Part shown: piece after piece, positions 1 through 64,000 of the stretch
How the letters are laid out: each line of letters begins with the position of its first letter
How positions within the stretch are numbered: position 1 is the stretch's first letter
NCBI RefSeq assembly: GCF_045636185.1
Contig: NZ_JAZTXC010000109.1
Span: 3,187 to 67,186 of the forward strand
Reading direction: 5' to 3'
Source: Methanobrevibacter sp.
GTDB lineage: Archaea; Methanobacteriota; Methanobacteria; Methanobacteriales; Methanobacteriaceae
DNA: 64,000 nucleotides
Position numbers and translations under genes: made by a program
The notes under the pieces: model-generated
The model's database searches: none
Told to the model about the DNA's origin: nothing
The model's input: only the letters and a program-made list of their open reading frames with translations

Positions 1-1
1 T

Positions 2-208
2 ATTGATCTTGATGAATTTAATTCATACATTTTAGAAAAAATAAACCAATTAGATGGTGTCTTAGATACACCTAAGGCAAGAATTTATGCAAAGAACATA
101 ACTTTTGAAGAAACAAATGTTAAAATATCATTTTGGATAAAAGACATAAATAATAAAGATGATTATAAATTAATTATTACTAACGAGGTAAGAAAATTTA
201 CTAAATAG
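2..208 (+). CDS. 3' end of a gene cut by the window edge, probably a small-conductance mechanosensitive channel (MscS) C-terminal domain
   Basis: Open frame from base 2 to TAG at 206-208 reads IDLDEFNSYILEKINQLDGVLDTPKARIYAKNITFEETNVKISFWIKDINNKDDYKLIITNEVRKFTK. This resembles the MscS cytoplasmic C-terminal alpha/beta domain. Not in the supplied ORF track. Confidence 0.5.
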   Translation: MDLDEFNSYILEKINQLDGVLDTPKARIYAKNITFEETNVKISFWIKDINNKDDYKLIITNEVRKFTK

Positions 209-216
209 GTGAAAAT

Positions 217-1131
217 ATGAGTTCTCTACATGATGAAATAAAGCAGCTGAAAGAAGAAAAAAATGCAATAATTCTTGCACATAATTACCAGCCAAAAGAA
301 ATACAGGAAATTGCTGATTTTTTAGGTGATTCATTAGAATTATGTATAAAAGCATCTGAAATCGATGATAAGGATTTAGTGGTATTTTGTGGTGTGGATT
401 TTATGGCGGAAACTGCATATATTTTAAATCCGGACAAAAAAATTGTTATTCCAGATATAAATGCAGAATGTCCAATGGCTCATATGTTACCTGAAGAAGA
501 ATTATTAAAATCAAAAGAAGAACATCCTGATGCAGGAGTAATACTTTATGTAAATAGTATTGCTGAGGCAAAACAGCATGCCGACACATTATGTACTTCT
601 GCAAATGCAGTTAAAGTGACTGAAAGTTTAAATCAAGATAAAATATTATTCGGGCCAGACAACAATTTAGCAGCACATGTACAAGAAAGAACCGATAAGG
701 AAATCATTCCAACACCTAAAGGAGGACATTGCTATGTCCATAAATTATTCCATATTGAAGACGTGGAACTTAAAAGAAAAGAATATCCAAATGCAATCAT
801 CATCTGCCATCCGGAATGTAATCAAAATGTTCAGGAAGCATGTGATGAAGTATTATCAACCGGAGGAATGTTGAGATTTATAGCCGAAAGTGATCATGAC
901 GAATTTGTAATCGGTACCGAAATTGACATGATTACAAGAATAAATGCAGAAATCCCCGGCAAAAAATTATATCCTTTACTTGAGGGAGCAATCTGTGAAA
1001 CAATGAAGCTTCACACTTTAGAAAAAGTAAGGGATTCACTTAAAAATGAATCTCCAGAAGTTAAAGTACCTGATGAAGTTGCAAGCAAATCTTTAAAAGC
1101 TGTTGAACATATGCTTGAAGCTTCAAAATAG
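217..1131 (+). CDS. nadA: Quinolinate synthase A
   Basis: ILAHNYQ, GDSLEL, FCGVDFMAETA, CPMA, YVNS, CTSANA, FGPDNNL, CYVH, HPEC, STGGM, GTE and CETMK motifs. AGGTGA RBS at 207-212. Confidence 0.97.
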   Translation: MSSLHDEIKQLKEEKNAIILAHNYQPKEIQEIADFLGDSLELCIKASEIDDKDLVVFCGVDFMAETAYILNPDKKIVIPDINAECPMAHMLPEEELLKSKEEHPDAGVILYVNSIAEAKQHADTLCTSANAVKVTESLNQDKILFGPDNNLAAHVQERTDKEIIPTPKGGHCYVHKLFHIEDVELKRKEYPNAIIICHPECNQNVQEACDEVLSTGGMLRFIAESDHDEFVIGTEIDMITRINAEIPGKKLYPLLEGAICETMKLHTLEKVRDSLKNESPEVKVPDEVASKSLKAVEHMLEASK

Positions 1132-1150
1132 CTAGATTGAAATCTAGCTA
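1129..1150. terminator. Perfect 10-bp inverted repeat between convergent genes, possible bidirectional terminator
   Basis: TAGCTAGATT-GA-AATCTAGCTA overlaps the nadA stop and is followed by a T-run. Confidence 0.55.
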
Positions 1151-1162
1151 AAATTCATTTTT

Positions 1163-2146
1163 TTAAACAGACTCTAAAAATTTTCTAATCTCATCTATCA
1201 CTTTAATAAGTTCATTTTTATTGTCTGAATCTCTAATCAAATTAAAAGATAAATACTGTGAACCTTCAACGGATTCATGTAAAGGAATAGCATCAAATTT
1301 TGGAATATAATAATTAGTACTATTAAATGAAATAATCAGCAATTTGCATTTTATTTTATCTAATTCTGATTCCAAGTTAAATGATATAATAAAATCATTA
1401 CAAAATTTGATATCATAAATGTCTAAAAATAAAATATCATCAGCGAATCTTTCTATAGACATGTCAATCTCATCATTAGACAATTCATTTAAATAATCAC
1501 TTGAAAAACTCATTAGATAATGAATTTGTGAAATAAGAATTAACATTCTTGAAATTGATTCATCATACATATTCTGTGAATATTCTGAACATTGATCTAT
1601 AATACGATTAGCCAGATTTGAAAAGACATATTTATATCCCTGGGATTTAAAAGAACTGTCCAAAAGAACTACACTTTCCATATATTCAGGATAATATATG
1701 GAAAAACCTAAAGCAGTAAATCCACCCATGGAATGACCGATTATTCCTTTTAATTTTTTAATATTTGGAAATTTTTCACTAAGCAATTGTCTTTGAAAAT
1801 TCACTAAATCCTCAATTCCATAATTTGGAAAATCCTTGTTTAATCCTGAAGTTGAAGGAGAGCAAGACTGGGGAAAGCCAAGAGAAGTTATTGAAATTAT
1901 AAAATAATCTTCTTTTATTACATTAATTTCTTCCCTAAAACCGCTAACATTAGAAATGGATGAGTAATCCTCCATGAAATTATGGCAAAATAAAATAGCA
2001 TTTATAATATTGCCTTCTTCATCATATTTTGGGGTTCCAACAACACCATAATCCACTTTGGCATTTTTTATAATATAACCGTTTTTAAACTCAAATTCAT
2101 CAAAAAAGTGTTGTTCATTTTTTAAATAATATATCTCATTATCCAT
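1163..2146 (-). CDS. Homoserine O-acetyltransferase-like alpha/beta hydrolase, catalytically degenerate paralogue
   Basis: GHSMGG nucleophile elbow, SLGFPQSCSPS and YGIEDLVNFQ as in the MetX family. The catalytic Asp and His positions read Thr and Ser when aligned to 2559..3548. Confidence 0.8.
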   Translation of the reverse strand: MDNEIYYLKNEQHFFDEFEFKNGYIIKNAKVDYGVVGTPKYDEEGNIINAILFCHNFMEDYSSISNVSGFREEINVIKEDYFIISITSLGFPQSCSPSTSGLNKDFPNYGIEDLVNFQRQLLSEKFPNIKKLKGIIGHSMGGFTALGFSIYYPEYMESVVLLDSSFKSQGYKYVFSNLANRIIDQCSEYSQNMYDESISRMLILISQIHYLMSFSSDYLNELSNDEIDMSIERFADDILFLDIYDIKFCNDFIISFNLESELDKIKCKLLIISFNSTNYYIPKFDAIPLHESVEGSQYLSFNLIRDSDNKNELIKVIDEIRKFLESV

Positions 2147-2284
2147 AAAATCAATCCCCTGGAATTGATATATAATACAAATCTAATTTTTATATTATAT
2201 AATAATAATCATAAAAAAAATAAAGACATACAATTTAAACATACAAATAGTGGAAAAATAATCAAAGAAATATGTGAAATTCGT

Positions 2285-2557
2285 TCACATATCTTCCAAA
2301 AAACTAGAAAGAAAAACATTCATTTCAATCTCTTCACGTGATATGAAATCTTCTAATCTAATTTTAGCCACATCACTTTGGAAAGGGAAAAAATCTTCAA
2401 AATAAACTCTAATCTTTAAAATATCATCATCAATAGATGTTTCTTCATCCAAGTTATTATTTAAAAAATCCATTTGATTCTGCATCAGCTGTGAAACTTC
2501 ATAGTCAACATATGGAATTTCGGCATTTTCATCAAAATTAGTTATCTTAACTATCAT
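2285..2557 (-). CDS. Small acidic hypothetical protein
   Basis: ORF track gives 2285..2569. The likely start is the ATG at 2557, 1 nt after the upstream gene's stop (translational coupling). Confidence 0.7.
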   Translation of the reverse strand: MIVKITNFDENAEIPYVDYEVSQLMQNQMDFLNNNLDEETSIDDDILKIRVYFEDFFPFQSDVAKIRLEDFISREEIEMNVFLSSFLEDM

Positions 2558-2558
2558 T

Positions 2559-3548
2559 TTATTCCCCAAATTTGCCCATAAATTTACTTAATTCATCAGA
2601 AATATTTTCAAGCTCATTAAAACATAAATGTCCCAATTCTGAATCCATTATAACCAATTTAGAGTCTTTAATCATCTTAGACATTGGAATGGCATCAAGT
2701 TCAGGAGGAAAATGTGGATCCTGATAACATGCAATGATAAAAACCTTGGAAGTTATTTTATTCAAATCCTTTTCGACATCATAATTCATACAAGCTTCAT
2801 TACAGTATTTTACGTCATAAATATCTAGAAATAGACTTTCATCACCAAATTCATCAAAATTAAGAGACAATTCTTCCTTTGGCATTTCTCTTAACGCTTC
2901 TTTAGAAAGACCAAAATTGAATTCAGCAAGACTTGCCAATCTTAATGTTCTTTTTAGAGAATCATTATCAATTCCCTTTTCATAACTTTCATCAGAAGTT
3001 ATTATTTCATTGACAAATTTTGATAGAATATAATCATGCCCTGCAACTTTAAAACTACTTACACCAGGCATTATAAAGTCTGCAAAATCAGGATATAAAA
3101 TAGCTGACGTTAAAGCTACAAAACCACCCATAGAATTTCCAATAATACCTAAAACATGATTAATATTGAATTTTTCGGCCAAAAATTGTTTTTGAAAATT
3201 CACTACATCCCCTATATTATAACTTGGAAACTTACTTTTTAAATTAGTTGAAGAGGGTGAACATGAACCCGGAGATCCGAGAGCAGACATTGAAATAAAG
3301 AAGTATTTATTTTCATCGAATGGTGCATTTTCATATAATAATGGAAATATCTTCTTAACCCCAGAAAAATTACCTAAAGAACCATGACAGTAAATTATCG
3401 CATTAGTAATTATATCACCATCATATTTTGGAGTTCCAAATGTCATATATTCTACAGAGACATTATTTAAAATTTTTCCGTTTGAAAATTCAAATGAATC
3501 CATCACATAAGTCTGTCTTTTTTCATCAAAGTATTCATCTTCACACAT
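2559..3548 (-). CDS. Homoserine O-acetyltransferase (MetX)-family alpha/beta hydrolase
   Basis: YCHGSLG, GNSMGG, YQDPHFPP and GHLCF give an intact Ser-Asp-His triad. The N-terminal FEFSNG...VEYMTFG is typical of the MetX family. Substrate not established. Confidence 0.85.
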   Translation of the reverse strand: MCEDEYFDEKRQTYVMDSFEFSNGKILNNVSVEYMTFGTPKYDGDIITNAIIYCHGSLGNFSGVKKIFPLLYENAPFDENKYFFISMSALGSPGSCSPSSTNLKSKFPSYNIGDVVNFQKQFLAEKFNINHVLGIIGNSMGGFVALTSAILYPDFADFIMPGVSSFKVAGHDYILSKFVNEIITSDESYEKGIDNDSLKRTLRLASLAEFNFGLSKEALREMPKEELSLNFDEFGDESLFLDIYDVKYCNEACMNYDVEKDLNKITSKVFIIACYQDPHFPPELDAIPMSKMIKDSKLVIMDSELGHLCFNELENISDELSKFMGKFGE

Positions 3549-3626
3549 CTTAATTCACCATCAATATATCTAAATTTACTTTTTAAAAACAAAATATTTA
3601 AATTAATCTAACCAATGTAAAAAGTA

Positions 3627-4409
3627 ATGAAATATAAAATTCTTGAAAAACCTGAATGTGAAAAAGCATATGAATTAGTTGAAGAGGCTATGCGTAAAAG
3701 AGCCACAATAATTCTTTTTGCATGTTGTAAAGTGGAATATGAGGGACGTGCTTTAAGCCAATTAAACTGGGGAGAACGTATAATACTGATTAAACCAGAC
3801 GGGTCTTTTTTAATACATCAAGATAAAAAAGTGGAACCCGTTAATTGGCAACCGCCAAAATCCAAAACCAGAAGTTATATGAAAGATGACCGCTTAATTC
3901 TTGAAAGTCACAGAAGGACACCAAAAGAATTACTGACTGTTGAGGTAAGGCAAATTCAATTCATCAACTATGCAAATGTTGAAGATTTTGAGGAACTTGA
4001 ACAGGCAGGATACGAAAAGGACATGAGCGACATGATTATGGAAAGACCCCATATTATCGAGGAAGGCTTTACACCAAAAACTAGAGAATATAGTGTCGAA
4101 CACGGTTTTATAGATATTTTAGGAAAAGATAGTGATGGGAATTTAATGATTTTGGAATTGAAAGCACGTAAAGCCGGCGTGAGTGCTGTAAAGCAAATAA
4201 GAAGATATCTGCAGGATCTGGAAAATACAGATAATGATTATCTAAAAGAATGTAAGGCTCAAAAAAAGAGAATCAGGGCAGTATTAGTTGCACCATCACT
4301 TATGGAAGATGCCCGAGAAATGATTGAAGAGGAAGGTATTGAATTTGTCAGCGTTGAACCTCCTCGTGAATTAAAAAGAGATAAAAAAGTTACATTGGAT
4401 GCATTTTAA
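3627..4409 (+). CDS. nucS: Mismatch-specific endonuclease NucS/EndoMS
   Basis: YEGRA, IKPDGSFLIH, PVNWQPP, GFIDILGKD and ILELKARKAG motifs. Confidence 0.96.
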   Translation: MKYKILEKPECEKAYELVEEAMRKRATIILFACCKVEYEGRALSQLNWGERIILIKPDGSFLIHQDKKVEPVNWQPPKSKTRSYMKDDRLILESHRRTPKELLTVEVRQIQFINYANVEDFEELEQAGYEKDMSDMIMERPHIIEEGFTPKTREYSVEHGFIDILGKDSDGNLMILELKARKAGVSAVKQIRRYLQDLENTDNDYLKECKAQKKRIRAVLVAPSLMEDAREMIEEEGIEFVSVEPPRELKRDKKVTLDAF

Positions 4410-4888
4410 TTTAAAACTGCATCATCAATTCTTTTCATTTCTGCTTCATAGAATTTTTTGGTATGTTCATTAGCTGGAATGGATGTGGTTACATGGCATT
4501 CCTTTTCTAATTTATAGATAAGATAAGTTTCATCATCCAAGTCAATTGTGGAATTTTCATCCAACAAATCCAAATTATCCAATTCTTCTATTATTTTATC
4601 ATATTCTTCCTGTTCCAAACTAATAACGTCATCCAATTCCATTTCTTGAACTTTCGGATTCAATTGCAGTGCAATAGCTACGAAACCATTAACTGTTTTA
4701 TCCGAAATATCAAATTGAGATTTTCTAATTTCATCCATAGTAAATTTAATATGAGTTATTGTTGGTTTAGTTACCGGAATTTCTTTTGATAAACCAATTT
4801 GATTAATTTCATAATTATTTTCCCAAGTACCTAATTTATAAACAGCATAATTAATATCATTAACATCAATTTTATTTTCATCTGACAT
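4406..4888 (-). CDS. Acidic hypothetical protein
   Basis: 160-aa ORF with a GGT-containing RBS-like sequence upstream. Its stop overlaps the nucS stop. Confidence 0.7.
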   Translation of the reverse strand: MSDENKIDVNDINYAVYKLGTWENNYEINQIGLSKEIPVTKPTITHIKFTMDEIRKSQFDISDKTVNGFVAIALQLNPKVQEMELDDVISLEQEEYDKIIEELDNLDLLDENSTIDLDDETYLIYKLEKECHVTTSIPANEHTKKFYEAEMKRIDDAVLN

Positions 4889-4971
4889 TTAATACCACCT
4901 TAATTATATATTTTAATCACTTACTTTAAATATTATAAGTAATATAGTAAATTTTAATAGGAGGTAAATCT

Positions 4972-5664
4972 GTGAAAAAATGTCCTGAATGTGGAAATCC
5001 TAGTTACGATGGTGCTCCAGTTTGTGGAAATTGTGGATATAAATTTCCCAAACCAAAAGTAAAAGCCCCTATACAAGAAGATATCTTTGAAGACAGACCA
5101 ATAATTAATAAAAATGAAAATGAAGAAAGTACAATTCAAATCATCAAAGATAATAAAATTGTCATCGGTGCTATTTTACTTATTACCTTAATTGTAATTG
5201 GTATAATTGTAGCTACAGGACCATCTGCTAATATAACAAACCAAAACAATACTTCAGCTAAATATTCAGATGCTAAAATTTCATTTACTCCTGCATCCTC
5301 TTGGAACGAGATAAATGGAAGCGATGCATCACATACTGGAGCGGTCTTTTTTGAGGGCAGTAATGGTACTGTAATAGAGTATTATAATGTTACTAGTGCA
5401 TTTTCATCAATATATGAAGTAAATAATGATAGAATAAGTTCTGCTCAAGGAAGTAGCGGTTATATTAATACGATTCAGCCAATGCAAATTGATGGAAAAA
5501 ATGCATCAAATGTTATTATAGAGAGTACAAATGGTACTTTTACAAGATATGTTTCAATATTATCTAACAATACCCTAAATGTATTCAAAATAACAGGAAA
5601 AACAATTGATGACGTCAATTCCAGTGAAATTGAAACTGTATTAAAATCCGCACATGTTGAATAA
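4972..5664 (+). CDS. Zinc-ribbon membrane protein with an extracellular domain
   Basis: GTG start after GGAGGT. CPECG...CGNCG zinc ribbon, one hydrophobic helix (IVIGAILLITLIVIGIIVAT), then an N/S/T-rich C-terminal domain. Confidence 0.8.
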   Translation: MKKCPECGNPSYDGAPVCGNCGYKFPKPKVKAPIQEDIFEDRPIINKNENEESTIQIIKDNKIVIGAILLITLIVIGIIVATGPSANITNQNNTSAKYSDAKISFTPASSWNEINGSDASHTGAVFFEGSNGTVIEYYNVTSAFSSIYEVNNDRISSAQGSSGYINTIQPMQIDGKNASNVIIESTNGTFTRYVSILSNNTLNVFKITGKTIDDVNSSEIETVLKSAHVE

Positions 5665-5710
5665 GTATGATTTAATTTCATACTTTTCAATTAATTTTTA
5701 AGTATTAACC

Positions 5711-6538
5711 ATGAATAAATTAAAAATAGCTTTATGTCAAATGAATGTTATTGACAATAAGCAAGAAAACATATTAAAAGCAACTTCAATGATAAATGAA
5801 GCTGCAAAACATAATTCTAATTTTATTGTTCTTCCAGAAATGTTCAACTGCCCATATTCCAATGACAAATTTGTCGAATATGCGGAAAACGAAAAATCAA
5901 GCCCTACACTAGATTCTATTTCTAAATTATCAAAAAAACATGAAACTTATATCCTCGCAGGATCAATACCTGAAAAAGAGGATTCAAAAATATACAATAC
6001 CAGTTATCTGTTTGACAAAGAAGGCACGATTATTGCAAAACATCGCAAAATGCATTTATTCGATGTTGATGTGGAAGGCGGAATCTATTTTAAGGAATCC
6101 GATACATTAACACCAGGAAATAAATTTAGCGTTTGTGAAACTGATTTTGGAAAGATTGGTATGGGAATATGCTATGATGTTAGATTTCCCCAGTTAGCCC
6201 AAATAAATGTTAATAATGGGGCAGACATACTGTTTTATCCAGGAGCATTTAACATGACCACAGGACCTGCCCACTGGGAGCTATTATTTAGATCCCGAGC
6301 CCTTGACAATCAGGTATTCTGTGTCGGTGTTGCACCTGCATTGAATAAAGATTCAAGCTATCACAGTTATGGTCATTCGATTGTTGTAAATCCTTGGGGT
6401 GAAGTAATCTGCCAGTTAGGTCAAAAAGAAGAATTAAAAACAGTTGAAATTGATTTGGATGAAATAAAAAAAGTAAGGAATGAAATTCCCGTTTTAAAAA
6501 ATAGAAGAGATGATTTGTATGAATTAATCGAAAAATAA
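5711..6538 (+). CDS. Carbon-nitrogen hydrolase (nitrilase superfamily, omega-amidase/Nit2-like)
   Basis: Glu-Lys-Cys triad in LPEMF, HRKMHLFD and GICYDVRFP. Also RSRALDNQ and YGHS..V.PWG. Confidence 0.93.
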   Translation: MNKLKIALCQMNVIDNKQENILKATSMINEAAKHNSNFIVLPEMFNCPYSNDKFVEYAENEKSSPTLDSISKLSKKHETYILAGSIPEKEDSKIYNTSYLFDKEGTIIAKHRKMHLFDVDVEGGIYFKESDTLTPGNKFSVCETDFGKIGMGICYDVRFPQLAQINVNNGADILFYPGAFNMTTGPAHWELLFRSRALDNQVFCVGVAPALNKDSSYHSYGHSIVVNPWGEVICQLGQKEELKTVEIDLDEIKKVRNEIPVLKNRRDDLYELIEK

Positions 6539-7390
6539 TTATTTCATTTTATTCAATCTGTTGACAAACCATTTTTCTTTTCCAGGCTTCTTCTCAGACA
6601 ATACTTTAATTGCTTTTTCAAGAACTTCAATTTCTTTATCTTCCTGACGCAATTTTCTATATAAAATAGCTAATCTTTTATATGGAGCATCCTTATCGCT
6701 TTCAGCCTGAACATATTTTTCATATTCCTTGATTGCTTTTTGAGGATTGGTGGATTCCATTTCCTTAATTGTTTTCATAGGTATTGTATTTGTCACAACT
6801 TTACCTTCTGCTTTAGCCTTTTGATTTTTTTCAGCCTTTTTAATTGCCTTGTTACAGGATTTTTTAAAGTCCTTATCTGATTCATCCCTTCTTGCTTTTT
6901 TAATTAATGCAATTGATTCATCAGAAGCTAAATCAGCACATGCATGTATGGTTGCTAACCTTACACCCCAATCTTCATCTTCCAAACCTTTAGCAATAGT
7001 ATCCAATTCATCATTAGCCTGAAGTTCACCTAAAGCACGGATTGAGACTTTTCTAACACCAAAGTCCTCATCACTTACTGCTTCAGCAAATAAAGGAATA
7101 GCTTTTTCATTGTGAGTTTCTTTTAAAGCGAATGCTAAAAATCTTTTGTTTTTACCTGTTTCTGATGTGAATTTAGAAACTAATCTGTCAAATGCAACAT
7201 TTCCCATATTTCCTAAAATTTCTGCTGCTTTAAATCTAACTTGTGCATTATCATCTGTTGTAGCTTCAATTAATGGATCAATAGCCGCTTCATCAGTTAC
7301 ACCAATTAATGATTCAATAGCTTCTTTTCTAACACTTACATCTTCACTTTTAAGATTTTCTATCGCTTCATTCATAGTTAAATTAGGCAT
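6539..7390 (-). CDS. HEAT-repeat protein with a C-terminal TPR-like helix pair
   Basis: Repeated D...VR..A...LG units. The ATG at 7390 follows a GAGGT RBS (track start is 7411). Confidence 0.88.
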   Translation of the reverse strand: MPNLTMNEAIENLKSEDVSVRKEAIESLIGVTDEAAIDPLIEATTDDNAQVRFKAAEILGNMGNVAFDRLVSKFTSETGKNKRFLAFALKETHNEKAIPLFAEAVSDEDFGVRKVSIRALGELQANDELDTIAKGLEDEDWGVRLATIHACADLASDESIALIKKARRDESDKDFKKSCNKAIKKAEKNQKAKAEGKVVTNTIPMKTIKEMESTNPQKAIKEYEKYVQAESDKDAPYKRLAILYRKLRQEDKEIEVLEKAIKVLSEKKPGKEKWFVNRLNKMK

Positions 7391-7470
7391 TTTTATAACC
7401 TCTAATATCAATATATTTATTATTAGATTTCAAAAATATATAATCTTTAAGGCAAAACTAAATTGATAAT

Positions 7471-10068
7471 ATGATTCATGAGCAGACAAAAAACTATTCA
7501 AAAAAAGCAATTTACAAAATACTGCATCCCTGGGTAAGGGAATGGTTTGACAATAAATTTGATGACTTTACCCCTGCTCAAAAAAGATCCATAATTGAAA
7601 TTCATAAAAATAAAAATATTTTAGTTTCCTCACCTACAGGCTCAGGTAAAACATTAACTTCTTTTTTATCAATAATAAGTGAACTGACAACACTATCCGA
7701 AAAGGGAAAGCTTGAAGATAAGGTTTATTGCATTTACATTTCTCCTTTAAAAGCGCTGGATAACGATATTGAAAAAAACCTGGAAGAACCATTGCAAGAA
7801 ATAGAAGAAATTGCAGGCAAACCATTAGGCATTAGAAAAGCTGTAAGAACGGGAGACACCACCCAGTATCAAAGGCAAAAAATGCTCAAAGTACCGCCGC
7901 ATATCCTAATCACAACCCCAGAAACGTTATCCATTCTTCTTGTTGCTCCGAAGTTTAGGGAAAAATTAAGCCATGTTAAATATGTCATTGTTGATGAAAT
8001 TCATTCACTGGCTGAGAATAAACGTGGAGTTCATTTGAGTTTATCTCTTGAGAGATTGCACCACCTGGTAGGTAATTTTACAAGAATAGGTCTTTCAGCT
8101 ACTGTTAGTCCTCTTGATGAAGTTGCCCGTTTTTTAGTTGGCTATGAATACGGTATTGAAAGAGACTGTGAAATTGTCAACATTAATTATCTGAAGGATC
8201 TGGACATGGAAGTAATGTGTCCGGTAAGTGACATTACCATTGCAGATGAAGAGGATACGCGTTTAGGATTATACAGCATGCTAGATGATTTAATACAGGA
8301 AAATAAAACCACATTGATTTTTACCAATACCCGTAGCGGAACTGAAAGATTCGTGTATAATCTTAAAAAAATGTTTCCAATGAACTACAATAGCAAAAAT
8401 ATCATGGCCCACCACTCCTCCTTATCCAAAGAAGTTAGGCTGGAAACTGAGAACAGCTTAAAAGAAGGGAAACTTAAAGCTGTTGTATCATCAACATCTC
8501 TGGAATTGGGTATTGATATAGGTTATATTGATTTGGTTGTTCTTATTAATTCACCAAAATCCGTTTCCAGAGCCCTACAAAGAATTGGTCGTAGTGGACA
8601 TAGACTGCATGAAAAATCAAGGGGAAAAATTATTGTAACAGACAGGGACGATTTAGTGGAATGTTCCATTCTTTTAAAAAATGCCAAGGAAGGAAAAATT
8701 GACAGAATCCAAATTCCAAAAAACTGTTTGGACGTATTAGCACAGCACATTTACGGAATGGCCATTGAAAATGTCTGGGATATCGATTATGCCTATGACA
8801 TTATTCGAAAAAGCTATTGCTATAAAGACCTCACAAGAGACGACTATGAAGATGTTTTAAGTTATATGGCAGGAGAATATCCTCAGCTTGAAGAGAGATA
8901 TGTTTATGCCAAAATATGGATTGACTATAAGGAGAATACTTTTGGTAAAAGAGGCAAATTAGCCAGAATGCTTTATTCAACAAATATCGGCACTATTCCA
9001 GATAGTTCAGGTGTTTTGGTTAAATGTGATGGAGAAACTGTCGGTAGAATTGAAGCGGAATTTATGGAAAGGCTTAAAAAAGGAGATACTTTTGTCTTAG
9101 GGGGAGACACATACCGATTTAACTACGGCAAAGGTATGACAATTAATGTTTCACCTTCCAGTGGCCCGCCAACAATTCCTTCATGGTTTTCACAACAGTT
9201 GCCATTATCTTTTGATTTGGCAATGGATATTCAACGTTTTAGAGCACACATGGACTCCATGTTTCAATACAGACGAAGTAAAGAGCATATAATGGAATTC
9301 ATATATGATTATCTTTATGTAGATGATTTTGCTGCAAATTCCATCTATGAATATTTTGTTGAGCAATTCAAGTATGCTCAAATTCCAAGCAATAGAAAAT
9401 TACTCATCGAATATTATCGCGGTTTTGGTGACAGACGCTTCGTAATATTCCACAGTCTGTTTGGAAGAAAGGTAAATGATGCACTCTCCCGTGCAGTAGC
9501 TTACTTGGTAGCAAGAAGATACAATATGAATGTTACAATATCCATATCAGACAATGGATTTTATTTAAGTTCAGACACAAAAATTGGCGGACTTGAATCA
9601 TTCAGTCAATTAACCCCTGAAAATTTTCGTCCAATACTTACACAATCACTTGATAAAACAGAAACGCTGGCCAGCAGATTCAGGCATTGTGCAGGCCGTT
9701 CGTTAATGACACTAAGAAGATATAAAGGAGAATCAAAATCTGTTGGACGCCAGCAGGTTCGTGGAAAAATATTGCTTAAATTTGTTCAGGACATGGATGA
9801 AAATTTCTCAATATTAAAAGAAGCAAAAAGAGAAGCCCTTGAAGATTATATGGATGTTGAAAATGCTCAAAAAGTAATAGAATGGATTGCATCAGAAGAA
9901 ATGGAAATAAAAACAATTAATACCGTTATTCCTACACCATTTGCATTTAATTTAGTATCACAAGGTTATCTTGATGTTTTAAATCAAAACGATAGGGCAG
10001 AATTTACAAAAAGAATGCATCTAGCAGTACTTGAACAAATCAAAGATAAGCTATCAGACTTGTATTAA
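7471..10068 (+). CDS. lhr: Lhr-family ATP-dependent helicase (SF2)
   Basis: [46 protein letters not shown] and QRIGRSGH motifs. Confidence 0.95.
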
Positions 10069-10134
10069 ATATCGCAAATCTTTTTAATACCTACATATAA
10101 ATTAATATTCATTAATTTATTTAAAGGTGAAATA

Positions 10135-10512
10135 ATGACTAACTGGCGTGCAGTAATAATAGGTTTTATACTGGCTGTTTTCGTTAAAGCGTTCTTTGGA
10201 CACTACGAATTTGTAGGATTATTAATTGTAGGTTTTATTGTGGGTTATATCGCCCATTCAGGAGCCCTTGGAGGAATGTGGAATGCTGCTGTTGCCGGAG
10301 CATTTGGTACAATCGTATCGGCCATACTTTTTATAATACTTGTTACAGTAGGAAGCAGTCTAACCGGAATTTTGGGAGGACTTACTGGATTTACAATATC
10401 TGGCATAACAAGTTTAATTGATGTGGTAATGGAATTAATTTACTATGCCATAGTTATGGGGATTACTGGAGCATTTGGAGGACTTATTTCATCAAGAAAA
10501 GATAGGAGATAG
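10135..10512 (+). CDS. Small multi-pass membrane protein (DUF5518-like)
   Basis: Gly-rich hydrophobic helices and a W.A.IIG start typical of this methanogen family. Confidence 0.75.
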   Translation: MTNWRAVIIGFILAVFVKAFFGHYEFVGLLIVGFIVGYIAHSGALGGMWNAAVAGAFGTIVSAILFIILVTVGSSLTGILGGLTGFTISGITSLIDVVMELIYYAIVMGITGAFGGLISSRKDRR

Positions 10513-10515
10513 AAT

Positions 10516-10935
10516 ATGGATTTAAAAAATGATATTGATTGGAGATCACTTATTATAGGGTCTGCAATAACTGCAGGACTAGCCATTTTTGCATCAAATG
10601 GAGGTCAAGATTGGTTAATGCTATTCTCATCAGTAGGTTTGCTATATGTAGGATGGTCAGCCAAAAATATCAAATATGGAACTGTACTTGGTGCAATTGC
10701 AGCAACACCTCTAATATATTTAGCATTAGTTACAAAAGCATTTGGAAATGAACCATTTTATTCAACGACCACTGGAATAATAATAGTAATATTAGTTTTC
10801 CTTCTTATTGGAGCATTTATAGGATTTGTTGGTGCATGGGCTAAAAGAAGTCGTGAAAAAGCAAAAATAGAATATGAAAAACAGCAAAAAACTGGAAAAA
10901 ATAAAAATAAAAATAAAAAGAAAAATAATAACTAA
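10516..10935 (+). CDS. Small multi-pass membrane protein (DUF5518-like) with a basic tail
   Basis: IDWRSLIIG start, four hydrophobic segments and a K/N-rich C-terminus. Confidence 0.7.
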   Translation: MDLKNDIDWRSLIIGSAITAGLAIFASNGGQDWLMLFSSVGLLYVGWSAKNIKYGTVLGAIAATPLIYLALVTKAFGNEPFYSTTTGIIIVILVFLLIGAFIGFVGAWAKRSREKAKIEYEKQQKTGKNKNKNKKKNNN

Positions 10936-10936
10936 A

Positions 10937-12028
<1,092 letters not shown>

Positions 12029-12137
12029 AAAATCAATCCTCGAAGATGATGATATTATTTATGTAATTATAAATTAATAACTGTTTTTATTTAAAATTTA
12101 AAAGTGATGATAAACAGAATATATTTGAGGAAAAAAT

Positions 12138-12668
12138 ATGCTAATAGGATTAATTTCAGATACACATATTCCAGATAGGGCCAGAATAATTCCCCAAAAC
12201 GTTTTAGATGCATTTAAAGATGTTGATTTGATTATCCATGCAGGAGATTTAACAACACAATCAGTTATTGATGAATTAGAAGAAATAGCTCCCGTAATGG
12301 CCATTCAAGGAAACATGGATAGAGTTGCAGGTCTTGATTTGCCAAAGGCTAGAACAATTGAGGTTGAAGGCATTAAAATAGGAGTAGTCCATGGTGAAGT
12401 TTATCCGAGAGGCGATACTCAGCAATTATTATACTTAGCAAAGCAATTGGATGTGAATATTTTAATTTCTGGACATTCACATCAACCAAAAATAGAGCAA
12501 ATTGAAGATGTTTTGCTTTTAAATCCTGGAAGTCCGATTGTGCCTAGACTTGCAGACAGAACCGTGATGTTGCTTGAAGTTAATGATAAAAATGTTGATG
12601 TGGAAATAATTAAAATTGGCGCCCCAGTATGTAGTGCACTTGATTTTACACAATATCCGGAGGATTAA
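12138..12668 (+). CDS. Metallophosphoesterase (YfcE/Vps29 family)
   Basis: SDTH, HAGD, GNMD, HGE, SGHSH and NPGS motifs. Confidence 0.93.
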
Positions 12669-12669
12669 A

Positions 12670-13287
12670 ATGGGCAGTAAATGGCAAATGGAGAGAAAAA
12701 GCGATCCATATTACAAAAGAGCAAAAGCAGAAGATTACCGTTCAAGAGCATCTTACAAACTTAAACAATTAGATAAAAAATATAAGATTATAAAACAATC
12801 AAATACCGTTGTTGACCTTGGAGCCGCACCCGGAGGATGGTCACAGGTAGCTTTAGAAAGAGTCGGAGAAGAAGGTATAGTGGTTGGTGTTGACCTCAAT
12901 CATATCAGAGCACTTCCCGAAGAAAATTATTATAGAATAAAAGGAGATTTCACAACACAGGAAGTTCAGGACAAGATTATGCGTGTTATTGGAGGAAAAG
13001 CAAAAGTGGTAATGAGTGATGCTTCTCCAGAATTATGCGGTATTAAAAATCTAGATCAATTAAGGTCCATTGATTTGACAAATGCAGTTATTGGAATAGC
13101 AGATAATATTCTAGAACATAAAGGCAATTTAGTTATGAAAGTATTTCAAGGCCCAGAATATAAAGCTATGCTGGATGGCCTTAAAAAGAAATTTAGACAA
13201 GTTAAAACAACCAAACCTCCATCCTCACGTAAAAAAAGCTCTGAAATGTATGTTGTTGGCTTAGGATATAAACATCGCGTTAAATAA
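12670..13287 (+). CDS. rlmE: 23S rRNA Um2552 2'-O-methyltransferase (RlmE/FtsJ)
   Basis: [31 protein letters not shown] and SRKKSSEMY motifs. The ATG at 12670 directly follows the upstream stop (track start is 12616). Confidence 0.95.
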
Positions 13288-13342
13288 ATTTCCTTAAAAT
13301 ATGAAAATACATCATGCCATAATTTCAGTGCAACAAATAATA

Positions 13343-13352
13343 TTATATATAA
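13343..13352 (+). promoter_or_regulatory. Candidate archaeal TATA box for the NRPS gene
   Basis: TTATATATAA lies about 50 nt upstream of the ATG, after an A-rich BRE-like stretch. Weak evidence in AT-rich DNA. Confidence 0.3.
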
Positions 13353-13398
13353 TATAAACCTAATAATATTTGTAAAAAATATATGATAAATTGATACT

Positions 13399-15850
13399 AT
13401 GAATAATTTGTTTAATAATTCAGATGATAAACTTGAAAAAAATGAATATCTGAATACAAAGGAATTTAATAAAGATTTAAAATACTGGAATGATATGCTT
13501 TCAGATGCAGAAAAGTATGTGAAATTTTATAACATTAAATCAAATTCATATAAAACCAAAAAAGTAACTCTTAAAAACAAATCACCCCATACTTTTTTAA
13601 ATAAGAATAACATTTCTAGATTTAATTTTATAACTGGAATATTTTCTTTATACTTATCCCGTGTTGACAAAACTCAAGGATGCTTATTTAATACTATCAA
13701 TAAAAATTCCGGTAAAACAACACTATTAAAAATTGATTATGATGAAAATATATCATTTAATGAGCATTTAAGTAAAATAGAATATATTATAAATGAAACA
13801 AAAAAGCATAGCAAAGCAGATATTGAAAATTATACTGATATCAAATCATTTTACTCAATTTATGATTTAACAGACTTAAATAATAATTCCATTGCCAATG
13901 AAGAAAAATGTGCTTTAATACTGAATATCCATAAGGATTCACTGGAATTAATATATAATACTGATTTATTTGAAGAAATTTACATTGACCATATGCTAAT
14001 GAATATTGAATCAGTAATCGATAATGTTCTAAATTCATCAAATCAACTTTGTAAAAATATTCCAATAATAAGTGAAGAAGATAAATCATTAATTGCAGAA
14101 TTTTGTAAAAGTGACAGAGTTGATGTTGATAATGATAAAACAATAGGATTGGCTGTCCATGAAAATGCAATTAAGAATCCTAATAGTATTGCAATAGACG
14201 ATGGAGATAAACAATTAACTTATTTGGAATTTGATAAATTAACAAATTCAATTGCATATGATTTGATTAATAACTATAATATTAATCAAGGAACTCCAGT
14301 CTGCTTAATGATATCACGGAATTATTATTTTCCTGCATTAGTCATAGCGCTTAATAAAATTGGTGCCGCATCCATTCCAATTGATCCAGAATATCCTCAA
14401 AAACGTATTGAACATATGATAAACATCTCCGAATCCCAAAATATCATCATATCTAAAGAATATGAAGATTTATATGATTTTGATATCAACACAATCATCG
14501 CAAATGATTTAGAAACTAATAATAATATTGATTTTGAAATAAAAAGTTCTGGTGATGATTTATTTACCATAATGTTTACTTCAGGTACAACAGGTCTTCC
14601 AAAAGGAGTAAAAATCTCCAATAAACAAATTAGCGGAATAAGTAATGCTTATAGAAAGATATTTGATATTTCCGGAGAAGAAATTATTGGCTGCTATGCA
14701 AGTTTTAGTTTTGTCGGATCTTATGGAATGTATTGGGCATTATACCTTGGTGCAAGTGCTAGAATTTTTAATGAAGATGAGCGGAAAGACAGTTTATTGT
14801 TAATAAAAAAACTTAAAGAAAAACCTATAGATATAATAACTTTACCTCCTAGTGTAGGTATTCCTATTTTTGAAAATGATGATTTGAAAATAAGATATAT
14901 GACATTAGCAGGTGCAAAGATAAATGAATTAGAATATAGGGAAAATTATACAAAACTAGTTAATTTTTATGGGTCAACCGAAGTAATTTTAGCAATTACT
15001 AAAATTTTTGATTTGAAAAATATGGATAAACATATCCCTCTCGGTAAACCACTAAGTAATACCTGGGCATATATTTTAGATAAAAATAATGAACAAGTTC
15101 CTATTGGCGTTCCTGGAGAAATATGCATTTCAAGCGAATATATAAGTCCGGGATATATCAACGATAATTTATCCGACAATAGTTTTATTGATAACCCCCA
15201 CTCTGATTGTGAAAGCAATAAAAGAATGTATAAAACGGGAGATATTGGTTTTTATAATTTTGATGGTGAAATTGAAATCATCGGCCGTGAAGATAATCAA
15301 TTATCCGTTAGAGGTTTTCGTGTAGAAACAAATGAAATAATAAACACGTTAAATAATTTTAATATAAAAGAAAGCTATTTAGATGTAGAAAACGATACAT
15401 TGATATTATATTATACTACAACAGACAATGTAAATATAGATGACATTAAAAACGCTTTAAAAATGGAATTACCTGAATATATGATTCCTTCACTATTTAT
15501 TAAATTAGATAAAATTCCATTAAATGTAAATGGTAAAATAGACAAATTTGCATTGAAAAAAATCGGTGAAAATAACATTAATGAAGATGTTGATGATGAA
15601 ATCCTTAAAACCATTATTGAAGGATTTAAAAAGGTTTTAAACAAAGATTTCATATTAATAGATGATGATTTCGTTGCTTTAGGTGGAAATTCACTATCTT
15701 CAATGAAATTACAACTATATTTAAAAAATGAATTAAATGTAGATATATCCTCCAATAAATTAATCGAATTGTCAACACCACTTAAAATTAGTGACTTTAT
15801 CAAATTTAATTCAAATGAAATAAATAATGAAGTTAATTATACTTTTGATG
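13399..15850 (+). other. NRPS module 1 (starter): truncated C-lobe, divergent A domain, T domain
   Basis: About 215 aa of C-domain-like sequence (KDLKYWNDML; GIFSLYLSR) with no HHxxxD. A domain has FTSGTTG, SFSFVGS, FYGSTE, YKTGD and NGKIDK. T domain has GGNSL. Boundaries approximate. Confidence 0.85.
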
Positions 15851-18800
15851 ACTTATGCCCATTATCCGAATCCCAATTAAATGTTTATTTGGATGAAATT
15901 GCAAATGATGTGGGAAGTGCATATAATAATTCATTCAAAATAAAATTCAATGATTCTTATTCAATTAACGAAATTAAAAGTGCATTAAATAAATTATTTA
16001 AAATCCATCCTATTTTAAAAGCACGTGTTTTAATAGATAATGATGTGCCTTCTTTTTGTTTTGATGGTGAACCAAAAATCATTGAAGGATCCCCAGCAGA
16101 TATTGAAAGCTTTGTACATCCTTTTGAGATAGATAAATATTTATCTCGTTTTTTAATTGTTAAAGAAGGCGAAACATTAATATTATGTATGGATTGTCAC
16201 CATTTAATATTCGACGGAACATCCATTAATATCCTATTAGATAATATATTTGCCATTTTAAATGAAAATATTGATGATTTTGTTGATAATGGAGTTTTAA
16301 GACAGGTTTCATTTGAAGAAAATAATATTATTGACTCCAATTACATGAATGATGGAAAAAAATTCTTTGATGAAATGTTAACTGACAGGGAAGAATGTTA
16401 TGATTTATTATCATCCATAGATAAAGAAAATAAAAATAATGAGTATAACGATTATTTAACAATAGAAAATGAATATTTAGATTCATTTTTACAAGATAAT
16501 TCAATCACATATAACCAATTTTTCACCAGCGTATTTGCTTACACACTATCAAGATTCACCGGTTCATCAAAAGTTCTATTTAATTTAGTTGAAGACGGAA
16601 GAGGACAACTGGATTTATCAAATTCAATAGGAATGTATGTTCGTACATTGCCGTTACTTATTGATTGTAAAAATCAAAACACAAATTCCTTCCTAAAATA
16701 TTCATCAAAATTAGTTAATTCCACCATGAAATATGATTTTTATCCATTCCATATTCTAGCAAATGAATACGATTTAAATTCAGATATAATTTTCCAATTT
16801 GCACAGGATATTTTTTATAAAACAGCCAATAATAAATTTATAAAGTCTATTGAAGAATTAAAACATGATTTTCAGGGCGATATGGCATTTTATATTTTTA
16901 ATTCTGGAGAGGAAAAATATGGAATTAAAATCTTATATTCAGATAAATTTAATAAAAACATGATTAAACGATTTGTAGAAACATACAAACTTATTTTACA
17001 GGAATTTACTAAAGTAAAACAATTATCTGAGATTAATTATACCTTAACATCAGATTTAAAATTATTAGATACAATTAATAAAACAGAACATGAATTAGAA
17101 TACGAAGATATTTTAGATGCATTTAATGATAATCTTTCCAAATATCCCAACAATAAAATTGTATCCTACAAAAATCGTTCATATACATATGCTGAAGTTG
17201 CATACATAGCAAATAAAATAGCCAATTGTTTAAAAGATATGGGCGTTAAAAAACAGGATAATGTTGCATTTATGGTTGAACGTAGCGAATACTATATGTT
17301 CTGTCCATTAACTATACTATCTATGGGAGCCTGTTATGTTCCACTTGATGACAAGCATCCTGATGAGCGTATTGAATTCATATTAAATGACACTCAATCC
17401 AAAGTTGTTATTGTGAGCGATGAAACCTATAAAAGGGTTAAAAACTTGAACAATAATGTTAATCTTTTAAACATTTCAGAATTAATGAAAGAGGATATTG
17501 GAACTTTATCCAATTTAGATGTTGATTATGGAGAGCTAACCTGTATTCTGTATACAAGCGGTACTACAGGTGTTCCTAAAGGTGTTAAAATAACTAGAAA
17601 ATCCCTTGTTAACTTAGCTGAAGTTTATCGGGACAAATATGAATTAACCAATAATGATATTTATGGCCTATTTTCAACAATTGGTTTTGATGCTGCATTA
17701 TTAGCAATAGTTACTGTTTTATACAGTGGTGCATGTTTATCCATTATTCCAAATGACATCAGATTAGATATAGAAAAAATGAATGAATATTTCATAAACC
17801 ACGGTGTTACTCATACATTAATTACAACACAGGTTGGAAAATTATTCATAGAAAATGTAATCCACACTTCACTAAAAGTTTTACTTGTGGGTGGAGAAAA
17901 ATTAGGTGAATTCGAAAGTCCGAAAGATTATACTTTAGTTGATGCATTTGGTCCGACAGAAGCTTGTGTATTCATTTCTTCAATTAAAAATATTGATAAA
18001 ATAGATTCTTCTTCAATAGGCCCATTAAGTTATAATACTAAAGCTTATGTATTAGATGATGAACTTAGACGTGTACCGCTAGGTGCTATCGGAGAATTAT
18101 ATATTTCAGGTTACCAACTATCTGATGGATACTTGAACCGTGAAAAAGAAACCGAAGAAGCATTTATAGAAAATCCATTTGAGAATAATGAAAATTATAA
18201 AGTAATGTACTCCAGTGGGGACATGGTTAGAGTATTAAGTGATGGATCATTGGCTATTGTTGGTCGTAGCGATAGTCAAGTAAAAATTAGAGGAAATCGT
18301 GTCGAATTATCAGAAATTGAAGAAGTAATTCGTGAATTAAATCTTATTAAAGATGTTACAATCCAAACTATTGAGAATAATGGTAATAATGAATTAGTAG
18401 CTTATGTTGTTACATCAAATGACGTTGATAACCTTAAAGATTATGTATGCAATCATGTAATTAAAAATAAACCAGAATATATGGTTCCATCATTTGTCAT
18501 CGAAATAGATGAAATTCCATTAAACATCAATGGTAAAGTAAATAAAAAAGCTTTACCGGAAGTTGATTTAGAAAGTTTACATGTTGAATATATTGCTCCA
18601 ACGACAAAAGAAGAAAAAGACATTGTGAATGCATTTAAATCTGTGTATAATCAAGAAAAAATTAGTATTTATGATGATTTTGCTCGATTGGGAGGAGATT
18701 CACTAACTGCCATAAGATTAATATCCAATCTTAAAGAGTATGATATTTCAGCAGCAGATATTTTAAGTTTACGCACACCAAAAGCAATAGCGGAAAATAT

Positions 18801-21800
18801 TAACGAAAATTCTTTTGATTTAGATGTTTATTCTTTAGATGATGGATGTCCTTTAAATGAACCTCAATTAAATGTATATTTAGACATTATTGCAAATAAC
18901 AAGTATGATTCATACATTATTCCGGTGAAAATGAATATTTCAAAAAAATATTCAAAAGAGAATCTATGCAATGCGTTACAGGAAATGCTTAATGTTCATC
19001 CAATATTAAATATGTGCATAAGTGATGAATTTGAAGTTCCATATTTAGTGAAAGGGAAAAAGCCAGAAATTGGGATTAAATCCGAAATTGATGATGAATT
19101 GCTTAATAAATTTTTAACTGAAAGATTTGATTTGCATAACAGTTTATCAAGATTTTTAATTATTGAAAATGATGACAAATATAACCTGTATGGTGTTTTC
19201 CATCATTTAATATTTGATGGATTATCTAAAAATGCATTTAAAAAAGATTTATTAAGTATACTTAATGGTAATTTAGTTGATGTTGATGATTCATTCTTAA
19301 AAATATCTGCATTTAACGAACAAATTCAAGAAAAAGAACAATTTAATGATGCTAAAAACTTTTATGACATAATGTTAGCAGATAATGACGAAGTTAGTGT
19401 TTTATTAGATGATGCAGTAGATAATGAATCCGGAACTTATACAATAAATCTTGATAAGAACATAAAGGAATTTATTAGAAATAAAAATATCGGAGAAAAC
19501 ATATTATTTACTAGTGTCTTTGCTTATACTTTATCCAGATTTACTGGTAGTGAAAAAGTATTATTCAACATAGTCGAAAATGGACGAGACAGACTAAACA
19601 ACTACAATTCAATCGGAATGTATGTAAATACATTGCCATTATTAGTTGATTGTAAAAATCAATCCATTACCGAATTTATTAATTATATGCAAGATTTAGT
19701 TTATAATGTAATGCGATATAACTATTATCCATTCAGATTTTTAGCAAATGAGTACAATATAGATTCCAATATTATTTTCCAATATCAGCCAAAATGGTTT
19801 AATGAAACTAATAATGATGAAAATGCCATTACTGAAGATATGATTAATAACATGACTGGTTTTATTAATGATTTAAATACTGCAGTTATAGAAAAAGAAG
19901 ATTCTTATGAGTTAAATATTACATATTCAGACAAATACTCAAAAAACACAATAGAACATATTGCTAAAACATATAAATTAATATTATCCCAAATAATTGA
20001 AATCAATGAATTGTCTGATATAAATCTAACTGCAGAAGAGGACATCAAACTTTTAAATTCATATAATAAGACAGAATGCACTTTAAAATATGGAGATATA
20101 ATAAAAGAATTTAATAACAATTTATTAAGACATGAAGACAAAATTCTTGTTGGATATGAAGATGAATCATATACCTATGGGGAAAGTGCATTCATTGTAA
20201 ATGAAATAGCTAATGAATTAACCAACATGGGCATCATTAAACAGGATTATGTATCATTATTTGTTGAACGTTCAGAGTGGTATTTACTTGCAAGTTTAGG
20301 AGTTTTAACAATAGACAGCATTTATGTTCCTATTGAGGCCACTTATCCTGATGAACGTATTATTTTAATGTTAAAGGACACACAATCAAAAGTTGTTATT
20401 GTAACAGATAAGACAGAACAAAAGATGCTTAAAATTATTTTAGATAACGACTTGAATGTTGATGTCTTAAATGTATCCCAAATTACTGATGAAGAGATTG
20501 GCAGTTTAACTAATTTAAATTCAATTGAAGTTGGCGAAAATGATATTGGCTGTGTTTTATACACCAGCGGTACTACAGGTACTCCTAAAGGTTCCCTGAT
20601 TACACGTAAAGCCATTAATAACTTTGTTTCATGGTATGTTGAAGAAACCAATTTTACATCAGAGGATACTTATGGAATGCATTGCTCCTATGTATTTGAT
20701 ATTCACACAGCGGCCCTATATGCTCCAATAATTACTGGCGGATCATTATATGTAGTGCCAGAAGACATTAGATTAAATTTAAAAGCTTTGAATGATTATT
20801 ATGTTGAACATGAATGTACCCACACATACATTACAAGTCAGGTAGGTAAATTATTCGCTGAAAGCGGCATGAAAACTACCATCAAATTATTGTGTTTCGG
20901 TGGAATGAAGCTTGGAGAGTTAAATGCTCCAGATTCCATCGGTCCATTTGAAACCTATGGTCCGTCTGAAAATTTAGCAGTTTCTACAAGTATCTGGGCC
21001 AACAAACGTATACATCACACAAGCATTGGCAGATTTATTAGCAATGTTAAAGGATATGTTCTAGATAATGAACATCGCCGTGTTCCATTAGGTGCTGTAG
21101 GAGAATTATACCTCGCAGGCCATCAATTAAGTAAAGGATACTTAAATCGTGCAAAAGAAAATGAAAAAGCATTTTTCGATAATCCATTCGATTATGAAAA
21201 AGGATACGAGAAAATTTACAGTACTGGAGATATGGTTAGATTCCTACCGGACGGAACAATAGCTATTGTAGATCGTCGAGATAATCAAGTAAAAATCAGA
21301 GGAAACCGTGTAGAACTGCCTGAAGTCGAATCAGCAATTAGAAGAATTGATTATGTTGATGATGTGACAGTTCAGATAATTGATAACAAAGGTAATAATG
21401 AATTAGTAGCTTATGTTGTCGTATCAAATGAATTGACGGGAGATGCACTTGAAAATTCAATCAAAAAATATGTATCGCAGCATAAACCTGATTATATGGT
21501 TCCTTCATTTATCATTGGTTTAGATGAAATCCCATTAAATGTTAATGGTAAAGTAGATAAAAAAGCATTACCTAAAGTTGATTTAGATAGTTTACGTGCA
21601 GAATATGTTGCACCAAGAAATGAAATAGAAAAAGACATTGTAAAAGCTTTTGAAGAAGTATTTAATCAAGAAAAAATTAGTATAAACGATGATTTCAGCC
21701 GTTTAGGTGGAGATTCATTAACCGCCATTAAATTATTATCAAATCTTAAAGATTATAATCTTTCAGCGGCAGACATTTTAAGTTTAAACACACCAAAAGC

Positions 21801-24800
21801 AATTGCAGAGAATATTAACGAATGTTCTTTTAATTTTGACAAATATTCTATTGAAAGAGGATGTCCGTTAAATGAACCTCAATTAAATGTGTATTTAGAT
21901 ATTATTGCAAACAATAAAATTGATTCATACCTTATTCCACTAAATATGAATATTCCAAAGAGATATTCTGGAGAAAATATACATAATGCTTTAAATGAAA
22001 TGATTAATGTTCATCCAATCCTTAATATGTGTGTAAGCGATGAATTTAATGTTCCATATTTAGTGAAAGGAAACAAACCAGAAATTTCAATTAAATCCGA
22101 AATTGATGATGAAACACTCAATAAATTTTTAAAACAGCCATTTGATTTATATGAAAGCTTATGCCGATTTTTGATTATTGAAAATAATGATGAAAACATA
22201 GTATATGCGGTTTTCCACCATTTAATATTTGATGGATTATCTGAAACAGTATTTAAAAAAGATTTATTAGCATTACTTGATAATGAAACAGTTGATATCG
22301 ATAATTCATTTTTAAAAGTATCTGCATTTAACCAACAAATACAGCAGGCCAAAGAATATGAAATTGCTAAAGAATTTTATGATTTGATGTTGGCAGATAA
22401 TGAAGATGCAAATAATTTATTAGACGACATATCTACTGACGGACCAGGAGTTTATCGTATAGAGTTAAATAAAAATATTGGAGAGACTATCAAAAAGAAT
22501 AACATTAATGAAAATGTATTATTCACAGGCGTTTTTGCTTATACATTATCTAGATTCACAGGTAGTGAAAAAGTCTTATTTAATATTGTTGAGAACGGAC
22601 GGGACAGATTTGGCAATTTCAATTCAATAGGAATGTATGTTAATACTTTGCCGTTATTAGTTGATTGTAAAAATCAGTCCAGTTTAAATTTCATTAAATA
22701 TATGTCTGAATTAATTTATGATGTGATAAGATACAACTACTACCCATTTAGATTACTATCTAATGAATATAATATTAATTCCAGCATTATTTTCCAGTAT
22801 GTCCCAGATTGGTTTGGTGAAAATAGCAATGAATCCAATGCAGATATTATTAAAGACATGACTGATTTTATCAGTGATTTGAGTGTGGATGTAGTTCAAA
22901 ATAAAGACAAATATTCATTAAATATCATGTATTCAGATAAATACTGTGAAAATACCATAAAACATTTTGCAAAGACATATGAATTAATATTATACCAAAT
23001 AATTAGTGCTGAGAAATTATCTGATATTGATATTATTACTGATGGCGATATTAAACTTTTAGATAGCTATAATCAAACACAAGAAGAAGTAAGCTGTAAT
23101 GATATTTTAGATGCATTTAACGCTAATTTACCAGAACATGAAAATGACATTCTAATCGGTTATGAAGGCAATGTTTATACGCATGGCCAGTGTGCATTTG
23201 TTGCAAACGAAATTGCAAATAAATTAGGTGATCTCGGCGCCAAATCCCAAGATTTCATTTCATTATTTGTTAATCGTTCTGAATGGTATTTGTTAGCCAG
23301 CATGGGTATTTTATCAATGGGTGGAGCTTATGTGCCTATTGATACAAGTTATCCTAACGAACGTATTATTTTAATGTTGAAAGACAGCCATTCAAAAGCA
23401 GTTATCGTAACAGATGAATCAGAACAGAAGATCCGCGACATTATTTTAGAAAATGATTTAAATGTTGATGTTTTGAATGTATCTGATTTAATTAACGACA
23501 ATATTGGTAGTTTAAACCATTTATATAATACTGCTATTAGTGAAAATGATATTGGTTCCTTATTATACACTAGTGGTACAACTGGCATTCCTAAAGGAGT
23601 TAAAATTACTCGAAAAGCCATAAATAACTTTGTTTCATGGTATGTTAAAGAAACGAATTTCACATCACAAGATGTCTTTGGACTGCATTCTTCCTATGTA
23701 TTTGATATGCATACACATGGATTATTTGCCCCGGTTATTAGTGGAGGTTCATTATATGTGGTTCCTGAAGATATCAGATTAGATTTGAAAGCTTTAAATG
23801 ATTTCTTTATCGAACATAATTGTACTCATACTTTCATCACAACCCAAATAGGTAAGTTATTTGCCGAAAGCGGTATGGATACAACAATTAAGTTATTATG
23901 TTTAGGTGGCATGACACTTGGTGAATTGAATGCTCCGGATTCCATCGGCCCGCTTGAAATTTATGGTCCTTCCGAAAACTTAGCAGTTTCCACAAGCATT
24001 CCTGCCAACAAACGTATACATCACACAAGCATAGGCGGATTTATTGACAATGTCAAAGGTTATGTTCTTGATAATGAACACCGTCGTGTTCCATTAGGTG
24101 CAGTAGGAGAATTATATCTTGCAGGCCATCAATTAACACCAGGTTATTTAAATAATAAAGAAGAAAATGCCAAAGCATTCTTTGATAATCCATTTGATAA
24201 TGAAAAAGGATATGAACGTATTTATAAGACTGGAGATATTGTAAGATTCTTAAGTGACGGCACTTTAGGTTTTGTAGGTAGAAGAGATAATCAAGTAAAA
24301 ATCAGAGGAAACCGTGTAGAGCTGCCCGAAGTTGAATCAGTAATCAGAAGCATAGATTATGTTGATGATGTTACAGTCCAAGCAATAAATAATAAGGGCA
24401 ATAATGAATTAGTAGCGTATGTAGTTGTATCCAACGAATCAACTGGCGATGCACTTGCAAATTTAATCAAAGATTATGTATCACAACACAAGCCGGATTA
24501 CATGATTCCATCATTCATCATTAATCTGGATGAAATTCCATTAAATGTCAATGGTAAAGTAGATAAAAAAGCATTGCCCGAAGTTGATTTAGATAGTTTA
24601 CGTGCAGAATATGTCGCTCCAGTAACAGAAACACAAAAAATAATAGTTAACGCTTTTGAAATCATATTTAATCAGGAAAACATTAGTCTATATGATGACT
24701 TCATTCGTTTAGGTGGAGATTCCATTAAATCCATTCGCCTTATATCAATGCTCCAAAATGACAATATTTCATGCACTGCTCAAGATATACTAAATTACAA

Positions 24801-27800
24801 AACCCCATATTTAATTGCTAAAAATGTAGAGGAAGTTTCACATGTTTCATATGATGCTGTAGAAGGTATTGTTGATTTACATCCTATTCAAAGTTATTTC
24901 TTTGATCAAATTAATAAAAATGAATACAACCAACATTATATTCTAAAATCAACAGAAAAAATAGAATTAAATAAATTACAATCTGCATTCGATGAATTAA
25001 CCAATATTCATGATATGCTACGTGCAACATATAGATTTGAAGATAATGAACCTATTCAAGAAATATTGCCTGTAAATACAAGAGTATGCGAAATAAATGA
25101 AATATATAGTGATGATGACATAAACAGTTCAATAAGAAGTATTTTTAGAGATATCCATAATAAATTAAATTATGAAAACAATTTAATCCATATAACACTT
25201 TTCCACCACAATAACGAATCATATGTCATTTTTGTTATTCACCATTTAATCATTGATGGTGTCAGCTGGAGTATTCTTATAGATGATTTATCCTATATTT
25301 ATTATAAAATTGGATCTAAAAATAAAATCAGCCTTCCTAGACCTTATCCATATAAATTATGGGTTAATGATGTGAAAGAACTGGCAAATAATATTTCTGA
25401 TGAAGAAAAACAACATTGGCTGGAACTTAATGAGTCACTTGATGATTCCAAACTTTGCGGAAAATCAATAGTATACAGTTTAAAAGCGGAAAATTATTAT
25501 AATCCAGATAATTTATTAATGTTATCTGAAGAAGAATACTGGGCATTATCTATTGCACGTGCTTATAAAAAGACTTATGGAGAAAATCTCATCCTTAATC
25601 GTGAATCTTATGGTCGTGACGAAACTTTAGCTAATGTCAGTCGTACCATCGGATGGTTTACCACACAATACCCTGTATCATTAGACTTAATCAATGATTA
25701 TGACAATATTTCTTTAATATTAGATGTTTACAACCTTAAAAATTCATTTAAAAATATTAATAACCTAGGTTTGAATTACGGGTCATTGATATATGGAAGC
25801 GATGAATTGGAATATAAACATTGTCCACTTACATTTAATTTCTTAAGTACTGAATTCATATTTAAAAATAGGCTATTTGAATCACTTAATATCTTTTTAT
25901 CTGAAGATAACATTAATAAATCAGAATTTGAATCCACATCCTATGGTATTACAGTCAATATTGCTTCCGTTGATGATGAATACATTATCGGTGGAGATTA
26001 TGCTAAAAACACCTATATTGCTGAAAAAATCAATTTATTCTTTGAAAATCTTAAATCTGAACTAAAATTTATCGGCAATTACCAATTTGATGAAGGATTA
26101 ACTTGTTGTTTGTCTGAACCACAACTAGGAATCTACTTGGATGAAAAAATCGAGGAAAAAGGTACTGCATATTCAAATCCTGGATATTACGAATGTGATT
26201 TAAATACAACCCGTGAAGAAATAATAAATGCTATCCACACATTAATTGAGAAACATCCTATCTTAAAAGGCCATATTGTAGATACTCCAAATATGCCTCT
26301 TTTAGTCTGTGATAGTTATCCTTCAATTGAATTTAATGAAGTTACAGACATTTTTGAAATTATTGAACCGTTTGAATTAGATAAATTATTAGTCCGTTTT
26401 TATATCAGCATCGATGAAAACAATAAAACAATATATTATGACATTCACCACATCATCAGTGATGCTACAACAAGAGCTATCATCAATAAAGAATTAGATG
26501 AAATTTTAAATAAAAATTCCGATGATAAAATAGATTACGGTTTTATTAAAGCTAGCTATGATGCTTTTGATTCAAAATATAAAAAACAGTATCAGGAAGC
26601 ATATGACTTCTTCAATAATCAATTTAACGATTTAGATGATGTTCCAGAATTATTGACAGATATTGGCGGACAGGCAGGCATTGTTACTTATCCAATCCAC
26701 AATATTCGTAGCCAATTTGAAGCATTTGCTCATGAAAATAATATCACAATAGGTTCTTTACTGAATGCAATATTTGCCTATTCATATTCCCGCCTTATAG
26801 GCAGCGACAAAGTTTACTTTAACTTTACCGAACATGGTCGTCATGAAGATTATTCCCAAGATGCATTTGGAATGTTTGTTCGAACAATCCCATTATTGAT
26901 AAATTGTAAAAACACATCAACAAAAGATTATTTAAATCAGGTGTCCGATTTAATTTTGGATTCAATGCTTCATAGCATTTATCCATATAGATTACTTGCA
27001 AATGAATTTGATTTAAAAAATAATGTTACTTTTGAATACAATTATGATTTAAATGATACATCAGACATAGAGAATGGAATTAAATTTAAAGAGATGAATT
27101 ATAATTTAGTTTCTGAATTCTTATGTGTTATAAATGATCTGGATGACGGATATCTCATAACTGTTGAACATACAGACAAATATTCAAAAGATACAATTAT
27201 TCGTTTTGTTGAAGTATTTAAAGAAGTAATGACTCAAATAATAAATAAAGATGCATTAAAAGACATTAATTATATTACCAATAGGGATTTAAAACTTTTA
27301 GATGAATTTAATGATACTAAACATGATTTAGACTACAATGATATATTGGATGCATTTAATAATAATCTTTCCAAATATCCAAACAGTAACTTGACAAAGG
27401 TAAACAATAAAGTCTATACATATGGTGAAGGAGCATTTATTGCTAATAAAATAGCTGAAGAGTTAAAAAAATTAGGAGTTAACTCACAAGACAATGTTGC
27501 ATTCTTAGTTAATCGTTCAGGAAACTATTTATTTAGTATTTTAAGTATCCTGTCCGTTGGTGGCATATATGTTCCATTAGACAATACCCTCCCAGATGAA
27601 AGAATCGAATTCATACTAAAAGATACTGACCCTAAAGTAATTATTGTAAGTGATGAGACTTATGAAAGAGCTGAAGGATTATCCAAAAATTGCATTATTT
27701 TAAACATAGACCGCATATTAAATCAAGAAAATGGAACTTTATTCAAATTAGATGTTGAATATGGTGATTTGGCTTGTATTTTATACACCAGCGGTACTAC

Positions 27801-30800
27801 AGGTCTTCCTAAAGGCGTGAATATTACTAGAAAAGCCGTTATTAATATGTCATCATATTATGTTGACACATATGGATTAAGCAATGCGGATAATTATGGC
27901 TTATTTGCAAATATTGGTTTTGATGCTGGTTCATTAGGAGTATTTGCTGCAATATATGCTGGGTCTTGTTTATATGTAGTTCCAGACAATATAAAATTAA
28001 ATATTAATGAAATGAACGAATATTTCATCGAACATGGCATTACCCATACTTTTATTACAACACAAGTTGGAAAACTCTTTGTACAAAGCGTAGAAAATAC
28101 TTCATTAAAAGTTTTATTAGTTGGTGGGGAAAAATTAGGTGCGATTGAAAGTCCTGATGATTATAATCTAATCGACATTTATGGTCCGACCGAAACATTT
28201 GTATTTGTTTCATCAATTAATAATAAAGACAAAATAACTTCTTCATCAGTGGGTTCATTAAGCTATAATACCAAAGCATATATCTTAGATAATGAAAAAA
28301 GACCTGTTCCTTATGGTGCTGTTGGAGAATTATATTTATCAGGTTATCAAACTTCAAAATATTACATAAACCGTAGAAAAGAAAATAAAAAAGCATTTAT
28401 TGATAATCCATTCAGCGATGATGAAAATTATAAATTATTGTATCGTACAGGAGACCTTGTGCGTTTATTGCCTGACGGAACATTATCTGTTGAAGGCCGT
28501 AGAGATAAACAAGTTAAAATTAGAGGGAATCGTGTAGAATTATCTGAAATAGAAAGTACTATCCGTGATTTGAAATTAATTAAAGATGTTACAGTTCAGA
28601 CAATACAAGATAAAAGCTACTGTAAATTAGTTGCATATGTCGTTACATCAGGTGATTTAAACGAAAACTCAATTGCAAAATATGTTTCTAACCACATAAG
28701 TAAAAATAAACCTGATTATATGGTTCCTTCATTCATCATACCTCTGGATAAAATTCCTTTAAATCCAAATGGTAAAGTCGATAAAAATGCATTGCCTGAA
28801 ATTAATTTAGAAAGTTTGCATGGCGAATATGTTGCACCAATAACAAAAAATGAAAAGATGATTGTAGATGCATTTGAAGCTGTATTCCATAAAAAAATCA
28901 GTATGAATGATGATTTCATCCAGTTGGGTGGTGATTCATTAACTGCAATTAAAGTACTTCTACATATGGAAGGACAGAATATTACAGCAAGAGAAATTTT
29001 AAGTCTACGTACACCAAAAAATATTGCAGAAAATATTAATGAAGAATCATTTGATTTGGATATTTATTCATTAGAAAGTGGTTGTCCATTAAATGAACCT
29101 CAATTGAACGTATATTTAGATATAATTGCCAATAATAAAATGAATGCATATATCATTCCATTTTCAATGAGCATACCTAAAAAATATGATTATGACAAAA
29201 TAGCAGATTCTTTAGATAAGATGTTAGAAATCCATCCTATTTTGAATATGTGTGTTGATGATAGTACAGACATTCCATATTTAATAAAAGGGCATGGCCC
29301 GGAAATTTTATTTAAATCTGAAAATGATAAGGAATTTATTGATGAGTTCTTAACAAAAGAATTTGATTTACATAGCAGTTTATCTAGATATCTGATTATT
29401 GAAAATGAAAACGAATATAGATTATATGCAGTTTTCCACCATTTAATATTTGATGCATTATCTAATAATGTATTTAAACAGGATTTATTATCAATATTTA
29501 ATAATGAAAAAATTGATGTCGACGACTCATTTTTAGAAGTGTCCGCATACACACAACAAATTCAAAAAATCGAAGAATATACTCAAGCAGAAGAGTTTTA
29601 CGATTCAATGTTAACTGATATAGAAGATGCAGGTACATTACTAAACGATGTGAATGGTAATAATTCAGGCGTTTATCATCTTAATTTAGAATTTGATGAC
29701 AAATCAATTGATGAATTGATAAACAAATATTCCATTAATGAAAACATTTTATTCACAAGTATTTTTGCATATACATTATCCAGATTTACAGGTAGTGAAA
29801 AAACACTATTTAACATTCTTGAAAACGGACGGGATAGATTAAACAACTATAATGCAATAGGAATGTATGTAAATACAATACCATTAGTTGCCAATTGTGA
29901 AAATCAGGACATACAATCATATATGGACTCAATGTCTAATTTAATTTATGATGCAATGAAATACAATTATTATCCATTTAGAACATTAGCGAAAAAATAT
30001 GGTATTGATTCTAGCATTATTTTCCAATATATTCCTAACTGGGTCAGTGGAGTTGATAGTTCTACTCATATCACAGAGGTTAATGGAGAGAACAATATCA
30101 ATACCGACAGTCCTATTAATGACTTTAGTTTTGAAGTCATACAAGAATGCAATAGTTTTATCTTAAGAATAACTTATTCAGACAAATATTCCAAAGAAAC
30201 AATTGAAAGATTTGCAGAAACATATAAATTAATATTATCTGAAATAACAAAAGTTAAAGAGCTATCAAACATTAATTGCATAACAGAAGATGATTTAAAA
30301 CTCTTAAATTCATATAATGATACTGAATATGAATTAAAATACAATGATGTTTTAGATGCATTTAATAATAATCTTATCAAATATCCTAAAAATAAATTAG
30401 TGTCATTTGAGAATAATTCATACACCTATGATGAAGGAGCATTTATTTCAAAACAACTAGCTGATCATTTAAAAGATAGTGGTGTTAACATAGGTGAAAA
30501 TGTCGCATTTTTAACTAAAAGATCCGAATCTTATCTCTTTTCTATTTTGGGTATTTTATCTGTTGGCGCAGTTTATGTTCCATTGGAAGAAAAACTTCCT
30601 GAAGAACGTGTAAACTTCATATTAAATGATGCAAATATTAAAGTAATCATTACAGATGATGAAAATTATGAGCGTGTAGAAAACACAACAGACAATATAA
30701 AAATCATAAATATATCAGATATCCTAAATGATAAAATTGAAAAAATATCTCATTTAGATAGCACATATAGTGATTTGGCTTGTATACTATATACAAGTGG

Positions 30801-33800
30801 TACTACAGGCATTCCTAAAGGAGTAAAAATTACTAGAAAAGCTATTATTAACTTTGTTGAGTTTTACATTAATGATTCCGGTTTAAATTCTGATGACATC
30901 TTTGCGTTATACAGTTCAATTGGTTTTGATGTTGGTGCTATTAAATCTGTTCTTTCACCAGTATGCTGTGGCGCTTGTCTAGACATAATACCTGAAGACA
31001 TTAAACTTGATATACATAAATTAAATAAGCATTTTATCAAGAATAATGTTACCCACACCAATATTACAACACAAGTGGCCAAATTATTCATAAACAGTAT
31101 TGAAGAAACTTCATTAAAAGTTTTGGTTACCGGTGGAGAAAAATTAGGGGAAGTAAAAACACCTGCCAATTATAGATTCATTGATAATTACGGACCAACA
31201 GAAGCATGTGTATCTGTAACCAATATTGATGTTAATAAAAAAATTGATTCAACATCAATCGGTTATTTAATAAATAATACGAAAGGATATGTATTGGATA
31301 ATGAATTCAGACAAGTGCCTGTTGGAGCCGTTGGAGAATTATATCTTGCAGGAAATCAAATAGCTGAAGGATATCTAAATCGTGACAAAGAAACCGAAGA
31401 AGCCTTTTTAAGAAATCCTTTCGATGAAGAATACGATATGATGTATCGTACAGGAGATATGGTTAGATTCTTACCTGACGGCACATTAGCTATTGTAGAC
31501 CGTAGAGATAAACAAGTAAAAATCAGGGGAAACCGTGTAGAATTATCCGAAGTGGAATCAATTATTCATGAATTTGATAACATTATTGATGTTACCGTTC
31601 AAACAATAGACAACAATGAAAATAAAGAATTAGTTGCTTATGTAGTTACAAAAGAAAAAATAAATGACTTAAAAGATTCACTTTGTAAATTCATAGCTAA
31701 AAATAAACCTGATTATATGGTTCCTTCATTTGTTATTGAATTAGATGAAATTCCTTTAAATATTAACGGTAAAGTAGATAAAAAAGCATTACCTGAAGTC
31801 GATTTAGAAAGTTTACGTGCAGAATATATCGCTCCAAGAAATAAAATTGAAAAAGACATTACAAATGCTTTCGAAAAAGTATTTAATCAAGAAAAAATCA
31901 GTATAACTGATGATTTCATGACTCTTGGTGGGGATTCATTAACTGCAATCAAATTATTATCCAATTTAGAAGATTATAATATCTCTGCCGCAGACATTTT
32001 AAGTTTACGTACACCAAAAGCAATAGCAGAAAACATTAATAATATTTCATTGGATTTAGATATCTACTCATTAGAAGATGGATGTCCTTTAAATGAATCA
32101 CAATTAAATGTATACTTAGACATTATTGCAAACAATAAAGTCAGCGCATACCTCATTCCACTTGAAATGAGAATTTCTAAGGAATATGATATTGAAGAAA
32201 TCAGCAATACTTTAGATAAGATGCTGGAAGTTCATCCAATATTGAGCATGTGCGTTAGTGATGAATATGACATGCCCCTATTAATTAAAGGATCCAAACC
32301 ACAAATTATTATTGAAAATGAAATTAATGATGAATTCACTAATAACTTCTTAACTAAATCATTTGATTTATATGAAAACTTGTCCAGATTTTTAATTATT
32401 GAAACAGAAGAAGATTACAAATTAATAGCTGTTTTCCACCACATGATATTTGATGGTTTATCTGATGGAGTATTTAAACAAGATTTTGCAACAATTCTCA
32501 ATGGCGGAATAGTAAATGTCGATGATTCTTTCTTAAAAGTTTCTGCATTCAATAAACAGATACAAGATAGTAATGAATATGATGATGCAGGCAAATTTTA
32601 TGATGAAATGTTAGTGGATTCCGATGAAATTAGTGTTTTATTGGATTCTGCATTGTCTGATGGTCCTGGTGTTTGTCAAAGTGATTTAGAAATAGATTAT
32701 AATACATTTAAATCATTTTTAGATACAAAAGGAATTAGTGAAAATGTAATATTCACCAGCACATTTGCTTATACATTATCCAGATTTGTCGGTAGTGAAA
32801 AAGTATTATTCAATATTACAGAAAACGGACGTGACAGATTTAACAATTACAATTCCATTGGAATGTATGTAAACACATTGCCTATACTTGCAGACTGTAA
32901 AAATCAAACTACAGCATCATTCATAGATTATATGTCTAAAACAATTTATGGGGCAATGAAATACAACTACTATCCATTCAGAGTACTGGCCAATAAATAT
33001 AATTTAAATTCCAGTATTTTATTCCAATTCCTACCTGATTGGATTGGTCTTGATGATGAAAACATTAGTGAAATAGAAGTTTCACCTGAAAACATCATTA
33101 ATGATATGGAAGACTTTATTACAGATTTAAGTGTCAACATTATTCAAAAAGGCGAAAGTTATGTTATAAACATCCTTTATTCAGAAAAATATTCGAAAGA
33201 TATGATTGAACACTTCATTGAATCATATAAACTAATAATATCCCAATTAATTAGTGTTAATGAATTGTCTGCAATCAGTTATGTTTGTGATGATGATTTA
33301 AAACTATTAGATTCTTATAATGAAACCGAACATCCACTAAAATATAATGATATTTTAGATGCATTTAATGATAATTTAGCTCACAACCCAGATAACAAAC
33401 TTGTCTGTTATAAAGACAGATTTTACTCATATGGCGAAGGAGCATTTATTGCAAATGAGATTGGAACTGCTTTAAAAGACCTAGACATTGGATTGGACGA
33501 TAAAGTCGCGTTTTTAGTTGAAAGATCTGAACTATATATGTTTTCTATTTTAGGTATTTTGTCTGCAGGCGCAGTTTATGTTCCATTGGATGATGCACAT
33601 CCTGATGAGCGTATAGAATTCATGTTAAAAGATAATGATACTAAAGCCATTATTGTTTGTGACAGTACTTATGAGCGCGTTTGTAGTTTAGCCAATGATA
33701 CTGTGCTTTTAAATATTTCAGATATCCTTAAAAAGGATATTAGTGAATCATCCGATTTAAGTGTGAATTATGGTAATTTATCTTGTATTTTATACACTAG

Positions 33801-36800
33801 TGGAACAACTGGTGTTCCTAAAGGTGTTAAAATAACTAGAAAATCCGTAATTAACTTTTCAGAGTTTTATGCTAAACATTATGGATTGACAAAATATGAT
33901 GTCTTTGCATTGTATGCTTCCATTGGTTTTGATGTGGCTATGGAATCAATATTTGCATCAATCTTTTCAGGAGCCTGCTTAAATATAATCCCTAATGAAA
34001 TTAAATTAGACATGAATGCCATGAATAGTCATTTTATGAAGCATAATGTCACTTTCGCTCACCTTCCTGCACAAGTTGCAAAATTATTTATCAGCCAAAC
34101 AAATAACACTTCCCTTAAAGTTTTATGTGCTGGTGGTGAAAAATTAGGTGAAATAGAAACAGATACAAACTACAAGTTCTTTGATACATATGGCCCTACA
34201 GAAACATTCATTGATGTAACAAGCATTAATATAGAAGATAAAGTTGATGCTTCATCCATAGGTCATTTATTTGACAACACCAAAGCATATGTATTGGATA
34301 ATGAAAAAAGACGCGTACCATTAGGTGCTGTTGGAGAACTATATATAGCAGGATACCAAGTAGCGGAAGGTTACTTAAACCGTGATGAAGAAACAAACAA
34401 TGCATTTTTAGATAATCCATTCGTTGATAATAAAGATTACAATATAATGTATCGCAGTGGAGATTTAGCGCGAGTATTGCCTGACGGTTCACTGGGAATT
34501 GTCGGACGTAACGATAATCAAGTTAAAATCAGAGGAAACCGTGTAGAATTAAGTGAAATAGAAACAACTATACGTGAAATAGATTATGTGGATGATGTGA
34601 CAGTTCAAACAGTTAAACATGATACCAATAATGAATTGGTGGCATATGTAGTAGTATCTAATGATTTAGATGGAAATATATTAAAAGATTCAATTCATAA
34701 TCATGTTGGTAAACATAAACCAGAGTACATGATTCCATCATATGTCATTAAACTAGACAGCATTCCTTTGAATGTAAATGGTAAAGTAGATAAAAATGCA
34801 TTGCCTGTAGTTAATTTTGATTCATTACAACGAGAATATGTTGCTCCAATTACAGATAATGAAAAGATAATTATTAATGCATTTGAAGAAGTGTTTAATC
34901 AAGACAAGATTAGTTTGTACGATGACTTTGTCCATCTCGGAGGAGATTCCCTAATTGCTATTAAGATATTATCCCATTTAGACAACCACAATATTACTGC
35001 AGCAGATATTTTAAGTTTACGTACCCCTTACGCAATTGCTAATGCTATTGGAGGAAAATCATTTGATTTAGATATATATAATTTAGATACTGGTTGTCCA
35101 TTAAATGAACCACAATTAAATGTATATTTAGATATTATTGCAAATGATAAAGTTGATTCTTACATTATTCCAATTATCATGGATATTTCAAAAGAATATG
35201 ATGTTAATGAGATATTTAATGCATTAGAAACAATGATTAATCTTCACCCAATATTGGGTATGTGTGTTGATAATGACTACGATATTCCTTACTTAGTAAA
35301 AGGATCTAAACCAAACATATCCCTTGAAAATAATATAACAAAAGGATTTATTACAGAATTTTTAACAAAACCATTTGATTTATATAACAGTTTATGCAGA
35401 TTCTCAATTGTTGAAAATAAAGATAAATATTTATTATTGGCTGCATTCCACCACATTATTTTTGATGCATTATCAGATAGCATATTTAAACAACATTTAC
35501 AAACAATTCTTGATGGTGGAATTGTAAAACCTGATGAATCATTCTTAGAAGTATCTGCTTTTACACAACAAATCCATGAATCTGAAGAATATAATGAAGC
35601 CCATAAATTCTATGATAAAATGCTGGCAGATAATGATGAGGTTGGCATTTTATTAGATAGCGTGATGGCTGATGGTCCAAGCGTTTGTCAAAGTGATTTA
35701 GAAATAGACTATAACTTATTTAAATCATTTTTAGATACAAATGAAGTTAGTGAAAATGTATTATTTACCAGTGTTTTTGCATATACATTATCCAGATTTG
35801 TCGGTAGTGACAAGGTACTATTTAACATCACAGATAACGGACGTGACAGATTCAACAATTACAATGCAATTGGAATGTATGTAAACACTTTACCTATGCT
35901 TGTTGATTGTAAAACTCAAGATATCTCATCATTCATTAATTATATGTCAGATATCGTCTATGGAGTTATGAAATATAACTATTATCCATTTAGACAGCTT
36001 GCAAAAGAATATAATATTGATTCTAATATATTATTCCAATTCTTACCTGAATGGATTAGTAATGATAATGAAACTCCTGCTGAAATTGAATCAATATCCG
36101 AAGAAAGCATCATTGGAGAAATGGATGATTTAATTAATGATTTGACAGTTGAAGTTATTCAAAGAGGTCAAAAATATAATTTAATAATTATGCATTCGGA
36201 TAAATATTCCAAAGCAATGGTCGAAAGATTCATTGACTCATATAAATTAATATTATCACAAATAATCCATGTTGACAAATTATCTGATATTGAATATATT
36301 ACAAAATCCGATTTAGAGATTTTAAATGAAATTAATCAGACTGAATCCGATTTGGAATTCAATGATATTTTAGATGCATTCAATAGCAATCTATTAAAAT
36401 ATGAAAATAAAATTCTTCTAGGTTATGGCAACAATAGCTATACCTATGGTGAAAGTGCATTTATTGCTCAAGAAATTGCCGATAGATTGAATAATTTGGG
36501 AGTTTATTCTCAAGAATGCGTTGCCCTTTTTGTTAATCGTTCAGAATGGTATTTATTAGCAAGTATGGGTGTCTTATCCATTAATGGAATTTATGTCCCT
36601 ATTGAAAGTACATATCCTGATGACCGTATTATTTTAATGCTTAGGGATAGTGGATCCAATGTTGTTATTGCCAGTGATGAAACAGAACAACGCATCAATA
36701 AAATTATTTCAGATAATAATTTGGATATTGATGTTTTAAATGTATCAGACATCACCAATAATATCAGTAGTTTAAATCATTTGAACACTGTAGAAGTGAA

Positions 36801-39800
36801 TGAAAAAGATATTTCTTGTGTTTTATATACTAGTGGTACTACAGGTACTCCAAAAGGTTCTTTAACTACCCGTAAAGCTATAAATAACTTTGTTTCATGG
36901 TATGTAAAAGAAACTGAATTTACTTGTAATGACATTTATGGAATGCATTGTTCATATGTGTTTGATATTCATACTGCTGCCCTATATGCACCTATTGTTA
37001 CTGGTGGTTCATTGTATATTGTTCCAGATGACATTAGATTAGATTTGAATGCTTTAAATGAATTTTATGTTAAACATGGTTGTACTCACACATATATCAC
37101 GAGCCAAGTTGGAAAACTATTTGCAGAAAGTGGAATGGACACCACAATTAAACTTTTATGTTTCGGAGGAATGAAATTAGGCGAATTGAATGCTCCAGAT
37201 TCAATTGGACCATTTGAAACATATGGGCCATCAGAGAACTTAGCTGTATCCACAAGCATATTTGCAAACAGCCGTATACATCATTCAAGTATCGGATACT
37301 TTATTGACAATGTTAAAGGATACATTTTAGATAAGGAACATCGTCGCGTACCTTTAGGTGCGGTTGGTGAATTATACCTTGCAGGTCACCAATTAACACC
37401 AGGATACCTAAATCGTGAAGAGGAAAACAGCAAATCATTCTTCGATAATCCATTCGATAATGAAAAAGATTATGAAAAAATTTATAGTACCGGAGATATT
37501 GTTAGATTATTACCTGATGGCACTTTAGGCATTGTTGGACGTCGGGACAGTCAAGTAAAAATCAGAGGAAATCGTGTAGAACTCACAGAAGTTGAATCAG
37601 TCATTAGAAGCATTTCTGATGTTGAAGATGTTACCGTTCAAACAATACAAAATAATGATAATAACGAATTAGTTGCATATATTGTAGCATCCAATGATTT
37701 AGAAGATAATGAGTTAGTTAATTATGTCCGTGATTATGTAAATAAACACAAACCGGATTACATGGTTCCGACATATGTTATAAGATTAGATGAAATTCCA
37801 TTAAATGTAAATGGTAAGGTAGATAAACGTGCTTTGCCTGATGTTGATTTGGAAAGTTTGCGTGCAGAATATGTGGCTCCAAGAAATGAAACAGAACGTG
37901 AAATCATTGAAGCTTTCGAAACCGTGTTTAATCAAGATCAAATTGGTATTTATGATGATTTCATTGGTCTTGGCGGAGATTCATTAACTGCAATCAAATT
38001 ATTATCTCATTTAGAAGATTATAATATCACAGCTGCAGATATTTTAAGTTTGCATACACCAAAAGCAATAGCAGAAAACATTAAAAATATTCAAATGGAT
38101 TTAGACATCTATTCATTAGAAGAAGGATGTCCTTTAAACGAAGCACAATTAAATGTATACTTGGATATTATAGCAAACAATAAATATAATGTATACCTCA
38201 TCCCACTTAGAATGGAAATCTCCAAGGAATACGCCATTAAAGAAATCGAAGATGCATTAGATACAATGATAAATATTCATCCAATATTAGGCATGCGCAT
38301 TAGTGATGAATATGAAGTTCCATATTTAATTAAAGGATCTAAACCTTTAGTTTCAATTAATTCTAATGATGATGAGGAATTTATAATCAATTTTGTTAAC
38401 GAATCCTTTGATTTACATGATAATTTATGCAGATTTTTAATCGTTGAAAATGAATCTGATTATATATTATATGCGGTTTTCCACCACATAATATTTGACG
38501 CTTTATCAGATAATGTATTTAAACAAGATATGAAAAATATTCTTGAAGGAAATGAATTGAAAGTTGATGATTCATTCCTTAAAGTATCTGCTTTTACCCA
38601 GCAAATACAAGAATCCGAAGAATATGGTGAAGCTGGTGAATTTTATGATGAAATGCTAGTAGACAATGAGGAAGTTGGTATTTTATTAGAGAGTGAATTA
38701 TCCGATAGACCTGGATTCAAGCAAATTAACCTAGACATAGATTATGACATATTCAAATCATTTTTAAATGAAAATGCAATTAGTGAAAACGCATTATTTA
38801 CTAGTGCATTTGCATATACATTATCCAGATTTGTCGGTAGTGACAAAGTACTGTTTAACATCACAGACAACGGACGTGACAGATTCAATAATTACAATGC
38901 AATAGGAATGTATGTAAACACATTGCCTATGCTTGTTGATTGTAAAACTCAAGATACCACATCATTCATCAATTATATGTCAGATATCCTCTATGGAGTC
39001 ATGAAATATGACTATTATCCATTCAGACAACTTGCAAATGAATACAATATTGACTCCAACATATTATTCCAATTCATGCCAGAATGGATTGAAAATGAGG
39101 ATAAAACATCTGATGAAATAACTGAAGAAAGCATTAATGAAAACATAGATGAATTAATTAACGATTTCACAGCAGAAGTGATTCAGAAAGGCAGAAACTA
39201 TACTTTAATCATAATGCATTCTGATAAATATTCTAAATCAATGATTGAAAGATTCATTAACTCATATAAATTAATATTATCACAAATGATTAAAGTTAAT
39301 GAATTATCCGACATAAATTATGTTTCTAAATCAGATTTAGAACTTTTAGAGGATATTAATAAAACCGAACATCCTTTAATCTTTGAAGATCTCTTAGATG
39401 CGTTTAATAACAATCTTGCGAAATATCCGGACAATAACCTTGTTTCTTATAAGGATGTTTGTTATACTTATGGTGAAAGTGCTTTTATCGCAGATAAAAT
39501 AGCTAAACAATTAACTCACCTAGGTGTCAAATCACAGGATAATGTAGCGTTCTATACTCAACGCTCAGAATATTACTTACTATCTGCATTGAGTATTTTA
39601 TCTATCGGTGCTGTTTATGTTCCTTTAGATGATAATTTACCTGATGAAAGAATTAAACTGATATTGGAAGATACTGAAGCCAAGGTCATTATTGTTGATG
39701 ATGAGACATGTGAAGATGCCGTCAATTTATTCGGAGACTATATGATTTTGAATGCATCAGAAATTATTAAAAATAATAAAGGTACATTATCTAATTTACC

Positions 39801-42800
39801 TACAATTTATGGTGATTTAGCCTGTATTTTATACACCAGCGTTACTACAGGTATTCCTAAAGGTGTAAAAATTACCCGAAAGTCCATTTTAAATGTGGCC
39901 GAGTTTTATAAAGACAAATATGGCTTAAGTAATAATGATGTTTATGGATTATTCTCCAACATCAGTTTTGATGCAGCACTTTTAGCTATGATTACTGTTT
40001 TATACTCAGGCGCCTGCTTATCAGTTGTTCCAGATGAGATTAGATTGGATATGAAATCATTGAATGAATATTTCATAGAACAAAATGTAACCCATACTCT
40101 CATTACATCCCAGGTAGGAAGATTATTCATGAAAGAAGTGGATAATACATCATTAAATGTCTTATTTGTTGGTGGTGAGAAATTAGGTGAATTTGAAAGC
40201 CCTGAAGATTACACTTTAGTTGATGCATTCGGACCAACAGAAGCCTGTGTATTCATATCATCAATTGAAAATATTGATAAAACAGATGCATCATCAATAG
40301 GATTTTTAAACTATAACACCAAAGTCTATGTCTTGGATAATGAATTTAGGCGCGTACCTATTGGTGCTGTTGGTGAATTATATGTATCCGGTTATCAAAT
40401 CGCAAACGGATACTTAAATAGAGAAGAAGAAACTAACAATGCATTTTTAGATAATCCTTTCGATGAAGGGGATTATAATGAAATGTATCGTAGTGGAGAT
40501 ATGGTAAGAATATTGAATGACGGTTCATTAAGTATTGTAGGCCGTCGTGACGGACAGGTTAAAATCAGAGGAAACCGTGTAGAATTATCTGAAATTGAAA
40601 CAGTTATCCGTGAATTAGATTATATTAAAGATGTTACAGTACAAACAATTAAAAATAATACGAATAATGAATTAGTTGCTTATGTTGTTGTTTCTAAAAA
40701 AATAGATGACCTTAAAGATAAGATTTGCAAATATGTAGGCGAATCCAAACCTGAATATATGGTTCCGTCCTTTATTATTGAATTAGATGAAATTCCATTA
40801 AATGTGAATGGTAAAGTAAATAAAAAGGCATTGCCTCAAGTTGATTTTGATAGTTTACATACAGAATATGTTGCCCCAACAAGTGAAACTGAAAAGATAA
40901 TAGCACAAGCATTTGAAGATGTATTTAATCAAAAAGATGTTGGATTATATGATGACTTTTTCCATCTTGGTGGAGATTCTATTACAGCAATTCGTGTTAT
41001 TTCATTACTTCAAAAAAATAACATTACCTGTACTGCCAGAGATATATTAAATAATAAAACTCCATACTTAATTGCAAAAAATATTAAAAATATAGAAAAT
41101 ATATCATATGATCCTGTTGAAGGAGAAATAGATTTACTTCCTATTCAAAGTTATTTCTTCGATAAAGTTAACGAAGATGGATTTTCACAAACATTCCTCT
41201 TAAAATCCAAAAAAGATTTGGATATCGATATTTTCCAAGATGCAGTGAATGAGTTAACCAATATTCATGACATGTTGCGTGCAAATTATAAACAGGAAAA
41301 TGAAAAAGTAATTCAGGAAATATTGCCATTAGATAGCAATATTTGTAAAGTGAAAGTCTTTGATGCATCCAATAATCTTAAAGAATCTATTGAAGATATT
41401 TTTAATCAAACCAATGTTTCATTAAACAAGAACAAACTGATTGATATTAATATAATCCGTCATGAAACCGGCTGCTATGTACTTTTCAATATACACCATT
41501 TAATAATTGATGGAGTCAGCTGGAACATTTTAATAAACGATTTAACTCAAATTTATTCCAATTTAGAAGCAAAGCAAGAAGTTAACCTAGTAAGACCATA
41601 TCCTTATAAAAATTGGGTTGAAAATGTGAAAGAATTGGTAAATAACATATCTGATGAAGAAAAACAACATTGGATAAAATTAAACAATCTACTGGATGAT
41701 TCAAATATTAAAGGAAACAGTAATGCATTCGCATTTAATGTTGATGCTAAGTTTGATGCAAATAATTCCTTAATGTTATCTGAAGAAGAATATTTGGCTT
41801 TAGCAATATCTCGAGCATATAAAAAGACATATGGTGAGAATATAATATTCAATCGTGAATCTTATGGTCGTGATGAAAGTTTAGCAGACAATTCAAGAAC
41901 AATTGGTTGGTTTACTAGCCAATACCCAACATTAGTTGAAGTAAATAACGGTTATGATAATATTTCCTTAATGCAGGACATTTATAGCCTTAAACAAGCA
42001 TTCAAAGAGGTAAATTATTTAGGTTTAAATTATTCTTCCTTAATTTATACCACAGAAGAATTAGAATTTAAATATTGTCCAGTTACTTTTAATTTCTTAA
42101 GTACTGAATTCGCTTTCAAAAATGAATTGTTTGAATCAGTAAACTTTAACTCTGAATTAGAAGATGAAATTCATATTAACGAGATTGATTCTACATCATA
42201 TGGTATCAGTTTAAATGTTTCTAGTATTAATAAAGGTTATGTTATAAAAGGAGAATATGCTGGTGAAACTTTTATCGGCGACAGCTTTGATGAATTTGTT
42301 GAGAATATTAAATCAGAATTAAGATTTATAAGTGATTTCGACATAAATCAAAAGGACATTGTTTGTTGTTTATCCGAATCTCAAATGGGTGTTTATTTAG
42401 ATGAAAAAGTAAATGACAAAGGCAATGCGTATGCATGTACTGAAATTTTAAAATGTGATTTAGACAATGAAGAAATTATAAATGCCGTTTATTCCGTAAT
42501 TGATAAACATCCTATTTTAAAAGGACGTATCCTTGACAATGGCGATATGCCTTTATTAGTTTGTGATAATTATCCTTCAATTGAAGAAATTAACACTGAG
42601 AATTATTCTGAATTAGTTAAACCATTTGATTTGAATAAATCACTAGCGGATTTCCATATTATCAATAATGAGAAAGGAAAATTCATATTTTATAATATTC
42701 ATCACTTAATTATTGATGCTACTTCCCGTACAATATTGAATAAGGAAATACAAGAAGCTTTAGAAGGTAAATTAGATGATGTTATTGATTTAGGATTTGT

Positions 42801-45800
42801 CTATAGTAGTATGGACTCTTTTGAATGTAAATTTAAATCCGATTATCGCTCAGCATATGAATTCTTCAATAAAGAATTTGTAGATATGGACAATATTCCA
42901 GAATTATTGGCAGATGTTAGTGAATCTGCAGGCAGAGTTTCCCTCCCTATTAGAAATATTCGCAGCAGTATAGAAGAATACGCCCATAAAAATGGCATTA
43001 CTATAGGTAATTTACTAAATGCAGTATTTGCATATACATATTCACGTTTTACTGGTAGTGACAAAGTTTACTTTAATTTCACAGAGCACGGCAGACATGA
43101 GGATTATAGCAAAAATGCTTTAGGCATGTTTGTTCGTACAATACCAATCATTACTAATTGTAATAATGATTCCACTAAAAATTATTTAATTAATTTTTCA
43201 GATTTAGTTTTAAATTCAATGCAAAACAGTATTTATCCATACAGATTGCTTGCAAATGAGTTTAATTTAAATAATAATGTAATGTTTGAGTATAACTCTG
43301 ATTTAAATGATGTATCATATATTAAAGATGAAATCATTGTAGAAAATTATCCAAATGACTTCGTAAATGAATTTTCTTGCATCATTAATGATTTGAATGA
43401 TGGATATGTTATTCATGTAGAACATTCAAGCAAATATTCTAATGAAACATGCATTAGATTTGCAAAAACATATGAACGAATATTATTTGAAATAATCAAA
43501 GTTAAAGAACTATCCGAAATCAATTACATAACAAAAGAAGATTTAAAACTTTTAGATTCCTATAATGAAACCGAACATCCGCTAAAATATAATGATGTTT
43601 TAGATGCATTTAATGAAAATCTTATTAAATATTGTGAAAATAAACTTGTATCTTTTGAAAATAATTCATACACTTATGGTGAAGGTGCATTTATTGCTGA
43701 AAAAATAGCTAAATCTTTAAAGAATTTAGGTGTTGATAAAGGTGACAATGTTGCATTTTTAGTTAAAAGGTCTGAACTATACATGTTCTCTGTTTTAGGT
43801 ATTATGTCCATAGGTGGAGTCTATGTTCCTTTAGATGATGCTCATCCAGATGAACGTGTTGAATTCATACTAAATGATACAAAATCCAAAGTTATTCTTG
43901 TTAGTGATGAAACCTATAATCGCGTTAATTCTTTAGATAATAATTCAATTATTCTAAACATATCCGATATTTTAAGAGACAATATTGGAACAGTATCTGA
44001 TTTGCCTGTGATTTATAATGATTTGGCTTGTATTTTATACACCAGTGGTACTACAGGCATTCCTAAAGGTGTAAAGATTACAAGAAAGTCCATATTGAAC
44101 TTGTCTGAGTTTTATATCAGAACATTTGGTCTTGGTGAAGATGATGTTTATGCATTATTTGCTTCCATCGGATTTGATGTAGCGATGAAAGCTATATTCC
44201 CAACAATTTCTGCTGGGGCATGCTTGACCATAATTCCTGAAGAAATCAAACTAGATGTGAATGCAATGAATGAATATTTCATTAAGCAAGGTGTAACACA
44301 CACAGAAATATCAACACAGGTAGCTAAAATCTTTATAAGTCAAGTGGATGAAACACCATTGAAAGTTTTAACGACTGGTGGAGAAAAACTAGGAGAAGTT
44401 GAAACAGATGTAGATTATCGTTTTGTAGATGAATATGGTCCGACAGAAGCATGTGTGGATGTAACCAGTATCGATTATGATAACAGAATTGATTCTTCAT
44501 CAATCGGTTTCCTGCTTGACAATATCAAAGCTTATGTATTGGATGATGAGTTCAGACGTGTACCCGTTGGAGCAGCAGGTGAACTATACCTTGCAGGTAA
44601 TCAAATTGCAGACGGATATCTAAATCGTGACGAAGAAACTCAAAAAGCTTTCCTTGAAAATCCATTCGATGAAAGAAAAGAATACAGTGTAATGTATAGG
44701 ACTGGAGATATTGTAAGAGTCTTGGCAGATGGATCACTAGGAATTATTGGACGTCGTGACGGACAGGTAAAAATCAGAGGAAACCGTGTGGAATTAAGTG
44801 AGATAGAAACAATAATACGTAAAATTAATTATGTAGAAGATGTAACAGTCCAAATAGTTAAACATGACACCAATAATGAATTAGTGGCTTATGTAGTGAT
44901 ATCCAACAATTTAGATGACAATTTACTTACAGACTCCATACGCAATTATGTAAATTCCCAAAAACCAGAGTACATGGTTCCTTCATATGTAATTAAATTA
45001 GATGAAATTCCACTAACTGTTAATGGCAAAGTGGATAAAAATGCATTGCCTAAAGTAGATGTGGATAAATTACTTGCCGAGTATGTTACACCAAATACTG
45101 AAACTGAAAAGATAATTGTCAAATCCTTTGAAAATGCATTCAATCAAGAAAGAATTAGTTTATATGACGATTTCATTCGCCTTGGAGGAGATTCAATCAT
45201 AGCTATGAAAATCGTTTCTGATTTATCCAAACAAGATATTAGCATCGATGCCAGAACCTTATTTAAAAATAGAACACCATACAATATTGCCCAAATTATT
45301 GATGGAAACGAAAAAGAATATGGATTTGAATTAGCCAGAAAAGGTAGTAAAAATCAGAATATGTTCTTATTACCACCAAATTCAGGATTATCATTTATTT
45401 TCTCCACATTAATTAAAAATATTGACTTCGATGGAAATATTTACATAATTGACGATTATAGATACGAATTAACAATAGAAGAAATTGAGAAAATTAATGG
45501 TACTGAAATCGCATTTGAAAAGTATTATGAAGCCATTAAAGACATTTTCCAAGATGGAGATATAATTGTTGGGTATTCACATGGATGTATCTTCGCACCA
45601 TTAATTTGTGAACGCTTAGAAAAAAGCAAATATGTAGATAAATGTGTTCTTATAGATGGACTCCTGAAATTTAGTGAAAAAAGCAACTATGATGAAACAA
45701 AAATTAATCAACTAAAAGAAGATGCAGAAGTATTATTAAAAGATGCGGCAGAATATGAAAATGATGAGGAATTGAAAAATAAATTGATAAGCGTAGCCAT

Positions 45801-45987
45801 AAGTAATTCTGAATGGAATTTCAAAAAACCAAAAGTCAAATCACATGTTATTTATTTATCTACAACAAATAAATGCAAAAAAGAATTGAAAGAAATTTCT
45901 TCAAACTATGAATATCATAATATTGATACTACACACGGAGACATTATTAAAAAAGACCTGCATAAAATCAACAAATATTTAAAATAA
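13399..45987 (+). CDS. Giant 10-module non-ribosomal peptide synthetase (10,862 aa) with two epimerisation domains and a terminal thioesterase
   Basis: Ten A-domain P-loops (Ser codons at 14581, 17557, 20566, 23572, 27790, 30796, 33799, 36832, 39838, 44044). Ten GG(D/N)S carrier sites (Ser codons at 15691, 18700, 21715, 24721, 28936, 31936, 34948, 37981, 40978, 45193). Nine HHxxxD C-domain motifs, two E domains, and a GYSHG thioesterase at 45571-45585. Confidence 0.97.
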   Translation: MNNLFNNSDDKLEKNEYLNTKEFNKDLKYWNDMLSDAEKYVKFYNIKSNSYKTKKVTLKNKSPHTFLNKNNISRFNFITGIFSLYLSRVDKTQGCLFNTINKNSGKTTLLKIDYDENISFNEHLSKIEYIINETKKHSKADIENYTDIKSFYSIYDLTDLNNNSIANEEKCALILNIHKDSLELIYNTDLFEEIYIDHMLMNIESVIDNVLNSSNQLCKNIPIISEEDKSLIAEFCKSDRVDVDNDKTIGLAVHENAIKNPNSIAIDDGDKQLTYLEFDKLTNSIAYDLINNYNINQGTPVCLMISRNYYFPALVIALNKIGAASIPIDPEYPQKRIEHMINISESQNIIISKEYEDLYDFDINTIIANDLETNNNIDFEIKSSGDDLFTIMFTSGTTGLPKGVKISNKQISGISNAYRKIFDISGEEIIGCYASFSFVGSYGMYWALYLGASARIFNEDERKDSLLLIKKLKEKPIDIITLPPSVGIPIFENDDLKIRYMTLAGAKINELEYRENYTKLVNFYGSTEVILAITKIFDLKNMDKHIPLGKPLSNTWAYILDKNNEQVPIGVPGEICISSEYISPGYINDNLSDNSFIDNPHSDCESNKRMYKTGDIGFYNFDGEIEIIGREDNQLSVRGFRVETNEIINTLNNFNIKESYLDVENDTLILYYTTTDNVNIDDIKNALKMELPEYMIPSLFIKLDKIPLNVNGKIDKFALKKIGENNINEDVDDEILKTIIEGFKKVLNKDFILIDDDFVALGGNSLSSMKLQLYLKNELNVDISSNKLIELSTPLKISDFIKFNSNEINNEVNYTFDDLCPLSESQLNVYLDEIANDVGSAYNNSFKIKFNDSYSINEIKSALNKLFKIHPILKARVLIDNDVPSFCFDGEPKIIEGSPADIESFVHPFEIDKYLSRFLIVKEGETLILCMDCHHLIFDGTSINILLDNIFAILNENIDDFVDNGVLRQVSFEENNIIDSNYMNDGKKFFDEMLTDREECYDLLSSIDKENKNNEYNDYLTIENEYLDSFLQDNSITYNQFFTSVFAYTLSRFTGSSKVLFNLVEDGRGQLDLSNSIGMYVRTLPLLIDCKNQNTNSFLKYSSKLVNSTMKYDFYPFHILANEYDLNSDIIFQFAQDIFYKTANNKFIKSIEELKHDFQGDMAFYIFNSGEEKYGIKILYSDKFNKNMIKRFVETYKLILQEFTKVKQLSEINYTLTSDLKLLDTINKTEHELEYEDILDAFNDNLSKYPNNKIVSYKNRSYTYAEVAYIANKIANCLKDMGVKKQDNVAFMVERSEYYMFCPLTILSMGACYVPLDDKHPDERIEFILNDTQSKVVIVSDETYKRVKNLNNNVNLLNISELMKEDIGTLSNLDVDYGELTCILYTSGTTGVPKGVKITRKSLVNLAEVYRDKYELTNNDIYGLFSTIGFDAALLAIVTVLYSGACLSIIPNDIRLDIEKMNEYFINHGVTHTLITTQVGKLFIENVIHTSLKVLLVGGEKLGEFESPKDYTLVDAFGPTEACVFISSIKNIDKIDSSSIGPLSYNTKAYVLDDELRRVPLGAIGELYISGYQLSDGYLNREKETEEAFIENPFENNENYKVMYSSGDMVRVLSDGSLAIVGRSDSQVKIRGNRVELSEIEEVIRELNLIKDVTIQTIENNGNNELVAYVVTSNDVDNLKDYVCNHVIKNKPEYMVPSFVIEIDEIPLNINGKVNKKALPEVDLESLHVEYIAPTTKEEKDIVNAFKSVYNQEKISIYDDFARLGGDSLTAIRLISNLKEYDISAADILSLRTPKAIAENINENSFDLDVYSLDDGCPLNEPQLNVYLDIIANNKYDSYIIPVKMNISKKYSKENLCNALQEMLNVHPILNMCISDEFEVPYLVKGKKPEIGIKSEIDDELLNKFLTERFDLHNSLSRFLIIENDDKYNLYGVFHHLIFDGLSKNAFKKDLLSILNGNLVDVDDSFLKISAFNEQIQEKEQFNDAKNFYDIMLADNDEVSVLLDDAVDNESGTYTINLDKNIKEFIRNKNIGENILFTSVFAYTLSRFTGSEKVLFNIVENGRDRLNNYNSIGMYVNTLPLLVDCKNQSITEFINYMQDLVYNVMRYNYYPFRFLANEYNIDSNIIFQYQPKWFNETNNDENAITEDMINNMTGFINDLNTAVIEKEDSYELNITYSDKYSKNTIEHIAKTYKLILSQIIEINELSDINLTAEEDIKLLNSYNKTECTLKYGDIIKEFNNNLLRHEDKILVGYEDESYTYGESAFIVNEIANELTNMGIIKQDYVSLFVERSEWYLLASLGVLTIDSIYVPIEATYPDERIILMLKDTQSKVVIVTDKTEQKMLKIILDNDLNVDVLNVSQITDEEIGSLTNLNSIEVGENDIGCVLYTSGTTGTPKGSLITRKAINNFVSWYVEETNFTSEDTYGMHCSYVFDIHTAALYAPIITGGSLYVVPEDIRLNLKALNDYYVEHECTHTYITSQVGKLFAESGMKTTIKLLCFGGMKLGELNAPDSIGPFETYGPSENLAVSTSIWANKRIHHTSIGRFISNVKGYVLDNEHRRVPLGAVGELYLAGHQLSKGYLNRAKENEKAFFDNPFDYEKGYEKIYSTGDMVRFLPDGTIAIVDRRDNQVKIRGNRVELPEVESAIRRIDYVDDVTVQIIDNKGNNELVAYVVVSNELTGDALENSIKKYVSQHKPDYMVPSFIIGLDEIPLNVNGKVDKKALPKVDLDSLRAEYVAPRNEIEKDIVKAFEEVFNQEKISINDDFSRLGGDSLTAIKLLSNLKDYNLSAADILSLNTPKAIAENINECSFNFDKYSIERGCPLNEPQLNVYLDIIANNKIDSYLIPLNMNIPKRYSGENIHNALNEMINVHPILNMCVSDEFNVPYLVKGNKPEISIKSEIDDETLNKFLKQPFDLYESLCRFLIIENNDENIVYAVFHHLIFDGLSETVFKKDLLALLDNETVDIDNSFLKVSAFNQQIQQAKEYEIAKEFYDLMLADNEDANNLLDDISTDGPGVYRIELNKNIGETIKKNNINENVLFTGVFAYTLSRFTGSEKVLFNIVENGRDRFGNFNSIGMYVNTLPLLVDCKNQSSLNFIKYMSELIYDVIRYNYYPFRLLSNEYNINSSIIFQYVPDWFGENSNESNADIIKDMTDFISDLSVDVVQNKDKYSLNIMYSDKYCENTIKHFAKTYELILYQIISAEKLSDIDIITDGDIKLLDSYNQTQEEVSCNDILDAFNANLPEHENDILIGYEGNVYTHGQCAFVANEIANKLGDLGAKSQDFISLFVNRSEWYLLASMGILSMGGAYVPIDTSYPNERIILMLKDSHSKAVIVTDESEQKIRDIILENDLNVDVLNVSDLINDNIGSLNHLYNTAISENDIGSLLYTSGTTGIPKGVKITRKAINNFVSWYVKETNFTSQDVFGLHSSYVFDMHTHGLFAPVISGGSLYVVPEDIRLDLKALNDFFIEHNCTHTFITTQIGKLFAESGMDTTIKLLCLGGMTLGELNAPDSIGPLEIYGPSENLAVSTSIPANKRIHHTSIGGFIDNVKGYVLDNEHRRVPLGAVGELYLAGHQLTPGYLNNKEENAKAFFDNPFDNEKGYERIYKTGDIVRFLSDGTLGFVGRRDNQVKIRGNRVELPEVESVIRSIDYVDDVTVQAINNKGNNELVAYVVVSNESTGDALANLIKDYVSQHKPDYMIPSFIINLDEIPLNVNGKVDKKALPEVDLDSLRAEYVAPVTETQKIIVNAFEIIFNQENISLYDDFIRLGGDSIKSIRLISMLQNDNISCTAQDILNYKTPYLIAKNVEEVSHVSYDAVEGIVDLHPIQSYFFDQINKNEYNQHYILKSTEKIELNKLQSAFDELTNIHDMLRATYRFEDNEPIQEILPVNTRVCEINEIYSDDDINSSIRSIFRDIHNKLNYENNLIHITLFHHNNESYVIFVIHHLIIDGVSWSILIDDLSYIYYKIGSKNKISLPRPYPYKLWVNDVKELANNISDEEKQHWLELNESLDDSKLCGKSIVYSLKAENYYNPDNLLMLSEEEYWALSIARAYKKTYGENLILNRESYGRDETLANVSRTIGWFTTQYPVSLDLINDYDNISLILDVYNLKNSFKNINNLGLNYGSLIYGSDELEYKHCPLTFNFLSTEFIFKNRLFESLNIFLSEDNINKSEFESTSYGITVNIASVDDEYIIGGDYAKNTYIAEKINLFFENLKSELKFIGNYQFDEGLTCCLSEPQLGIYLDEKIEEKGTAYSNPGYYECDLNTTREEIINAIHTLIEKHPILKGHIVDTPNMPLLVCDSYPSIEFNEVTDIFEIIEPFELDKLLVRFYISIDENNKTIYYDIHHIISDATTRAIINKELDEILNKNSDDKIDYGFIKASYDAFDSKYKKQYQEAYDFFNNQFNDLDDVPELLTDIGGQAGIVTYPIHNIRSQFEAFAHENNITIGSLLNAIFAYSYSRLIGSDKVYFNFTEHGRHEDYSQDAFGMFVRTIPLLINCKNTSTKDYLNQVSDLILDSMLHSIYPYRLLANEFDLKNNVTFEYNYDLNDTSDIENGIKFKEMNYNLVSEFLCVINDLDDGYLITVEHTDKYSKDTIIRFVEVFKEVMTQIINKDALKDINYITNRDLKLLDEFNDTKHDLDYNDILDAFNNNLSKYPNSNLTKVNNKVYTYGEGAFIANKIAEELKKLGVNSQDNVAFLVNRSGNYLFSILSILSVGGIYVPLDNTLPDERIEFILKDTDPKVIIVSDETYERAEGLSKNCIILNIDRILNQENGTLFKLDVEYGDLACILYTSGTTGLPKGVNITRKAVINMSSYYVDTYGLSNADNYGLFANIGFDAGSLGVFAAIYAGSCLYVVPDNIKLNINEMNEYFIEHGITHTFITTQVGKLFVQSVENTSLKVLLVGGEKLGAIESPDDYNLIDIYGPTETFVFVSSINNKDKITSSSVGSLSYNTKAYILDNEKRPVPYGAVGELYLSGYQTSKYYINRRKENKKAFIDNPFSDDENYKLLYRTGDLVRLLPDGTLSVEGRRDKQVKIRGNRVELSEIESTIRDLKLIKDVTVQTIQDKSYCKLVAYVVTSGDLNENSIAKYVSNHISKNKPDYMVPSFIIPLDKIPLNPNGKVDKNALPEINLESLHGEYVAPITKNEKMIVDAFEAVFHKKISMNDDFIQLGGDSLTAIKVLLHMEGQNITAREILSLRTPKNIAENINEESFDLDIYSLESGCPLNEPQLNVYLDIIANNKMNAYIIPFSMSIPKKYDYDKIADSLDKMLEIHPILNMCVDDSTDIPYLIKGHGPEILFKSENDKEFIDEFLTKEFDLHSSLSRYLIIENENEYRLYAVFHHLIFDALSNNVFKQDLLSIFNNEKIDVDDSFLEVSAYTQQIQKIEEYTQAEEFYDSMLTDIEDAGTLLNDVNGNNSGVYHLNLEFDDKSIDELINKYSINENILFTSIFAYTLSRFTGSEKTLFNILENGRDRLNNYNAIGMYVNTIPLVANCENQDIQSYMDSMSNLIYDAMKYNYYPFRTLAKKYGIDSSIIFQYIPNWVSGVDSSTHITEVNGENNINTDSPINDFSFEVIQECNSFILRITYSDKYSKETIERFAETYKLILSEITKVKELSNINCITEDDLKLLNSYNDTEYELKYNDVLDAFNNNLIKYPKNKLVSFENNSYTYDEGAFISKQLADHLKDSGVNIGENVAFLTKRSESYLFSILGILSVGAVYVPLEEKLPEERVNFILNDANIKVIITDDENYERVENTTDNIKIINISDILNDKIEKISHLDSTYSDLACILYTSGTTGIPKGVKITRKAIINFVEFYINDSGLNSDDIFALYSSIGFDVGAIKSVLSPVCCGACLDIIPEDIKLDIHKLNKHFIKNNVTHTNITTQVAKLFINSIEETSLKVLVTGGEKLGEVKTPANYRFIDNYGPTEACVSVTNIDVNKKIDSTSIGYLINNTKGYVLDNEFRQVPVGAVGELYLAGNQIAEGYLNRDKETEEAFLRNPFDEEYDMMYRTGDMVRFLPDGTLAIVDRRDKQVKIRGNRVELSEVESIIHEFDNIIDVTVQTIDNNENKELVAYVVTKEKINDLKDSLCKFIAKNKPDYMVPSFVIELDEIPLNINGKVDKKALPEVDLESLRAEYIAPRNKIEKDITNAFEKVFNQEKISITDDFMTLGGDSLTAIKLLSNLEDYNISAADILSLRTPKAIAENINNISLDLDIYSLEDGCPLNESQLNVYLDIIANNKVSAYLIPLEMRISKEYDIEEISNTLDKMLEVHPILSMCVSDEYDMPLLIKGSKPQIIIENEINDEFTNNFLTKSFDLYENLSRFLIIETEEDYKLIAVFHHMIFDGLSDGVFKQDFATILNGGIVNVDDSFLKVSAFNKQIQDSNEYDDAGKFYDEMLVDSDEISVLLDSALSDGPGVCQSDLEIDYNTFKSFLDTKGISENVIFTSTFAYTLSRFVGSEKVLFNITENGRDRFNNYNSIGMYVNTLPILADCKNQTTASFIDYMSKTIYGAMKYNYYPFRVLANKYNLNSSILFQFLPDWIGLDDENISEIEVSPENIINDMEDFITDLSVNIIQKGESYVINILYSEKYSKDMIEHFIESYKLIISQLISVNELSAISYVCDDDLKLLDSYNETEHPLKYNDILDAFNDNLAHNPDNKLVCYKDRFYSYGEGAFIANEIGTALKDLDIGLDDKVAFLVERSELYMFSILGILSAGAVYVPLDDAHPDERIEFMLKDNDTKAIIVCDSTYERVCSLANDTVLLNISDILKKDISESSDLSVNYGNLSCILYTSGTTGVPKGVKITRKSVINFSEFYAKHYGLTKYDVFALYASIGFDVAMESIFASIFSGACLNIIPNEIKLDMNAMNSHFMKHNVTFAHLPAQVAKLFISQTNNTSLKVLCAGGEKLGEIETDTNYKFFDTYGPTETFIDVTSINIEDKVDASSIGHLFDNTKAYVLDNEKRRVPLGAVGELYIAGYQVAEGYLNRDEETNNAFLDNPFVDNKDYNIMYRSGDLARVLPDGSLGIVGRNDNQVKIRGNRVELSEIETTIREIDYVDDVTVQTVKHDTNNELVAYVVVSNDLDGNILKDSIHNHVGKHKPEYMIPSYVIKLDSIPLNVNGKVDKNALPVVNFDSLQREYVAPITDNEKIIINAFEEVFNQDKISLYDDFVHLGGDSLIAIKILSHLDNHNITAADILSLRTPYAIANAIGGKSFDLDIYNLDTGCPLNEPQLNVYLDIIANDKVDSYIIPIIMDISKEYDVNEIFNALETMINLHPILGMCVDNDYDIPYLVKGSKPNISLENNITKGFITEFLTKPFDLYNSLCRFSIVENKDKYLLLAAFHHIIFDALSDSIFKQHLQTILDGGIVKPDESFLEVSAFTQQIHESEEYNEAHKFYDKMLADNDEVGILLDSVMADGPSVCQSDLEIDYNLFKSFLDTNEVSENVLFTSVFAYTLSRFVGSDKVLFNITDNGRDRFNNYNAIGMYVNTLPMLVDCKTQDISSFINYMSDIVYGVMKYNYYPFRQLAKEYNIDSNILFQFLPEWISNDNETPAEIESISEESIIGEMDDLINDLTVEVIQRGQKYNLIIMHSDKYSKAMVERFIDSYKLILSQIIHVDKLSDIEYITKSDLEILNEINQTESDLEFNDILDAFNSNLLKYENKILLGYGNNSYTYGESAFIAQEIADRLNNLGVYSQECVALFVNRSEWYLLASMGVLSINGIYVPIESTYPDDRIILMLRDSGSNVVIASDETEQRINKIISDNNLDIDVLNVSDITNNISSLNHLNTVEVNEKDISCVLYTSGTTGTPKGSLTTRKAINNFVSWYVKETEFTCNDIYGMHCSYVFDIHTAALYAPIVTGGSLYIVPDDIRLDLNALNEFYVKHGCTHTYITSQVGKLFAESGMDTTIKLLCFGGMKLGELNAPDSIGPFETYGPSENLAVSTSIFANSRIHHSSIGYFIDNVKGYILDKEHRRVPLGAVGELYLAGHQLTPGYLNREEENSKSFFDNPFDNEKDYEKIYSTGDIVRLLPDGTLGIVGRRDSQVKIRGNRVELTEVESVIRSISDVEDVTVQTIQNNDNNELVAYIVASNDLEDNELVNYVRDYVNKHKPDYMVPTYVIRLDEIPLNVNGKVDKRALPDVDLESLRAEYVAPRNETEREIIEAFETVFNQDQIGIYDDFIGLGGDSLTAIKLLSHLEDYNITAADILSLHTPKAIAENIKNIQMDLDIYSLEEGCPLNEAQLNVYLDIIANNKYNVYLIPLRMEISKEYAIKEIEDALDTMINIHPILGMRISDEYEVPYLIKGSKPLVSINSNDDEEFIINFVNESFDLHDNLCRFLIVENESDYILYAVFHHIIFDALSDNVFKQDMKNILEGNELKVDDSFLKVSAFTQQIQESEEYGEAGEFYDEMLVDNEEVGILLESELSDRPGFKQINLDIDYDIFKSFLNENAISENALFTSAFAYTLSRFVGSDKVLFNITDNGRDRFNNYNAIGMYVNTLPMLVDCKTQDTTSFINYMSDILYGVMKYDYYPFRQLANEYNIDSNILFQFMPEWIENEDKTSDEITEESINENIDELINDFTAEVIQKGRNYTLIIMHSDKYSKSMIERFINSYKLILSQMIKVNELSDINYVSKSDLELLEDINKTEHPLIFEDLLDAFNNNLAKYPDNNLVSYKDVCYTYGESAFIADKIAKQLTHLGVKSQDNVAFYTQRSEYYLLSALSILSIGAVYVPLDDNLPDERIKLILEDTEAKVIIVDDETCEDAVNLFGDYMILNASEIIKNNKGTLSNLPTIYGDLACILYTSVTTGIPKGVKITRKSILNVAEFYKDKYGLSNNDVYGLFSNISFDAALLAMITVLYSGACLSVVPDEIRLDMKSLNEYFIEQNVTHTLITSQVGRLFMKEVDNTSLNVLFVGGEKLGEFESPEDYTLVDAFGPTEACVFISSIENIDKTDASSIGFLNYNTKVYVLDNEFRRVPIGAVGELYVSGYQIANGYLNREEETNNAFLDNPFDEGDYNEMYRSGDMVRILNDGSLSIVGRRDGQVKIRGNRVELSEIETVIRELDYIKDVTVQTIKNNTNNELVAYVVVSKKIDDLKDKICKYVGESKPEYMVPSFIIELDEIPLNVNGKVNKKALPQVDFDSLHTEYVAPTSETEKIIAQAFEDVFNQKDVGLYDDFFHLGGDSITAIRVISLLQKNNITCTARDILNNKTPYLIAKNIKNIENISYDPVEGEIDLLPIQSYFFDKVNEDGFSQTFLLKSKKDLDIDIFQDAVNELTNIHDMLRANYKQENEKVIQEILPLDSNICKVKVFDASNNLKESIEDIFNQTNVSLNKNKLIDINIIRHETGCYVLFNIHHLIIDGVSWNILINDLTQIYSNLEAKQEVNLVRPYPYKNWVENVKELVNNISDEEKQHWIKLNNLLDDSNIKGNSNAFAFNVDAKFDANNSLMLSEEEYLALAISRAYKKTYGENIIFNRESYGRDESLADNSRTIGWFTSQYPTLVEVNNGYDNISLMQDIYSLKQAFKEVNYLGLNYSSLIYTTEELEFKYCPVTFNFLSTEFAFKNELFESVNFNSELEDEIHINEIDSTSYGISLNVSSINKGYVIKGEYAGETFIGDSFDEFVENIKSELRFISDFDINQKDIVCCLSESQMGVYLDEKVNDKGNAYACTEILKCDLDNEEIINAVYSVIDKHPILKGRILDNGDMPLLVCDNYPSIEEINTENYSELVKPFDLNKSLADFHIINNEKGKFIFYNIHHLIIDATSRTILNKEIQEALEGKLDDVIDLGFVYSSMDSFECKFKSDYRSAYEFFNKEFVDMDNIPELLADVSESAGRVSLPIRNIRSSIEEYAHKNGITIGNLLNAVFAYTYSRFTGSDKVYFNFTEHGRHEDYSKNALGMFVRTIPIITNCNNDSTKNYLINFSDLVLNSMQNSIYPYRLLANEFNLNNNVMFEYNSDLNDVSYIKDEIIVENYPNDFVNEFSCIINDLNDGYVIHVEHSSKYSNETCIRFAKTYERILFEIIKVKELSEINYITKEDLKLLDSYNETEHPLKYNDVLDAFNENLIKYCENKLVSFENNSYTYGEGAFIAEKIAKSLKNLGVDKGDNVAFLVKRSELYMFSVLGIMSIGGVYVPLDDAHPDERVEFILNDTKSKVILVSDETYNRVNSLDNNSIILNISDILRDNIGTVSDLPVIYNDLACILYTSGTTGIPKGVKITRKSILNLSEFYIRTFGLGEDDVYALFASIGFDVAMKAIFPTISAGACLTIIPEEIKLDVNAMNEYFIKQGVTHTEISTQVAKIFISQVDETPLKVLTTGGEKLGEVETDVDYRFVDEYGPTEACVDVTSIDYDNRIDSSSIGFLLDNIKAYVLDDEFRRVPVGAAGELYLAGNQIADGYLNRDEETQKAFLENPFDERKEYSVMYRTGDIVRVLADGSLGIIGRRDGQVKIRGNRVELSEIETIIRKINYVEDVTVQIVKHDTNNELVAYVVISNNLDDNLLTDSIRNYVNSQKPEYMVPSYVIKLDEIPLTVNGKVDKNALPKVDVDKLLAEYVTPNTETEKIIVKSFENAFNQERISLYDDFIRLGGDSIIAMKIVSDLSKQDISIDARTLFKNRTPYNIAQIIDGNEKEYGFELARKGSKNQNMFLLPPNSGLSFIFSTLIKNIDFDGNIYIIDDYRYELTIEEIEKINGTEIAFEKYYEAIKDIFQDGDIIVGYSHGCIFAPLICERLEKSKYVDKCVLIDGLLKFSEKSNYDETKINQLKEDAEVLLKDAAEYENDEELKNKLISVAISNSEWNFKKPKVKSHVIYLSTTNKCKKELKEISSNYEYHNIDTTHGDIIKKDLHKINKYLK
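15851..18840 (+). other. NRPS module 2 C-A-T, code about DALLLGAVFK (hydrophobic)
   Basis: CHHLIFDG at 16195-16218, GFDAALL, AFGPTEACVF and GGDSL. Code read by manual alignment to GrsA. Confidence 0.85.
18841..21855 (+). other. NRPS module 3 C-A-T, code about DIAYCGTAVK (unassigned)
   Basis: HHLIFDG at 19201, VFDIHTA, CFGGMK, TYGPSENLAV and GGDSL. Confidence 0.85.
21856..26100 (+). other. NRPS module 4 C-A-T-E, code about DMHFCGIAVK (unassigned, D-residue)
   Basis: HHLIFDG at 22216, VFDMHTH and GGDSI. E motifs: PIQSYFF (24883), HHLIIDGVSW (25240), ESYGRDE, RTIGWFTTQYP, LGLNYG, FNFL. Confidence 0.88.
26101..29075 (+). other. NRPS module 5 C(DCL-like)-A-T, code about DALFLGIVFK (aliphatic)
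   Basis: HHIISDA at 26446, EHGRHE...GMFVRTIP, GFDAGSL, IYGPTETFVF and GGDSL. Confidence 0.85.
29076..32075 (+). other. NRPS module 6 C-A-T, code about DV(I/K)NVGNVSK (polar?)
   Basis: HHLIFDA at 29437, GFDVGAIK (one-residue insertion), NYGPTEACVS and GGDSL. Confidence 0.85.
32076..35088 (+). other. NRPS module 7 C-A-T, code about DVEHCGTIDK (polar/basic?)
   Basis: HHMIFDG at 32437, GFDVAME, TYGPTETFID and GGDSL. Confidence 0.85.
35089..38120 (+). other. NRPS module 8 C-A-T, code about DIAYCGTAVK (same as module 3)
   Basis: HHIIFDA at 35449, VFDIHTA, CFGGMK, TYGPSENLAV and GGDSL. Confidence 0.85.
38121..42360 (+). other. NRPS module 9 C-A-T-E, code about DALLFGAVFK, P-loop Gly-to-Val
   Basis: HHIIFDA at 38482, YTSVTTG at 39832-39852, SFDAALL and GGDSI. 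E motifs: PIQSYFF (41140), HHLIIDGVSW (41494), RTIGWFTSQYP. Confidence 0.88.
42361..45987 (+). other. NRPS module 10 C(DCL-like)-A-T-TE, code about DVKETGEVDK (polar/charged)
   Basis: HHLIIDA at 42700, GFDVAMK, EYGPTEACVD and GGDSI. TE has PPNSG, GYSHG (Ser codon 45577), LIDG and THG (His codon 45934). Confidence 0.88.
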
Positions 45988-45998
45988 AAAGAAAAAGA

Positions 45999-46418
45999 TT
46001 AAAGATTATCGAATGCGTGTTGAGCATCGGCTAATTTTTGATTAGCGAAAGTTATTCTACTATCAATTTCATTCGATGGTTTGTTAGCATCAAGCCCTGA
46101 TTGAACATTATCAATAGCCGATTGTGCCCTCGAAAGTTCTAATCTAGCATCATTATATTTTTGAACATCATCTGCACCACCAGCATAAAAAGTTGATTTA
46201 ACAGAGTCAAATTGTGATTCCAAATTAGAATATTTTGATCTCAATTGGGCCAAATCATCATATTGATTTCCTGATGAAATTTGGTCAGTGATTGATTTAT
46301 TAACAATACTATAACCGGAAAATCCAACAAGAACTATTAGAAAAATGATTGAAATAATCCCAACAATGGAAATTAACATTGAAGTAGATTTAAATAAGTT
46401 TAATCTAGATTTTCTCAT
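45999..46418 (-). CDS. Membrane-anchored helical hypothetical protein
   Basis: N-terminal TM helix (ISIVGIISIIFLIVLVGF) followed by an amphipathic/coiled-coil segment. Convergent with the NRPS across an 11-bp gap. Confidence 0.8.
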   Translation of the reverse strand: MRKSRLNLFKSTSMLISIVGIISIIFLIVLVGFSGYSIVNKSITDQISSGNQYDDLAQLRSKYSNLESQFDSVKSTFYAGGADDVQKYNDARLELSRAQSAIDNVQSGLDANKPSNEIDSRITFANQKLADAQHAFDNL

Positions 46419-46538
46419 AATGCCACCAATATTTAATCTATAATAGTATAATGTTTATTGGTATTAATATATAATTTTTACTTACAAATTTTACCCTCCA
46501 ATTAATTTTTTAAGTAAGAAAAAATAATGTAATATATA

Positions 46539-48545
46539 ATGAAATCTACTACTAAATCACAAACATCAATTGCGAAATTCGAGGAATTTTTTGCAACATC
46601 ATATAAGGATGATGTGTTTGAAATCCTTGAAACATATCCGGATAACCGATCGCTAACTGTAGATTATAATACATTAGAAGTGTTTGATCCAGACTTGGCG
46701 GATTTGTTAATAGATAAGCCAGAGGAAGTTATTGAGGCTGCTCAAATAGCTGTTAAAAATATCGACCCCTTAGCTAAAGATGCTGATTTAAACATTCGTT
46801 TTAAAAATGTGACAAATATCATTCCTTTAAAAATATTATTAAGTAAATATATTGGAACATTTGTTGCTGCAGAGGGTATTGTAAGAAAAACAGATGAAAT
46901 AAGACCCCGCATTGAAACTGCTGTTTTTGAATGTAGAGGCTGTATGCGCCTGCATGAAGTTGAGCAAACTTCCGACAGAACAATTTTAGAGCCTTCTTTA
47001 TGTGGAGAATGTGGTGGAAGGTCTTTCAGATTACTCCAAGAAGAATCACATTATATTGACACACAAACAGCAAGAATGCAGGAACCTTTAGAGAATTTAT
47101 CCGGAGGAACTGAACCTAAACAGATGTTGATGATTTTAGAAGATGATTTAGTAGATGAATTAAATCCTGGAGATAAAGTAAGAATTACTGGAACATTGAA
47201 AACGTTTAGGGAAGAAAGAAGCGGTAAATTCAAAAATTATATTTATGTAAATCATATTGAGCCTTTAGAGCAGGAATTTGAAGAACTGCATTTATCTGAA
47301 GAAGATGAAGAGGAAATTTTAGAACTATCAAAAGATCCTAACATTTATGAAAAAATTATCAAATCAACTGCCCCTTCAATCAGAGGTTATCGTGATGTGA
47401 AAGAATCCATTGCATTGCAATTATTTGGAGGATCTGCAAAACAACTTGAAGATGAAACCCGTTTAAGAGGAGATATTCATATTCTTATTGTAGGGGACCC
47501 AGGTATCGGTAAATCCCAAATTCTTAAGTATGTTTCTAAATTAGCTCCAAGAAGTATTTATACAAGCGGTAAGGGTACTACTGGTGCTGGTTTAACTGCA
47601 GCCGCAGTTAGAGATGAATTAGGTGGATGGTCACTTGAAGCAGGTGCATTAGTTTTAGGAGACCAAGGTAATGTGTGTGTTGACGAATTGGATAAAATGA
47701 GGTCAGAAGACCGTTCAGCACTTCACGAAGCACTGGAACAACAGACAGTCAGTATTGCAAAGGCAGGAATTATGGCAACATTAAATTCAAGATGTTCCGT
47801 TCTTGCAGCAGCAAACCCGAAATTTGGAAGGTTTGATAGGTTTAAAGTTTTAGCTGACCAAATTGAATTGCCACCCCCAATTTTATCTCGTTTTGATTTG
47901 ATATGGATTGTTGAAGATAAACCAAGTAGAAAAGGTGATTCAGAGCTTGCACAGCACATTCTTAATATTCACCAGTCCAATGCTGTGGATTATGAAATTG
48001 AACCTGATTTGCTTAGAAAATACATTGCTTATGCACGTAAAAATGTTAATCCCGTTTTAAGTGACGAAGCAAATGAAGTATTAAAAAATTTCTATGTGGA
48101 TACAAGAAACAGCAGCGGCAATACTGAAGAGAACACTGTCGTTCCAATTACTGCAAGGCAACTTGAGGCAATCATCCGTTTATCAGAAGCCTGTGCTAAA
48201 GTAAAATTAAAAGAAGTAGTAGAAAAAGAAGATGCGAAAAAAGCAGTAAGGCTTCAAATGGCGTCCCTCAAAGATGCAGGTGTTGATCCTGAAACCGGTG
48301 AAATCGAAGCAGACATTGTTGGTGGAGGAAGGCCAAAATCCGAAAGGGATAAAATGAGTACTCTTGTAGATGAAATCAAATTAATCGAAGAGGAATATAA
48401 TGGACAGGCTCCATTAACTGTTTTAAAATCCAATATGGAAGAAAAACATGGTGTGAGTGAAGATAAAGTTGATAATCTTATAAGAAACTTAACACAAAGA
48501 GGAATATTATACGAACCAAGTCCAGGAAATGTTAAAAGGGTGTAA
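46539..48545 (+). CDS. mcm: MCM replicative helicase
   Basis: C4 zinc finger (CRGC...CGEC), Walker A GDPGIGKS, Walker B VDELDKM, AAANP and SRFD arginine finger. No intein. Confidence 0.98.
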
Positions 48546-48571
48546 TTAATATTCATGACCAAATAACCTGT

Positions 48572-48613
48572 TATCGGAAATTTGAATGAAACTCCAAAAA
48601 CTTTTTTCCGATA
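48572..48613. terminator. 9-bp inverted repeat between convergent mcm and the Rpn-like gene
   Basis: TATCGGAAA (48572-48580) and TTTCCGATA (48605-48613), with a 24-nt spacer. Confidence 0.3.
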
Positions 48614-48669
48614 CCAGCATATGCATATCTTTCAAATACATTCTATTTAGCGATGGCAACTCATGTTTT

Positions 48670-48903
48670 TTAGTTTAATATTTTCTCAACTTGTTTAATA
48701 TCCATTTTTGTTTTTATTGCAATTTCTTTTATAGTCATTCCAGAATCATATAAGTTTTTTATTATTTCTTTTTTACCTTCAATCATACCCTCTTTCATAC
48801 CTTCAATCATGCCTTCTTTCATACCTTCAATCATGCCTTCTTTCTTACCAATTTCTAATCCATCTTGTTTTTTTAGTTCACCATATTCATATATTGCACT
48901 CAT
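48670..48903 (-). CDS. Putative intragenic in-frame 77-aa C-terminal protein (RpnS-like antitoxin)
   Basis: Inside the Rpn gene the minus strand reads TTGGGTGATCAA-ATG: a GGTGA RBS 4 nt before an in-frame ATG that starts MSAIYEYGELKKQDG. Confidence 0.5.
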   Translation of the reverse strand: MSAIYEYGELKKQDGLEIGKKEGMIEGMKEGMIEGMKEGMIEGKKEIIKNLYDSGMTIKEIAIKTKMDIKQVEKILN

Positions 48904-49563
48904 TTGATCACCCAATAAATATAATAATATATTTTTTAGTTCTTTATTTTCAACAAATTTATCTACCAATAGCCATTCAATACCAAAACATAATCTTTTC
49001 GTTGATGACGGTATATCATTTAATTTAATTAATATATCAGCTGTTTTTTTAATGTTTTGTTCAATGTTTCGATTTTTGGTCATGATTGGAGCTAGTGAAA
49101 AATATATACATTCTTTTCGTGTGATATTAATTTCCTGATTATATTTTTCTTCAATTTCATTAATAATTTTTTCTCCATCAAAAATATCATTTCCAATAAC
49201 GTCATAATTGAAAGTATTTGTATCATTTACTTTATATGAAACTTTTTTTGATTTTTCTGCAGTACTTATTACACAGAGATTTACTTGTTTATCATTTTCT
49301 TTTTTGTAATCGGTAATTGACACATAACAGTGCACTCTTTGTGAAAATTTCTCATTAACTTTTGTACTTTGAAATTCTATTATCAGATTTTCATCATCCA
49401 ACTCCAATATTAAATCCGGCCTGAATGTAGTAGGGTCTATTAATCGCAACTCTTTTGTCCAGATTTTTTTGACATTTGATTTTTTATTTGTAATATTTAG
49501 AAGAATTTCCACATCTTCTTCAGCAATATCCTTAAAAATCATGTCCTCTTGAAATTCAGCCAT
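48670..49563 (-). CDS. Rpn/YhgA-like PD-(D/E)XK nuclease-family protein (recombination-promoting nuclease/putative transposase)
   Basis: FRPDLILELDDENLIIEFQS catalytic region, C-terminal (K/I)EG repeat and an IA..T.M...QV helix-turn-helix-like tail. The ATG at 49563 follows a GGTGGTGA RBS (track start is 49569). Confidence 0.8.
   Translation of the reverse strand: MAEFQEDMIFKDIAEEDVEILLNITNKKSNVKKIWTKELRLIDPTTFRPDLILELDDENLIIEFQSTKVNEKFSQRVHCYVSITDYKKENDKQVNLCVISTAEKSKKVSYKVNDTNTFNYDVIGNDIFDGEKIINEIEEKYNQEINITRKECIYFSLAPIMTKNRNIEQNIKKTADILIKLNDIPSSTKRLCFGIEWLLVDKFVENKELKNILLYLLGDQMSAIYEYGELKKQDGLEIGKKEGMIEGMKEGMIEGMKEGMIEGKKEIIKNLYDSGMTIKEIAIKTKMDIKQVEKILN
48775..48846. repeat. Tandem repeat of 3 x 24 bp (6 x 12-bp subunits) in the Rpn-like gene
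   Basis: ACCTTCAATCATGCCTTCTTTCAT occurs three times with minor variants. It encodes (K/M)KEGMIEG repeats. Confidence 0.9.
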
Positions 49564-49867
49564 ATACAATTCACCACCAATAATCGATATGAAAACTTTA
49601 TTTTAAAAGGTTAAATAGATTGATAATTAAATTAAACTAAGTTAATTTATATAAAAAGAATTTATAATAAGAATATTTATTTTTTATAAGAATATTTTAA
49701 TTTAAAATCAATTTTACTTATCAAAAACAATTTTTTAATCTGATGAAAATAGCTAATATGACTACCACGAACAACCTACTGCAAGTTTCTTTGCATGGAT
49801 AACTTAATAAATGATTAAAATAATATTTAATATATTATACTTATACTAATTTTTATGAGGTGATAAT

Positions 49868-50275
49868 ATGGATAATTATGAAGATTTATTAGAAAGAGCA
49901 ATAGACCAATTACCTCCTGAAGTATTTGAACACAAAAGATTTAAAATTCCTAAAGCTTATTCAGATATGCAAGGTAATAGAACATTCATTAAAAATTTTA
50001 AAGAAGTGAGTGAAGGTTTAAATAGAGACCCACAACATTTATTAAAGTTCTTAATGAGAGAGTTAGGTACTGCAGGTAACGTAGACGGTTCTAGAGCTAT
50101 ATTACAAGGTAAATTTACCCATTACTTAATTAATGAAAGAATTGAAGATTATGTAGACAAATATGTCATTTGTCATGAATGTAACAGACCAGATACTAAA
50201 ATTATAAGAGAAGGTAGAATATTCTTATTAAAATGTTCTGCTTGTGGTGCAACAGCCCCACTTAAACAATTATAA
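49868..50275 (+). CDS. eif2b: Translation initiation factor aIF-2 subunit beta
   Basis: [28 protein letters not shown] and a C4 zinc ribbon CHEC...CSACG. GAGGTGA RBS. Confidence 0.96.
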
Positions 50276-50306
50276 TTTTTTATCTTCTTATTTTTAAAGG
50301 ATTTTT

Positions 50307-51350
50307 ATGTTTTGTATAGAGTGTGGAAGCGAAGATAAACAGATGGTAGGAGAAATCTGCATTGACTGTTTTTTAAAGGATTTTAAGATGATTGAAATTC
50401 CAAAAAACATTGATGTCGAAATATGCAGCCATTGCAATAGCAGATTGGAAGAAGGAAAATGGAGTGAATCTTACCTTCCGGAAGATGAAATAATCTATCG
50501 AGCACTAGAGAGAAATATAAAAATCAATGATTTGGTTGAAAATGAAGAAATCAACCTTGAAATTGACCAGATTAAAGGTACAATAGCTAATTGTTTTGTT
50601 GAAGTTGTCGGTGAAGTTTATGGAGTTTCAATTGATGAAACTCACGATACAGAAGTTAGAATTAAAAAAACTGTTTGCCCGCCATGCAGTAAAATGCAAT
50701 CAGGATATTATGAAACAGTAATTCAATTTAGAGCAGATAATCGTGAAATAACTGCTGAAGAATATGCAAAAGCAGACGAAATAGTAGCAAGAACCCTAGA
50801 TAAACAGGCAAAAGTAGATAAATTAGCATATTGTCCTCAAATCGCAAAACTTAAAGAAGGTTATGATTACTATATCGGATCTTTTAAAACAGGCCGTAAA
50901 GTGGCAGAAGCACTGAAAGACGAATTTGGAGGAGTTATTAAAGAATCTCCAAGACTTATAAGTGAAGATAAATCTACCGGAAAAGGCCTTTATAGAATCT
51001 GGATTTCAGTCAGAATTCCTGAGTTTGAAAGAGATGACATAATAGAATTTGAAAATAAGATAATTCAGGTTACAGATATTGATAAAAACAGAGTTGTTGG
51101 AACAGACATTAAAACAAACAAAAAACAAAATATTCCACTAAAGAATATGGAGGACATTAAACTTGTTAAAAAGGCAGATGAAATAGAAACCACAACCATA
51201 ATATCAATGTCTCCAAAAATAATTCAAATATTAGATCCAAGCGATTATTCTGCTGTTGATTTGGAAATGCAGGATGGATTCAGTGATTATAATATTGGTG
51301 ATGAAATCAAAATTATCAAAATTGAAAATTACATTTACTTAATCAAGTGA
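50307..51350 (+). CDS. nmd3: Ribosomal export/biogenesis protein NMD3
   Basis: FCIECG..CIDC, CSHC, CPPCSK..GYYE.VIQFR zinc motifs and a C-terminal OB fold. Confidence 0.93.
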
Positions 51351-51355
51351 TAAAG

Positions 51356-52318
51356 ATGAATATTGAAGAAAAAATTCAGTTAATTGAAGAAGGAACCTTA
51401 GAAGTTATAGATACTGAAGAGTTAAAAGAAATTCTTGAAAAAGAACAACCTATAGCTTATACCGGTTATGAGCCTTCAGGAAAAATTCATTTAGGACATG
51501 CAGTAACTGTACAAAAACTTAAGACTTTGCAGAAGTTAGGTTTTAAAATTAAAATATTGCTTGCAGATTACCATGCATTTTTAAATGGAAAAGGAACAGT
51601 TGAAGAGATTACTGAAACCGCTGAGTACAATAAAAAATGTTTCCAGGCATTAGGTCTTGATGAAACTACAGAATATATTTTAGGATCCGAATTCCAATTA
51701 GAAAGTGAATATGCAAATAAAATTTATCAATTAGCTACATTAACTACATTAAAAAGAGCAAGACGAAGTATGGATCAGGTAAGTCGTGCAGACGATAATC
51801 CAAAAGTAGCCAGCGTAATTTATCCCCTTATGCAAACCGTTGATATGGCTGCTCTTGAAGTAGATGTTGCATTGGGTGGTATGGAACAGAGAAAAATCCA
51901 AATGTTGGCACGTGAAAACCTTGAAAAAATAGGTGAAAATGTTCCTGTCTGTATTCACACTCCATTATTACATGGACTTGACGGTGATGCTAAAATGTCC
52001 TCAAGTAAAGGCAACTATATCGCAGTAGACGATTCTGTTGAAGAAATCACCAAAAAAATCAATAAAAGTTACTGCCCTCAAGGAGAAATTGAAGGAAATC
52101 CTATGATTGAAATCGCAGAAACTTTTGTCTATCCGAATCAAGATACATTACTTATTAAAAGACCTGAAAAATTCGGTGGAGATATCGAATTAACTAAAGA
52201 AGAATTACTCAAAGACTTTAGTGAAGGCAACTTACATCCAATGGATTTAAAAAATGGAATTAAAGATTTCTTAATTGAATTCTTTGCCCCAGTAAGAGAA
52301 TACATGGAGGAAAATTAA
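51356..52318 (+). CDS. tyrS: Tyrosyl-tRNA synthetase (archaeal type)
   Basis: [32 protein letters not shown] and KMSSSKG motifs. Confidence 0.97.
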
Positions 52319-52519
52319 ATGGAAGAAGAAGAATATCAAATGGGTTTACCAAACGGTGTTGGAGAAGCTATGCTTGCACATACAATAGAAAAATTTGATG
52401 TGAAACTCGAACACGGAGAATATGGACCAAGACTTATAGGTTCATATGAAGAGCTTGAAAAAGCAAAACAATTCTTGGCAGACGCTATTGCTGAGAGACT
52501 AAAAGAATTGGAAGGATAA
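52319..52519 (+). CDS. Small acidic hypothetical protein
   Basis: 66-aa ORF coupled to the tyrS stop (TAAATG), with GGAGG upstream. Confidence 0.75.
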   Translation: MEEEEYQMGLPNGVGEAMLAHTIEKFDVKLEHGEYGPRLIGSYEELEKAKQFLADAIAERLKELEG

Positions 52520-52548
52520 TATCCTTCAATTTTACTATTTTTTAAAAA

Positions 52549-53127
52549 TCACAAAATACAATCTTTGCACAGTCCAACATGGGGCGCTACAGCTTTTTTA
52601 ATATCAGATGAAACCTTATTAATGCCGTTGCTCGCATCAATGATTTCATGGTTAAATTCTTTAATGATTTCTAAATAATTGGCTTTAACTCCAGTTAAGA
52701 ATTCCTCATTTTCAAATTCATCTTCACCAGAGGTTCTTGCAACTGATGTCTTAACATCCAAATCCAGAAGCAAAACCAAATCCGGCTTTTTCGCATATTT
52801 ATTGAGTTCACGAATCCACTCAGCAGGTTCTTGATAAGCTAAGCTTGAAATAAATGACCTGTCAGATATGAAAACCTTTTTATCATCAGACAATTTATCC
52901 ATTATGAGCATCCTGTCTGCTGCAAAAAGCAATCCTAATGTTTTTTGAACCTTATCCGTTTCTGCATCCGGTCTCTGCAGGATTTCTCTTATTAATTTAC
53001 CAACTTCTGAATCAGTTGGTTCCACTATCGTTTCAACTTCCAAACCATTATTTTCTAACCATTCTTTCAACATTTGAATTTGAGTGGATTTACCAGCACC
53101 ATCAATTCCTTCAAAAACAATATACAT
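52549..53127 (-). CDS. tmk: Thymidylate kinase
   Basis: IVFEGIDGAGKSTQ P-loop, LLFAADR, SDR...SSLAYQ and PDLVLLLD. The likely start is the ATG at 53127 (track start is 53199). Confidence 0.95.
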   Translation of the reverse strand: MYIVFEGIDGAGKSTQIQMLKEWLENNGLEVETIVEPTDSEVGKLIREILQRPDAETDKVQKTLGLLFAADRMLIMDKLSDDKKVFISDRSFISSLAYQEPAEWIRELNKYAKKPDLVLLLDLDVKTSVARTSGEDEFENEEFLTGVKANYLEIIKEFNHEIIDASNGINKVSSDIKKAVAPHVGLCKDCIL

Positions 53128-53238
53128 AGAATTAATTTTAGTTAAAATATTATTTAAAATATGACAATTAACTTCATTTTTAAATAATACAAAAAACAAA
53201 TCTTTAAGTGCTAAAAATTATTAAGGTGTAAATAAAAA

Positions 53239-55731
53239 ATGGTTTTATCAGAATTATTAGCTCCAGCGGGCTCTTATGAAGTACTGGTGATAGCAGTAAA
53301 TGCTGGTGCCGATGCAGTTTATTTCGCAGGTCAGAATTATGGTGCCAGGGCTTTTGCTAAAAACTTTACAATGGAAGAAATTGAAAAAGCAGTTAAATAT
53401 GCTCATTTAAATAATGTTAAAGTCCATGTTACAGTCAACACATTAATCAACAATTTTGAAATATTAAATGTAATCGATTATCTATTCAAATTATATCAAA
53501 TCGGCGTTGATGCAGTCATCGTGCAGGATTTCGGATTGATACAACTATTAAAGAAATTAATTCCGGATTTAGAAGTTCATGCATCTACTCAAATGGCGTT
53601 AAGTAATTATAGTGCAATGAAATGGGCTTGGGAAAATAACATTAAACGGATTGTTCTTCCAAGGGAAAAAAACATTCAAGAAATTAAAGCAATCCATAAT
53701 CAATTGAAGAAAGAAAATATTGATTTGGAACTTGAAGCCTTTGGTCATGGCGCACTGTGTTACTGCGTATCAGGTAACTGTTATATGTCTTCATACAATA
53801 GCGGAAGAAGCGGAAACCGTGGAGCCTGTGCACAGCCATGCAGAAGAGAATATCGTCTAAAATACAGAGGATACAATGTCGGGAATGGATTTTTGCTGTC
53901 AACACATGACCTTGCAACATACAATAATATTCACGCAATATCCGATACTGGAGTAACTTCCCTTAAATTGGAAGGAAGAATGAAATCTGGAGACTATATT
54001 GGGACCATTGTCAATAGCTACAGAAACATTATTGATGGAAATCCTGGAGATTGGGAAAAAGACCTGCACCTTGTTTTCAACAGGCAATTTACCAACGGAT
54101 ATATAATGAACGATAAGCCCGGTGAAGTGATGGGAAGAGGCAGTTCCGGACATGAAGGATTATATATTGGTGACATTACCAACATTGATGGGACAAAAGT
54201 AACTATTAAAATTAAAAACAGAGAAATTCCTGTAATTTTAGAAAAAGGCGATGGAATTGCATTTAAATATAACGGCAAAATCAAAGGAATTTATCTTGAA
54301 AACATTATAAAGCAGGATGAAAACGAAATCATTATTGATACTACACGTCTTGTTAAAGTTGGAACAGAGGTTTTCATTAGCTATTCTGCAAAGACACATG
54401 AAAGCCTAAAACAATTTAAAAATGAAACAATCAAAAGTAAAATCCCCATTAATGTGACTTTCAATTTCCAAGAGGATTTGACTGCAAACATTAAAGTAGA
54501 ATATTATATGGGCGATGAATTAATTAACTTCAGGCACAAAGGAATTGCAAGATTTGAAGAGGCTAAAAACAGGCCAATTACAAAAGAATCAATAATTGCC
54601 CAACTTGAAAAAACTGGCGGAACACCATTTTACATGGGAAAAATTACATTTAATGATATGCAGGAAAATTTATTTATTCCAATCAGCGGATTGAATAAAA
54701 TTAGAAGAGAAATCCTGGATAAAGCACAGGAATTACTCTTAAATCATTATACCCCAACCAAAAAATCAATAAAAGCAACAAGAAAATTGATTGAAGAGTT
54801 TAAAAGCAATTATGAAAAATATGAAAATAAAACAAATACCAAAGCAAAATTATCCCTTTTTGCTAACGATTTGGATCAGGTTAGGGCAGCCAACGGATTT
54901 GACTTAAAAAGAATTTATTTGGATGTAAACTGTTCATATAACAACAAAAATGATTATTATTCAAACATCAAAGATATTTTAAAGGAAGCCAACCAAATTG
55001 CACCTGAAATTGAAATTGTCTGGGTTTTATCATCATTCATTAACGAGTATGAATTAATTAAAGCTAATGAAATAATTAAAGAATTGGAAAGTGAAGGATA
55101 TATGATATCCGTCATGATTGACTCCCCAGGAATGGAGAAAATATTTGATTGCCCAATTTATGGAAACCATAACTTAAATATATGGAACTCCTATGCTGTT
55201 GAAAGCTTATCAAAATATAATGGATTGATTTTATCCTCAGAACTTTCAGGACGTGAAATTAAAGAGATTACCACAAAAAATTACATTAAAAATACTGATT
55301 TGGAAATGATAGTTCATGGTAATCTGGAAGTCATTGTAAGCCGTGATGATTTTACAAACTTAAATGATGGGCGAGACTTTATTATTTCAAACAATGCAGA
55401 ATATGCAACATTGGAAGATAAAAAAAGAAAGAAATTTAAATATAAAGTATTTTTCGATTACAATAAACAAAGCCATATTTTAAACAAAGATTGTTTATGC
55501 CTGATTGAAGAGATGAACGATATTAAAAGTCTGAACTTAGATAATTTAATCGTTGACTGCAGATATTCAAATGAAAAATACACCAAACAAATTTTATCAA
55601 TCTATAACGATAGTTTAGGGGATATCGACGATGAAAAATTATCTGAATTCAAATATAAAATAATGGATTTCTCACAATCATATATCAATAAAGGAAATTA
55701 CATTGAAGGAAGGTTACATGAAGATACCTGA
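53239..55731 (+). CDS. Peptidase U32-family Fe-S protein (RlhA/TrhP-like) with a DUF3656-like region
   Basis: ELLAPAGS, GADAVY, HASTQ, HGALCYCVSGNC...CAQPCR (Cx6Cx15Cx3C) and LKLEGRMK. Confidence 0.9.
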   Translation: MVLSELLAPAGSYEVLVIAVNAGADAVYFAGQNYGARAFAKNFTMEEIEKAVKYAHLNNVKVHVTVNTLINNFEILNVIDYLFKLYQIGVDAVIVQDFGLIQLLKKLIPDLEVHASTQMALSNYSAMKWAWENNIKRIVLPREKNIQEIKAIHNQLKKENIDLELEAFGHGALCYCVSGNCYMSSYNSGRSGNRGACAQPCRREYRLKYRGYNVGNGFLLSTHDLATYNNIHAISDTGVTSLKLEGRMKSGDYIGTIVNSYRNIIDGNPGDWEKDLHLVFNRQFTNGYIMNDKPGEVMGRGSSGHEGLYIGDITNIDGTKVTIKIKNREIPVILEKGDGIAFKYNGKIKGIYLENIIKQDENEIIIDTTRLVKVGTEVFISYSAKTHESLKQFKNETIKSKIPINVTFNFQEDLTANIKVEYYMGDELINFRHKGIARFEEAKNRPITKESIIAQLEKTGGTPFYMGKITFNDMQENLFIPISGLNKIRREILDKAQELLLNHYTPTKKSIKATRKLIEEFKSNYEKYENKTNTKAKLSLFANDLDQVRAANGFDLKRIYLDVNCSYNNKNDYYSNIKDILKEANQIAPEIEIVWVLSSFINEYELIKANEIIKELESEGYMISVMIDSPGMEKIFDCPIYGNHNLNIWNSYAVESLSKYNGLILSSELSGREIKEITTKNYIKNTDLEMIVHGNLEVIVSRDDFTNLNDGRDFIISNNAEYATLEDKKRKKFKYKVFFDYNKQSHILNKDCLCLIEEMNDIKSLNLDNLIVDCRYSNEKYTKQILSIYNDSLGDIDDEKLSEFKYKIMDFSQSYINKGNYIEGRLHEDT

Positions 55732-58093
55732 ATTACTAGCACCCGTCGGATCCATGGAGCATTTAAGAATTGCAATTAATGCAGGTGCCAGCTCCGTTTA
55801 TTTGTCCGGAAAAAATTATGGTGCAAGAAAGTTTGCCCAAAACTTTACTCTAGATGAAATACACGAAGCGGTAAAGCTTTCACACCTGCATAATGTACGC
55901 GTTTACGTTACAGTCAATACATTAATTAAAGAAAAGGAACTTGAAAGTGTCTTGAATTATTTAAATGAGTTATATGCAATTGGTGTTGATGCTGTTTTAA
56001 TTCAGGATTTAGGATTAATAGAACTGATCAACAAACACATTCCAAAACTTAAAATTCATGCTTCAACACAATTAACATGTGAAAATCAGCGAAAAATAGA
56101 TTATCTTGAAAGTAAAAATGTTAAAAGAATTGTTCTGCCCCGTGAGATGAGAAAAAAAGAAATTGAAAACTTAAAAACTAATATGGAACTTGAAATCTTT
56201 GCCCATGGTGCACTTTGCTATTCATATTCGGGACAATGCCTAATGAGCAGTTTTAAAGGTGGAAGAAGTGGAAACAGAGGAACCTGTGCTCAGCCATGCA
56301 GACAAAAATACAGATTAAACAACAAAGAGGATTACTACATATCACCAAAAGATTTATGTTTATATGATGAGCTGAAAGAAATAGCTGAGTTAAATATAAA
56401 ATGCATCAAAATTGAAGGAAGAATGCGTTCAAAAGAATATCTGGGCATAGTTATAAGTGAATACAGAAAGGCCTTAAACAAACTAAAAAGCAATAAAACT
56501 TCAAAAACAGAAATGCTCAATTTGGTTTTCAATAGAGGATTTACAAAAGGACAATTCACCAACACTTACCAAAGAAGTATAAGACCCGGACATTTAGGTT
56601 TGAAGATTGGTAAAGTGCATGAAGTTAAAAATTCACAAATCGCAATTAAAATTGATGACAACATCAAAACAATTCCTGAAAAAGGCGATGGATTATTGTT
56701 TATTAAAAAAAGTGATGACTACGGAATGGAAATATCACAAAATCCAATTGTAACAACATTAAATCACTTTAACAAGAATAAATTTAAACAAATTAAAGAC
56801 ATGACAAGACCAAATAAAGTTTTAATTATTAAAAAAGTTCGTCAGAACAAGAAAAATAAATTTAAACTGGAAAATTCTGATGTTTATTTGACAAAAAGGA
56901 ATTCACTGACAAAATTAGTTAAGGAAATAGAAAATAAAGGTTCTAGCTTTGTTAAATCCAAATTAATTTTAACATTTTCACTAAAAAATAAATATCCTCA
57001 ACTGAAAGGACGTTTGACTTTAGCCAATCAAAAAGTTGTAACTTGTGAAGTGAGTGGAACCACTAAATTTGAAATACCATTAAAAAGAAACGTCACACAG
57101 GAAACAATTAAAAAGCAACTATCTAAATTAGATAATTATCCATTCCAGATAACACAAATCAACATGAACTATGATGGTAGCCTATTTATTCCTATTAAAG
57201 AAATCAATAAAATACGAAGAGAATTGCTTGAAGGATTGGAAACTGAAATTCATAAATTACATGAAAATAAAAAAGAAAAAATCACATTTAAAGAAAATCC
57301 ACAAAATAGAAGTGAAAAAATATCACTGTCATATTATACAAATAATTTAGATGATTTGGAATTGATTAACGGTGTTAAAAGAGTTTATTTAGAGATTCCT
57401 CCAAATGACAGCATTAACTTCATGGTCAATTTCCTGAAAAAGGCGGTTGAAATTACATATTCTAAAGATTATGATTTGATATGGAAATGGCCAGATATTG
57501 CCCATGATGACCTGATTAAATCATTAAATAAAGTTAGAGGCATTTTAAATAAAATGGGTTATCAGTTAAAAGTAATGTCTAATGATTTTAAAGGAGATTA
57601 TGGTCCTTATTCAATGAATATAACAAATACTGAATCCATAAACTCCTTAAAAAATTATGAATTGATTACAATATCTCCTGAGCTTAGAAAAAAGGATTAT
57701 GAAGACATTATTAAAAATTGTGAAGATAACTCAAAAATAGAACTTTTAGTTCATGGATCTGTTGAATTAATGAAAACGCGATACGGATTTAAGGAAAATA
57801 TTAATAATGCCGATTTAATTGATAATAAGAATAAGAAATATCCAATAAAATATAATTTATCTGGAGAAGAATTAATTATATTTAATAGTGAAGACCTTTC
57901 ATTGATTGATGAAATAGAATATTTAGCATCTATAGGATATGTTAACTTTTCAATAGATGGGCGTTATAAAAATAAAGATTACATTAAAATGATTGATTTA
58001 TATAACGATATTTTAAATGGTAAAAAGATAAATAAAGAAATTTTTAGAAATACAACTAAAGGCAATTACTCTTCAAATGCTCTAGGCAAATAA
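55718..58093 (+). CDS. Second peptidase U32-family Fe-S protein (paralogue)
   Basis: ELLAPVGS, HASTQ, HGALCYSYSGQC...CAQPCR and IKIEGRMR. The ATG at 55718 overlaps the upstream gene by 14 nt. Confidence 0.9.
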   Translation: MKIPELLAPVGSMEHLRIAINAGASSVYLSGKNYGARKFAQNFTLDEIHEAVKLSHLHNVRVYVTVNTLIKEKELESVLNYLNELYAIGVDAVLIQDLGLIELINKHIPKLKIHASTQLTCENQRKIDYLESKNVKRIVLPREMRKKEIENLKTNMELEIFAHGALCYSYSGQCLMSSFKGGRSGNRGTCAQPCRQKYRLNNKEDYYISPKDLCLYDELKEIAELNIKCIKIEGRMRSKEYLGIVISEYRKALNKLKSNKTSKTEMLNLVFNRGFTKGQFTNTYQRSIRPGHLGLKIGKVHEVKNSQIAIKIDDNIKTIPEKGDGLLFIKKSDDYGMEISQNPIVTTLNHFNKNKFKQIKDMTRPNKVLIIKKVRQNKKNKFKLENSDVYLTKRNSLTKLVKEIENKGSSFVKSKLILTFSLKNKYPQLKGRLTLANQKVVTCEVSGTTKFEIPLKRNVTQETIKKQLSKLDNYPFQITQINMNYDGSLFIPIKEINKIRRELLEGLETEIHKLHENKKEKITFKENPQNRSEKISLSYYTNNLDDLELINGVKRVYLEIPPNDSINFMVNFLKKAVEITYSKDYDLIWKWPDIAHDDLIKSLNKVRGILNKMGYQLKVMSNDFKGDYGPYSMNITNTESINSLKNYELITISPELRKKDYEDIIKNCEDNSKIELLVHGSVELMKTRYGFKENINNADLIDNKNKKYPIKYNLSGEELIIFNSEDLSLIDEIEYLASIGYVNFSIDGRYKNKDYIKMIDLYNDILNGKKINKEIFRNTTKGNYSSNALGK

Positions 58094-58137
58094 CTAATTA
58101 TATATAAATATTAAATAATCATAAGGGTTTGGTTTAA

Positions 58138-60063
58138 ATGGAAGGAGACTTACATACATTGCAAGAAATAAAAGGTATAGGAGATAAAATCTCTGAAAAG
58201 ATAATAAGAAGTGTTGGGGGAGAAGAAGAACTCCAGAAAATAATTGATGATGTTGATGTTGAAAGAATAATTAATATTGATGGAATTAGTCAAAGAAAAG
58301 CTATTCAAATAATGAACCAACTATTGAATAACGACAATTATGAATTTATGAAAAGTGACAGAGCTTTAGAGATTTACGAAGACATAATAAATAAAATGCT
58401 ATCATATTCAAATACATCATATTCCAAAAATAGAATCCTTTTATTATCCCCTTCAAAAGACCTGAATAAAATCAAAAAACAAGCCAAATTTATTATGGAT
58501 GCTAAAAAAGAAGTATCACAAATGCCAATAATTAAATTAAGAGGCCTAATGAAAAATTTAAAAGAGCTTGAAGAGCCAAAAGCTGAATATGATGCCAGTA
58601 AAGTTATCCTTGTTGAAAATGAAGAAGATAACTCCTATCTAACCGATTTAGGCCTTAACCAATACTACCCAATCATTACTGCAAGCGACTCCCCATTACT
58701 ACAAGAGGAATTAATGAATTACGATTTAATATTTTATGTTTATTCTCAAGGTATTCTTGATTTTGAAGGAATGCCAAACCTTGTTATGATTAATATTGAG
58801 GAAAATGACTATGAAATTGTTCCGGAAAAAATTATAAACTTTTTTACACAAAACCAAGACATTTTTCAAAGAGTTCATGAAATCCAAAAAATCAGAAACC
58901 AAGAAAGTGTTTTGGGAGACATTATCCCCATCATTGATGAATTAAATATCGTTGATAAAAAAGAAGTGGATATTGACGAACTTGTTAATTCACTTAAATA
59001 TGAGATGGATGAAGAACTTGAAAAGTCAATTAAAAATGTTGATCTTGAAGGAGATGAAATTCTCAATTTATTAAATAATAATTTCCCACCAAAGATTAGC
59101 AAAATATTTGACGACATTATAAGTAAACGTAAAGCAATTATCAAAGATGAAACCGGAATGGATTTTGACCCATATCTCAGAAAATATCCAATCGAAATTG
59201 ATGAACAAGAAATACAAAGAGTAAAACTAGAACGCTCATCCAAAAAAGAAAACGATATTTTCGATATTAAAAAAAGTGCATCCATACAGTTAAATTCAAT
59301 CAAACAAAAAGCAATAGAAGAAGTTAAAGATGTAATTAAGTTTGATTATGAATTTTCACTAGGAAGCTTTGCATACGAATATGACCTTGTAGAGCCAGAA
59401 TTCAGTGAAGACATTAGATTAAAGGGAGCACTACATTTAGATTTATCACTTAAAAAAGATGATGAAAATATTCAAAAAATCGATTATGAATTAACACAAA
59501 AAGAGAATGTTGCACTTTTAACCGGAGCAAACAGCGGCGGTAAAACAACACTTTTAGAAACCCTAACCCAAATTTCCATAATGGCCCAAATGGGACTGCC
59601 AGTAAGTGCTGATGCATGTGAAATAAAATTATTTGATGAGATATATCACTTTTCTAAAAAAAGATCACTTGATGCAGGAGCATTTGAATCCTTTTTGAAT
59701 GTATTTATTCCAATAGTAACAACAGACAGTGAAAAATTAGTTTTGCTGGATGAACTTGAAGGAATAACCGAACTGGAAGCTGCTGTTAAAATCATATCAA
59801 CATTCATAGATATGATTAAAGAATCCAATTCCTATGGAATAATTGTAACCCATATGGCAAGAGAATTGATGAATTATACAGACATTCGAGTAGATGGTAT
59901 TGAAGCAAAGGGATTAGATGAAAACTATAATTTGATAGTGGACAGAACCCCAAGAATGAATTTCCTTGCAAAAAGTACACCAGAATTAATTTTAAAAAGA
60001 ATATATGAAAAATCAGATGATGAACTAAAAGCGGTATATGCAAGAATATTAGAAAAATTCTAA
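58138..60063 (+). CDS. MutS-related ATPase with N-terminal helix-hairpin-helix motifs (archaeal MutS2/5-like)
   Basis: IKGIG and IDGIS HhH motifs, Walker A TGANSGGKTT, AGAFESFL, LVLLDELEGITE and VTH. No N-terminal mismatch-binding domain seen. Confidence 0.85.
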   Translation: MEGDLHTLQEIKGIGDKISEKIIRSVGGEEELQKIIDDVDVERIINIDGISQRKAIQIMNQLLNNDNYEFMKSDRALEIYEDIINKMLSYSNTSYSKNRILLLSPSKDLNKIKKQAKFIMDAKKEVSQMPIIKLRGLMKNLKELEEPKAEYDASKVILVENEEDNSYLTDLGLNQYYPIITASDSPLLQEELMNYDLIFYVYSQGILDFEGMPNLVMINIEENDYEIVPEKIINFFTQNQDIFQRVHEIQKIRNQESVLGDIIPIIDELNIVDKKEVDIDELVNSLKYEMDEELEKSIKNVDLEGDEILNLLNNNFPPKISKIFDDIISKRKAIIKDETGMDFDPYLRKYPIEIDEQEIQRVKLERSSKKENDIFDIKKSASIQLNSIKQKAIEEVKDVIKFDYEFSLGSFAYEYDLVEPEFSEDIRLKGALHLDLSLKKDDENIQKIDYELTQKENVALLTGANSGGKTTLLETLTQISIMAQMGLPVSADACEIKLFDEIYHFSKKRSLDAGAFESFLNVFIPIVTTDSEKLVLLDELEGITELEAAVKIISTFIDMIKESNSYGIIVTHMARELMNYTDIRVDGIEAKGLDENYNLIVDRTPRMNFLAKSTPELILKRIYEKSDDELKAVYARILEKF

Positions 60064-60090
60064 ATACTATATATCACATAAATTTTAACA

Positions 60091-61746
60091 ATGAAAGTTC
60101 GGAACAAAACAAAAAATTCAGATATTCAAAGAATAAATCAAATCTATAAAGTCCTTAAAAAAAATGATTTCGGATATTTAATAGAAGAAAACACATTTTT
60201 TAAAACATTTCCCTTCCTCAGAAACAGAAAAATAAATGATGATGCGGAATTACTTGATGGAACAATTCCTATAAGAGTAAGAAAAGTATTGGAGGAATTA
60301 GGTCCCGCATTTATTAAACTAGGCCAAATGCTATCTACAAGACCGGATTTAGTTGGACTTGAAATATCTGAAGAATTGGAAAAATTAAGAGATGAAACAC
60401 CAATCACTGATTTTAGTGAAATAAAAGAAGTTATTGAATCCGAATTAGGACTTCCATTAGATAAAATTTACAAAGACATTGATGAAACACCAATTGGTTC
60501 TGCTTCAATAGGACAAGTCCATACTGCTAAATTAAAGAAAGACAATAAAAAAGTAGCCATTAAAGTTCAAAAACCAAAAAGCGAAGAAATAATAATGAGC
60601 GATTTAAAAATAATGAAATTTTTAGCAGTGCGAATCGACAGATACATAAATAAATCAAAAGTTTATAATTTCCCCGCAATCGTTATGGAATTTGAAAAAA
60701 CGATTTTAAAAGAAATAAATTTCTTAGAAGAAGTAAGAAATATGGAAGTTCTTGCAAACAACTTTAAAACAATCCCATACATACATATTCCTGAAGCATA
60801 TATACAATATTGTTCCGGAAAAGTAATAACAATGGAATTCATTGAAGGAAAACAATTATCTGAAGTTATTGAAGATAAATCTGACAAGTATAATAAAAAA
60901 TTAATAGCAAAAAGAGGAATGGATTCCTACTTTAAACAAGTAATGATTGACGGTTTTTTCCATGCTGATCCCCATCCGGGAAATATAATAATTTTAGATA
61001 AAAATAAGGTCTGTTACATTGATATGGGAATGATGGGAATTCTAGATGATACATTTAAAGAAAATCTAGCAGAGCTTATTTTATTATTAATTAATGGTAA
61101 TACGGATAATATTATCAACCAATTAATTTATATGGACATAATTACACCAGCACAAAATACACCTGAGCTGAAAGCAGATATTAATGACTTGATGAAAAAA
61201 TATTATGGAACAAAATTAAAAAATGTGAATGGAAGCATTGAAGATCTGCTGGATGTAATGGTAAAAAATAATGTGGTATTGCCAAGAGAATTTGTAATGA
61301 TTGCAAGAGGATTGGCTTTAATTGAGGAAAGTGGTAAAAAGTTAAATCCCGAATTTGATACTGCTGAAGAACTTAAAGGGTTATCTAAAAAAATCATTTT
61401 ACATAAAGCATCCCCACAAAGATTAGTGAAAATAGGTTCAAATTATCTCCTAGAAATAGGACACTTAGCAAAAAATCTTCCAAACACAGTCAATAATACA
61501 CTATCAAAATTAGAAGAAGGCGACATTACAATAAAACTAAAACATGAAGGAATAAGTGAAATATCAAAACAAGTAACAACAGCAATAATTATTGCAGCAT
61601 TAATTGTTGGATCTTCACTTGCATTATTTGCAGATAAAGGACCTACATTATTTAATATCCCTATTCTTGGATTAATTGGTTATATAATAAGTTTCGCATT
61701 AGGAATGTATCTTGTAGTCCAATATATAATGTTTAATTTGGATTAA
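60091..61746 (+). CDS. UbiB/AarF (ABC1) atypical kinase
   Basis: FIKLGQ (KxGQ), GSASIGQVH, VAIKVQ, FFHADPHPGN and IDMGM motifs, plus C-terminal TM helices. Confidence 0.93.
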   Translation: MKVRNKTKNSDIQRINQIYKVLKKNDFGYLIEENTFFKTFPFLRNRKINDDAELLDGTIPIRVRKVLEELGPAFIKLGQMLSTRPDLVGLEISEELEKLRDETPITDFSEIKEVIESELGLPLDKIYKDIDETPIGSASIGQVHTAKLKKDNKKVAIKVQKPKSEEIIMSDLKIMKFLAVRIDRYINKSKVYNFPAIVMEFEKTILKEINFLEEVRNMEVLANNFKTIPYIHIPEAYIQYCSGKVITMEFIEGKQLSEVIEDKSDKYNKKLIAKRGMDSYFKQVMIDGFFHADPHPGNIIILDKNKVCYIDMGMMGILDDTFKENLAELILLLINGNTDNIINQLIYMDIITPAQNTPELKADINDLMKKYYGTKLKNVNGSIEDLLDVMVKNNVVLPREFVMIARGLALIEESGKKLNPEFDTAEELKGLSKKIILHKASPQRLVKIGSNYLLEIGHLAKNLPNTVNNTLSKLEEGDITIKLKHEGISEISKQVTTAIIIAALIVGSSLALFADKGPTLFNIPILGLIGYIISFALGMYLVVQYIMFNLD

Positions 61747-61810
61747 TAAAAAAATTATATTAATAACATATATAAAGATAATAAGATATTCAGAAAATAG
61801 GAAATATAAC

Positions 61811-63229
61811 ATGGTAAAAATTGATCAATATCTTAATAAATTTAAAGAAAAAATTACAAAAAGAGAAAATAACATAACACTTATCAGCCCACAAAAAGAA
61901 ACAATGGTGTTTGATGCAGTTAATCTTGATACAAACAATACTTGCAATCAAAGATGCCGCTTTTGCTTTACATCATTTAATGAAAAACCAATTAACATGG
62001 ACATAAATACTTTTAAAGCAGTGCTTGAAGTATTGCCCCTAGTTAAAGATTATGCTGGGGGAGGATATGGATTTTATTTTTCATGCATATATGAACCTAC
62101 GATAAATCCATTATTTTTAGAATATTTAGATTTATTGCCAGATATAGCCAAAAATAAGTGTTTTTTAACAACTAATCTTGCAAAACCCATGGATGAAGGG
62201 TTTATAAAAAGACTATTGTCTGCAAATATCCGTTTAGTAAATATTTCAATAGAAAGCCTGAAACCAGAAAGGTTTGAATATATTACTCAAAACAAGAAAT
62301 TTAACCATTATATAAATAATTTGAATACATTAGAAAAAGTTATTAATGAAATTGATATAGATATTCCGATTTTGAGATTTATTACCATATTATTAAAAGA
62401 AAATAAAGATGAAATTATTGATTTAGTAAAATATACATGTAAACATTTTCCTATAGAATCACATGAAATCAGAACCCCATTTATCAACTATTATGAAAAT
62501 ATGGGATGGAACAAAAAGCAATATTTATCAAAAGAAGAAGTGGATGAAATAATAACCCAATTAAATAAATTAGAATGTATAGTTGATACAGTCATTATGT
62601 CCTCCGAAGATTTAGAAAAATATGAAAATGAAGAAAATAATAAAGAAAATGAAAAATTAGACAGTTACCAAAAAGCCATAAACCGTTTTAAAATCGTAGA
62701 AGACTATGAATATTTATTTTTAAGGATTAATTCTGATGGAACATGCATTGATAAAAAGAATAATGTTGCCGAAAAAATATCTCTTGAAAATCCTAGAAAA
62801 TATTTTAAAGATAAACTCTTTGAATTATATTCCTATAGAAGCGAAGCAGCAGCATGTTCGGATTATGGCGGATATGAAAATCCTGATTCAGGAGATGGAT
62901 TTATTTTAGTTGATAAAATCAGTGAAAATGATGCATATATCGAATTTACTGGATGGTGTTGTCCAGATAGAAAAGTTAATACTGACAAACTCATTATAAA
63001 ACTAACCGGACTAGATGGCGATGTAAATTACTATCATGCATCAACGAAAAAGAGATTCGATGCAGACGAATTTAAAGAAAAAGAAAAAGGATGGTGTGGA
63101 GGATATACCACATACATTGATAAGAACAAACTTAAAAATAACAAATATTACATCGATTTAATTTATGAAACTGAAACTAGCCAAATTATTAGTTATAGAT
63201 GGGAAAATTTCATATTAAGTTTGAACTAA
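61811..63229 (+). CDS. Radical SAM protein with an extra C-terminal beta-rich domain
   Basis: TCNQRCRFC (CxxxCxxC), EPT, LTTNL and ISIES motifs. C-terminal domain contains FTGWC...GGYTTYID. Confidence 0.85.
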   Translation: MVKIDQYLNKFKEKITKRENNITLISPQKETMVFDAVNLDTNNTCNQRCRFCFTSFNEKPINMDINTFKAVLEVLPLVKDYAGGGYGFYFSCIYEPTINPLFLEYLDLLPDIAKNKCFLTTNLAKPMDEGFIKRLLSANIRLVNISIESLKPERFEYITQNKKFNHYINNLNTLEKVINEIDIDIPILRFITILLKENKDEIIDLVKYTCKHFPIESHEIRTPFINYYENMGWNKKQYLSKEEVDEIITQLNKLECIVDTVIMSSEDLEKYENEENNKENEKLDSYQKAINRFKIVEDYEYLFLRINSDGTCIDKKNNVAEKISLENPRKYFKDKLFELYSYRSEAAACSDYGGYENPDSGDGFILVDKISENDAYIEFTGWCCPDRKVNTDKLIIKLTGLDGDVNYYHASTKKRFDADEFKEKEKGWCGGYTTYIDKNKLKNNKYYIDLIYETETSQIISYRWENFILSLN

Positions 63230-63442
63230 ATATTGCATAGTATATTATTTATATCATTTTTTCAAGAAAATATAGTATTTTAATGATTGATTATATTATC
63301 ACTTAATTAAAAATTTTTTTAAGTGAATAGCAATGCATATCCAATATATTTTAAATCAATTTCATCATGCCGATGAAAAAAAATTTTGAACTAAAAAAAC
63401 ATATTTCAATAGAATTTTCATTTCAATGAAAATTAATGGCAA

Positions 63443-64000
63443 TCATTCAATGGTGTGTTCCATTTGAGTTGGGAAAACCAGCCTATATGCAGTACCTTTT
63501 TCCTGTTTAATCAGACTTACATTTCCTCCCAACTGTTTAGTTAAGCTTTTGATTATTTCACAGCCCAAATTTGTACTTATATTATCCATATCTTTAATGC
63601 CGACACCATTATCCTTTATTATTAATTCAGCAACATTATTGCCAACATTTCTTATTTCCTTAGTTATCTTATTGTTAGGTGAGGTCTTATCTGGAAATGC
63701 ATGTTTAATGGCATTCATGGTTATTTCATCAATAATCAGAAGCAGAGGAGTGATAACTTCTATAGACAAATCCAAATCCTCATCAACATAAGTTTCAAAC
63801 TCAATATTATTAGGAATATCAACCACATTTATTGTCTGTTTATCATGATCAACCAAATAATCTCTCAAATTAATATTTTTAAAATCATTGGAGTTATAAG
63901 TCTTTTCATGAAGCAATGCGAGAGAATTTAAACGTGTTTGCATATGTTCAATAATCAAATCAGGATTATCCTTGTACGCTCTTTTTTCAAGGTTTAAAAA
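63443..64000 (-). CDS. Sensor histidine kinase (HisKA_2/HWE-type), C-terminal part; 5' end lies outside the window
   Basis: The frame stays open to the window edge (FLNLEKRAYKDNPDLIIEH...). ALLHEKTY, EITMNAIKHAF, DNGVG and LGCEIIKSL motifs. Confidence 0.9.
   Translation of the reverse strand, partial: FLNLEKRAYKDNPDLIIEHMQTRLNSLALLHEKTYNSNDFKNINLRDYLVDHDKQTINVVDIPNNIEFETYVDEDLDLSIEVITPLLLIIDEITMNAIKHAFPDKTSPNNKITKEIRNVGNNVAELIIKDNGVGIKDMDNISTNLGCEIIKSLTKQLGGNVSLIKQEKGTAYRLVFPTQMEHTIE

Follow-up and report, generated by a model that had tools for sequence, protein, structure and literature searches.

A ten-module NRPS gene between FtsJ and MCM in an M. millerae-group Methanobrevibacter

Does a single open reading frame (ORF) of a methanogen encode a complete non-ribosomal peptide synthetase (NRPS) line, and what might such a line assemble? 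The question is raised by a 64,000-nt stretch of Methanobrevibacter DNA (hereafter, the window), in which a sequence-only reading had described ten modules within one frame of 10,862 codons, and had further presented the gene as of a kind rare in Archaea, of unprecedented size and a candidate for a new class of archaeal natural product. Rumen methanogens are drivers of livestock methane emissions.

Domain order of the assembly line

The frame (13399..45987, + strand) crosses 32.6 kb of 29%-GC DNA with neither an internal stop nor a frameshift, and 10,862 open codons in DNA of this composition make a chance origin impossible. The set of domains, their order and their motifs could be observed directly. 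Indeed, Pfam recognizes ten AMP-binding domains, ten PP-binding domains and 12 Condensation stretches, arranged as C-lobe-A1-T1-(C-A-T)x3-E-(C-A-T)x5-E-C-A-T-TE. By motif search, GGxS carrier serines were located at residues 761, 1764, 2769, 3771, 5176, 6176, 7180, 8191, 9190 and 10595, and HHxxxD at residues 934, 1935, 2940, 3948, 4350, 5347, 6347, 7351, 8362, 9366 and 9768; GG(D/N)S is present in 10/10 carrier (T) domains and HHxxxD in all nine true condensation (C) domains. The equivalent of Lys517 (K517) is found in 10/10 A domains, together with the core motifs A3-A10, the exception being the A3 motif of A9. The colinear ten-module NRPS proposed for this methanogen is borne out (one ORF; 10 A, 10 T, 9 C), down to the ten carrier serines and nine C-domain HHxxxD motifs. 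Its starter A-T was right as far as it went: A1-T1 is present, but it is not bare, a half condensation domain without HHxxxD preceding A1.

Epimerisation (E) domains had been placed after modules 4 and 9, and E-only motifs, model scores and the tree all confirm them. E4 (24850..26142, + strand; residues ~3822-4222) and E9 (41104..42396, + strand; residues ~9241-9641) alone carry RTIGWFTxQYP and HHLIIDGVSW, and both display motifs E1-E7 as variant forms. They score 91-102 bits against segment ~2780-3144 of NCBIfam NF004282, which, from the domain order, we take to be its E domain, whereas ordinary C domains score 20-30 bits in a different segment. In the tree, both fall in a 100/100 clade with E domains of relatives. 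The C domains that follow them are of a distinct class, as in an E-domain/DCL cassette: C5 (26056..27348, + strand; post-E or DCL-type, HHIISDATT) is 57% identical to C10 and 30-35% identical to the remaining C domains, and the post-E C domains of three NRPSs form one 100/100 clade. Carrier motifs vary with position, reading GGDSI in T4 and T9 (pre-E) and in T10 (pre-TE), GGDSL in T2, T3 and T5-T8, and GGNSL in T1.

The last 223 residues (45316..45984, + strand) had been read as a thioesterase (TE) with Ser/Asp/His. They score 19.6 bits against a Pfam thioesterase cut-off of 26.4, and Pfam, NCBIfam and PDB sequence searches of this segment were all sub-threshold; the assignment was made from the fold search only. 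The AF2 model (pLDDT 71.9, a moderate confidence; four other models, 43-53) best matches NRPS TE and T-TE structures (EntF, AB3403, Vlm2 and SrfTE), and S10727 (in GYSHG), D10753 and H10846 are invariant in six homologues. Both observations support the earlier claim and point to a divergent type-I NRPS thioesterase that would serve for chain release. With A, carrier, C and release domains in one frame and a PPTase in the genome, the gene has the make-up of a type I modular NRPS.

Chromosomal site and integrity of the gene

To the left of the NRPS lies an FtsJ-like rRNA methyltransferase gene (12616..13287, + strand; Pfam PF01728, 192.7 bits), whose orthologues in relatives are 80-97% identical. 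To the right, a conserved gene for a 139-aa membrane protein (45999..46418, - strand) is convergent with the NRPS, 11 nt from its stop codon, and is followed by an archaeal MCM helicase (46539..48545, + strand; Pfam MCM and MCM_WH_arc), with Methanobrevibacter orthologues 82-99% identical. Two complete relatives, G004 and G109, have the FtsJ-MCM site without an NRPS, the membrane-protein gene being present in both. In a blastn comparison with the empty site of G004, the two sides (window positions 12103-13274 and 45981-48552) show 84-86% identity, with nothing in G004 corresponding to the stretch between them. The boundaries of a 32.7-kb insertion (13275..45980, + strand) can thereby be observed; it comprises a leader of ~124 nt and the NRPS ORF only, and neither exporter nor tailoring genes were found within it. 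A mobile-element insertion was considered and rejected, since neither an integrase nor a tRNA was present, nor any target duplication other than AAATAA. A sigma-70-type promoter scan near the NRPS start returned four hits versus 3.5 expected, this model not being applicable to archaea.

Could the gene be bacterial DNA that was mis-binned, or that forms a chimera with an archaeal contig? NRPSs are as a rule bacterial enzymes, and a bacterial origin has been inferred for archaeal NRPSs (PMC2812497, PMC8241843). However, the same contig carries PurP, FtsJ, archaeal MCM, NMD3 and TyrRS around the NRPS, and the composition of the gene is like that of its flanks (GC 0.27-0.32 and 0.28-0.36, respectively). 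Moreover, the best homologues (45-57% identity) belong to Methanobrevibacter wherever a source is named, whereas named bacterial NRPSs reach at most 28-32%, and the starter-module family spans genera of the Methanobacteriaceae. A bacterial origin of this kind is effectively refuted: the NRPS sits in a genuine archaeal chromosome, that of a Methanobrevibacter of the M. millerae group, and the archaeal host of the sequence-only reading stands, since its housekeeping flanks are syntenic with two complete genomes. Another type of artefact would be a short-read mis-join or mis-ordering of modules from paralogous NRPS genes, either of this genome or of co-resident strains. The source is a 193-contig MAG with an estimated contamination of 4.55%, its other NRPS ORFs (50-64% identical) are mostly cut by contig ends, and the exact gene was found nowhere else (metagenome scans, protein database), so that the assembly is unreplicated. 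In addition, a 136-nt patch in C8 (35788..35923, + strand) and positions 38821-38956 in C9 share 95% identity (7 differences/136 nt). No other 150-nt segment of the gene reaches this similarity, modules elsewhere being at most 75.5% identical, and to judge by its sequence the patch is a local gene-conversion tract. Yet with such divergence between modules at the DNA level and a longest exact internal repeat of 31-39 nt (all below 40 nt), mis-assembly is unlikely, and paralogues elsewhere share no more than 61-70% protein identity, a divergence at which a k-mer graph would not mistake them for one another. Reading frame and domain grammar continue without fault through every junction, the two ends coincide with gene boundaries in the syntenic archaeal flanks, and an equally long ORF of the same family exists in a finished single-contig genome. 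We regard a mis-assembled line as highly improbable.

The gene could also be genuine and recently disabled, a decaying orphan from which a blocked module 9 and a missing linked exporter would leave no product or a truncated one. A GTT (Val) codon at 39841..39843 (+ strand) gives TSVTTG instead of the expected TSGTTG in the P-loop of A9; across 654 A domains from 120 giant NRPSs, this position is Gly in 645, Arg in nine and Val in none, which makes the A9 motif unique, and Val in this ATP-binding loop may cripple module 9. The insertion holds no transporter, while an unrelated NRPS at the same FtsJ-MCM site in G104 is accompanied by a MatE pump, and the gene was found in one MAG only among the genomes and databases searched. 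Nevertheless, a frame of 32.6 kb at 29% GC has accumulated no stop or frameshift, and no other catalytic motif checked is damaged, be it in the remainder of A9, in E9, in C10 or in the TE. Furthermore, nine same-family proteins with Arg at the equivalent position are otherwise intact, so that a deviation there may be tolerated, and the Val itself could be a single-base consensus error. Decay thus appears unlikely to us. We consider it likely, rather, that positions 13399-45987 hold an intact, chromosomally integrated type-I NRPS of a family diversified within gut Methanobacteriaceae. The unbroken ORF, the full domain set and the match-up of carrier, E and C types are consistent with a working line, and the ten-module gene is a real and probably functional NRPS.

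Starter module and predicted product

The N-terminal 231 residues (13399..14091, + strand) lack HHxxxD and match Pfam Condensation at model positions 404-454 only; they align to C2 from just downstream of its HH motif. Their AF2 model (pLDDT 79.7) was related by Foldseek to C domains, with TMq values of 0.63-0.75 and TMt values of ~0.4 against isolated C domains. This piece is not a spacer: its fold is that of about half a C domain, which we interpret as the C-terminal lobe, and it is kept in the nine homologues examined. The A1-T1 starter follows (14104..15801, + strand; T1, GGNSL). Asp235 is the usual binder of the alpha-amino group in A domains. The A1 pocket lacks it (FSFVGS; code roughly VGYTTAFLAK), and this position is V, I or G in 10/10 family members. 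The absence of an acidic residue there, in a largely hydrophobic pocket, suggests that A1 loads a non-alpha-amino acid. This replacement is the one hallmark of a non-amino-acid loader found in A1, which showed neither a partner KR nor affinity to aryl- or fatty-acid ligases; its length is normal (~486 aa, no inserted domain), and its closest PDB relatives are the amino-acid A domains of LgrA, GrsA and TycA. C2 (15808..17100, + strand), whose donor would be the starter unit, is a divergent condensation domain, sharing 38-43% identity with the main C group and 33-34% with that of the post-E type; the tree makes it sister of the post-E class (support 96/69), with a long-branch warning.

The elongation modules comprise A2-T2, C3-A3-T3 and C4-A4-T4 (17113..24831, + strand; codes DALLLGAVFK, DIAYCGTAVK and DMHFCGIAVK), A5-T5 and then C6-A6-T6 to C9-A9-T9 (27349..41088, + strand; DALFLGIVFK, DVKNVGNVSK, DVEHCGTIDK, DIAYCGTAVK and DALLFGAVFK), and C10-A10-T10 (42310..45303, + strand), with a post-E C10 (HHLIIDATS) and code DVKETGEVDK. 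A duplicated block (modules 2-5 versus 7-10) was considered and discarded, its 12.6-kb self-alignment giving 68.5% identity, no higher than ordinary inter-module identity. Code extraction reproduces the pattern read earlier, namely a non-amino starter followed by hydrophobic, Y, D-Z, hydrophobic, polar, polar/basic, Y, D-hydrophobic and polar units, these predicted substrates being read by hand from the pocket codes. Six of the ten codes were sought in the searchable literature and none was found.

What follows on substrates, activity, the mode of release and ecological role we infer from this architecture. The Sfp-type PPTase of the genome would prime the ten carrier domains, and A1 would load a carboxylic acid without an alpha-amino group (keto, hydroxy or other) onto T1, the His-less half C before it acting as a structural platform rather than as a catalyst. 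C2 would then join this cap to residue 2 (Leu-like pocket), with seven more condensations after it; the E domains would epimerise the chain on T4 and T9, and C5 and C10 would pass on the D-configured intermediates. Finally, the TE (Ser10727/Asp10753/His10846) would release the finished chain (cap plus nine residues, 1 + 9 units), in which positions 4 and 9 are D-configured. If the cap lacks an amine, head-to-tail lactam closure is impossible, and the chain would be hydrolysed off or else cyclised via a side chain or a hydroxyl of the starter. The suggestion of a lipopeptide-like product is not supported: a complete N-terminal C-starter with catalytic His motif (lipoinitiation) is absent from this line, which has about half a C domain there, and the likeness of A1 is to A domains of the amino-acid type rather than to fatty-acyl ligases.

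Relatives of the gene and known systems

NRPS genes, taken as rare in Archaea by the sequence-only reading, have been reported in Methanobrevibacter since 2010 (Leahy et al. 2010, PMC2812497), and 687 NRPS clusters were counted in 125 rumen archaeal genomes, or 3.8 per genome (Anderson & Fernando 2021, PMC8241843); the present genome holds about nine more NRPS ORFs. Nor is the size unprecedented, same-family ORFs in relatives reaching 10,816 aa in G008 (a complete 2,273,296-bp genome), 11,200 aa in G107/G051 and 19,183 aa in an open frame on contig 5 of G050/G103. The giants of G008, G107 and G050 resemble the window NRPS lengthwise at 50-57% identity, and the giants in relatives share with it a GGDSI pre-E carrier, HHLI(V/I)DGVS in the E domains, HHxIxDAT(S/T) in the post-E C domains and a GYSxG TE. 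Those of G008 and G107 are not its orthologues, however: they occupy other chromosomal sites, consist of nine modules with three and four E domains, respectively (versus ten modules and two E domains), and extend ~900 aa ahead of the first A3 motif, where the window NRPS has its 231-aa half-C.

Full-length homologues of the 800-aa starter module number dozens at 49-61% identity in the genus and two sister genera, with four paralogues in this genome; the matches come from Methanobacteriaceae genomes, and those in databases that name a source from Methanobrevibacter. No orthologue of the exact gene above about 61-70% identity was found in the genomes and databases searched. In a large protein database, residues 1-2500 had no match above 57% among proteins of at least 5,445 aa, and residues 1-1000 none above 59% among proteins of 550-1,750 aa; listed protein lengths ended near 7,900 aa, so this database may not hold the giants. 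Metagenome scans for the exact FtsJ-NRPS junction and for a degenerate A1 pocket-peptide pattern were both without match. As the earlier reading had supposed, the protein database searches yielded no close homologue with a known product, and by the account of a 2021 paper the product of an archaeal NRPS had yet to be identified. A new class of archaeal natural product is nonetheless an overclaim: the gene is one more member of a genus-wide uncharacterised family, and the existing picture, in which NRPS genes are known and common in Methanobrevibacter, is unchanged.

What the window adds is a complete, cleanly bounded gene in a single ORF, whose domain grammar can be read and whose unusual starter is conserved; this suits it in practice to heterologous expression and to work on the capping chemistry of the family. 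Tentatively, and with some doubt, we propose that the half-C/Asp235-less starter marks a lineage of NRPSs, encountered only in archaea in this analysis, that runs across gut Methanobacteriaceae. Its members might all use one type of cap, a carboxylic acid lacking an amino group (perhaps an acid from rumen fermentation, or a keto/hydroxy acid), might have diversified in place through module duplication and conversion, and might move, one gene per cassette, into a small number of chromosomal hot spots that include FtsJ-MCM. If this were true, the window NRPS would make a capped D-residue peptide, a scaffold without bacterial counterpart, and methanogens would harbour a large hidden metabolite family, accounting for ~5% of this genome.

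For the A, C and T-TE domains, the top PDB matches are Firmicutes synthetases (LgrA, GrsA/TycA and SrfA-C), which share with the window NRPS the T-E-DCL logic for D-residues. However, named bacterial giant NRPSs are only ~25-28% identical to it, and LgrA starts with a formylation domain whereas the window NRPS starts with a His-less half C before an Asp235-less A. Closer in habitat, the clusters of Anderson & Fernando (PMC8241843) share genus, habitat and BGC class with this gene; they were found to be many per genome and patchy among close relatives, that survey working at the level of cluster similarity, without this gene's architecture, starter module or insertion site. M. ruminantium M1 has the NRPSs mru0068 and mru0351 and a PPTase cluster, mru0512-0516 (PMC2812497), and a PCP-R structure is available (PMC8024701). 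By their description, the M1 enzymes are set apart by having two and four modules, an adjacent MatE exporter and, in mru0351, a terminal reductase; the window NRPS counts ten modules and two E domains, starts with a half-C and a presumed non-amino-acid loader, ends in a TE and has no exporter linked to it. Both are otherwise multimodular NRPSs of rumen Methanobrevibacter with an Sfp-type PPTase encoded elsewhere, beside a SpoIIE-type serine phosphatase. No MbtH gene was found in the present genome; its PPTase is a 217-aa ORF on contig C72 (PF01648, 55.7 bits; AASDHPPT_N) that adjoins a SpoIIE phosphatase, a pair mirroring mru0514/0515 of M. ruminantium (PMC2812497).

Architecture of the assembly line

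The NRPS open reading frame (window 13399-45987, forward strand) runs for 10,862 codons in a single frame with zero stops, a length that, at a GC content of 27-32%, would not remain open by chance. Pfam returned ten AMP-binding, ten PP-binding and 12 Condensation stretches, and motif scans 11 HHxxxD and ten GG(D/N)S carrier serines, spaced as predicted by the architecture half-C-A1-T1-(C-A-T)x3-E-(C-A-T)x5-E-C-A-T-TE (A, adenylation; T, carrier; C, condensation; E, epimerisation; TE, thioesterase; numbered by module). The colinear ten-module anatomy of the sequence-only reading thus stands as to domain set, order and motifs, but not its plain A-T start, a half-C domain preceding A1.

Judged by motifs, profile match and tree position, the domains following T4 and T9 are epimerisation domains, as had been read. 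Indeed, RTIGWFTxQYP and HHLIIDGVSW are confined to these two domains of the ORF, which also carry PIQSYFF, ESYGRDE, LGLNY and FNFLS. Against NCBIfam NF004282, they match positions ~2780-3144 at 91-102 bits, presumably the E domain of this model, whereas ordinary C domains match another segment (~779-1149) at 20-30 bits. In a tree of the C and E domains of this ORF and two related giant NRPSs, E4 and E9 lie inside a 100/100 E clade, and C5 and C10, the C domains directly after them, within a 100/100 clade holding post-E C domains and nothing else; C5 and C10 are 57% identical to each other versus 30-35% to other C domains. The pre-E carriers T4 and T9 have the core GGDSI, the variant partnering E domains, as does T10 before the thioesterase; T2, T3 and T5-T8 have GGDSL and T1 GGNSL.

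The terminal domain scores 19.6 bits in Pfam, under the cut-off of 26.4, and a sequence search of the PDB reached no better than E = 0.5, with the EntF T-TE fragment (3TEJ). Its triad (S10727, D10753, H10846) is invariant across six homologues, and the top fold matches of its AF2 model (pLDDT 71.9) are the EntF and AB3403 T-TE and the Vlm2, SrfA, SulM and NocB thioesterases. Though sub-threshold by sequence, the Ser/Asp/His thioesterase proposed earlier is confirmed by this conservation and by the predicted fold.

Starter module and adenylation pockets

Residues 1-231 match the tail of the Pfam Condensation profile and no other part, align to C2 from ~38 residues past its HHxxxD, and, as a model (pLDDT 79.7), reach TM values against C domains of 0.63-0.75 by query and ~0.4 by whole isolated C domains. 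Taken together, profile, alignment and model indicate that this segment is approximately half of a C domain, probably its C-terminal part, without the catalytic His. The ORF start is, on comparison with relatives, the native N-terminus of the family rather than a truncation artefact, because the frame is closed three codons 5' of the ATG and nine homologues begin at the same point.

In A1 the Asp235 position is not occupied by an acidic residue (FSFVGS); it is V, I or G in ten of ten members of the starter family (NRPS proteins opening with a half-C and an Asp235-less A domain), with mostly hydrophobic pockets. In A-domain structure-function terms, replacement of Asp235 (GrsA numbering) points to a substrate without an alpha-amino group, which argues for such a predicted substrate of A1. 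A KR domain inserted in A1 was sought and is absent, and the nearest A domains are of amino-acid type (LgrA, GrsA, TycA). This kinship and the His-less half-C speak against the 'lipopeptide-like' product once proposed. Full-length homologues (49-61% identical) of the 800-aa starter module are spread over numerous genomes of the genus and over two sister genera, and its own genome adds four paralogues; this conserved combination of half-C and Asp235-less A domain is of interest in itself.

Pocket codes were extracted by hand against a GrsA reference segment (as a control, it yields DAWTIAAICK as it should). They are ~VGYTTAFLAK (A1), DALLLGAVFK (A2), DIAYCGTAVK (A3 and A8), DMHFCGIAVK (A4), DALFLGIVFK (A5), DVKNVGNVSK (A6), DVEHCGTIDK (A7), DALLFGAVFK (A9) and DVKETGEVDK (A10), and agree with the pocket pattern read previously. 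Those of A2, A5 and A9 presumably resemble Leu-type codes, a likeness usable as a lead only. A3, A4 and A8 form one subfamily (72-76% identical), and acidic pocket residues suggest a basic substrate for A7. Six of the ten codes were sought in the searchable literature, and none was found.

The P-loop of A9 reads TSVTTG. Of 654 A domains from 120 giant NRPSs, 645 have Gly at the equivalent position, nine Arg and none Val. The Val of A9 may be damaging, may be tolerated or may reflect an error in one base. The nine Arg cases occur among proteins P0001-P0025, a Methanobrevibacter-like family, in which deviation from Gly may be recurrent; perhaps it marks inactive or skipped modules.

The FtsJ-MCM insertion

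The gap between the housekeeping genes FtsJ and MCM measures 33.3 kb in the window. It is 554-1,254 bp and empty in the related genomes G004 and G008 (both complete), G109, G110 and G112, 2.4-2.7 kb in G105, G106 and G107, ~15 kb in G104 and split over contigs in G103. Against G004, window 12103-13274 and 45981-48552 are alignable at 84-86% and all between is extra: the insert starts just past the stop codon of FtsJ and ends with that of the NRPS, the NRPS is its sole gene, and the one repeat at its junctions is a trivial AAATAA. In the near relatives G103 and G104 (MCM 98-99% identical), FtsJ-MCM (G104: contig C89, locus L115, 2509-16658; G103: C5, L116/L120, and C56, L119) holds an unrelated NRPS, 26-27% identical to ours. 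It measures 3,196 aa in G104 and, divided between two contigs, at least 7,252 aa in G103. Its neighbours are a 559-aa MatE pump, an aldo/keto reductase and two ~300-aa ORFs. Since this cluster lies on the opposite side of a small 139-aa membrane-protein gene from our insert, the neighbourhood has, by synteny, been struck independently at least twice; a clean one-gene insertion at a repeatedly used site merits attention.

Collapse or mis-joining of modules during assembly is unlikely, because module pairs are at most 75.5% identical in self-blastn, exact repeats do not exceed 31-39 nt, and paralogues elsewhere reach at most 61-70% protein identity. The best 150-nt self-match, 35788-35923 (C8) versus 38821-38956 (C9), is 95% identical (seven differences in 136 nt) amid modules at ~70-75%, and looks like a short local gene-conversion tract. 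Neither a large protein database nor metagenome scans for the FtsJ-NRPS junction and the A1 pocket peptide yielded a second copy of this gene.

Relatives and host genome

Giants of the same family, 50-57% identical and with signatures in common, occur in G008 (complete, 2,273,296 bp; 10,816 aa, nine modules, three E domains), in G107 (11,200 aa, nine modules, four E domains) and in the MAG G050/G103 (C5, ~14.6-72 kb), as a single 19,183-aa open frame with many NRPS modules which, if real, would rank with the largest ORFs of prokaryotes. Best matches from the large protein database lie at 45-57%, all source-named ones being Methanobrevibacter, followed by a few unnamed at 31-37%; named bacterial NRPSs reach at most 28% (giants) or 32% (shorter ones), and no close homologue with a known product was seen. 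For P0061, a ~27%-identical non-archaeal giant, the annotation gives the anaerobic rumen fungus Anaeromyces robustus as source.

The first report of NRPSs in M. ruminantium dates from 2010 (PMC2812497), seven proteins of Methanobrevibacter sp. YE315 reach at least 5,000 aa (PMC11573180), and, as of 2021, archaeal NRPS products were unknown (PMC8024701). The rarity initially supposed does not hold, 125 rumen archaeal genomes containing 687 NRPS clusters (~3.8 per genome, patchy, Methanobrevibacter only; PMC8241843) and the host itself ~9 further NRPS ORFs; nor do the unprecedented size, given the giants of relatives, or the 'new class'. From these comparisons, the gene is species-specific and apparently intact, and belongs to a large, as yet uncharacterised family of Methanobacteriaceae NRPSs.

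The host genome is a MAG (193 contigs, 2.29 Mb, completeness 96.5%, contamination 4.55%), and its MCM shares 95-99% identity with MCMs of ruminant Methanobrevibacter MAGs, M. millerae among them. Its further NRPS ORFs (894-5,207 aa, many ended by contig edges; C170, C142, C64, C139, C112, C90, C12, C75) include four opening with the same type of starter module. With the window gene, they total ~36,357 aa, roughly 4.8% of the genome, a very large share that is also of interest. An MbtH gene was sought in this genome and is absent. At locus L081 (C72, ~16.2-19.4 kb), a 401-aa SpoIIE-type serine phosphatase gene is overlapped at its end by a 217-aa ORF for an Sfp-type PPTase, the same pairing as M. 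ruminantium mru0514/mru0515, which hints that NRPS priming may be regulated by partner switching.

Genes flanking the NRPS include those for PurP, a metallophosphoesterase, FtsJ, archaeal MCM (MCM_WH_arc), NMD3, TyrRS, Lhr, NucS, NadA and thymidylate kinase. Between MCM and NMD3 lies a 299-aa ORF (48670-49569, reverse strand) with a weak Pfam match to CoiA-type nucleases (E = 0.0036) and an HTH under the listing threshold. Further along (53239-58093, forward strand), two slightly overlapping tandem paralogues of 830 and 796 aa encode U32-family peptidases, each with a DUF3656 'collagenase' domain.

Follow-up and report, generated by a model that had tools for sequence, protein, structure and literature searches.

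A starter adenylation domain without Asp235 in a ten-module NRPS of Methanobrevibacter, probably loading a non-amino carboxylic acid

Introduction

Adenylation (A) domains that activate amino acids bind the alpha-amino group of the substrate through Asp235 (GrsA numbering). In A domains that activate keto acids this residue is replaced by an aliphatic one (PMC10949194, PMC13643306), and in StsA the equivalents of Asp235 and of the conserved A5 proline are Ile306 and Met415 respectively (Alonzo et al., 2020, via PMC11253843). The M415P change in StsA abolishes keto-acid activation and P483M in LgrA raises activation of KIV (PMC11253843); an aliphatic residue at 235 combined with a residue other than proline at A5 constitutes the published signature of the StsA type of alpha-keto-acid A domain. 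In McyG the equivalent of Asp235 is a valine (V227), yet its crystal structure contains L-Phe-AMP (PMC11253843), so that an aliphatic residue at 235 is also compatible with a hydrophobic amino acid.

Methanogen biology is a target for methane mitigation. We know of no archaeal NRPS product. Hundreds of NRPS clusters are reported from rumen Methanobrevibacter genomes (PMC8241843), and PMC2812497 describes mru0068 and mru0351 of Methanobrevibacter ruminantium as both thioesterase-terminated, with the module 1 C domain of mru0068 taken by Leahy et al. to suggest N-acylation. The structure of a PCP-R (reductase) didomain of Mru_0351 is given in PMC8024701. Loss of Asp235 from a starter module is not mentioned in the passages of these papers that were consulted. 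Here we describe an archaeal NRPS of this kind, located in a window of 64,000 nt (the whole stretch of DNA that was analysed), whose first A domain departs from the amino-acid-activating type.

Results and Discussion

Organization of the NRPS gene

The NRPS gene occupies positions 13399–45987 of the forward strand, on which the parts of this gene described below also lie, and is a single reading frame of 10,862 amino acids in the ORF list. Its identity is supported by the motif scan, by Pfam AMP-binding, Condensation and PP-binding matches and by direct reading of A9 and the C-terminus. The domain order is [C-lobe remnant]-A1-T1-C-A2-T2-C-A3-T3-C-A4-T4-E-C-A5-T5-C-A6-T6-C-A7-T7-C-A8-T8-C-A9-T9-E-C-A10-T10-TE-like end, with 10 A, 10 T, 9 C and 2 E domains recognized by motif scan and Pfam. 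T1, the first carrier domain (15613–15801; Pfam PP-binding at aa 739–801), carries its phosphopantetheine-attachment residue, Ser765 (15691–15693), inside LGGNSL, a variant of GG(H/D)SL that is found family-wide. The first complete condensation domain, C2 (15851–17050, HHLIFDG at aa 934), is an outlier among the C domains of this NRPS: in a comparison of identities it is 39–44 % identical to C3, C4 and C6–C9 and 32–34 % identical to C5 and C10. The same figures place it closer to the LCL-like set than to C5 and C10 and speak against a grouping with the post-E C domains.

The A1 adenylation domain and its substrate pocket

A1 (aa 231–727, 14089–15579) was examined through PDB sequence matches, an AF2 model and TIGR01733, and its Pfam AMP-binding match, its A3, A7 and A10 motifs and its fold identify it as an NRPS A domain of the ANL superfamily (PF00501 plus PF13193). 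The ATP-binding and catalytic motifs are intact. The motif scan recovers the A3 P-loop FTSGTTGLPKG (14575–14607), A7 as YKTGD (15229–15243) and, in agreement with the alignment, the A10 catalytic lysine, Lys713 (15535–15537; GrsA Lys517), within PLNVNGKID; the arginine usual after A7 in NRPS A domains is replaced (TGDIGFYNFDG). The AF2 model is confident and complete (pLDDT 87.4) and has no inserts. Its best match in a fold search is 1AMU (E 1e-44), LgrA in the thiolation state scores a TMq of 0.86, and the PDB sequence matches include GrsA at 250 bits and LgrA A1 at 226 bits; the top matches in the PDB sequence and fold searches contain neither an aryl-acid domain (DhbE/EntE) nor a FAAL. With TIGR01733, the amino-acid adenylation model, A1 scores 259.6 bits, below the cut-off of 317.4 that A2 passes with 332.9 bits, and acyl-CoA ligase and MenE models reach at most 132 bits against cut-offs of 330–987.

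The preliminary description of this DNA had located a valine codon in the A4 core of A1 where the nine other A domains have aspartate, and this is exact. Val439 is encoded by GTC at 14713–14715 within ASFSFVGS (aa 434–441, 14698–14721). The HMMER alignment sets SFSFVGS of A1 against SFSFDGS of LgrA, so that the valine falls on the aspartate, and a MAFFT alignment with GrsA as a ruler, which reproduces the published code DAWTIAAICK, gives A1 the code VGYTTAFLAK and places Asp at 235 in all of A2–A10. In the AF2 model Val439 is the first residue of helix 209–220, a helix start that we take to be the Asp235 site in GrsA. The A1 stretch corresponding to F234–G248 is one residue shorter than in GrsA and the placement of the gap is ambiguous; nevertheless no D or E occurs in VGSYGMYWALYL or the other A1 pocket stretches, nor within nine residues on either side of the valine, so that no realignment can supply the aspartate by which amino-acid A domains are recognized (Stachelhaus/Conti). 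The motifs GEICISSEYISPGY, GREDNQLSVRGFRVE and GGNSL were likewise found where that description had put them.

Two further residues associated with amino-acid A domains are missing from A1. At the conserved A5 proline (GrsA P325, LgrA P483, StsA M415; N.YGPTE) the alignment shows Ser526, encoded by TCA at 14974–14976 within NFYGSTE (14962–14982), and at the GrsA Lys434 position of A8 it shows Ser636 (15304–15306; QLSVRG, within GREDNQLSVRGFRVE, 15283–15327), although Arg641 matches Arg439 and is kept. Roles for both A8 residues are given in PMC11253843, where K434 is said to stabilise the thiolation state; its loss in A1 could impair loading. In a background set of 831 A domains, drawn from 150 large NRPSs, 97.7 % have Asp235, 86 % the A5 proline and 96 % Lys434. 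Since the proline is also absent from 12.6 % of the Asp-containing domains, its replacement alone is weak evidence. The two losses do, however, accompany one another, the proline being absent from 15 of the 19 domains that lack Asp235 and from 102 of the 812 that retain it (Fisher P = 1.8e-10), and this generalises a rule previously drawn from one structure, StsA.

The pocket of A1 is purely hydrophobic. Its code agrees with no known code at more than 4 of the 8 variable positions and with the nearest Asp-containing codes at 3–4 of 8, which is too little for a substrate to be named from the code. Those nearest codes (DAYTTAGVCK, DAYTVAAVCK and DASTIAAICK) are of the aromatic type and the best solved relative is GrsA-PheA. 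Together with V227 of McyG in its L-Phe-AMP complex, they suggest that A1 might still load a hydrophobic L-amino acid (Phe-, Leu- or Ile-like), with the amino group held by backbone carbonyls alone, as in that complex, and thus start an ordinary decapeptide with a free N-terminus. We consider this unlikely. The acids that McyG itself favours in loading assays are phenylpropanoids; in A1 three residues linked to alpha-amino-acid A domains have been lost together, a change fixed across its clade; the TIGR01733 score is under the curated cut-off; and the upstream C-like domain, which would need an amine acceptor, has decayed or been deleted.

The N-terminal condensation-like domain

Upstream of A1 lies the remnant of a degenerate condensation-like domain (aa 1–230, 13399–14088), of which the C-terminal lobe alone is left, as judged from Pfam, the alignment and the fold of a paralogue. 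The Pfam Condensation match is confined to aa 181–231, and the remnant aligns to columns ~122–373 of full-length relatives. A PDB sequence search with this domain finds nothing beyond the last 60 residues; it was identified by a fold search, in which the model of a full-length paralogue (pLDDT 88) has the fold of an NRPS C domain (Foldseek E 2e-19, TMq 0.70–0.79). The HHxxxDG region is absent from aa 1–230. A longer or frameshifted N-terminus can be ruled out as the explanation, since the stop-to-stop frame adds 3 codons and 111 bp separate the gene from the upstream FtsJ-like gene. Four of 18 aligned members, including this one, have lost the N-lobe. In most of the relatives the His motif is degenerate, reading HP, SS, NS or HQ followed by xIFDY, such that Pro, Ser or Gln takes the place of the second, catalytic His and Tyr that of the Gly.

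A C-fold domain does precede A1 in the relatives, HHxxxD is retained in a few of them (C90, L021 and L037), and N-acylation was the suggestion made for mru0068 in PMC2812497, all of which would suit a classical lipoinitiation in which a starter C domain N-acylates an A1-loaded amino acid from fatty acyl-CoA or acyl-ACP. We nevertheless regard this as extremely improbable. For this gene it is refuted by the complete absence of the N-lobe with its His motif and by a frame that cannot be extended upstream, the second His and the Gly of the motif are substituted in most relatives, and A1 lacks the amine-binding Asp. The half C domain is a structural remnant and does not catalyse lipoinitiation, and the decay or deletion of the C-like domain in the family suits a starter without an acylatable amine.

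A conserved clade of starter domains

A1 is 28–32 % identical to A2–A10, which are 49–75 % identical among themselves, and its much greater divergence, remarked on in the preliminary description, is thus evident. In the tree its lineage is separate from that of A2–A10, within a clade (support 98/93, core 100/100) of about 40 starter domains, found in rumen and gut Methanobrevibacter and in two rumen Clostridia. Genome and contig scans were the better source of such relatives, a representative search ranked by summed multi-domain score having yielded few true starters. Each of them is the first, N-terminal A domain in its own protein. At 235 they have Ile, Val or Met and in no case Asp; the A5 proline is Thr in most and Ser or Met otherwise, with NAYGMTE, as in StsA, in three. 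The triple I/V-T-S combination is confined to this clade when compared with the 831 background A domains. The module is therefore of separate origin in the sense that A1 stands apart from A2–A10, but rather than an isolated graft it is the standard cassette for initiation in this NRPS family, with five copies in this genome and further ones in other genomes of Methanobrevibacter and in Lachnospiraceae/Clostridiales of the rumen. The clade descends from amino-acid-type A domains and has since lost the residues that fix the alpha-amino group. In the tree the bacterial members fall within the Methanobrevibacter clade, a topology that would point to transfer of the cassette between rumen archaea and rumen bacteria, perhaps with the archaea as donors.

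The starter domains of the clade are under purifying selection, with whole-domain dN/dS of 0.08–0.32 in the 25 lowest-dS pairs and a median of 0.23 over 203 pairs. Conservation covers A3, A7, the A8 Arg and the A10 Lys; there is little or no variation in the P-loop residues, YG.TE, Y.TGD, GR.D.Q..RG.R.E and NGK; and T1 retains its serine motif. Pocket residues vary from one paralogue to another, with codes such as IAYFVAFFGK and IAIIIAFMAK, in the way that would be expected if substrates had diversified. These observations bear on the proposal that A1-T1 is a catalytically dead structural leader, with synthesis beginning at module 2 and C2 either idle or serving as the starter C domain. In favour of that proposal one may cite the loss of Lys434, the altered P-loops of some relatives (TSGTTN, TSRTTG and TSGTSG), the outlying position of C2 and the clearly vestigial C-like domain. 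Low dN/dS, near-invariant core motifs, an intact carrier serine motif and the variation among paralogue pockets all speak against such a leader, which seems to us improbable, and Lys434 is likewise missing from the aryl-acid domains EntE and DhbE, which nevertheless load carrier proteins. Taken together with the confident and complete model, motif conservation and low dN/dS suggest that A1 is functional rather than decayed.

A candidate initiation route

On the evidence above, A1 is probably a working A domain, from a distinct and conserved initiation clade, that charges T1 with a non-amino carboxylic acid to form the N-cap, and the N-terminus of the peptide is most likely a plain, keto or hydroxy acid. 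A non-amino first unit had been proposed from the missing aspartate; that proposal is strengthened by the changes at the A5 proline and Lys434, by their fixation in the clade under purifying selection and by the vestigial C-like domain, although it falls short of proof as long as McyG combines Val at this position with L-Phe-AMP. By this route A1 would adenylate a hydrophobic carboxylic acid without an alpha-amino group, the acid would pass to Ser765 of T1, and C2, taking the T1-bound starter as its donor, would condense it onto the amino acid of module 2. The nine Asp-containing modules would then carry out elongation, positions 4 and 9 being D-residues, and the TE-like C-terminal domain would release an N-capped product of one acid and nine amino acids.

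Several kinds of acid could serve. A1 has both residues expected of a keto-acid A domain of the Ak/KAL (StsA) type, an aliphatic one at 235 (Val, with Ile, Val or Met in relatives) and one other than proline at A5 (Ser526, with Thr or Met in relatives), the latter freeing the Gly-X backbone carbonyl. This pair favours 2-oxo and 2-hydroxy acids over the fatty or aryl acids also considered in the preliminary description, although the latter may yet be used. If the N-cap is accepted, our leading guess, offered tentatively, is a hydrophobic 2-oxo acid left unreduced, giving an N-terminal alpha-ketoamide; a plain aryl-alkanoic or branched short-chain acid is a slightly less favoured candidate, and a 2-hydroxy acid is doubtful. 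The suggestion of a methanogen-specific metabolite is disfavoured, because the same cassette occurs in bacteria and the pocket is purely hydrophobic.

The module departs from the keto-acid type in having no KR: the A8–A10 spacing is normal, the model contains no insert, and T1 follows directly and is itself followed by C2. To our knowledge all characterised modular keto-acid modules carry a KR. No reductase, dehydrogenase or aminotransferase gene was found adjoining the NRPS gene or its bacterial homologues. The neighbours in the window are housekeeping genes (metallophosphoesterase, FtsJ, PurP, MCM, NMD3 and TyrRS), and the paralogue contigs, for which ORFs were listed, appear from N-terminal sequences to have UvrA- and FtsX-like genes. 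At the two Lachnospiraceae loci the neighbouring genes encode a SpoIIE phosphatase, a radical SAM protein, an ABC/FtsX exporter, a GNAT and a hydrolase. A KR, dehydrogenase or aminotransferase acting in trans was accordingly dropped as a candidate, the neighbours across loci being uninformative on the starter acid.

We venture, as a speculation, that the clade comprises previously unrecognised KR-less 2-oxo-acid initiation modules, from which methanogens and a few rumen Clostridia would make long peptides with an electrophilic alpha-ketoamide cap; such a cap would mirror the aldehyde warheads that peptides of gut Clostridia carry at the C-terminus. Should a non-amino starter prove to be clade-wide, structure prediction and mass-spectrometry searches must allow for such a start, and synthetic 'predicted natural product' work on these peptides must provide for an acyl, keto-acyl or hydroxy-acyl group at the N-terminus. 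The clade is also a natural experiment in A domains giving up the alpha-amino anchor, and the joint loss of Asp235, the A5 proline and Lys434 should be useful for specificity predictors and engineering.

Comparison with known systems

The nearest solved relatives of A1 are the initiation-module A domains of GrsA (PheA), TycA and LgrA (1AMU, 5ES5/5ES8), at about 30 % identity. A1 shares the SFSF-x-G-S A4 context with LgrA, but these domains keep Asp235, the A5 proline and Lys434 and activate L-Phe or L-Val. With StsA/CesA, CrpD-M2 and the Dol15D KAL it shares an NRPS-type architecture derived from amino-acid A domains and an aliphatic residue at 235, and with StsA in addition a replaced A5 proline (Met415 in StsA; Ser, Thr or Met in the A1 clade) and a place in an initiation module. 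Unlike the keto-acid A domains, it has no KR in cis or nearby, has also lost Lys434, and is preceded by a vestigial C domain. Neither StsA nor McyG nor DhbE is among the best 60 sequence or the best 50 fold matches to A1; there is thus no specific kinship with the StsA type, and the clades are independent. The McyG loading A-T of microcystin synthetase (PDB 4R0M) resembles A1 as an amino-acid-type starter with Val at 235 and a hydrophobic, aromatic-type pocket, but it feeds a PKS.

Among archaeal enzymes, the NRPS described here is like mru0068 and mru0351 of M. ruminantium M1 and the other rumen Methanobrevibacter clusters (PMC2812497, PMC8024701, PMC8241843) in its bacterial (Firmicutes) affinity, its solitary position and its C-like start to module 1; the M. 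ruminantium enzymes described have two and four modules, against ten and a TE-like end here. The A1 clade shares its habitat with gut and rumen Clostridia whose NRPSs make N-capped dipeptide aldehydes (ruminopeptin-type; PMC12327764), and it is itself represented in the trimodular NRPSs of Lachnospiraceae bacterium AC2029. The ruminopeptin-type enzymes differ from the Methanobrevibacter NRPS in their reductase ends and dipeptide products.

The NRPS gene and its modules

The window is AT-rich and archaeal in character (27-36% G+C in 2-kb windows), and PurP-like, FtsJ-like, MCM, NMD3 and TyrRS genes are neighbours of the NRPS gene, a single forward-strand ORF (13399-45987) of 10,862 aa. Motif scans and Pfam identify 10 adenylation (A), 10 carrier (T), 9 condensation (C) and 2 E domains, in the order C-lobe remnant-A1-T1-(C-A-T)x3-E-C-A5-T5-(C-A-T)x4-E-C-A10-T10, and the complete first module occupies 13399-15850 (forward strand). 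The 262 aa that follow T10 (45199-45984, forward strand) have no Pfam match and no sequence match among solved structures but contain a GYSHGC nucleophile-elbow motif, and are thus a very divergent thioesterase-like release domain. Domains A3, A4 and A8 (19900-24600 and about 36300-38000) form one subfamily, 71-75% identical, with the codes DIAYCGTAVK and DMHFCGIAVK, YGPSE for YGPTE and GGM for GGE. The P-loop of domain A9 reads TSVTTG (39835-39852), Val (GTT) replacing the first Gly of TSGTTG that is found in the other nine A domains; the module may be inactivated or skipped, or the change may be an error of sequencing or assembly.

Altered core motifs in A1

The A4 core motif of A1, ASFSFVGS, has Val439 (GTC, 14713-14715, forward strand) at the position of Asp235 (GrsA numbering). 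HMMER pairs SFSFVGS with SFSFDGS in the initiation A domain of LgrA, placing Val on Asp, and a GrsA ruler sequence that returns the published code DAWTIAAICK gives VGYTTAFLAK for A1 and D.........K for each of A2-A10. The F234-G248 span is one residue shorter in A1 than in GrsA; neither VGSYGMYWALYL nor the remaining pocket-lining stretches of A1 contain Asp or Glu, which means that an acidic residue cannot be recovered by shifting the alignment. The loss of Asp235 from A1 alone, as given in the preliminary description, is thus borne out, as are the other sequence strings quoted there and the marked divergence of A1, which is 28-32% identical to A2-A10 as against 49-75% among the latter. An AlphaFold2 model (pLDDT 87.4, pTM 0.89), in which Val439 starts helix 209-220, is that of a complete A domain without an insert; the closest structure and top match is GrsA PheA (E 1e-44), and TMq against the LgrA thiolation state is 0.86.

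A1 also departs from amino-acid A domains at two more near-invariant positions: the proline of core motif A5 (N.YGPTE) is Ser526 (NFYGSTE) and Lys434 of motif A8 is Ser636 (GREDNQLSVRGFRVE). Aryl-acid A domains likewise lack Lys at 434. No change affects the P-loop, YKTGD, the A8 Arg or the A10 Lys. Among 831 background A domains from 150 large NRPSs, Asp235 is kept in 97.7%, the A5 Pro in 86% and Lys434, described as a thiolation-state stabiliser (PMC11253843), in 96%. Loss of the A5 Pro accompanies loss of Asp235 (15/19 versus 102/812, Fisher p = 1.8e-10), and the aliphatic/Thr/Ser triple at 235, A5 and 434 is confined to A1 relatives. With the amino-acid adenylation model TIGR01733, A1 scores 259.6 bits, below the cut-off of 317.4, and A2 332.9.

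A clade of starter domains

Four further NRPS genes in the same genome have a first A domain 53-56% identical to A1, all with SFSFIAS. This 2.29-Mb genome has at least ten NRPS-like ORFs (contigs C12, C64, C90, C139, C142, C170, C112 and C137), five with an Asp-less starter; two A domains of another lineage also lack Asp235 (TISFIMS on C112, TTTFIAF on C170). Among 201 scanned genomes of the family, eight from four genera carry the starter domain, a scan of species-representative genomes found it in many rumen/gut Methanobrevibacter MAGs, Lachnospiraceae bacterium AC2029 and a Clostridiales MAG, and a global protein library yielded five representative proteins. All of the approximately 40 members stand first among the A domains of their proteins and have Ile, Val or Met, never Asp, at position 235; motif A5 reads N.YG[T/S/M][T/S]E, A8 mostly ..QLSVRG.. 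and T1 mostly LGGNSL, and Ser replaces Lys434 throughout the clade. One related genome carries a pseudogene copy with six stop codons (L019, G149:C17:11376-12854).

In a maximum-likelihood tree the starter domains form a single clade (support 98/93; core 100/100), separate from A2-A10, GrsA, LgrA and other Asp-less domains, which are of independent origin. The separate origin proposed for the first module holds only in part: A1 is a distinct lineage, but the module is the standard initiation cassette of its NRPS family. The two bacterial members sit within the Methanobrevibacter clade, and since bacteria use the same cassette, the methanogen-specific metabolite suggested earlier as starter is unlikely. 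AC2029 has two trimodular NRPS genes with the starter domain (53% identity; L040/L046-L049, contig positions 2.11 Mb and 2.62 Mb), with a SpoIIE-type phosphatase, a radical SAM protein and an ABC/FtsX-MacB exporter as neighbours.

Starter domains have dN/dS of 0.08-0.32 in the 25 lowest-dS pairs (median 0.23 over 203 pairs) and invariant or nearly invariant catalytic motifs. Paralogues differ at pocket positions (VGYTTAFLAK in A1; IAYFVAFFGK, IAIIIAFMAK and VAFIVAFCGK), which argues for substrate diversification and not decay.

In relatives about 360 aa precede the starter A domain. In sequence this segment hardly resembles any solved C domain, but its model from a same-genome paralogue (pLDDT 88) has the NRPS condensation fold (Foldseek E 2e-19, TMq 0.70-0.79). 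The His motif is HHLIFDY in a few members and degenerate in most (HPLIFSY, SSLIFDY, NSLIFDY, HQLIFDY), and the N-lobe that bears it is deleted in 4 of 18 aligned members, including the window's gene, for which classical lipoinitiation is thereby ruled out. An amine-less starter unit fits such decay of an acceptor-side catalyst.

Proposed starter unit and comparison with keto-acid domains

The starter unit of A1 is probably not an amino acid. This N-cap proposal of the preliminary description is strengthened and sharpened by the clade-wide loss of Asp235, the A5 Pro and Lys434 and by a vestigial C-like domain. The carboxylic acid adenylated by A1 would be hydrophobic and lack an alpha-amino group; loaded onto Ser765 of T1, it would serve C2 as donor, and nine amino-acid modules would then extend the chain. 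C2 (15851-17050) is the first full condensation domain and stands apart from the other C domains, being 39-44% identical to C3, C4 and C6-C9 (53-69% mutually) and 32-34% to C5 and C10, the post-E domains; in relatives it accompanies the starter cassette. The Asp-containing codes nearest to that of A1 are of aromatic type, matching at just 3-4 of 8 positions, and the pocket is expected to lose depth through Phe322. Within the non-amino-acid class, a 2-oxo acid retained as an alpha-ketoamide cap may be put forward tentatively as the leading candidate, closely followed by a plain aryl-alkanoic or branched-chain acid; a 2-hydroxy acid would be improbable.

Two comparisons count against the keto-acid reading. 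McyG also has Val at the Asp235 position, yet was crystallised with L-Phe-AMP (PMC11253843), and the characterised modular keto-acid modules all have a KR domain, which the A1 module lacks; no reductase was found near the gene in the window, in ORF listings of the paralogue contigs or at two Lachnospiraceae loci. [quoted passage not shown] With an aliphatic residue at 235 and a non-Pro residue in A5, A1 and its clade have, by published residue positions, both determinants described for StsA, and three members share Met at the A5 proline position.

Follow-up and report, generated by a model that had tools for sequence, protein, structure and literature searches.

A gene on the minus strand of the window (the whole stretch of 64,000 nucleotides of Methanobrevibacter sp. 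that was analysed) is probably a gene-within-gene toxin-antitoxin pair, belonging to a hitherto unannotated family, centred on Methanobrevibacter, that is a sister to the Rpn (YhgA-like) nucleases of bacteria. In E. coli, RpnA-E and the plasmid-borne RpnP2 are RpnL/RpnS gene-within-gene toxin-antitoxin systems (Zhong et al. 2023, PMC10400941; Kingston et al. 2017, PMC5350276), in which the small protein has been shown to inhibit the nuclease (PMC10400941). The same nested architecture had been proposed for this methanogen in the original prediction, and every sequence-level prediction of that proposal that we tested was borne out. The features concerned are the following.

48670-49563, minus strand: full-length gene, an ORF of 297 amino acids plus stop, predicted to encode an RpnL-like nuclease of the PD-(D/E)XK type that ends in a repeat/HTH domain
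49572-49578, minus strand: SD-like GGTGGTG before the full-length start, 8-nt spacer, predicted pairing -10.8 kcal/mol with an assumed anti-SD
49543-49545, minus strand: Asp7 codon, counterpart of RpnA D11, invariant in 65 homologues
49369-49416, minus strand: predicted catalytic core D50 ... E63-F-Q65, the Rpn-type D...E-x-Q variant of PD-(D/E)XK, from homologue conservation and alignment with RpnA
48906-48913, minus strand: internal Shine-Dalgarno-like (SD-like) site GGGTGATC, codons Leu217-Gly218-Asp219, from pairing, spacing and conservation
48901-48903, minus strand: internal in-frame ATG, Met221, candidate start, invariant in 112/112 homologues
48670-48903, minus strand: nested ORF for an RpnS-like product of 77 amino acids, candidate antitoxin, from its translation and tail homology
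48766-48849, minus strand: tandem 12/24-nt repeats encoding the four-residue repeats EGMI/EGMK, found with TRF
48673-48771, minus strand: HTH-like C-terminal end, about residues 265-297, from weak profile and Foldseek matches
48553-49798, no strand: inserted segment of about 1,246 nt, from a BLAST comparison of the filled and empty sites

The PD...EFQ nuclease motif noticed originally is present in the 297-residue ORF as RPD50LILELDDENLIIE63FQ65S. The in-frame ATG at 48903, 77 codons from the end, was also found as described, with GGGTGATC preceding it, and the minus-strand sequence at this internal start reads TTATTGGGTGATCAAATGAGTGCAATA. Translation of the nested ORF gives 77 codons, MSAIYEYG...KILN, corresponding to 8.73 kDa. 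The internal start had been placed just before an EG-repeat/HTH tail, and this is indeed the arrangement: the tract of four-residue repeats (EGMIEGMKEGMIEGMKEGMIEGKKE) lies downstream of the ATG and is followed by the HTH-like end. The resemblance to the ribosome-binding site of aIF-2beta (GAGGTGATAATATG) holds as well, as GGTG, 5 nt and ATG are common to both sites. The gene's own full-length start reads GGTGGTGA, with an 8-nt spacer.

By profile comparison the family is a remote homologue of E. coli RpnA over its full length. The broad family alignment A2 matched the RpnA family alignment A3 in hhalign with 95.4% and an E-value of 2e-8 over 256 columns, pairing D7, D50, E63, Q65 and R76 with RpnA D11, D63, E82, Q84 and R94 and placing FQED7MIFK opposite TPHD11AVFK of RpnA. 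Among the homologues D50 and E63 are invariant, Q65 is nearly so, and D7 and R76 are invariant or nearly invariant. In RpnA the mutation of D63, E82 or Q84 abolishes activity, and all phenotypes are lost in RpnA-D11A (PMC5350276). The tail alignment matched the part of the RpnA family alignment that corresponds to RpnS with 92.3% (E 5.4e-7), and in the alignment Met221 falls 2-4 residues from RpnA Met244, the experimentally verified internal start in E. coli rpnA (PMC10400941). The breadth of the profile matters for this result: the narrow family profile A1 reached just 42% against the RpnA family, in the tail only, so that A2 was needed for the full-length match, and hhalign against the single RpnA sequence gave nothing. 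PDB sequence searches with the protein and with the family profile returned no Rpn chain; RpnA itself retrieved 7TH0 only, over residues 244-292.

Under current model boundaries the gene falls outside the curated Rpn family. TIGR01784 aligns with residues 6-295 at 16.9 bits (E 0.0045), far below the curated cut-off of 52.1 bits, and gives sub-threshold matches in 40 of 65 close homologues (best E 1.2e-7) and in 25 of 47 distant family members (best E 5.7e-12). The Rpn Pfam models PF04754 and PF27070 matched neither the query nor any of the 65 close or 46 distant relatives. Only weak CoiA_nuc and Yae1_N matches were obtained in the Pfam search. FliH matches from NCBIfam were dismissed because they are produced by the EG-rich repeats. 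PADLOC gave no match for RpnA itself and thus has no Rpn model.

Predicted structures were compared as well. The AlphaFold model of the full-length protein (pLDDT 79) has an alpha/beta core at residues 51-123. With this full-length model Foldseek found only weak, non-significant PD-(D/E)XK matches, to McrC and EndoMS/NucS (E 0.07-0.5). The 77-residue product was modelled as one long and two short helices (3-53, 58-65 and 69-76). Its best Foldseek matches, none with a significant E-value, are to HTH domains from IstA, Cbp1 and resolvases, which superpose over 32-36 residues with an rmsd below 1 A. Profile searches gave weak matches to HTH_7, Cbp1 and sigma-70 r4. The crystal structure of RpnA-S (PDB 7TH0) shows a small HTH-like bundle of helices, of which the first is long; it was not retrieved with the full-length model and is absent from the Foldseek top 50 obtained with the tail model.

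Downstream of the candidate start, TRF detected a period of 24 with 3.5 copies and 90% matches. The four-residue repeats begin about 13-20 residues after Met221. Homologues contain between 0 and about 7 of them, and even the syntenic gene of locus L006, whose MCM is 98% identical, differs by one unit from the gene in the window. In RpnS proteins such repeats start 8-20 residues behind the first Met, and their number differs among close strains (PMC10400941). Both the position and the hypervariable number of the repeats therefore match the description of RpnS by Zhong et al.

The predicted pairing of the internal site with the 16S tail amounts to -11.5 kcal/mol, calculated with an assumed anti-SD sequence because the 16S 3' end is absent from the assembly; this sequence is backed only by start-motif enrichment. 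On this scale the site is within the top 0.3% among 9,679 internal in-frame ATGs and exceeds 98% of proxy true starts. At real starts in this genome the distance between GGTG and ATG has a sharp mode at 5 nt (113 cases, with 55 at 6 nt and 43 at 7 nt). However, an equally good internal site occurs in 2.5% of long genes, and GGTG stands 5 nt ahead of roughly 1% of internal ATGs. Since comparable sites thus arise by chance, the single sequence is suggestive only, and it is the conservation that raises the internal site above the chance level.

This conservation also bears on one alternative, namely that only the 297-residue nuclease is made, that Met221 and Leu-Gly-(Asp/Gly/Glu) are kept for the structure of the protein and that the SD-like sequence is a by-product of the codons. 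In favour of it, the LGxxM motif lies within a conserved protein block, and the chance frequencies given above point the same way. Nevertheless, we consider it unlikely. Met221 is invariant in the 112 homologues, and a Met is found within +-4 columns in 39 of 47 family members at 20-47% identity. The GGTG core is present in 47 of 49 related sites, which read RGGTGR except for AGTG in two copies, and the spacer is always 5 nt. The Gly218 codon is GGT in 31 of 31 genes with 0 parsimony changes, whereas 16 other conserved four-fold sites show 5-15 changes each on the same tree. Codon-pair bias was rejected as the cause, as Gly preceding D/G/E uses GGT just 47% of the time genome-wide. Amino-acid constraint cannot account for the frozen third base of Gly218, which holds GGTG exactly 5 nt 5' of the ATG. 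Nor can it account for the gene-wide minimum of synonymous diversity, which coincides with the internal start (codons 218-222, observed/expected 0.24 versus 0.87 overall). In addition, free-standing tail genes begin at precisely the Met221 equivalent, and the homologous position is the verified start in E. coli rpnA. The conservation of ribosome-binding site and Met across homologues that had been named as a check of the proposal was thus recovered, and from this comparison it is clear that the internal SD and ATG are held by selection at the nucleotide level. The gene would accordingly very probably also yield its 77-residue tail as a separate protein, a candidate inhibitor. A conserved internal promoter was not seen: upstream of codon 214 there is no second dip in synonymous diversity, and a TATA-like AT-rich stretch in this gene is not conserved among homologues.

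Directly downstream of the long gene, a second copy of the tail stands as an ORF of its own in at least 10 related loci (L007, L008, L009, L013, L014, L022, L026, L033, L040 and L047), and a paralogue in the genome of the window, on contig C157, has the same layout of a long and a small gene. No such copy lies downstream of the gene in the window. In five loci (L009, L022, L033, L040 and L047) the first Met of the free-standing ORF is the equivalent of Met221. In every pair examined the repeat number of the free-standing copy differs from that of the adjacent long gene, and such copies would therefore not neutralise the neighbouring nuclease under the E. coli rule. None of the archaeal free-standing copies matches PF14261. 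Several have degraded SD sequences, for which reason some may be decaying. In the remnants L054-L056 the nuclease part is broken and the tail ORF is retained.

As originally reported, the gene sits between mcm and aIF-2beta in opposite orientation. The ends of the insert that contains it were defined by BLAST of the filled site against the empty site of the close relative G018/L066. The 1,246 nt comprise the gene, a 117-nt 3' flank and a 235-nt 5' flank, and they separate the mcm stop from the aIF-2beta promoter region; in the empty site mcm and aIF-2beta are 93 nt apart. At the equivalent position L058 contains a degraded copy. Family members, of which there are roughly 550 representatives, were found in 41 of 53 Methanobrevibacter genomes searched, with 0-8 copies per genome. 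Of the 28 genera searched within the order, 3 contained the family. The empty site, the degraded copy and the variable copy number, all seen by comparison of genomes, establish that the gene is mobile. Pseudogenes are frequent and copy number is in flux.

The proposal had also been framed as a candidate antiviral system whose architecture was not known to have been shown in Archaea. No report of a nested RpnL/RpnS-type architecture in archaea was found in the literature searched, and a search for Rpn in Methanobrevibacter returned nothing. Rpn proteins (COG5464) as such were already noted in two archaeal phyla by Zhong et al. (PMC10400941). Two gene contexts were inspected with regard to the antiviral part: neither the window locus nor the other one (P0028, with a trp operon and an Rce1-like/HTH cluster) is a defence island, since the neighbours are housekeeping genes.

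A small protein could also be made without being an antitoxin. It might be an obligatory subunit, comparable to Cas11d, which is translated from within cas10d, or it might bind DNA through its HTH and regulate either the nuclease or its own promoter. The system could in that case have a role in recombination or DNA mobilisation instead of virus defence. The predicted HTH-like fold at the end of the tail would suit such a function, as would the lack of a defence neighbourhood in the contexts inspected and the unequal repeat numbers of free-standing copies and adjacent long genes; other roles of nested genes and possible housekeeping roles were mentioned by Zhong et al. (PMC10400941). We nevertheless regard this as improbable, because the homology and every architectural hallmark fit the Rpn systems, where the small protein inhibits the nuclease. 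Furthermore, the persistence of the tail ORF beside a broken nuclease in L054-L056 is antitoxin-like, and frequent pseudogenes together with flux in copy number are typical of toxic or defence genes. The insertion itself raises the question of whether the gene encodes the autonomous transposase of an IS-like element placed between mcm and aIF-2beta. It is a single-gene insertion of variable copy number and location, and relatives have historically been labelled 'putative transposase'. However, around the 1,246-nt insert there are no terminal inverted repeats and no target-site duplication, an argument equivalent to that made for bacterial rpn, and autonomous transposases of the PD-(D/E)XK type are not known (PMC10400941). 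We therefore consider a transposase very improbable.

For the toxin-antitoxin pair we propose the following mode of action. Ribosomes starting at the ATG at 49563 would produce the 297-residue RpnL-like protein, whose N-terminal PD-(D/E)XK domain (D7, D50, E63-x-Q65 and R76) is expected to cut DNA. Other ribosomes would be drawn to the internal GGGTGATC, 5 nt 5' of the ATG at 48903, and would make the final 77 residues as a separate RpnS-like protein, predicted to consist of a long helix with the four-residue repeats and a small HTH. If E. coli RpnA/C is a guide, the repeat helix of this free tail may pair with the same helix of the full-length protein and so keep the nuclease off, and a matched repeat number could make the specificity private to each copy. 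The nuclease would be freed if the small protein were lost, or if it were released upon virus infection. Toxicity, neutralisation and an antiviral role are in this scheme carried over from the bacterial systems.

Going further, the family might function in rumen and gut methanogens as an antiviral system of the abortive-infection kind and be the first intragenic toxin-antitoxin in Archaea. The free-standing tails might then be a store from which recombination switches the repeat number, and hence the specificity, or cross-regulators of other copies in the same genome, rather than spare antitoxins. We offer this extension tentatively and consider it possible but doubtful.

Compared with E. coli RpnA-E and RpnP2, the gene has in common a predicted PD-(D/E)XK core of the D...E-x-Q variant with equivalents of D11 and R94, an internal SD and ATG where a small C-terminal domain begins, helical in our model, four-residue repeats of strain-variable copy number soon after the internal Met, and a patchy, multi-copy occurrence as single-gene insertions without inverted repeats or target-site duplications. 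It differs in its archaeal host, in an identity of just about 15%, in scoring below the TIGR01784 cut-off and lacking a PF04754 or PF27070 match, and in the predicted size of the small product (77 versus 49 amino acids for RpnA-S). Furthermore, here no internal promoter is evident, no defence-island context was seen and the system is known from sequence alone. Bacterial rpn genes can be followed by free-standing RpnSs genes, ypaA/rpnE-Ss and rpnC-Ss (DUF4351/PF14261). The archaeal small ORFs, found at the Methanobrevibacter loci and beside the paralogue described above, likewise duplicate the tail and start at or near the conserved Met, but they lack a PF14261 match and have repeat numbers unequal to those of their partners, and the window gene has no downstream copy. 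For the rpn of Clostridioides difficile, RpnS expression has been shown in E. coli (PMC10400941). This provides a precedent for distant Rpn genes that keep a working internal start readable by a heterologous host, although that gene is bacterial and lies inside the curated family.

Outside the Rpn systems, Cas11d of type I-D CRISPR is translated from within cas10d and is a required subunit. A C-terminal fragment from an internal start inside a larger gene is common to both cases, as predicted for ours, whereas the fragment of Cas10d is a cooperative subunit and not an inhibitor, and fold and function are unrelated.

If our reading is correct, the design of an antitoxin inside the gene of its toxin would extend from bacteria to methanogenic archaea, with evidence of selection at the nucleotide level and with SD-led internal initiation under selection in an archaeon. 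An antiviral role, if true, would add a defence system to rumen methanogens, whose interactions with viruses are poorly known. The family is present in most genomes of the genus with up to 8 copies each, and several hundred 'hypothetical proteins' outside every Pfam and NCBIfam model would obtain a name and a testable function. For annotation, the practical consequence concerns the nested 77-residue ORF and the small free-standing ones, which at present are either left uncalled or called without function.

As the original prediction held, the Rpn-like gene carries a putative ribosome-binding site and an in-frame ATG at 48903 within its coding sequence (GGGTGATC, 5 nt, ATG, 77 codons left), and this start directly precedes the tail that contains the EGMI/EGMK tract and the HTH-like end. 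The features of the gene are as follows.

48670..49563, minus strand: Rpn-like ORF of 297 aa (ORF translation)
N-terminal half of the 297-aa ORF, minus strand: nuclease motif RPD50LILELDDENLIIE63FQ65S (sequence)
48913-48906, minus strand: SD-like GGGTGATC, then a 5-nt spacer to the internal ATG (sequence)
48903-48901, minus strand: internal in-frame ATG opening the last 77 residues (sequence)
48766-48849, minus strand: 12/24-nt tandem repeats coding 4-residue EGMI/EGMK units (repeat finding)
C-terminal end of the 77-residue tail, minus strand: HTH-like segment (profile matches)

From the translation, the nested product has a predicted mass of 8.7 kDa. The source is a Methanobrevibacter-type assembly with a G+C content of 32%.

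To judge the internal start against chance, it was compared with other starts of its own genome. Long-ORF starts show a 5- to 8-fold enrichment of GAGGT, AGGAG, AGGTG, GGAGG, GGTGA and GTGAT on their upstream side, and the GGTG-to-ATG spacer has a sharp peak at 5 nt (113 cases, followed by 6 nt with 55 and 7 nt with 43). The site at 48903 has exactly this modal layout, and so does the neighbouring aIF-2beta start, to which it had been likened. For this site, pairing to the 16S tail is predicted at -11.5 kcal/mol, a stronger value than for 99.7% of the 9,679 in-frame ATGs inside genes and for 98% of the starts used as a proxy for true ones. However, an equally good internal site is present in 2.5% of the long genes of this genome, and therefore the single sequence is only suggestive and not decisive.

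A protein search returned 134 relatives, down to 42% identity, and those with a named source all come from Methanobrevibacter. The expectation that the ribosome-binding site and the Met are kept across homologues was borne out: every full-length member (112/112) has Met221, with Leu217 and Gly218 near-invariant, and the motif R-GGT-GRN-NNN-ATG is shared by 49 related DNA sites (54 genome loci), the exception being AGTG in two copies. Gly218 is encoded by GGT in each of 31 distinct intact genes, while the codons are mixed for G194 (GGA 11, GGT 10, GGG 9) and G275 (GGA 14, GGT 9, GGC 7, GGG 1). Mapped onto a maximum-likelihood tree, Gly218 shows 0 changes at its third codon position, versus 5-15 at each of 16 other conserved four-fold sites. 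Codon-pair bias as the cause of the fixed GGT was ruled out, since Gly before Asp, Gly or Glu is encoded by GGT in only 47% of cases genome-wide. In a sliding scan synonymous diversity is lowest in the gene at codons 218-222 (observed/expected 0.24 versus 0.87 overall). This pattern is characteristic of a functional nucleotide element embedded in the reading frame, whose position and spacing are those of a ribosome-binding site. No conserved internal promoter is evident in the gene, so translation of the predicted small protein may take place on the full-length mRNA.

The curated Rpn model TIGR01784 spans the whole protein (6-295 versus model 2-273 of 273) with a score of 16.9 bits, far under the cut-off of 52.1 bits, and Pfam searches gave no match to the Rpn models. 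Below its threshold, TIGR01784 also matches close relatives (40/65, best E 1.2e-7) and distant relatives (25/47, best E 5.7e-12), the latter taken from a profile search against 1.8 billion representatives with 556 hits. In a profile-profile comparison the broader family aligned with the RpnA family over 256 columns (95.4% probability, E 2e-8), pairing D7, D50, E63, Q65 and R76 with RpnA D11, D63, E82, Q84 and R94, whose mutation abolishes or alters activity (PMC5350276). Within the RpnA family, the tail alignment matched RpnS, the separately translated C-terminal tail (92.3%, E 5.4e-7), and Met221 aligns 2-4 residues from Met244, the verified internal start of RpnA (PMC10400941); the crystal chain 7TH0 comprises RpnA residues 244-292. 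The structure models agree in outline with an Rpn relation: the full-length model (pLDDT 79) consists of an alpha/beta core and helices after it and gave weak, non-significant PD-(D/E)XK matches in the fold search, and the tail model has one long helix and a two-helix HTH end, again with non-significant matches. The gene is thus a well-supported additional example of a type of system already known, and current models leave the family as 'hypothetical protein'.

The family also shares the hallmark of repeats in variable number after the Met described for Rpn by Zhong et al. (PMC10400941). The 4-residue repeats start some 13-20 residues downstream of the putative initiating Met and number 0 to about 7 among homologues; a boundary Met followed by such repeats occurs in 39/47 wider-family members of 20-47% identity. 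Between the window gene and its syntenic counterpart in locus L006 the repeats differ by one unit, and the Rpn-like proteins are only 90% identical, versus 98-99% for MCM and aIF-2beta.

In at least 10 loci (L007, L008, L009, L013, L014, L022, L026, L033, L040 and L047) a small ORF directly downstream of the full-length gene duplicates its tail. Its first Met is the conserved Met in L009, L022, L033, L040 and L047, and in no pair do this small copy and the adjacent tail have the same number of repeats. The same long-plus-small arrangement is found in a distant paralogue of the own genome (C157:24639-25783; L060:713-1827), where the 287-aa protein has an RLDFVV...IECES core and EGRI/EGKI repeats and a free-standing 62-aa tail copy with one repeat fewer lies 62 nt downstream. 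At the position equivalent to the Met of the small ORF the long gene has a GTG codon preceded by GGAGATGAT, possibly a nested GTG start.

Tails without an intact nuclease were observed as well. In L054, L055, L056 and L048 (about 4000-4700 each) the nuclease region is disrupted or absent and an intact RpnS-like ORF remains, which begins at the conserved Met and has GGTGAT or GGTGAA 5 nt before it; such loci resemble orphan 'antitoxin-only' remnants. A third Rpn-like copy of the own genome (C187:24419-25051; L003/L063) is interrupted by several stop codons and keeps a 133-aa ORF with the EGEIKGEIK repeat and an HTH-like end, probably a pseudogene retaining only the tail.

The gap between mcm and aIF-2beta measures about 90-600 nt in 17 other genomes of the genus. 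The proposed insertion at this site could be delimited by alignment with the closest complete genome (G018, MCM 97.7% identical), where the gap is 93 nt and the site empty: about 1,246 nt (48553-49798) stand in place of 14 nt, and neither terminal inverted repeats nor a target duplication were found around the segment. As G018 carries a near-identical member elsewhere (C1:245549-246774, E 7e-128), again with a small downstream tail copy, the gene relocates between close strains. At the same mcm/aIF-2beta site L058:3656-4582 (MCM 98.8% identical) holds a remnant that lacks the nuclease core (residues about 11-180) and is frameshifted in its remaining part, and thus the gene is dispensable and decays in place. 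Other family members lie in unrelated genomic contexts, with 0-8 copies per genome, many of them with stop codons. The family is present in 41/53 genomes of the genus, in 11/12 of a second and 1/15 of a third genus, and was not found in 25 other genera of the order searched. Bacterial rpn genes are described as behaving in the same way, and the pattern argues against a conventional transposase.

By analogy with the bacterial systems, we infer that the long protein may be toxic, that the small one may neutralise it and that the system may act against viruses. Neither of the two contexts inspected looked like a defence island; PADLOC contains no Rpn model. The presence of COG5464 in two archaeal phyla was pointed out by Zhong et al. 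(PMC10400941), and the commentary published with that paper refers to some archaeal genomes; our literature search found no paper linking Rpn to Methanobrevibacter.

An 18-nt inverted repeat (48563-48622, 83% complementary, 24-nt loop) lies inside the inserted segment, where mcm and the Rpn-like gene converge with 124 nt between their 3' ends; it may form a structure at which transcripts end. A giant non-ribosomal peptide synthetase, a single ORF of 10,862 aa (13399-45987, plus strand) with repeated adenylation, condensation and thiolation motifs, ends about 2.7 kb away from the Rpn-like gene.
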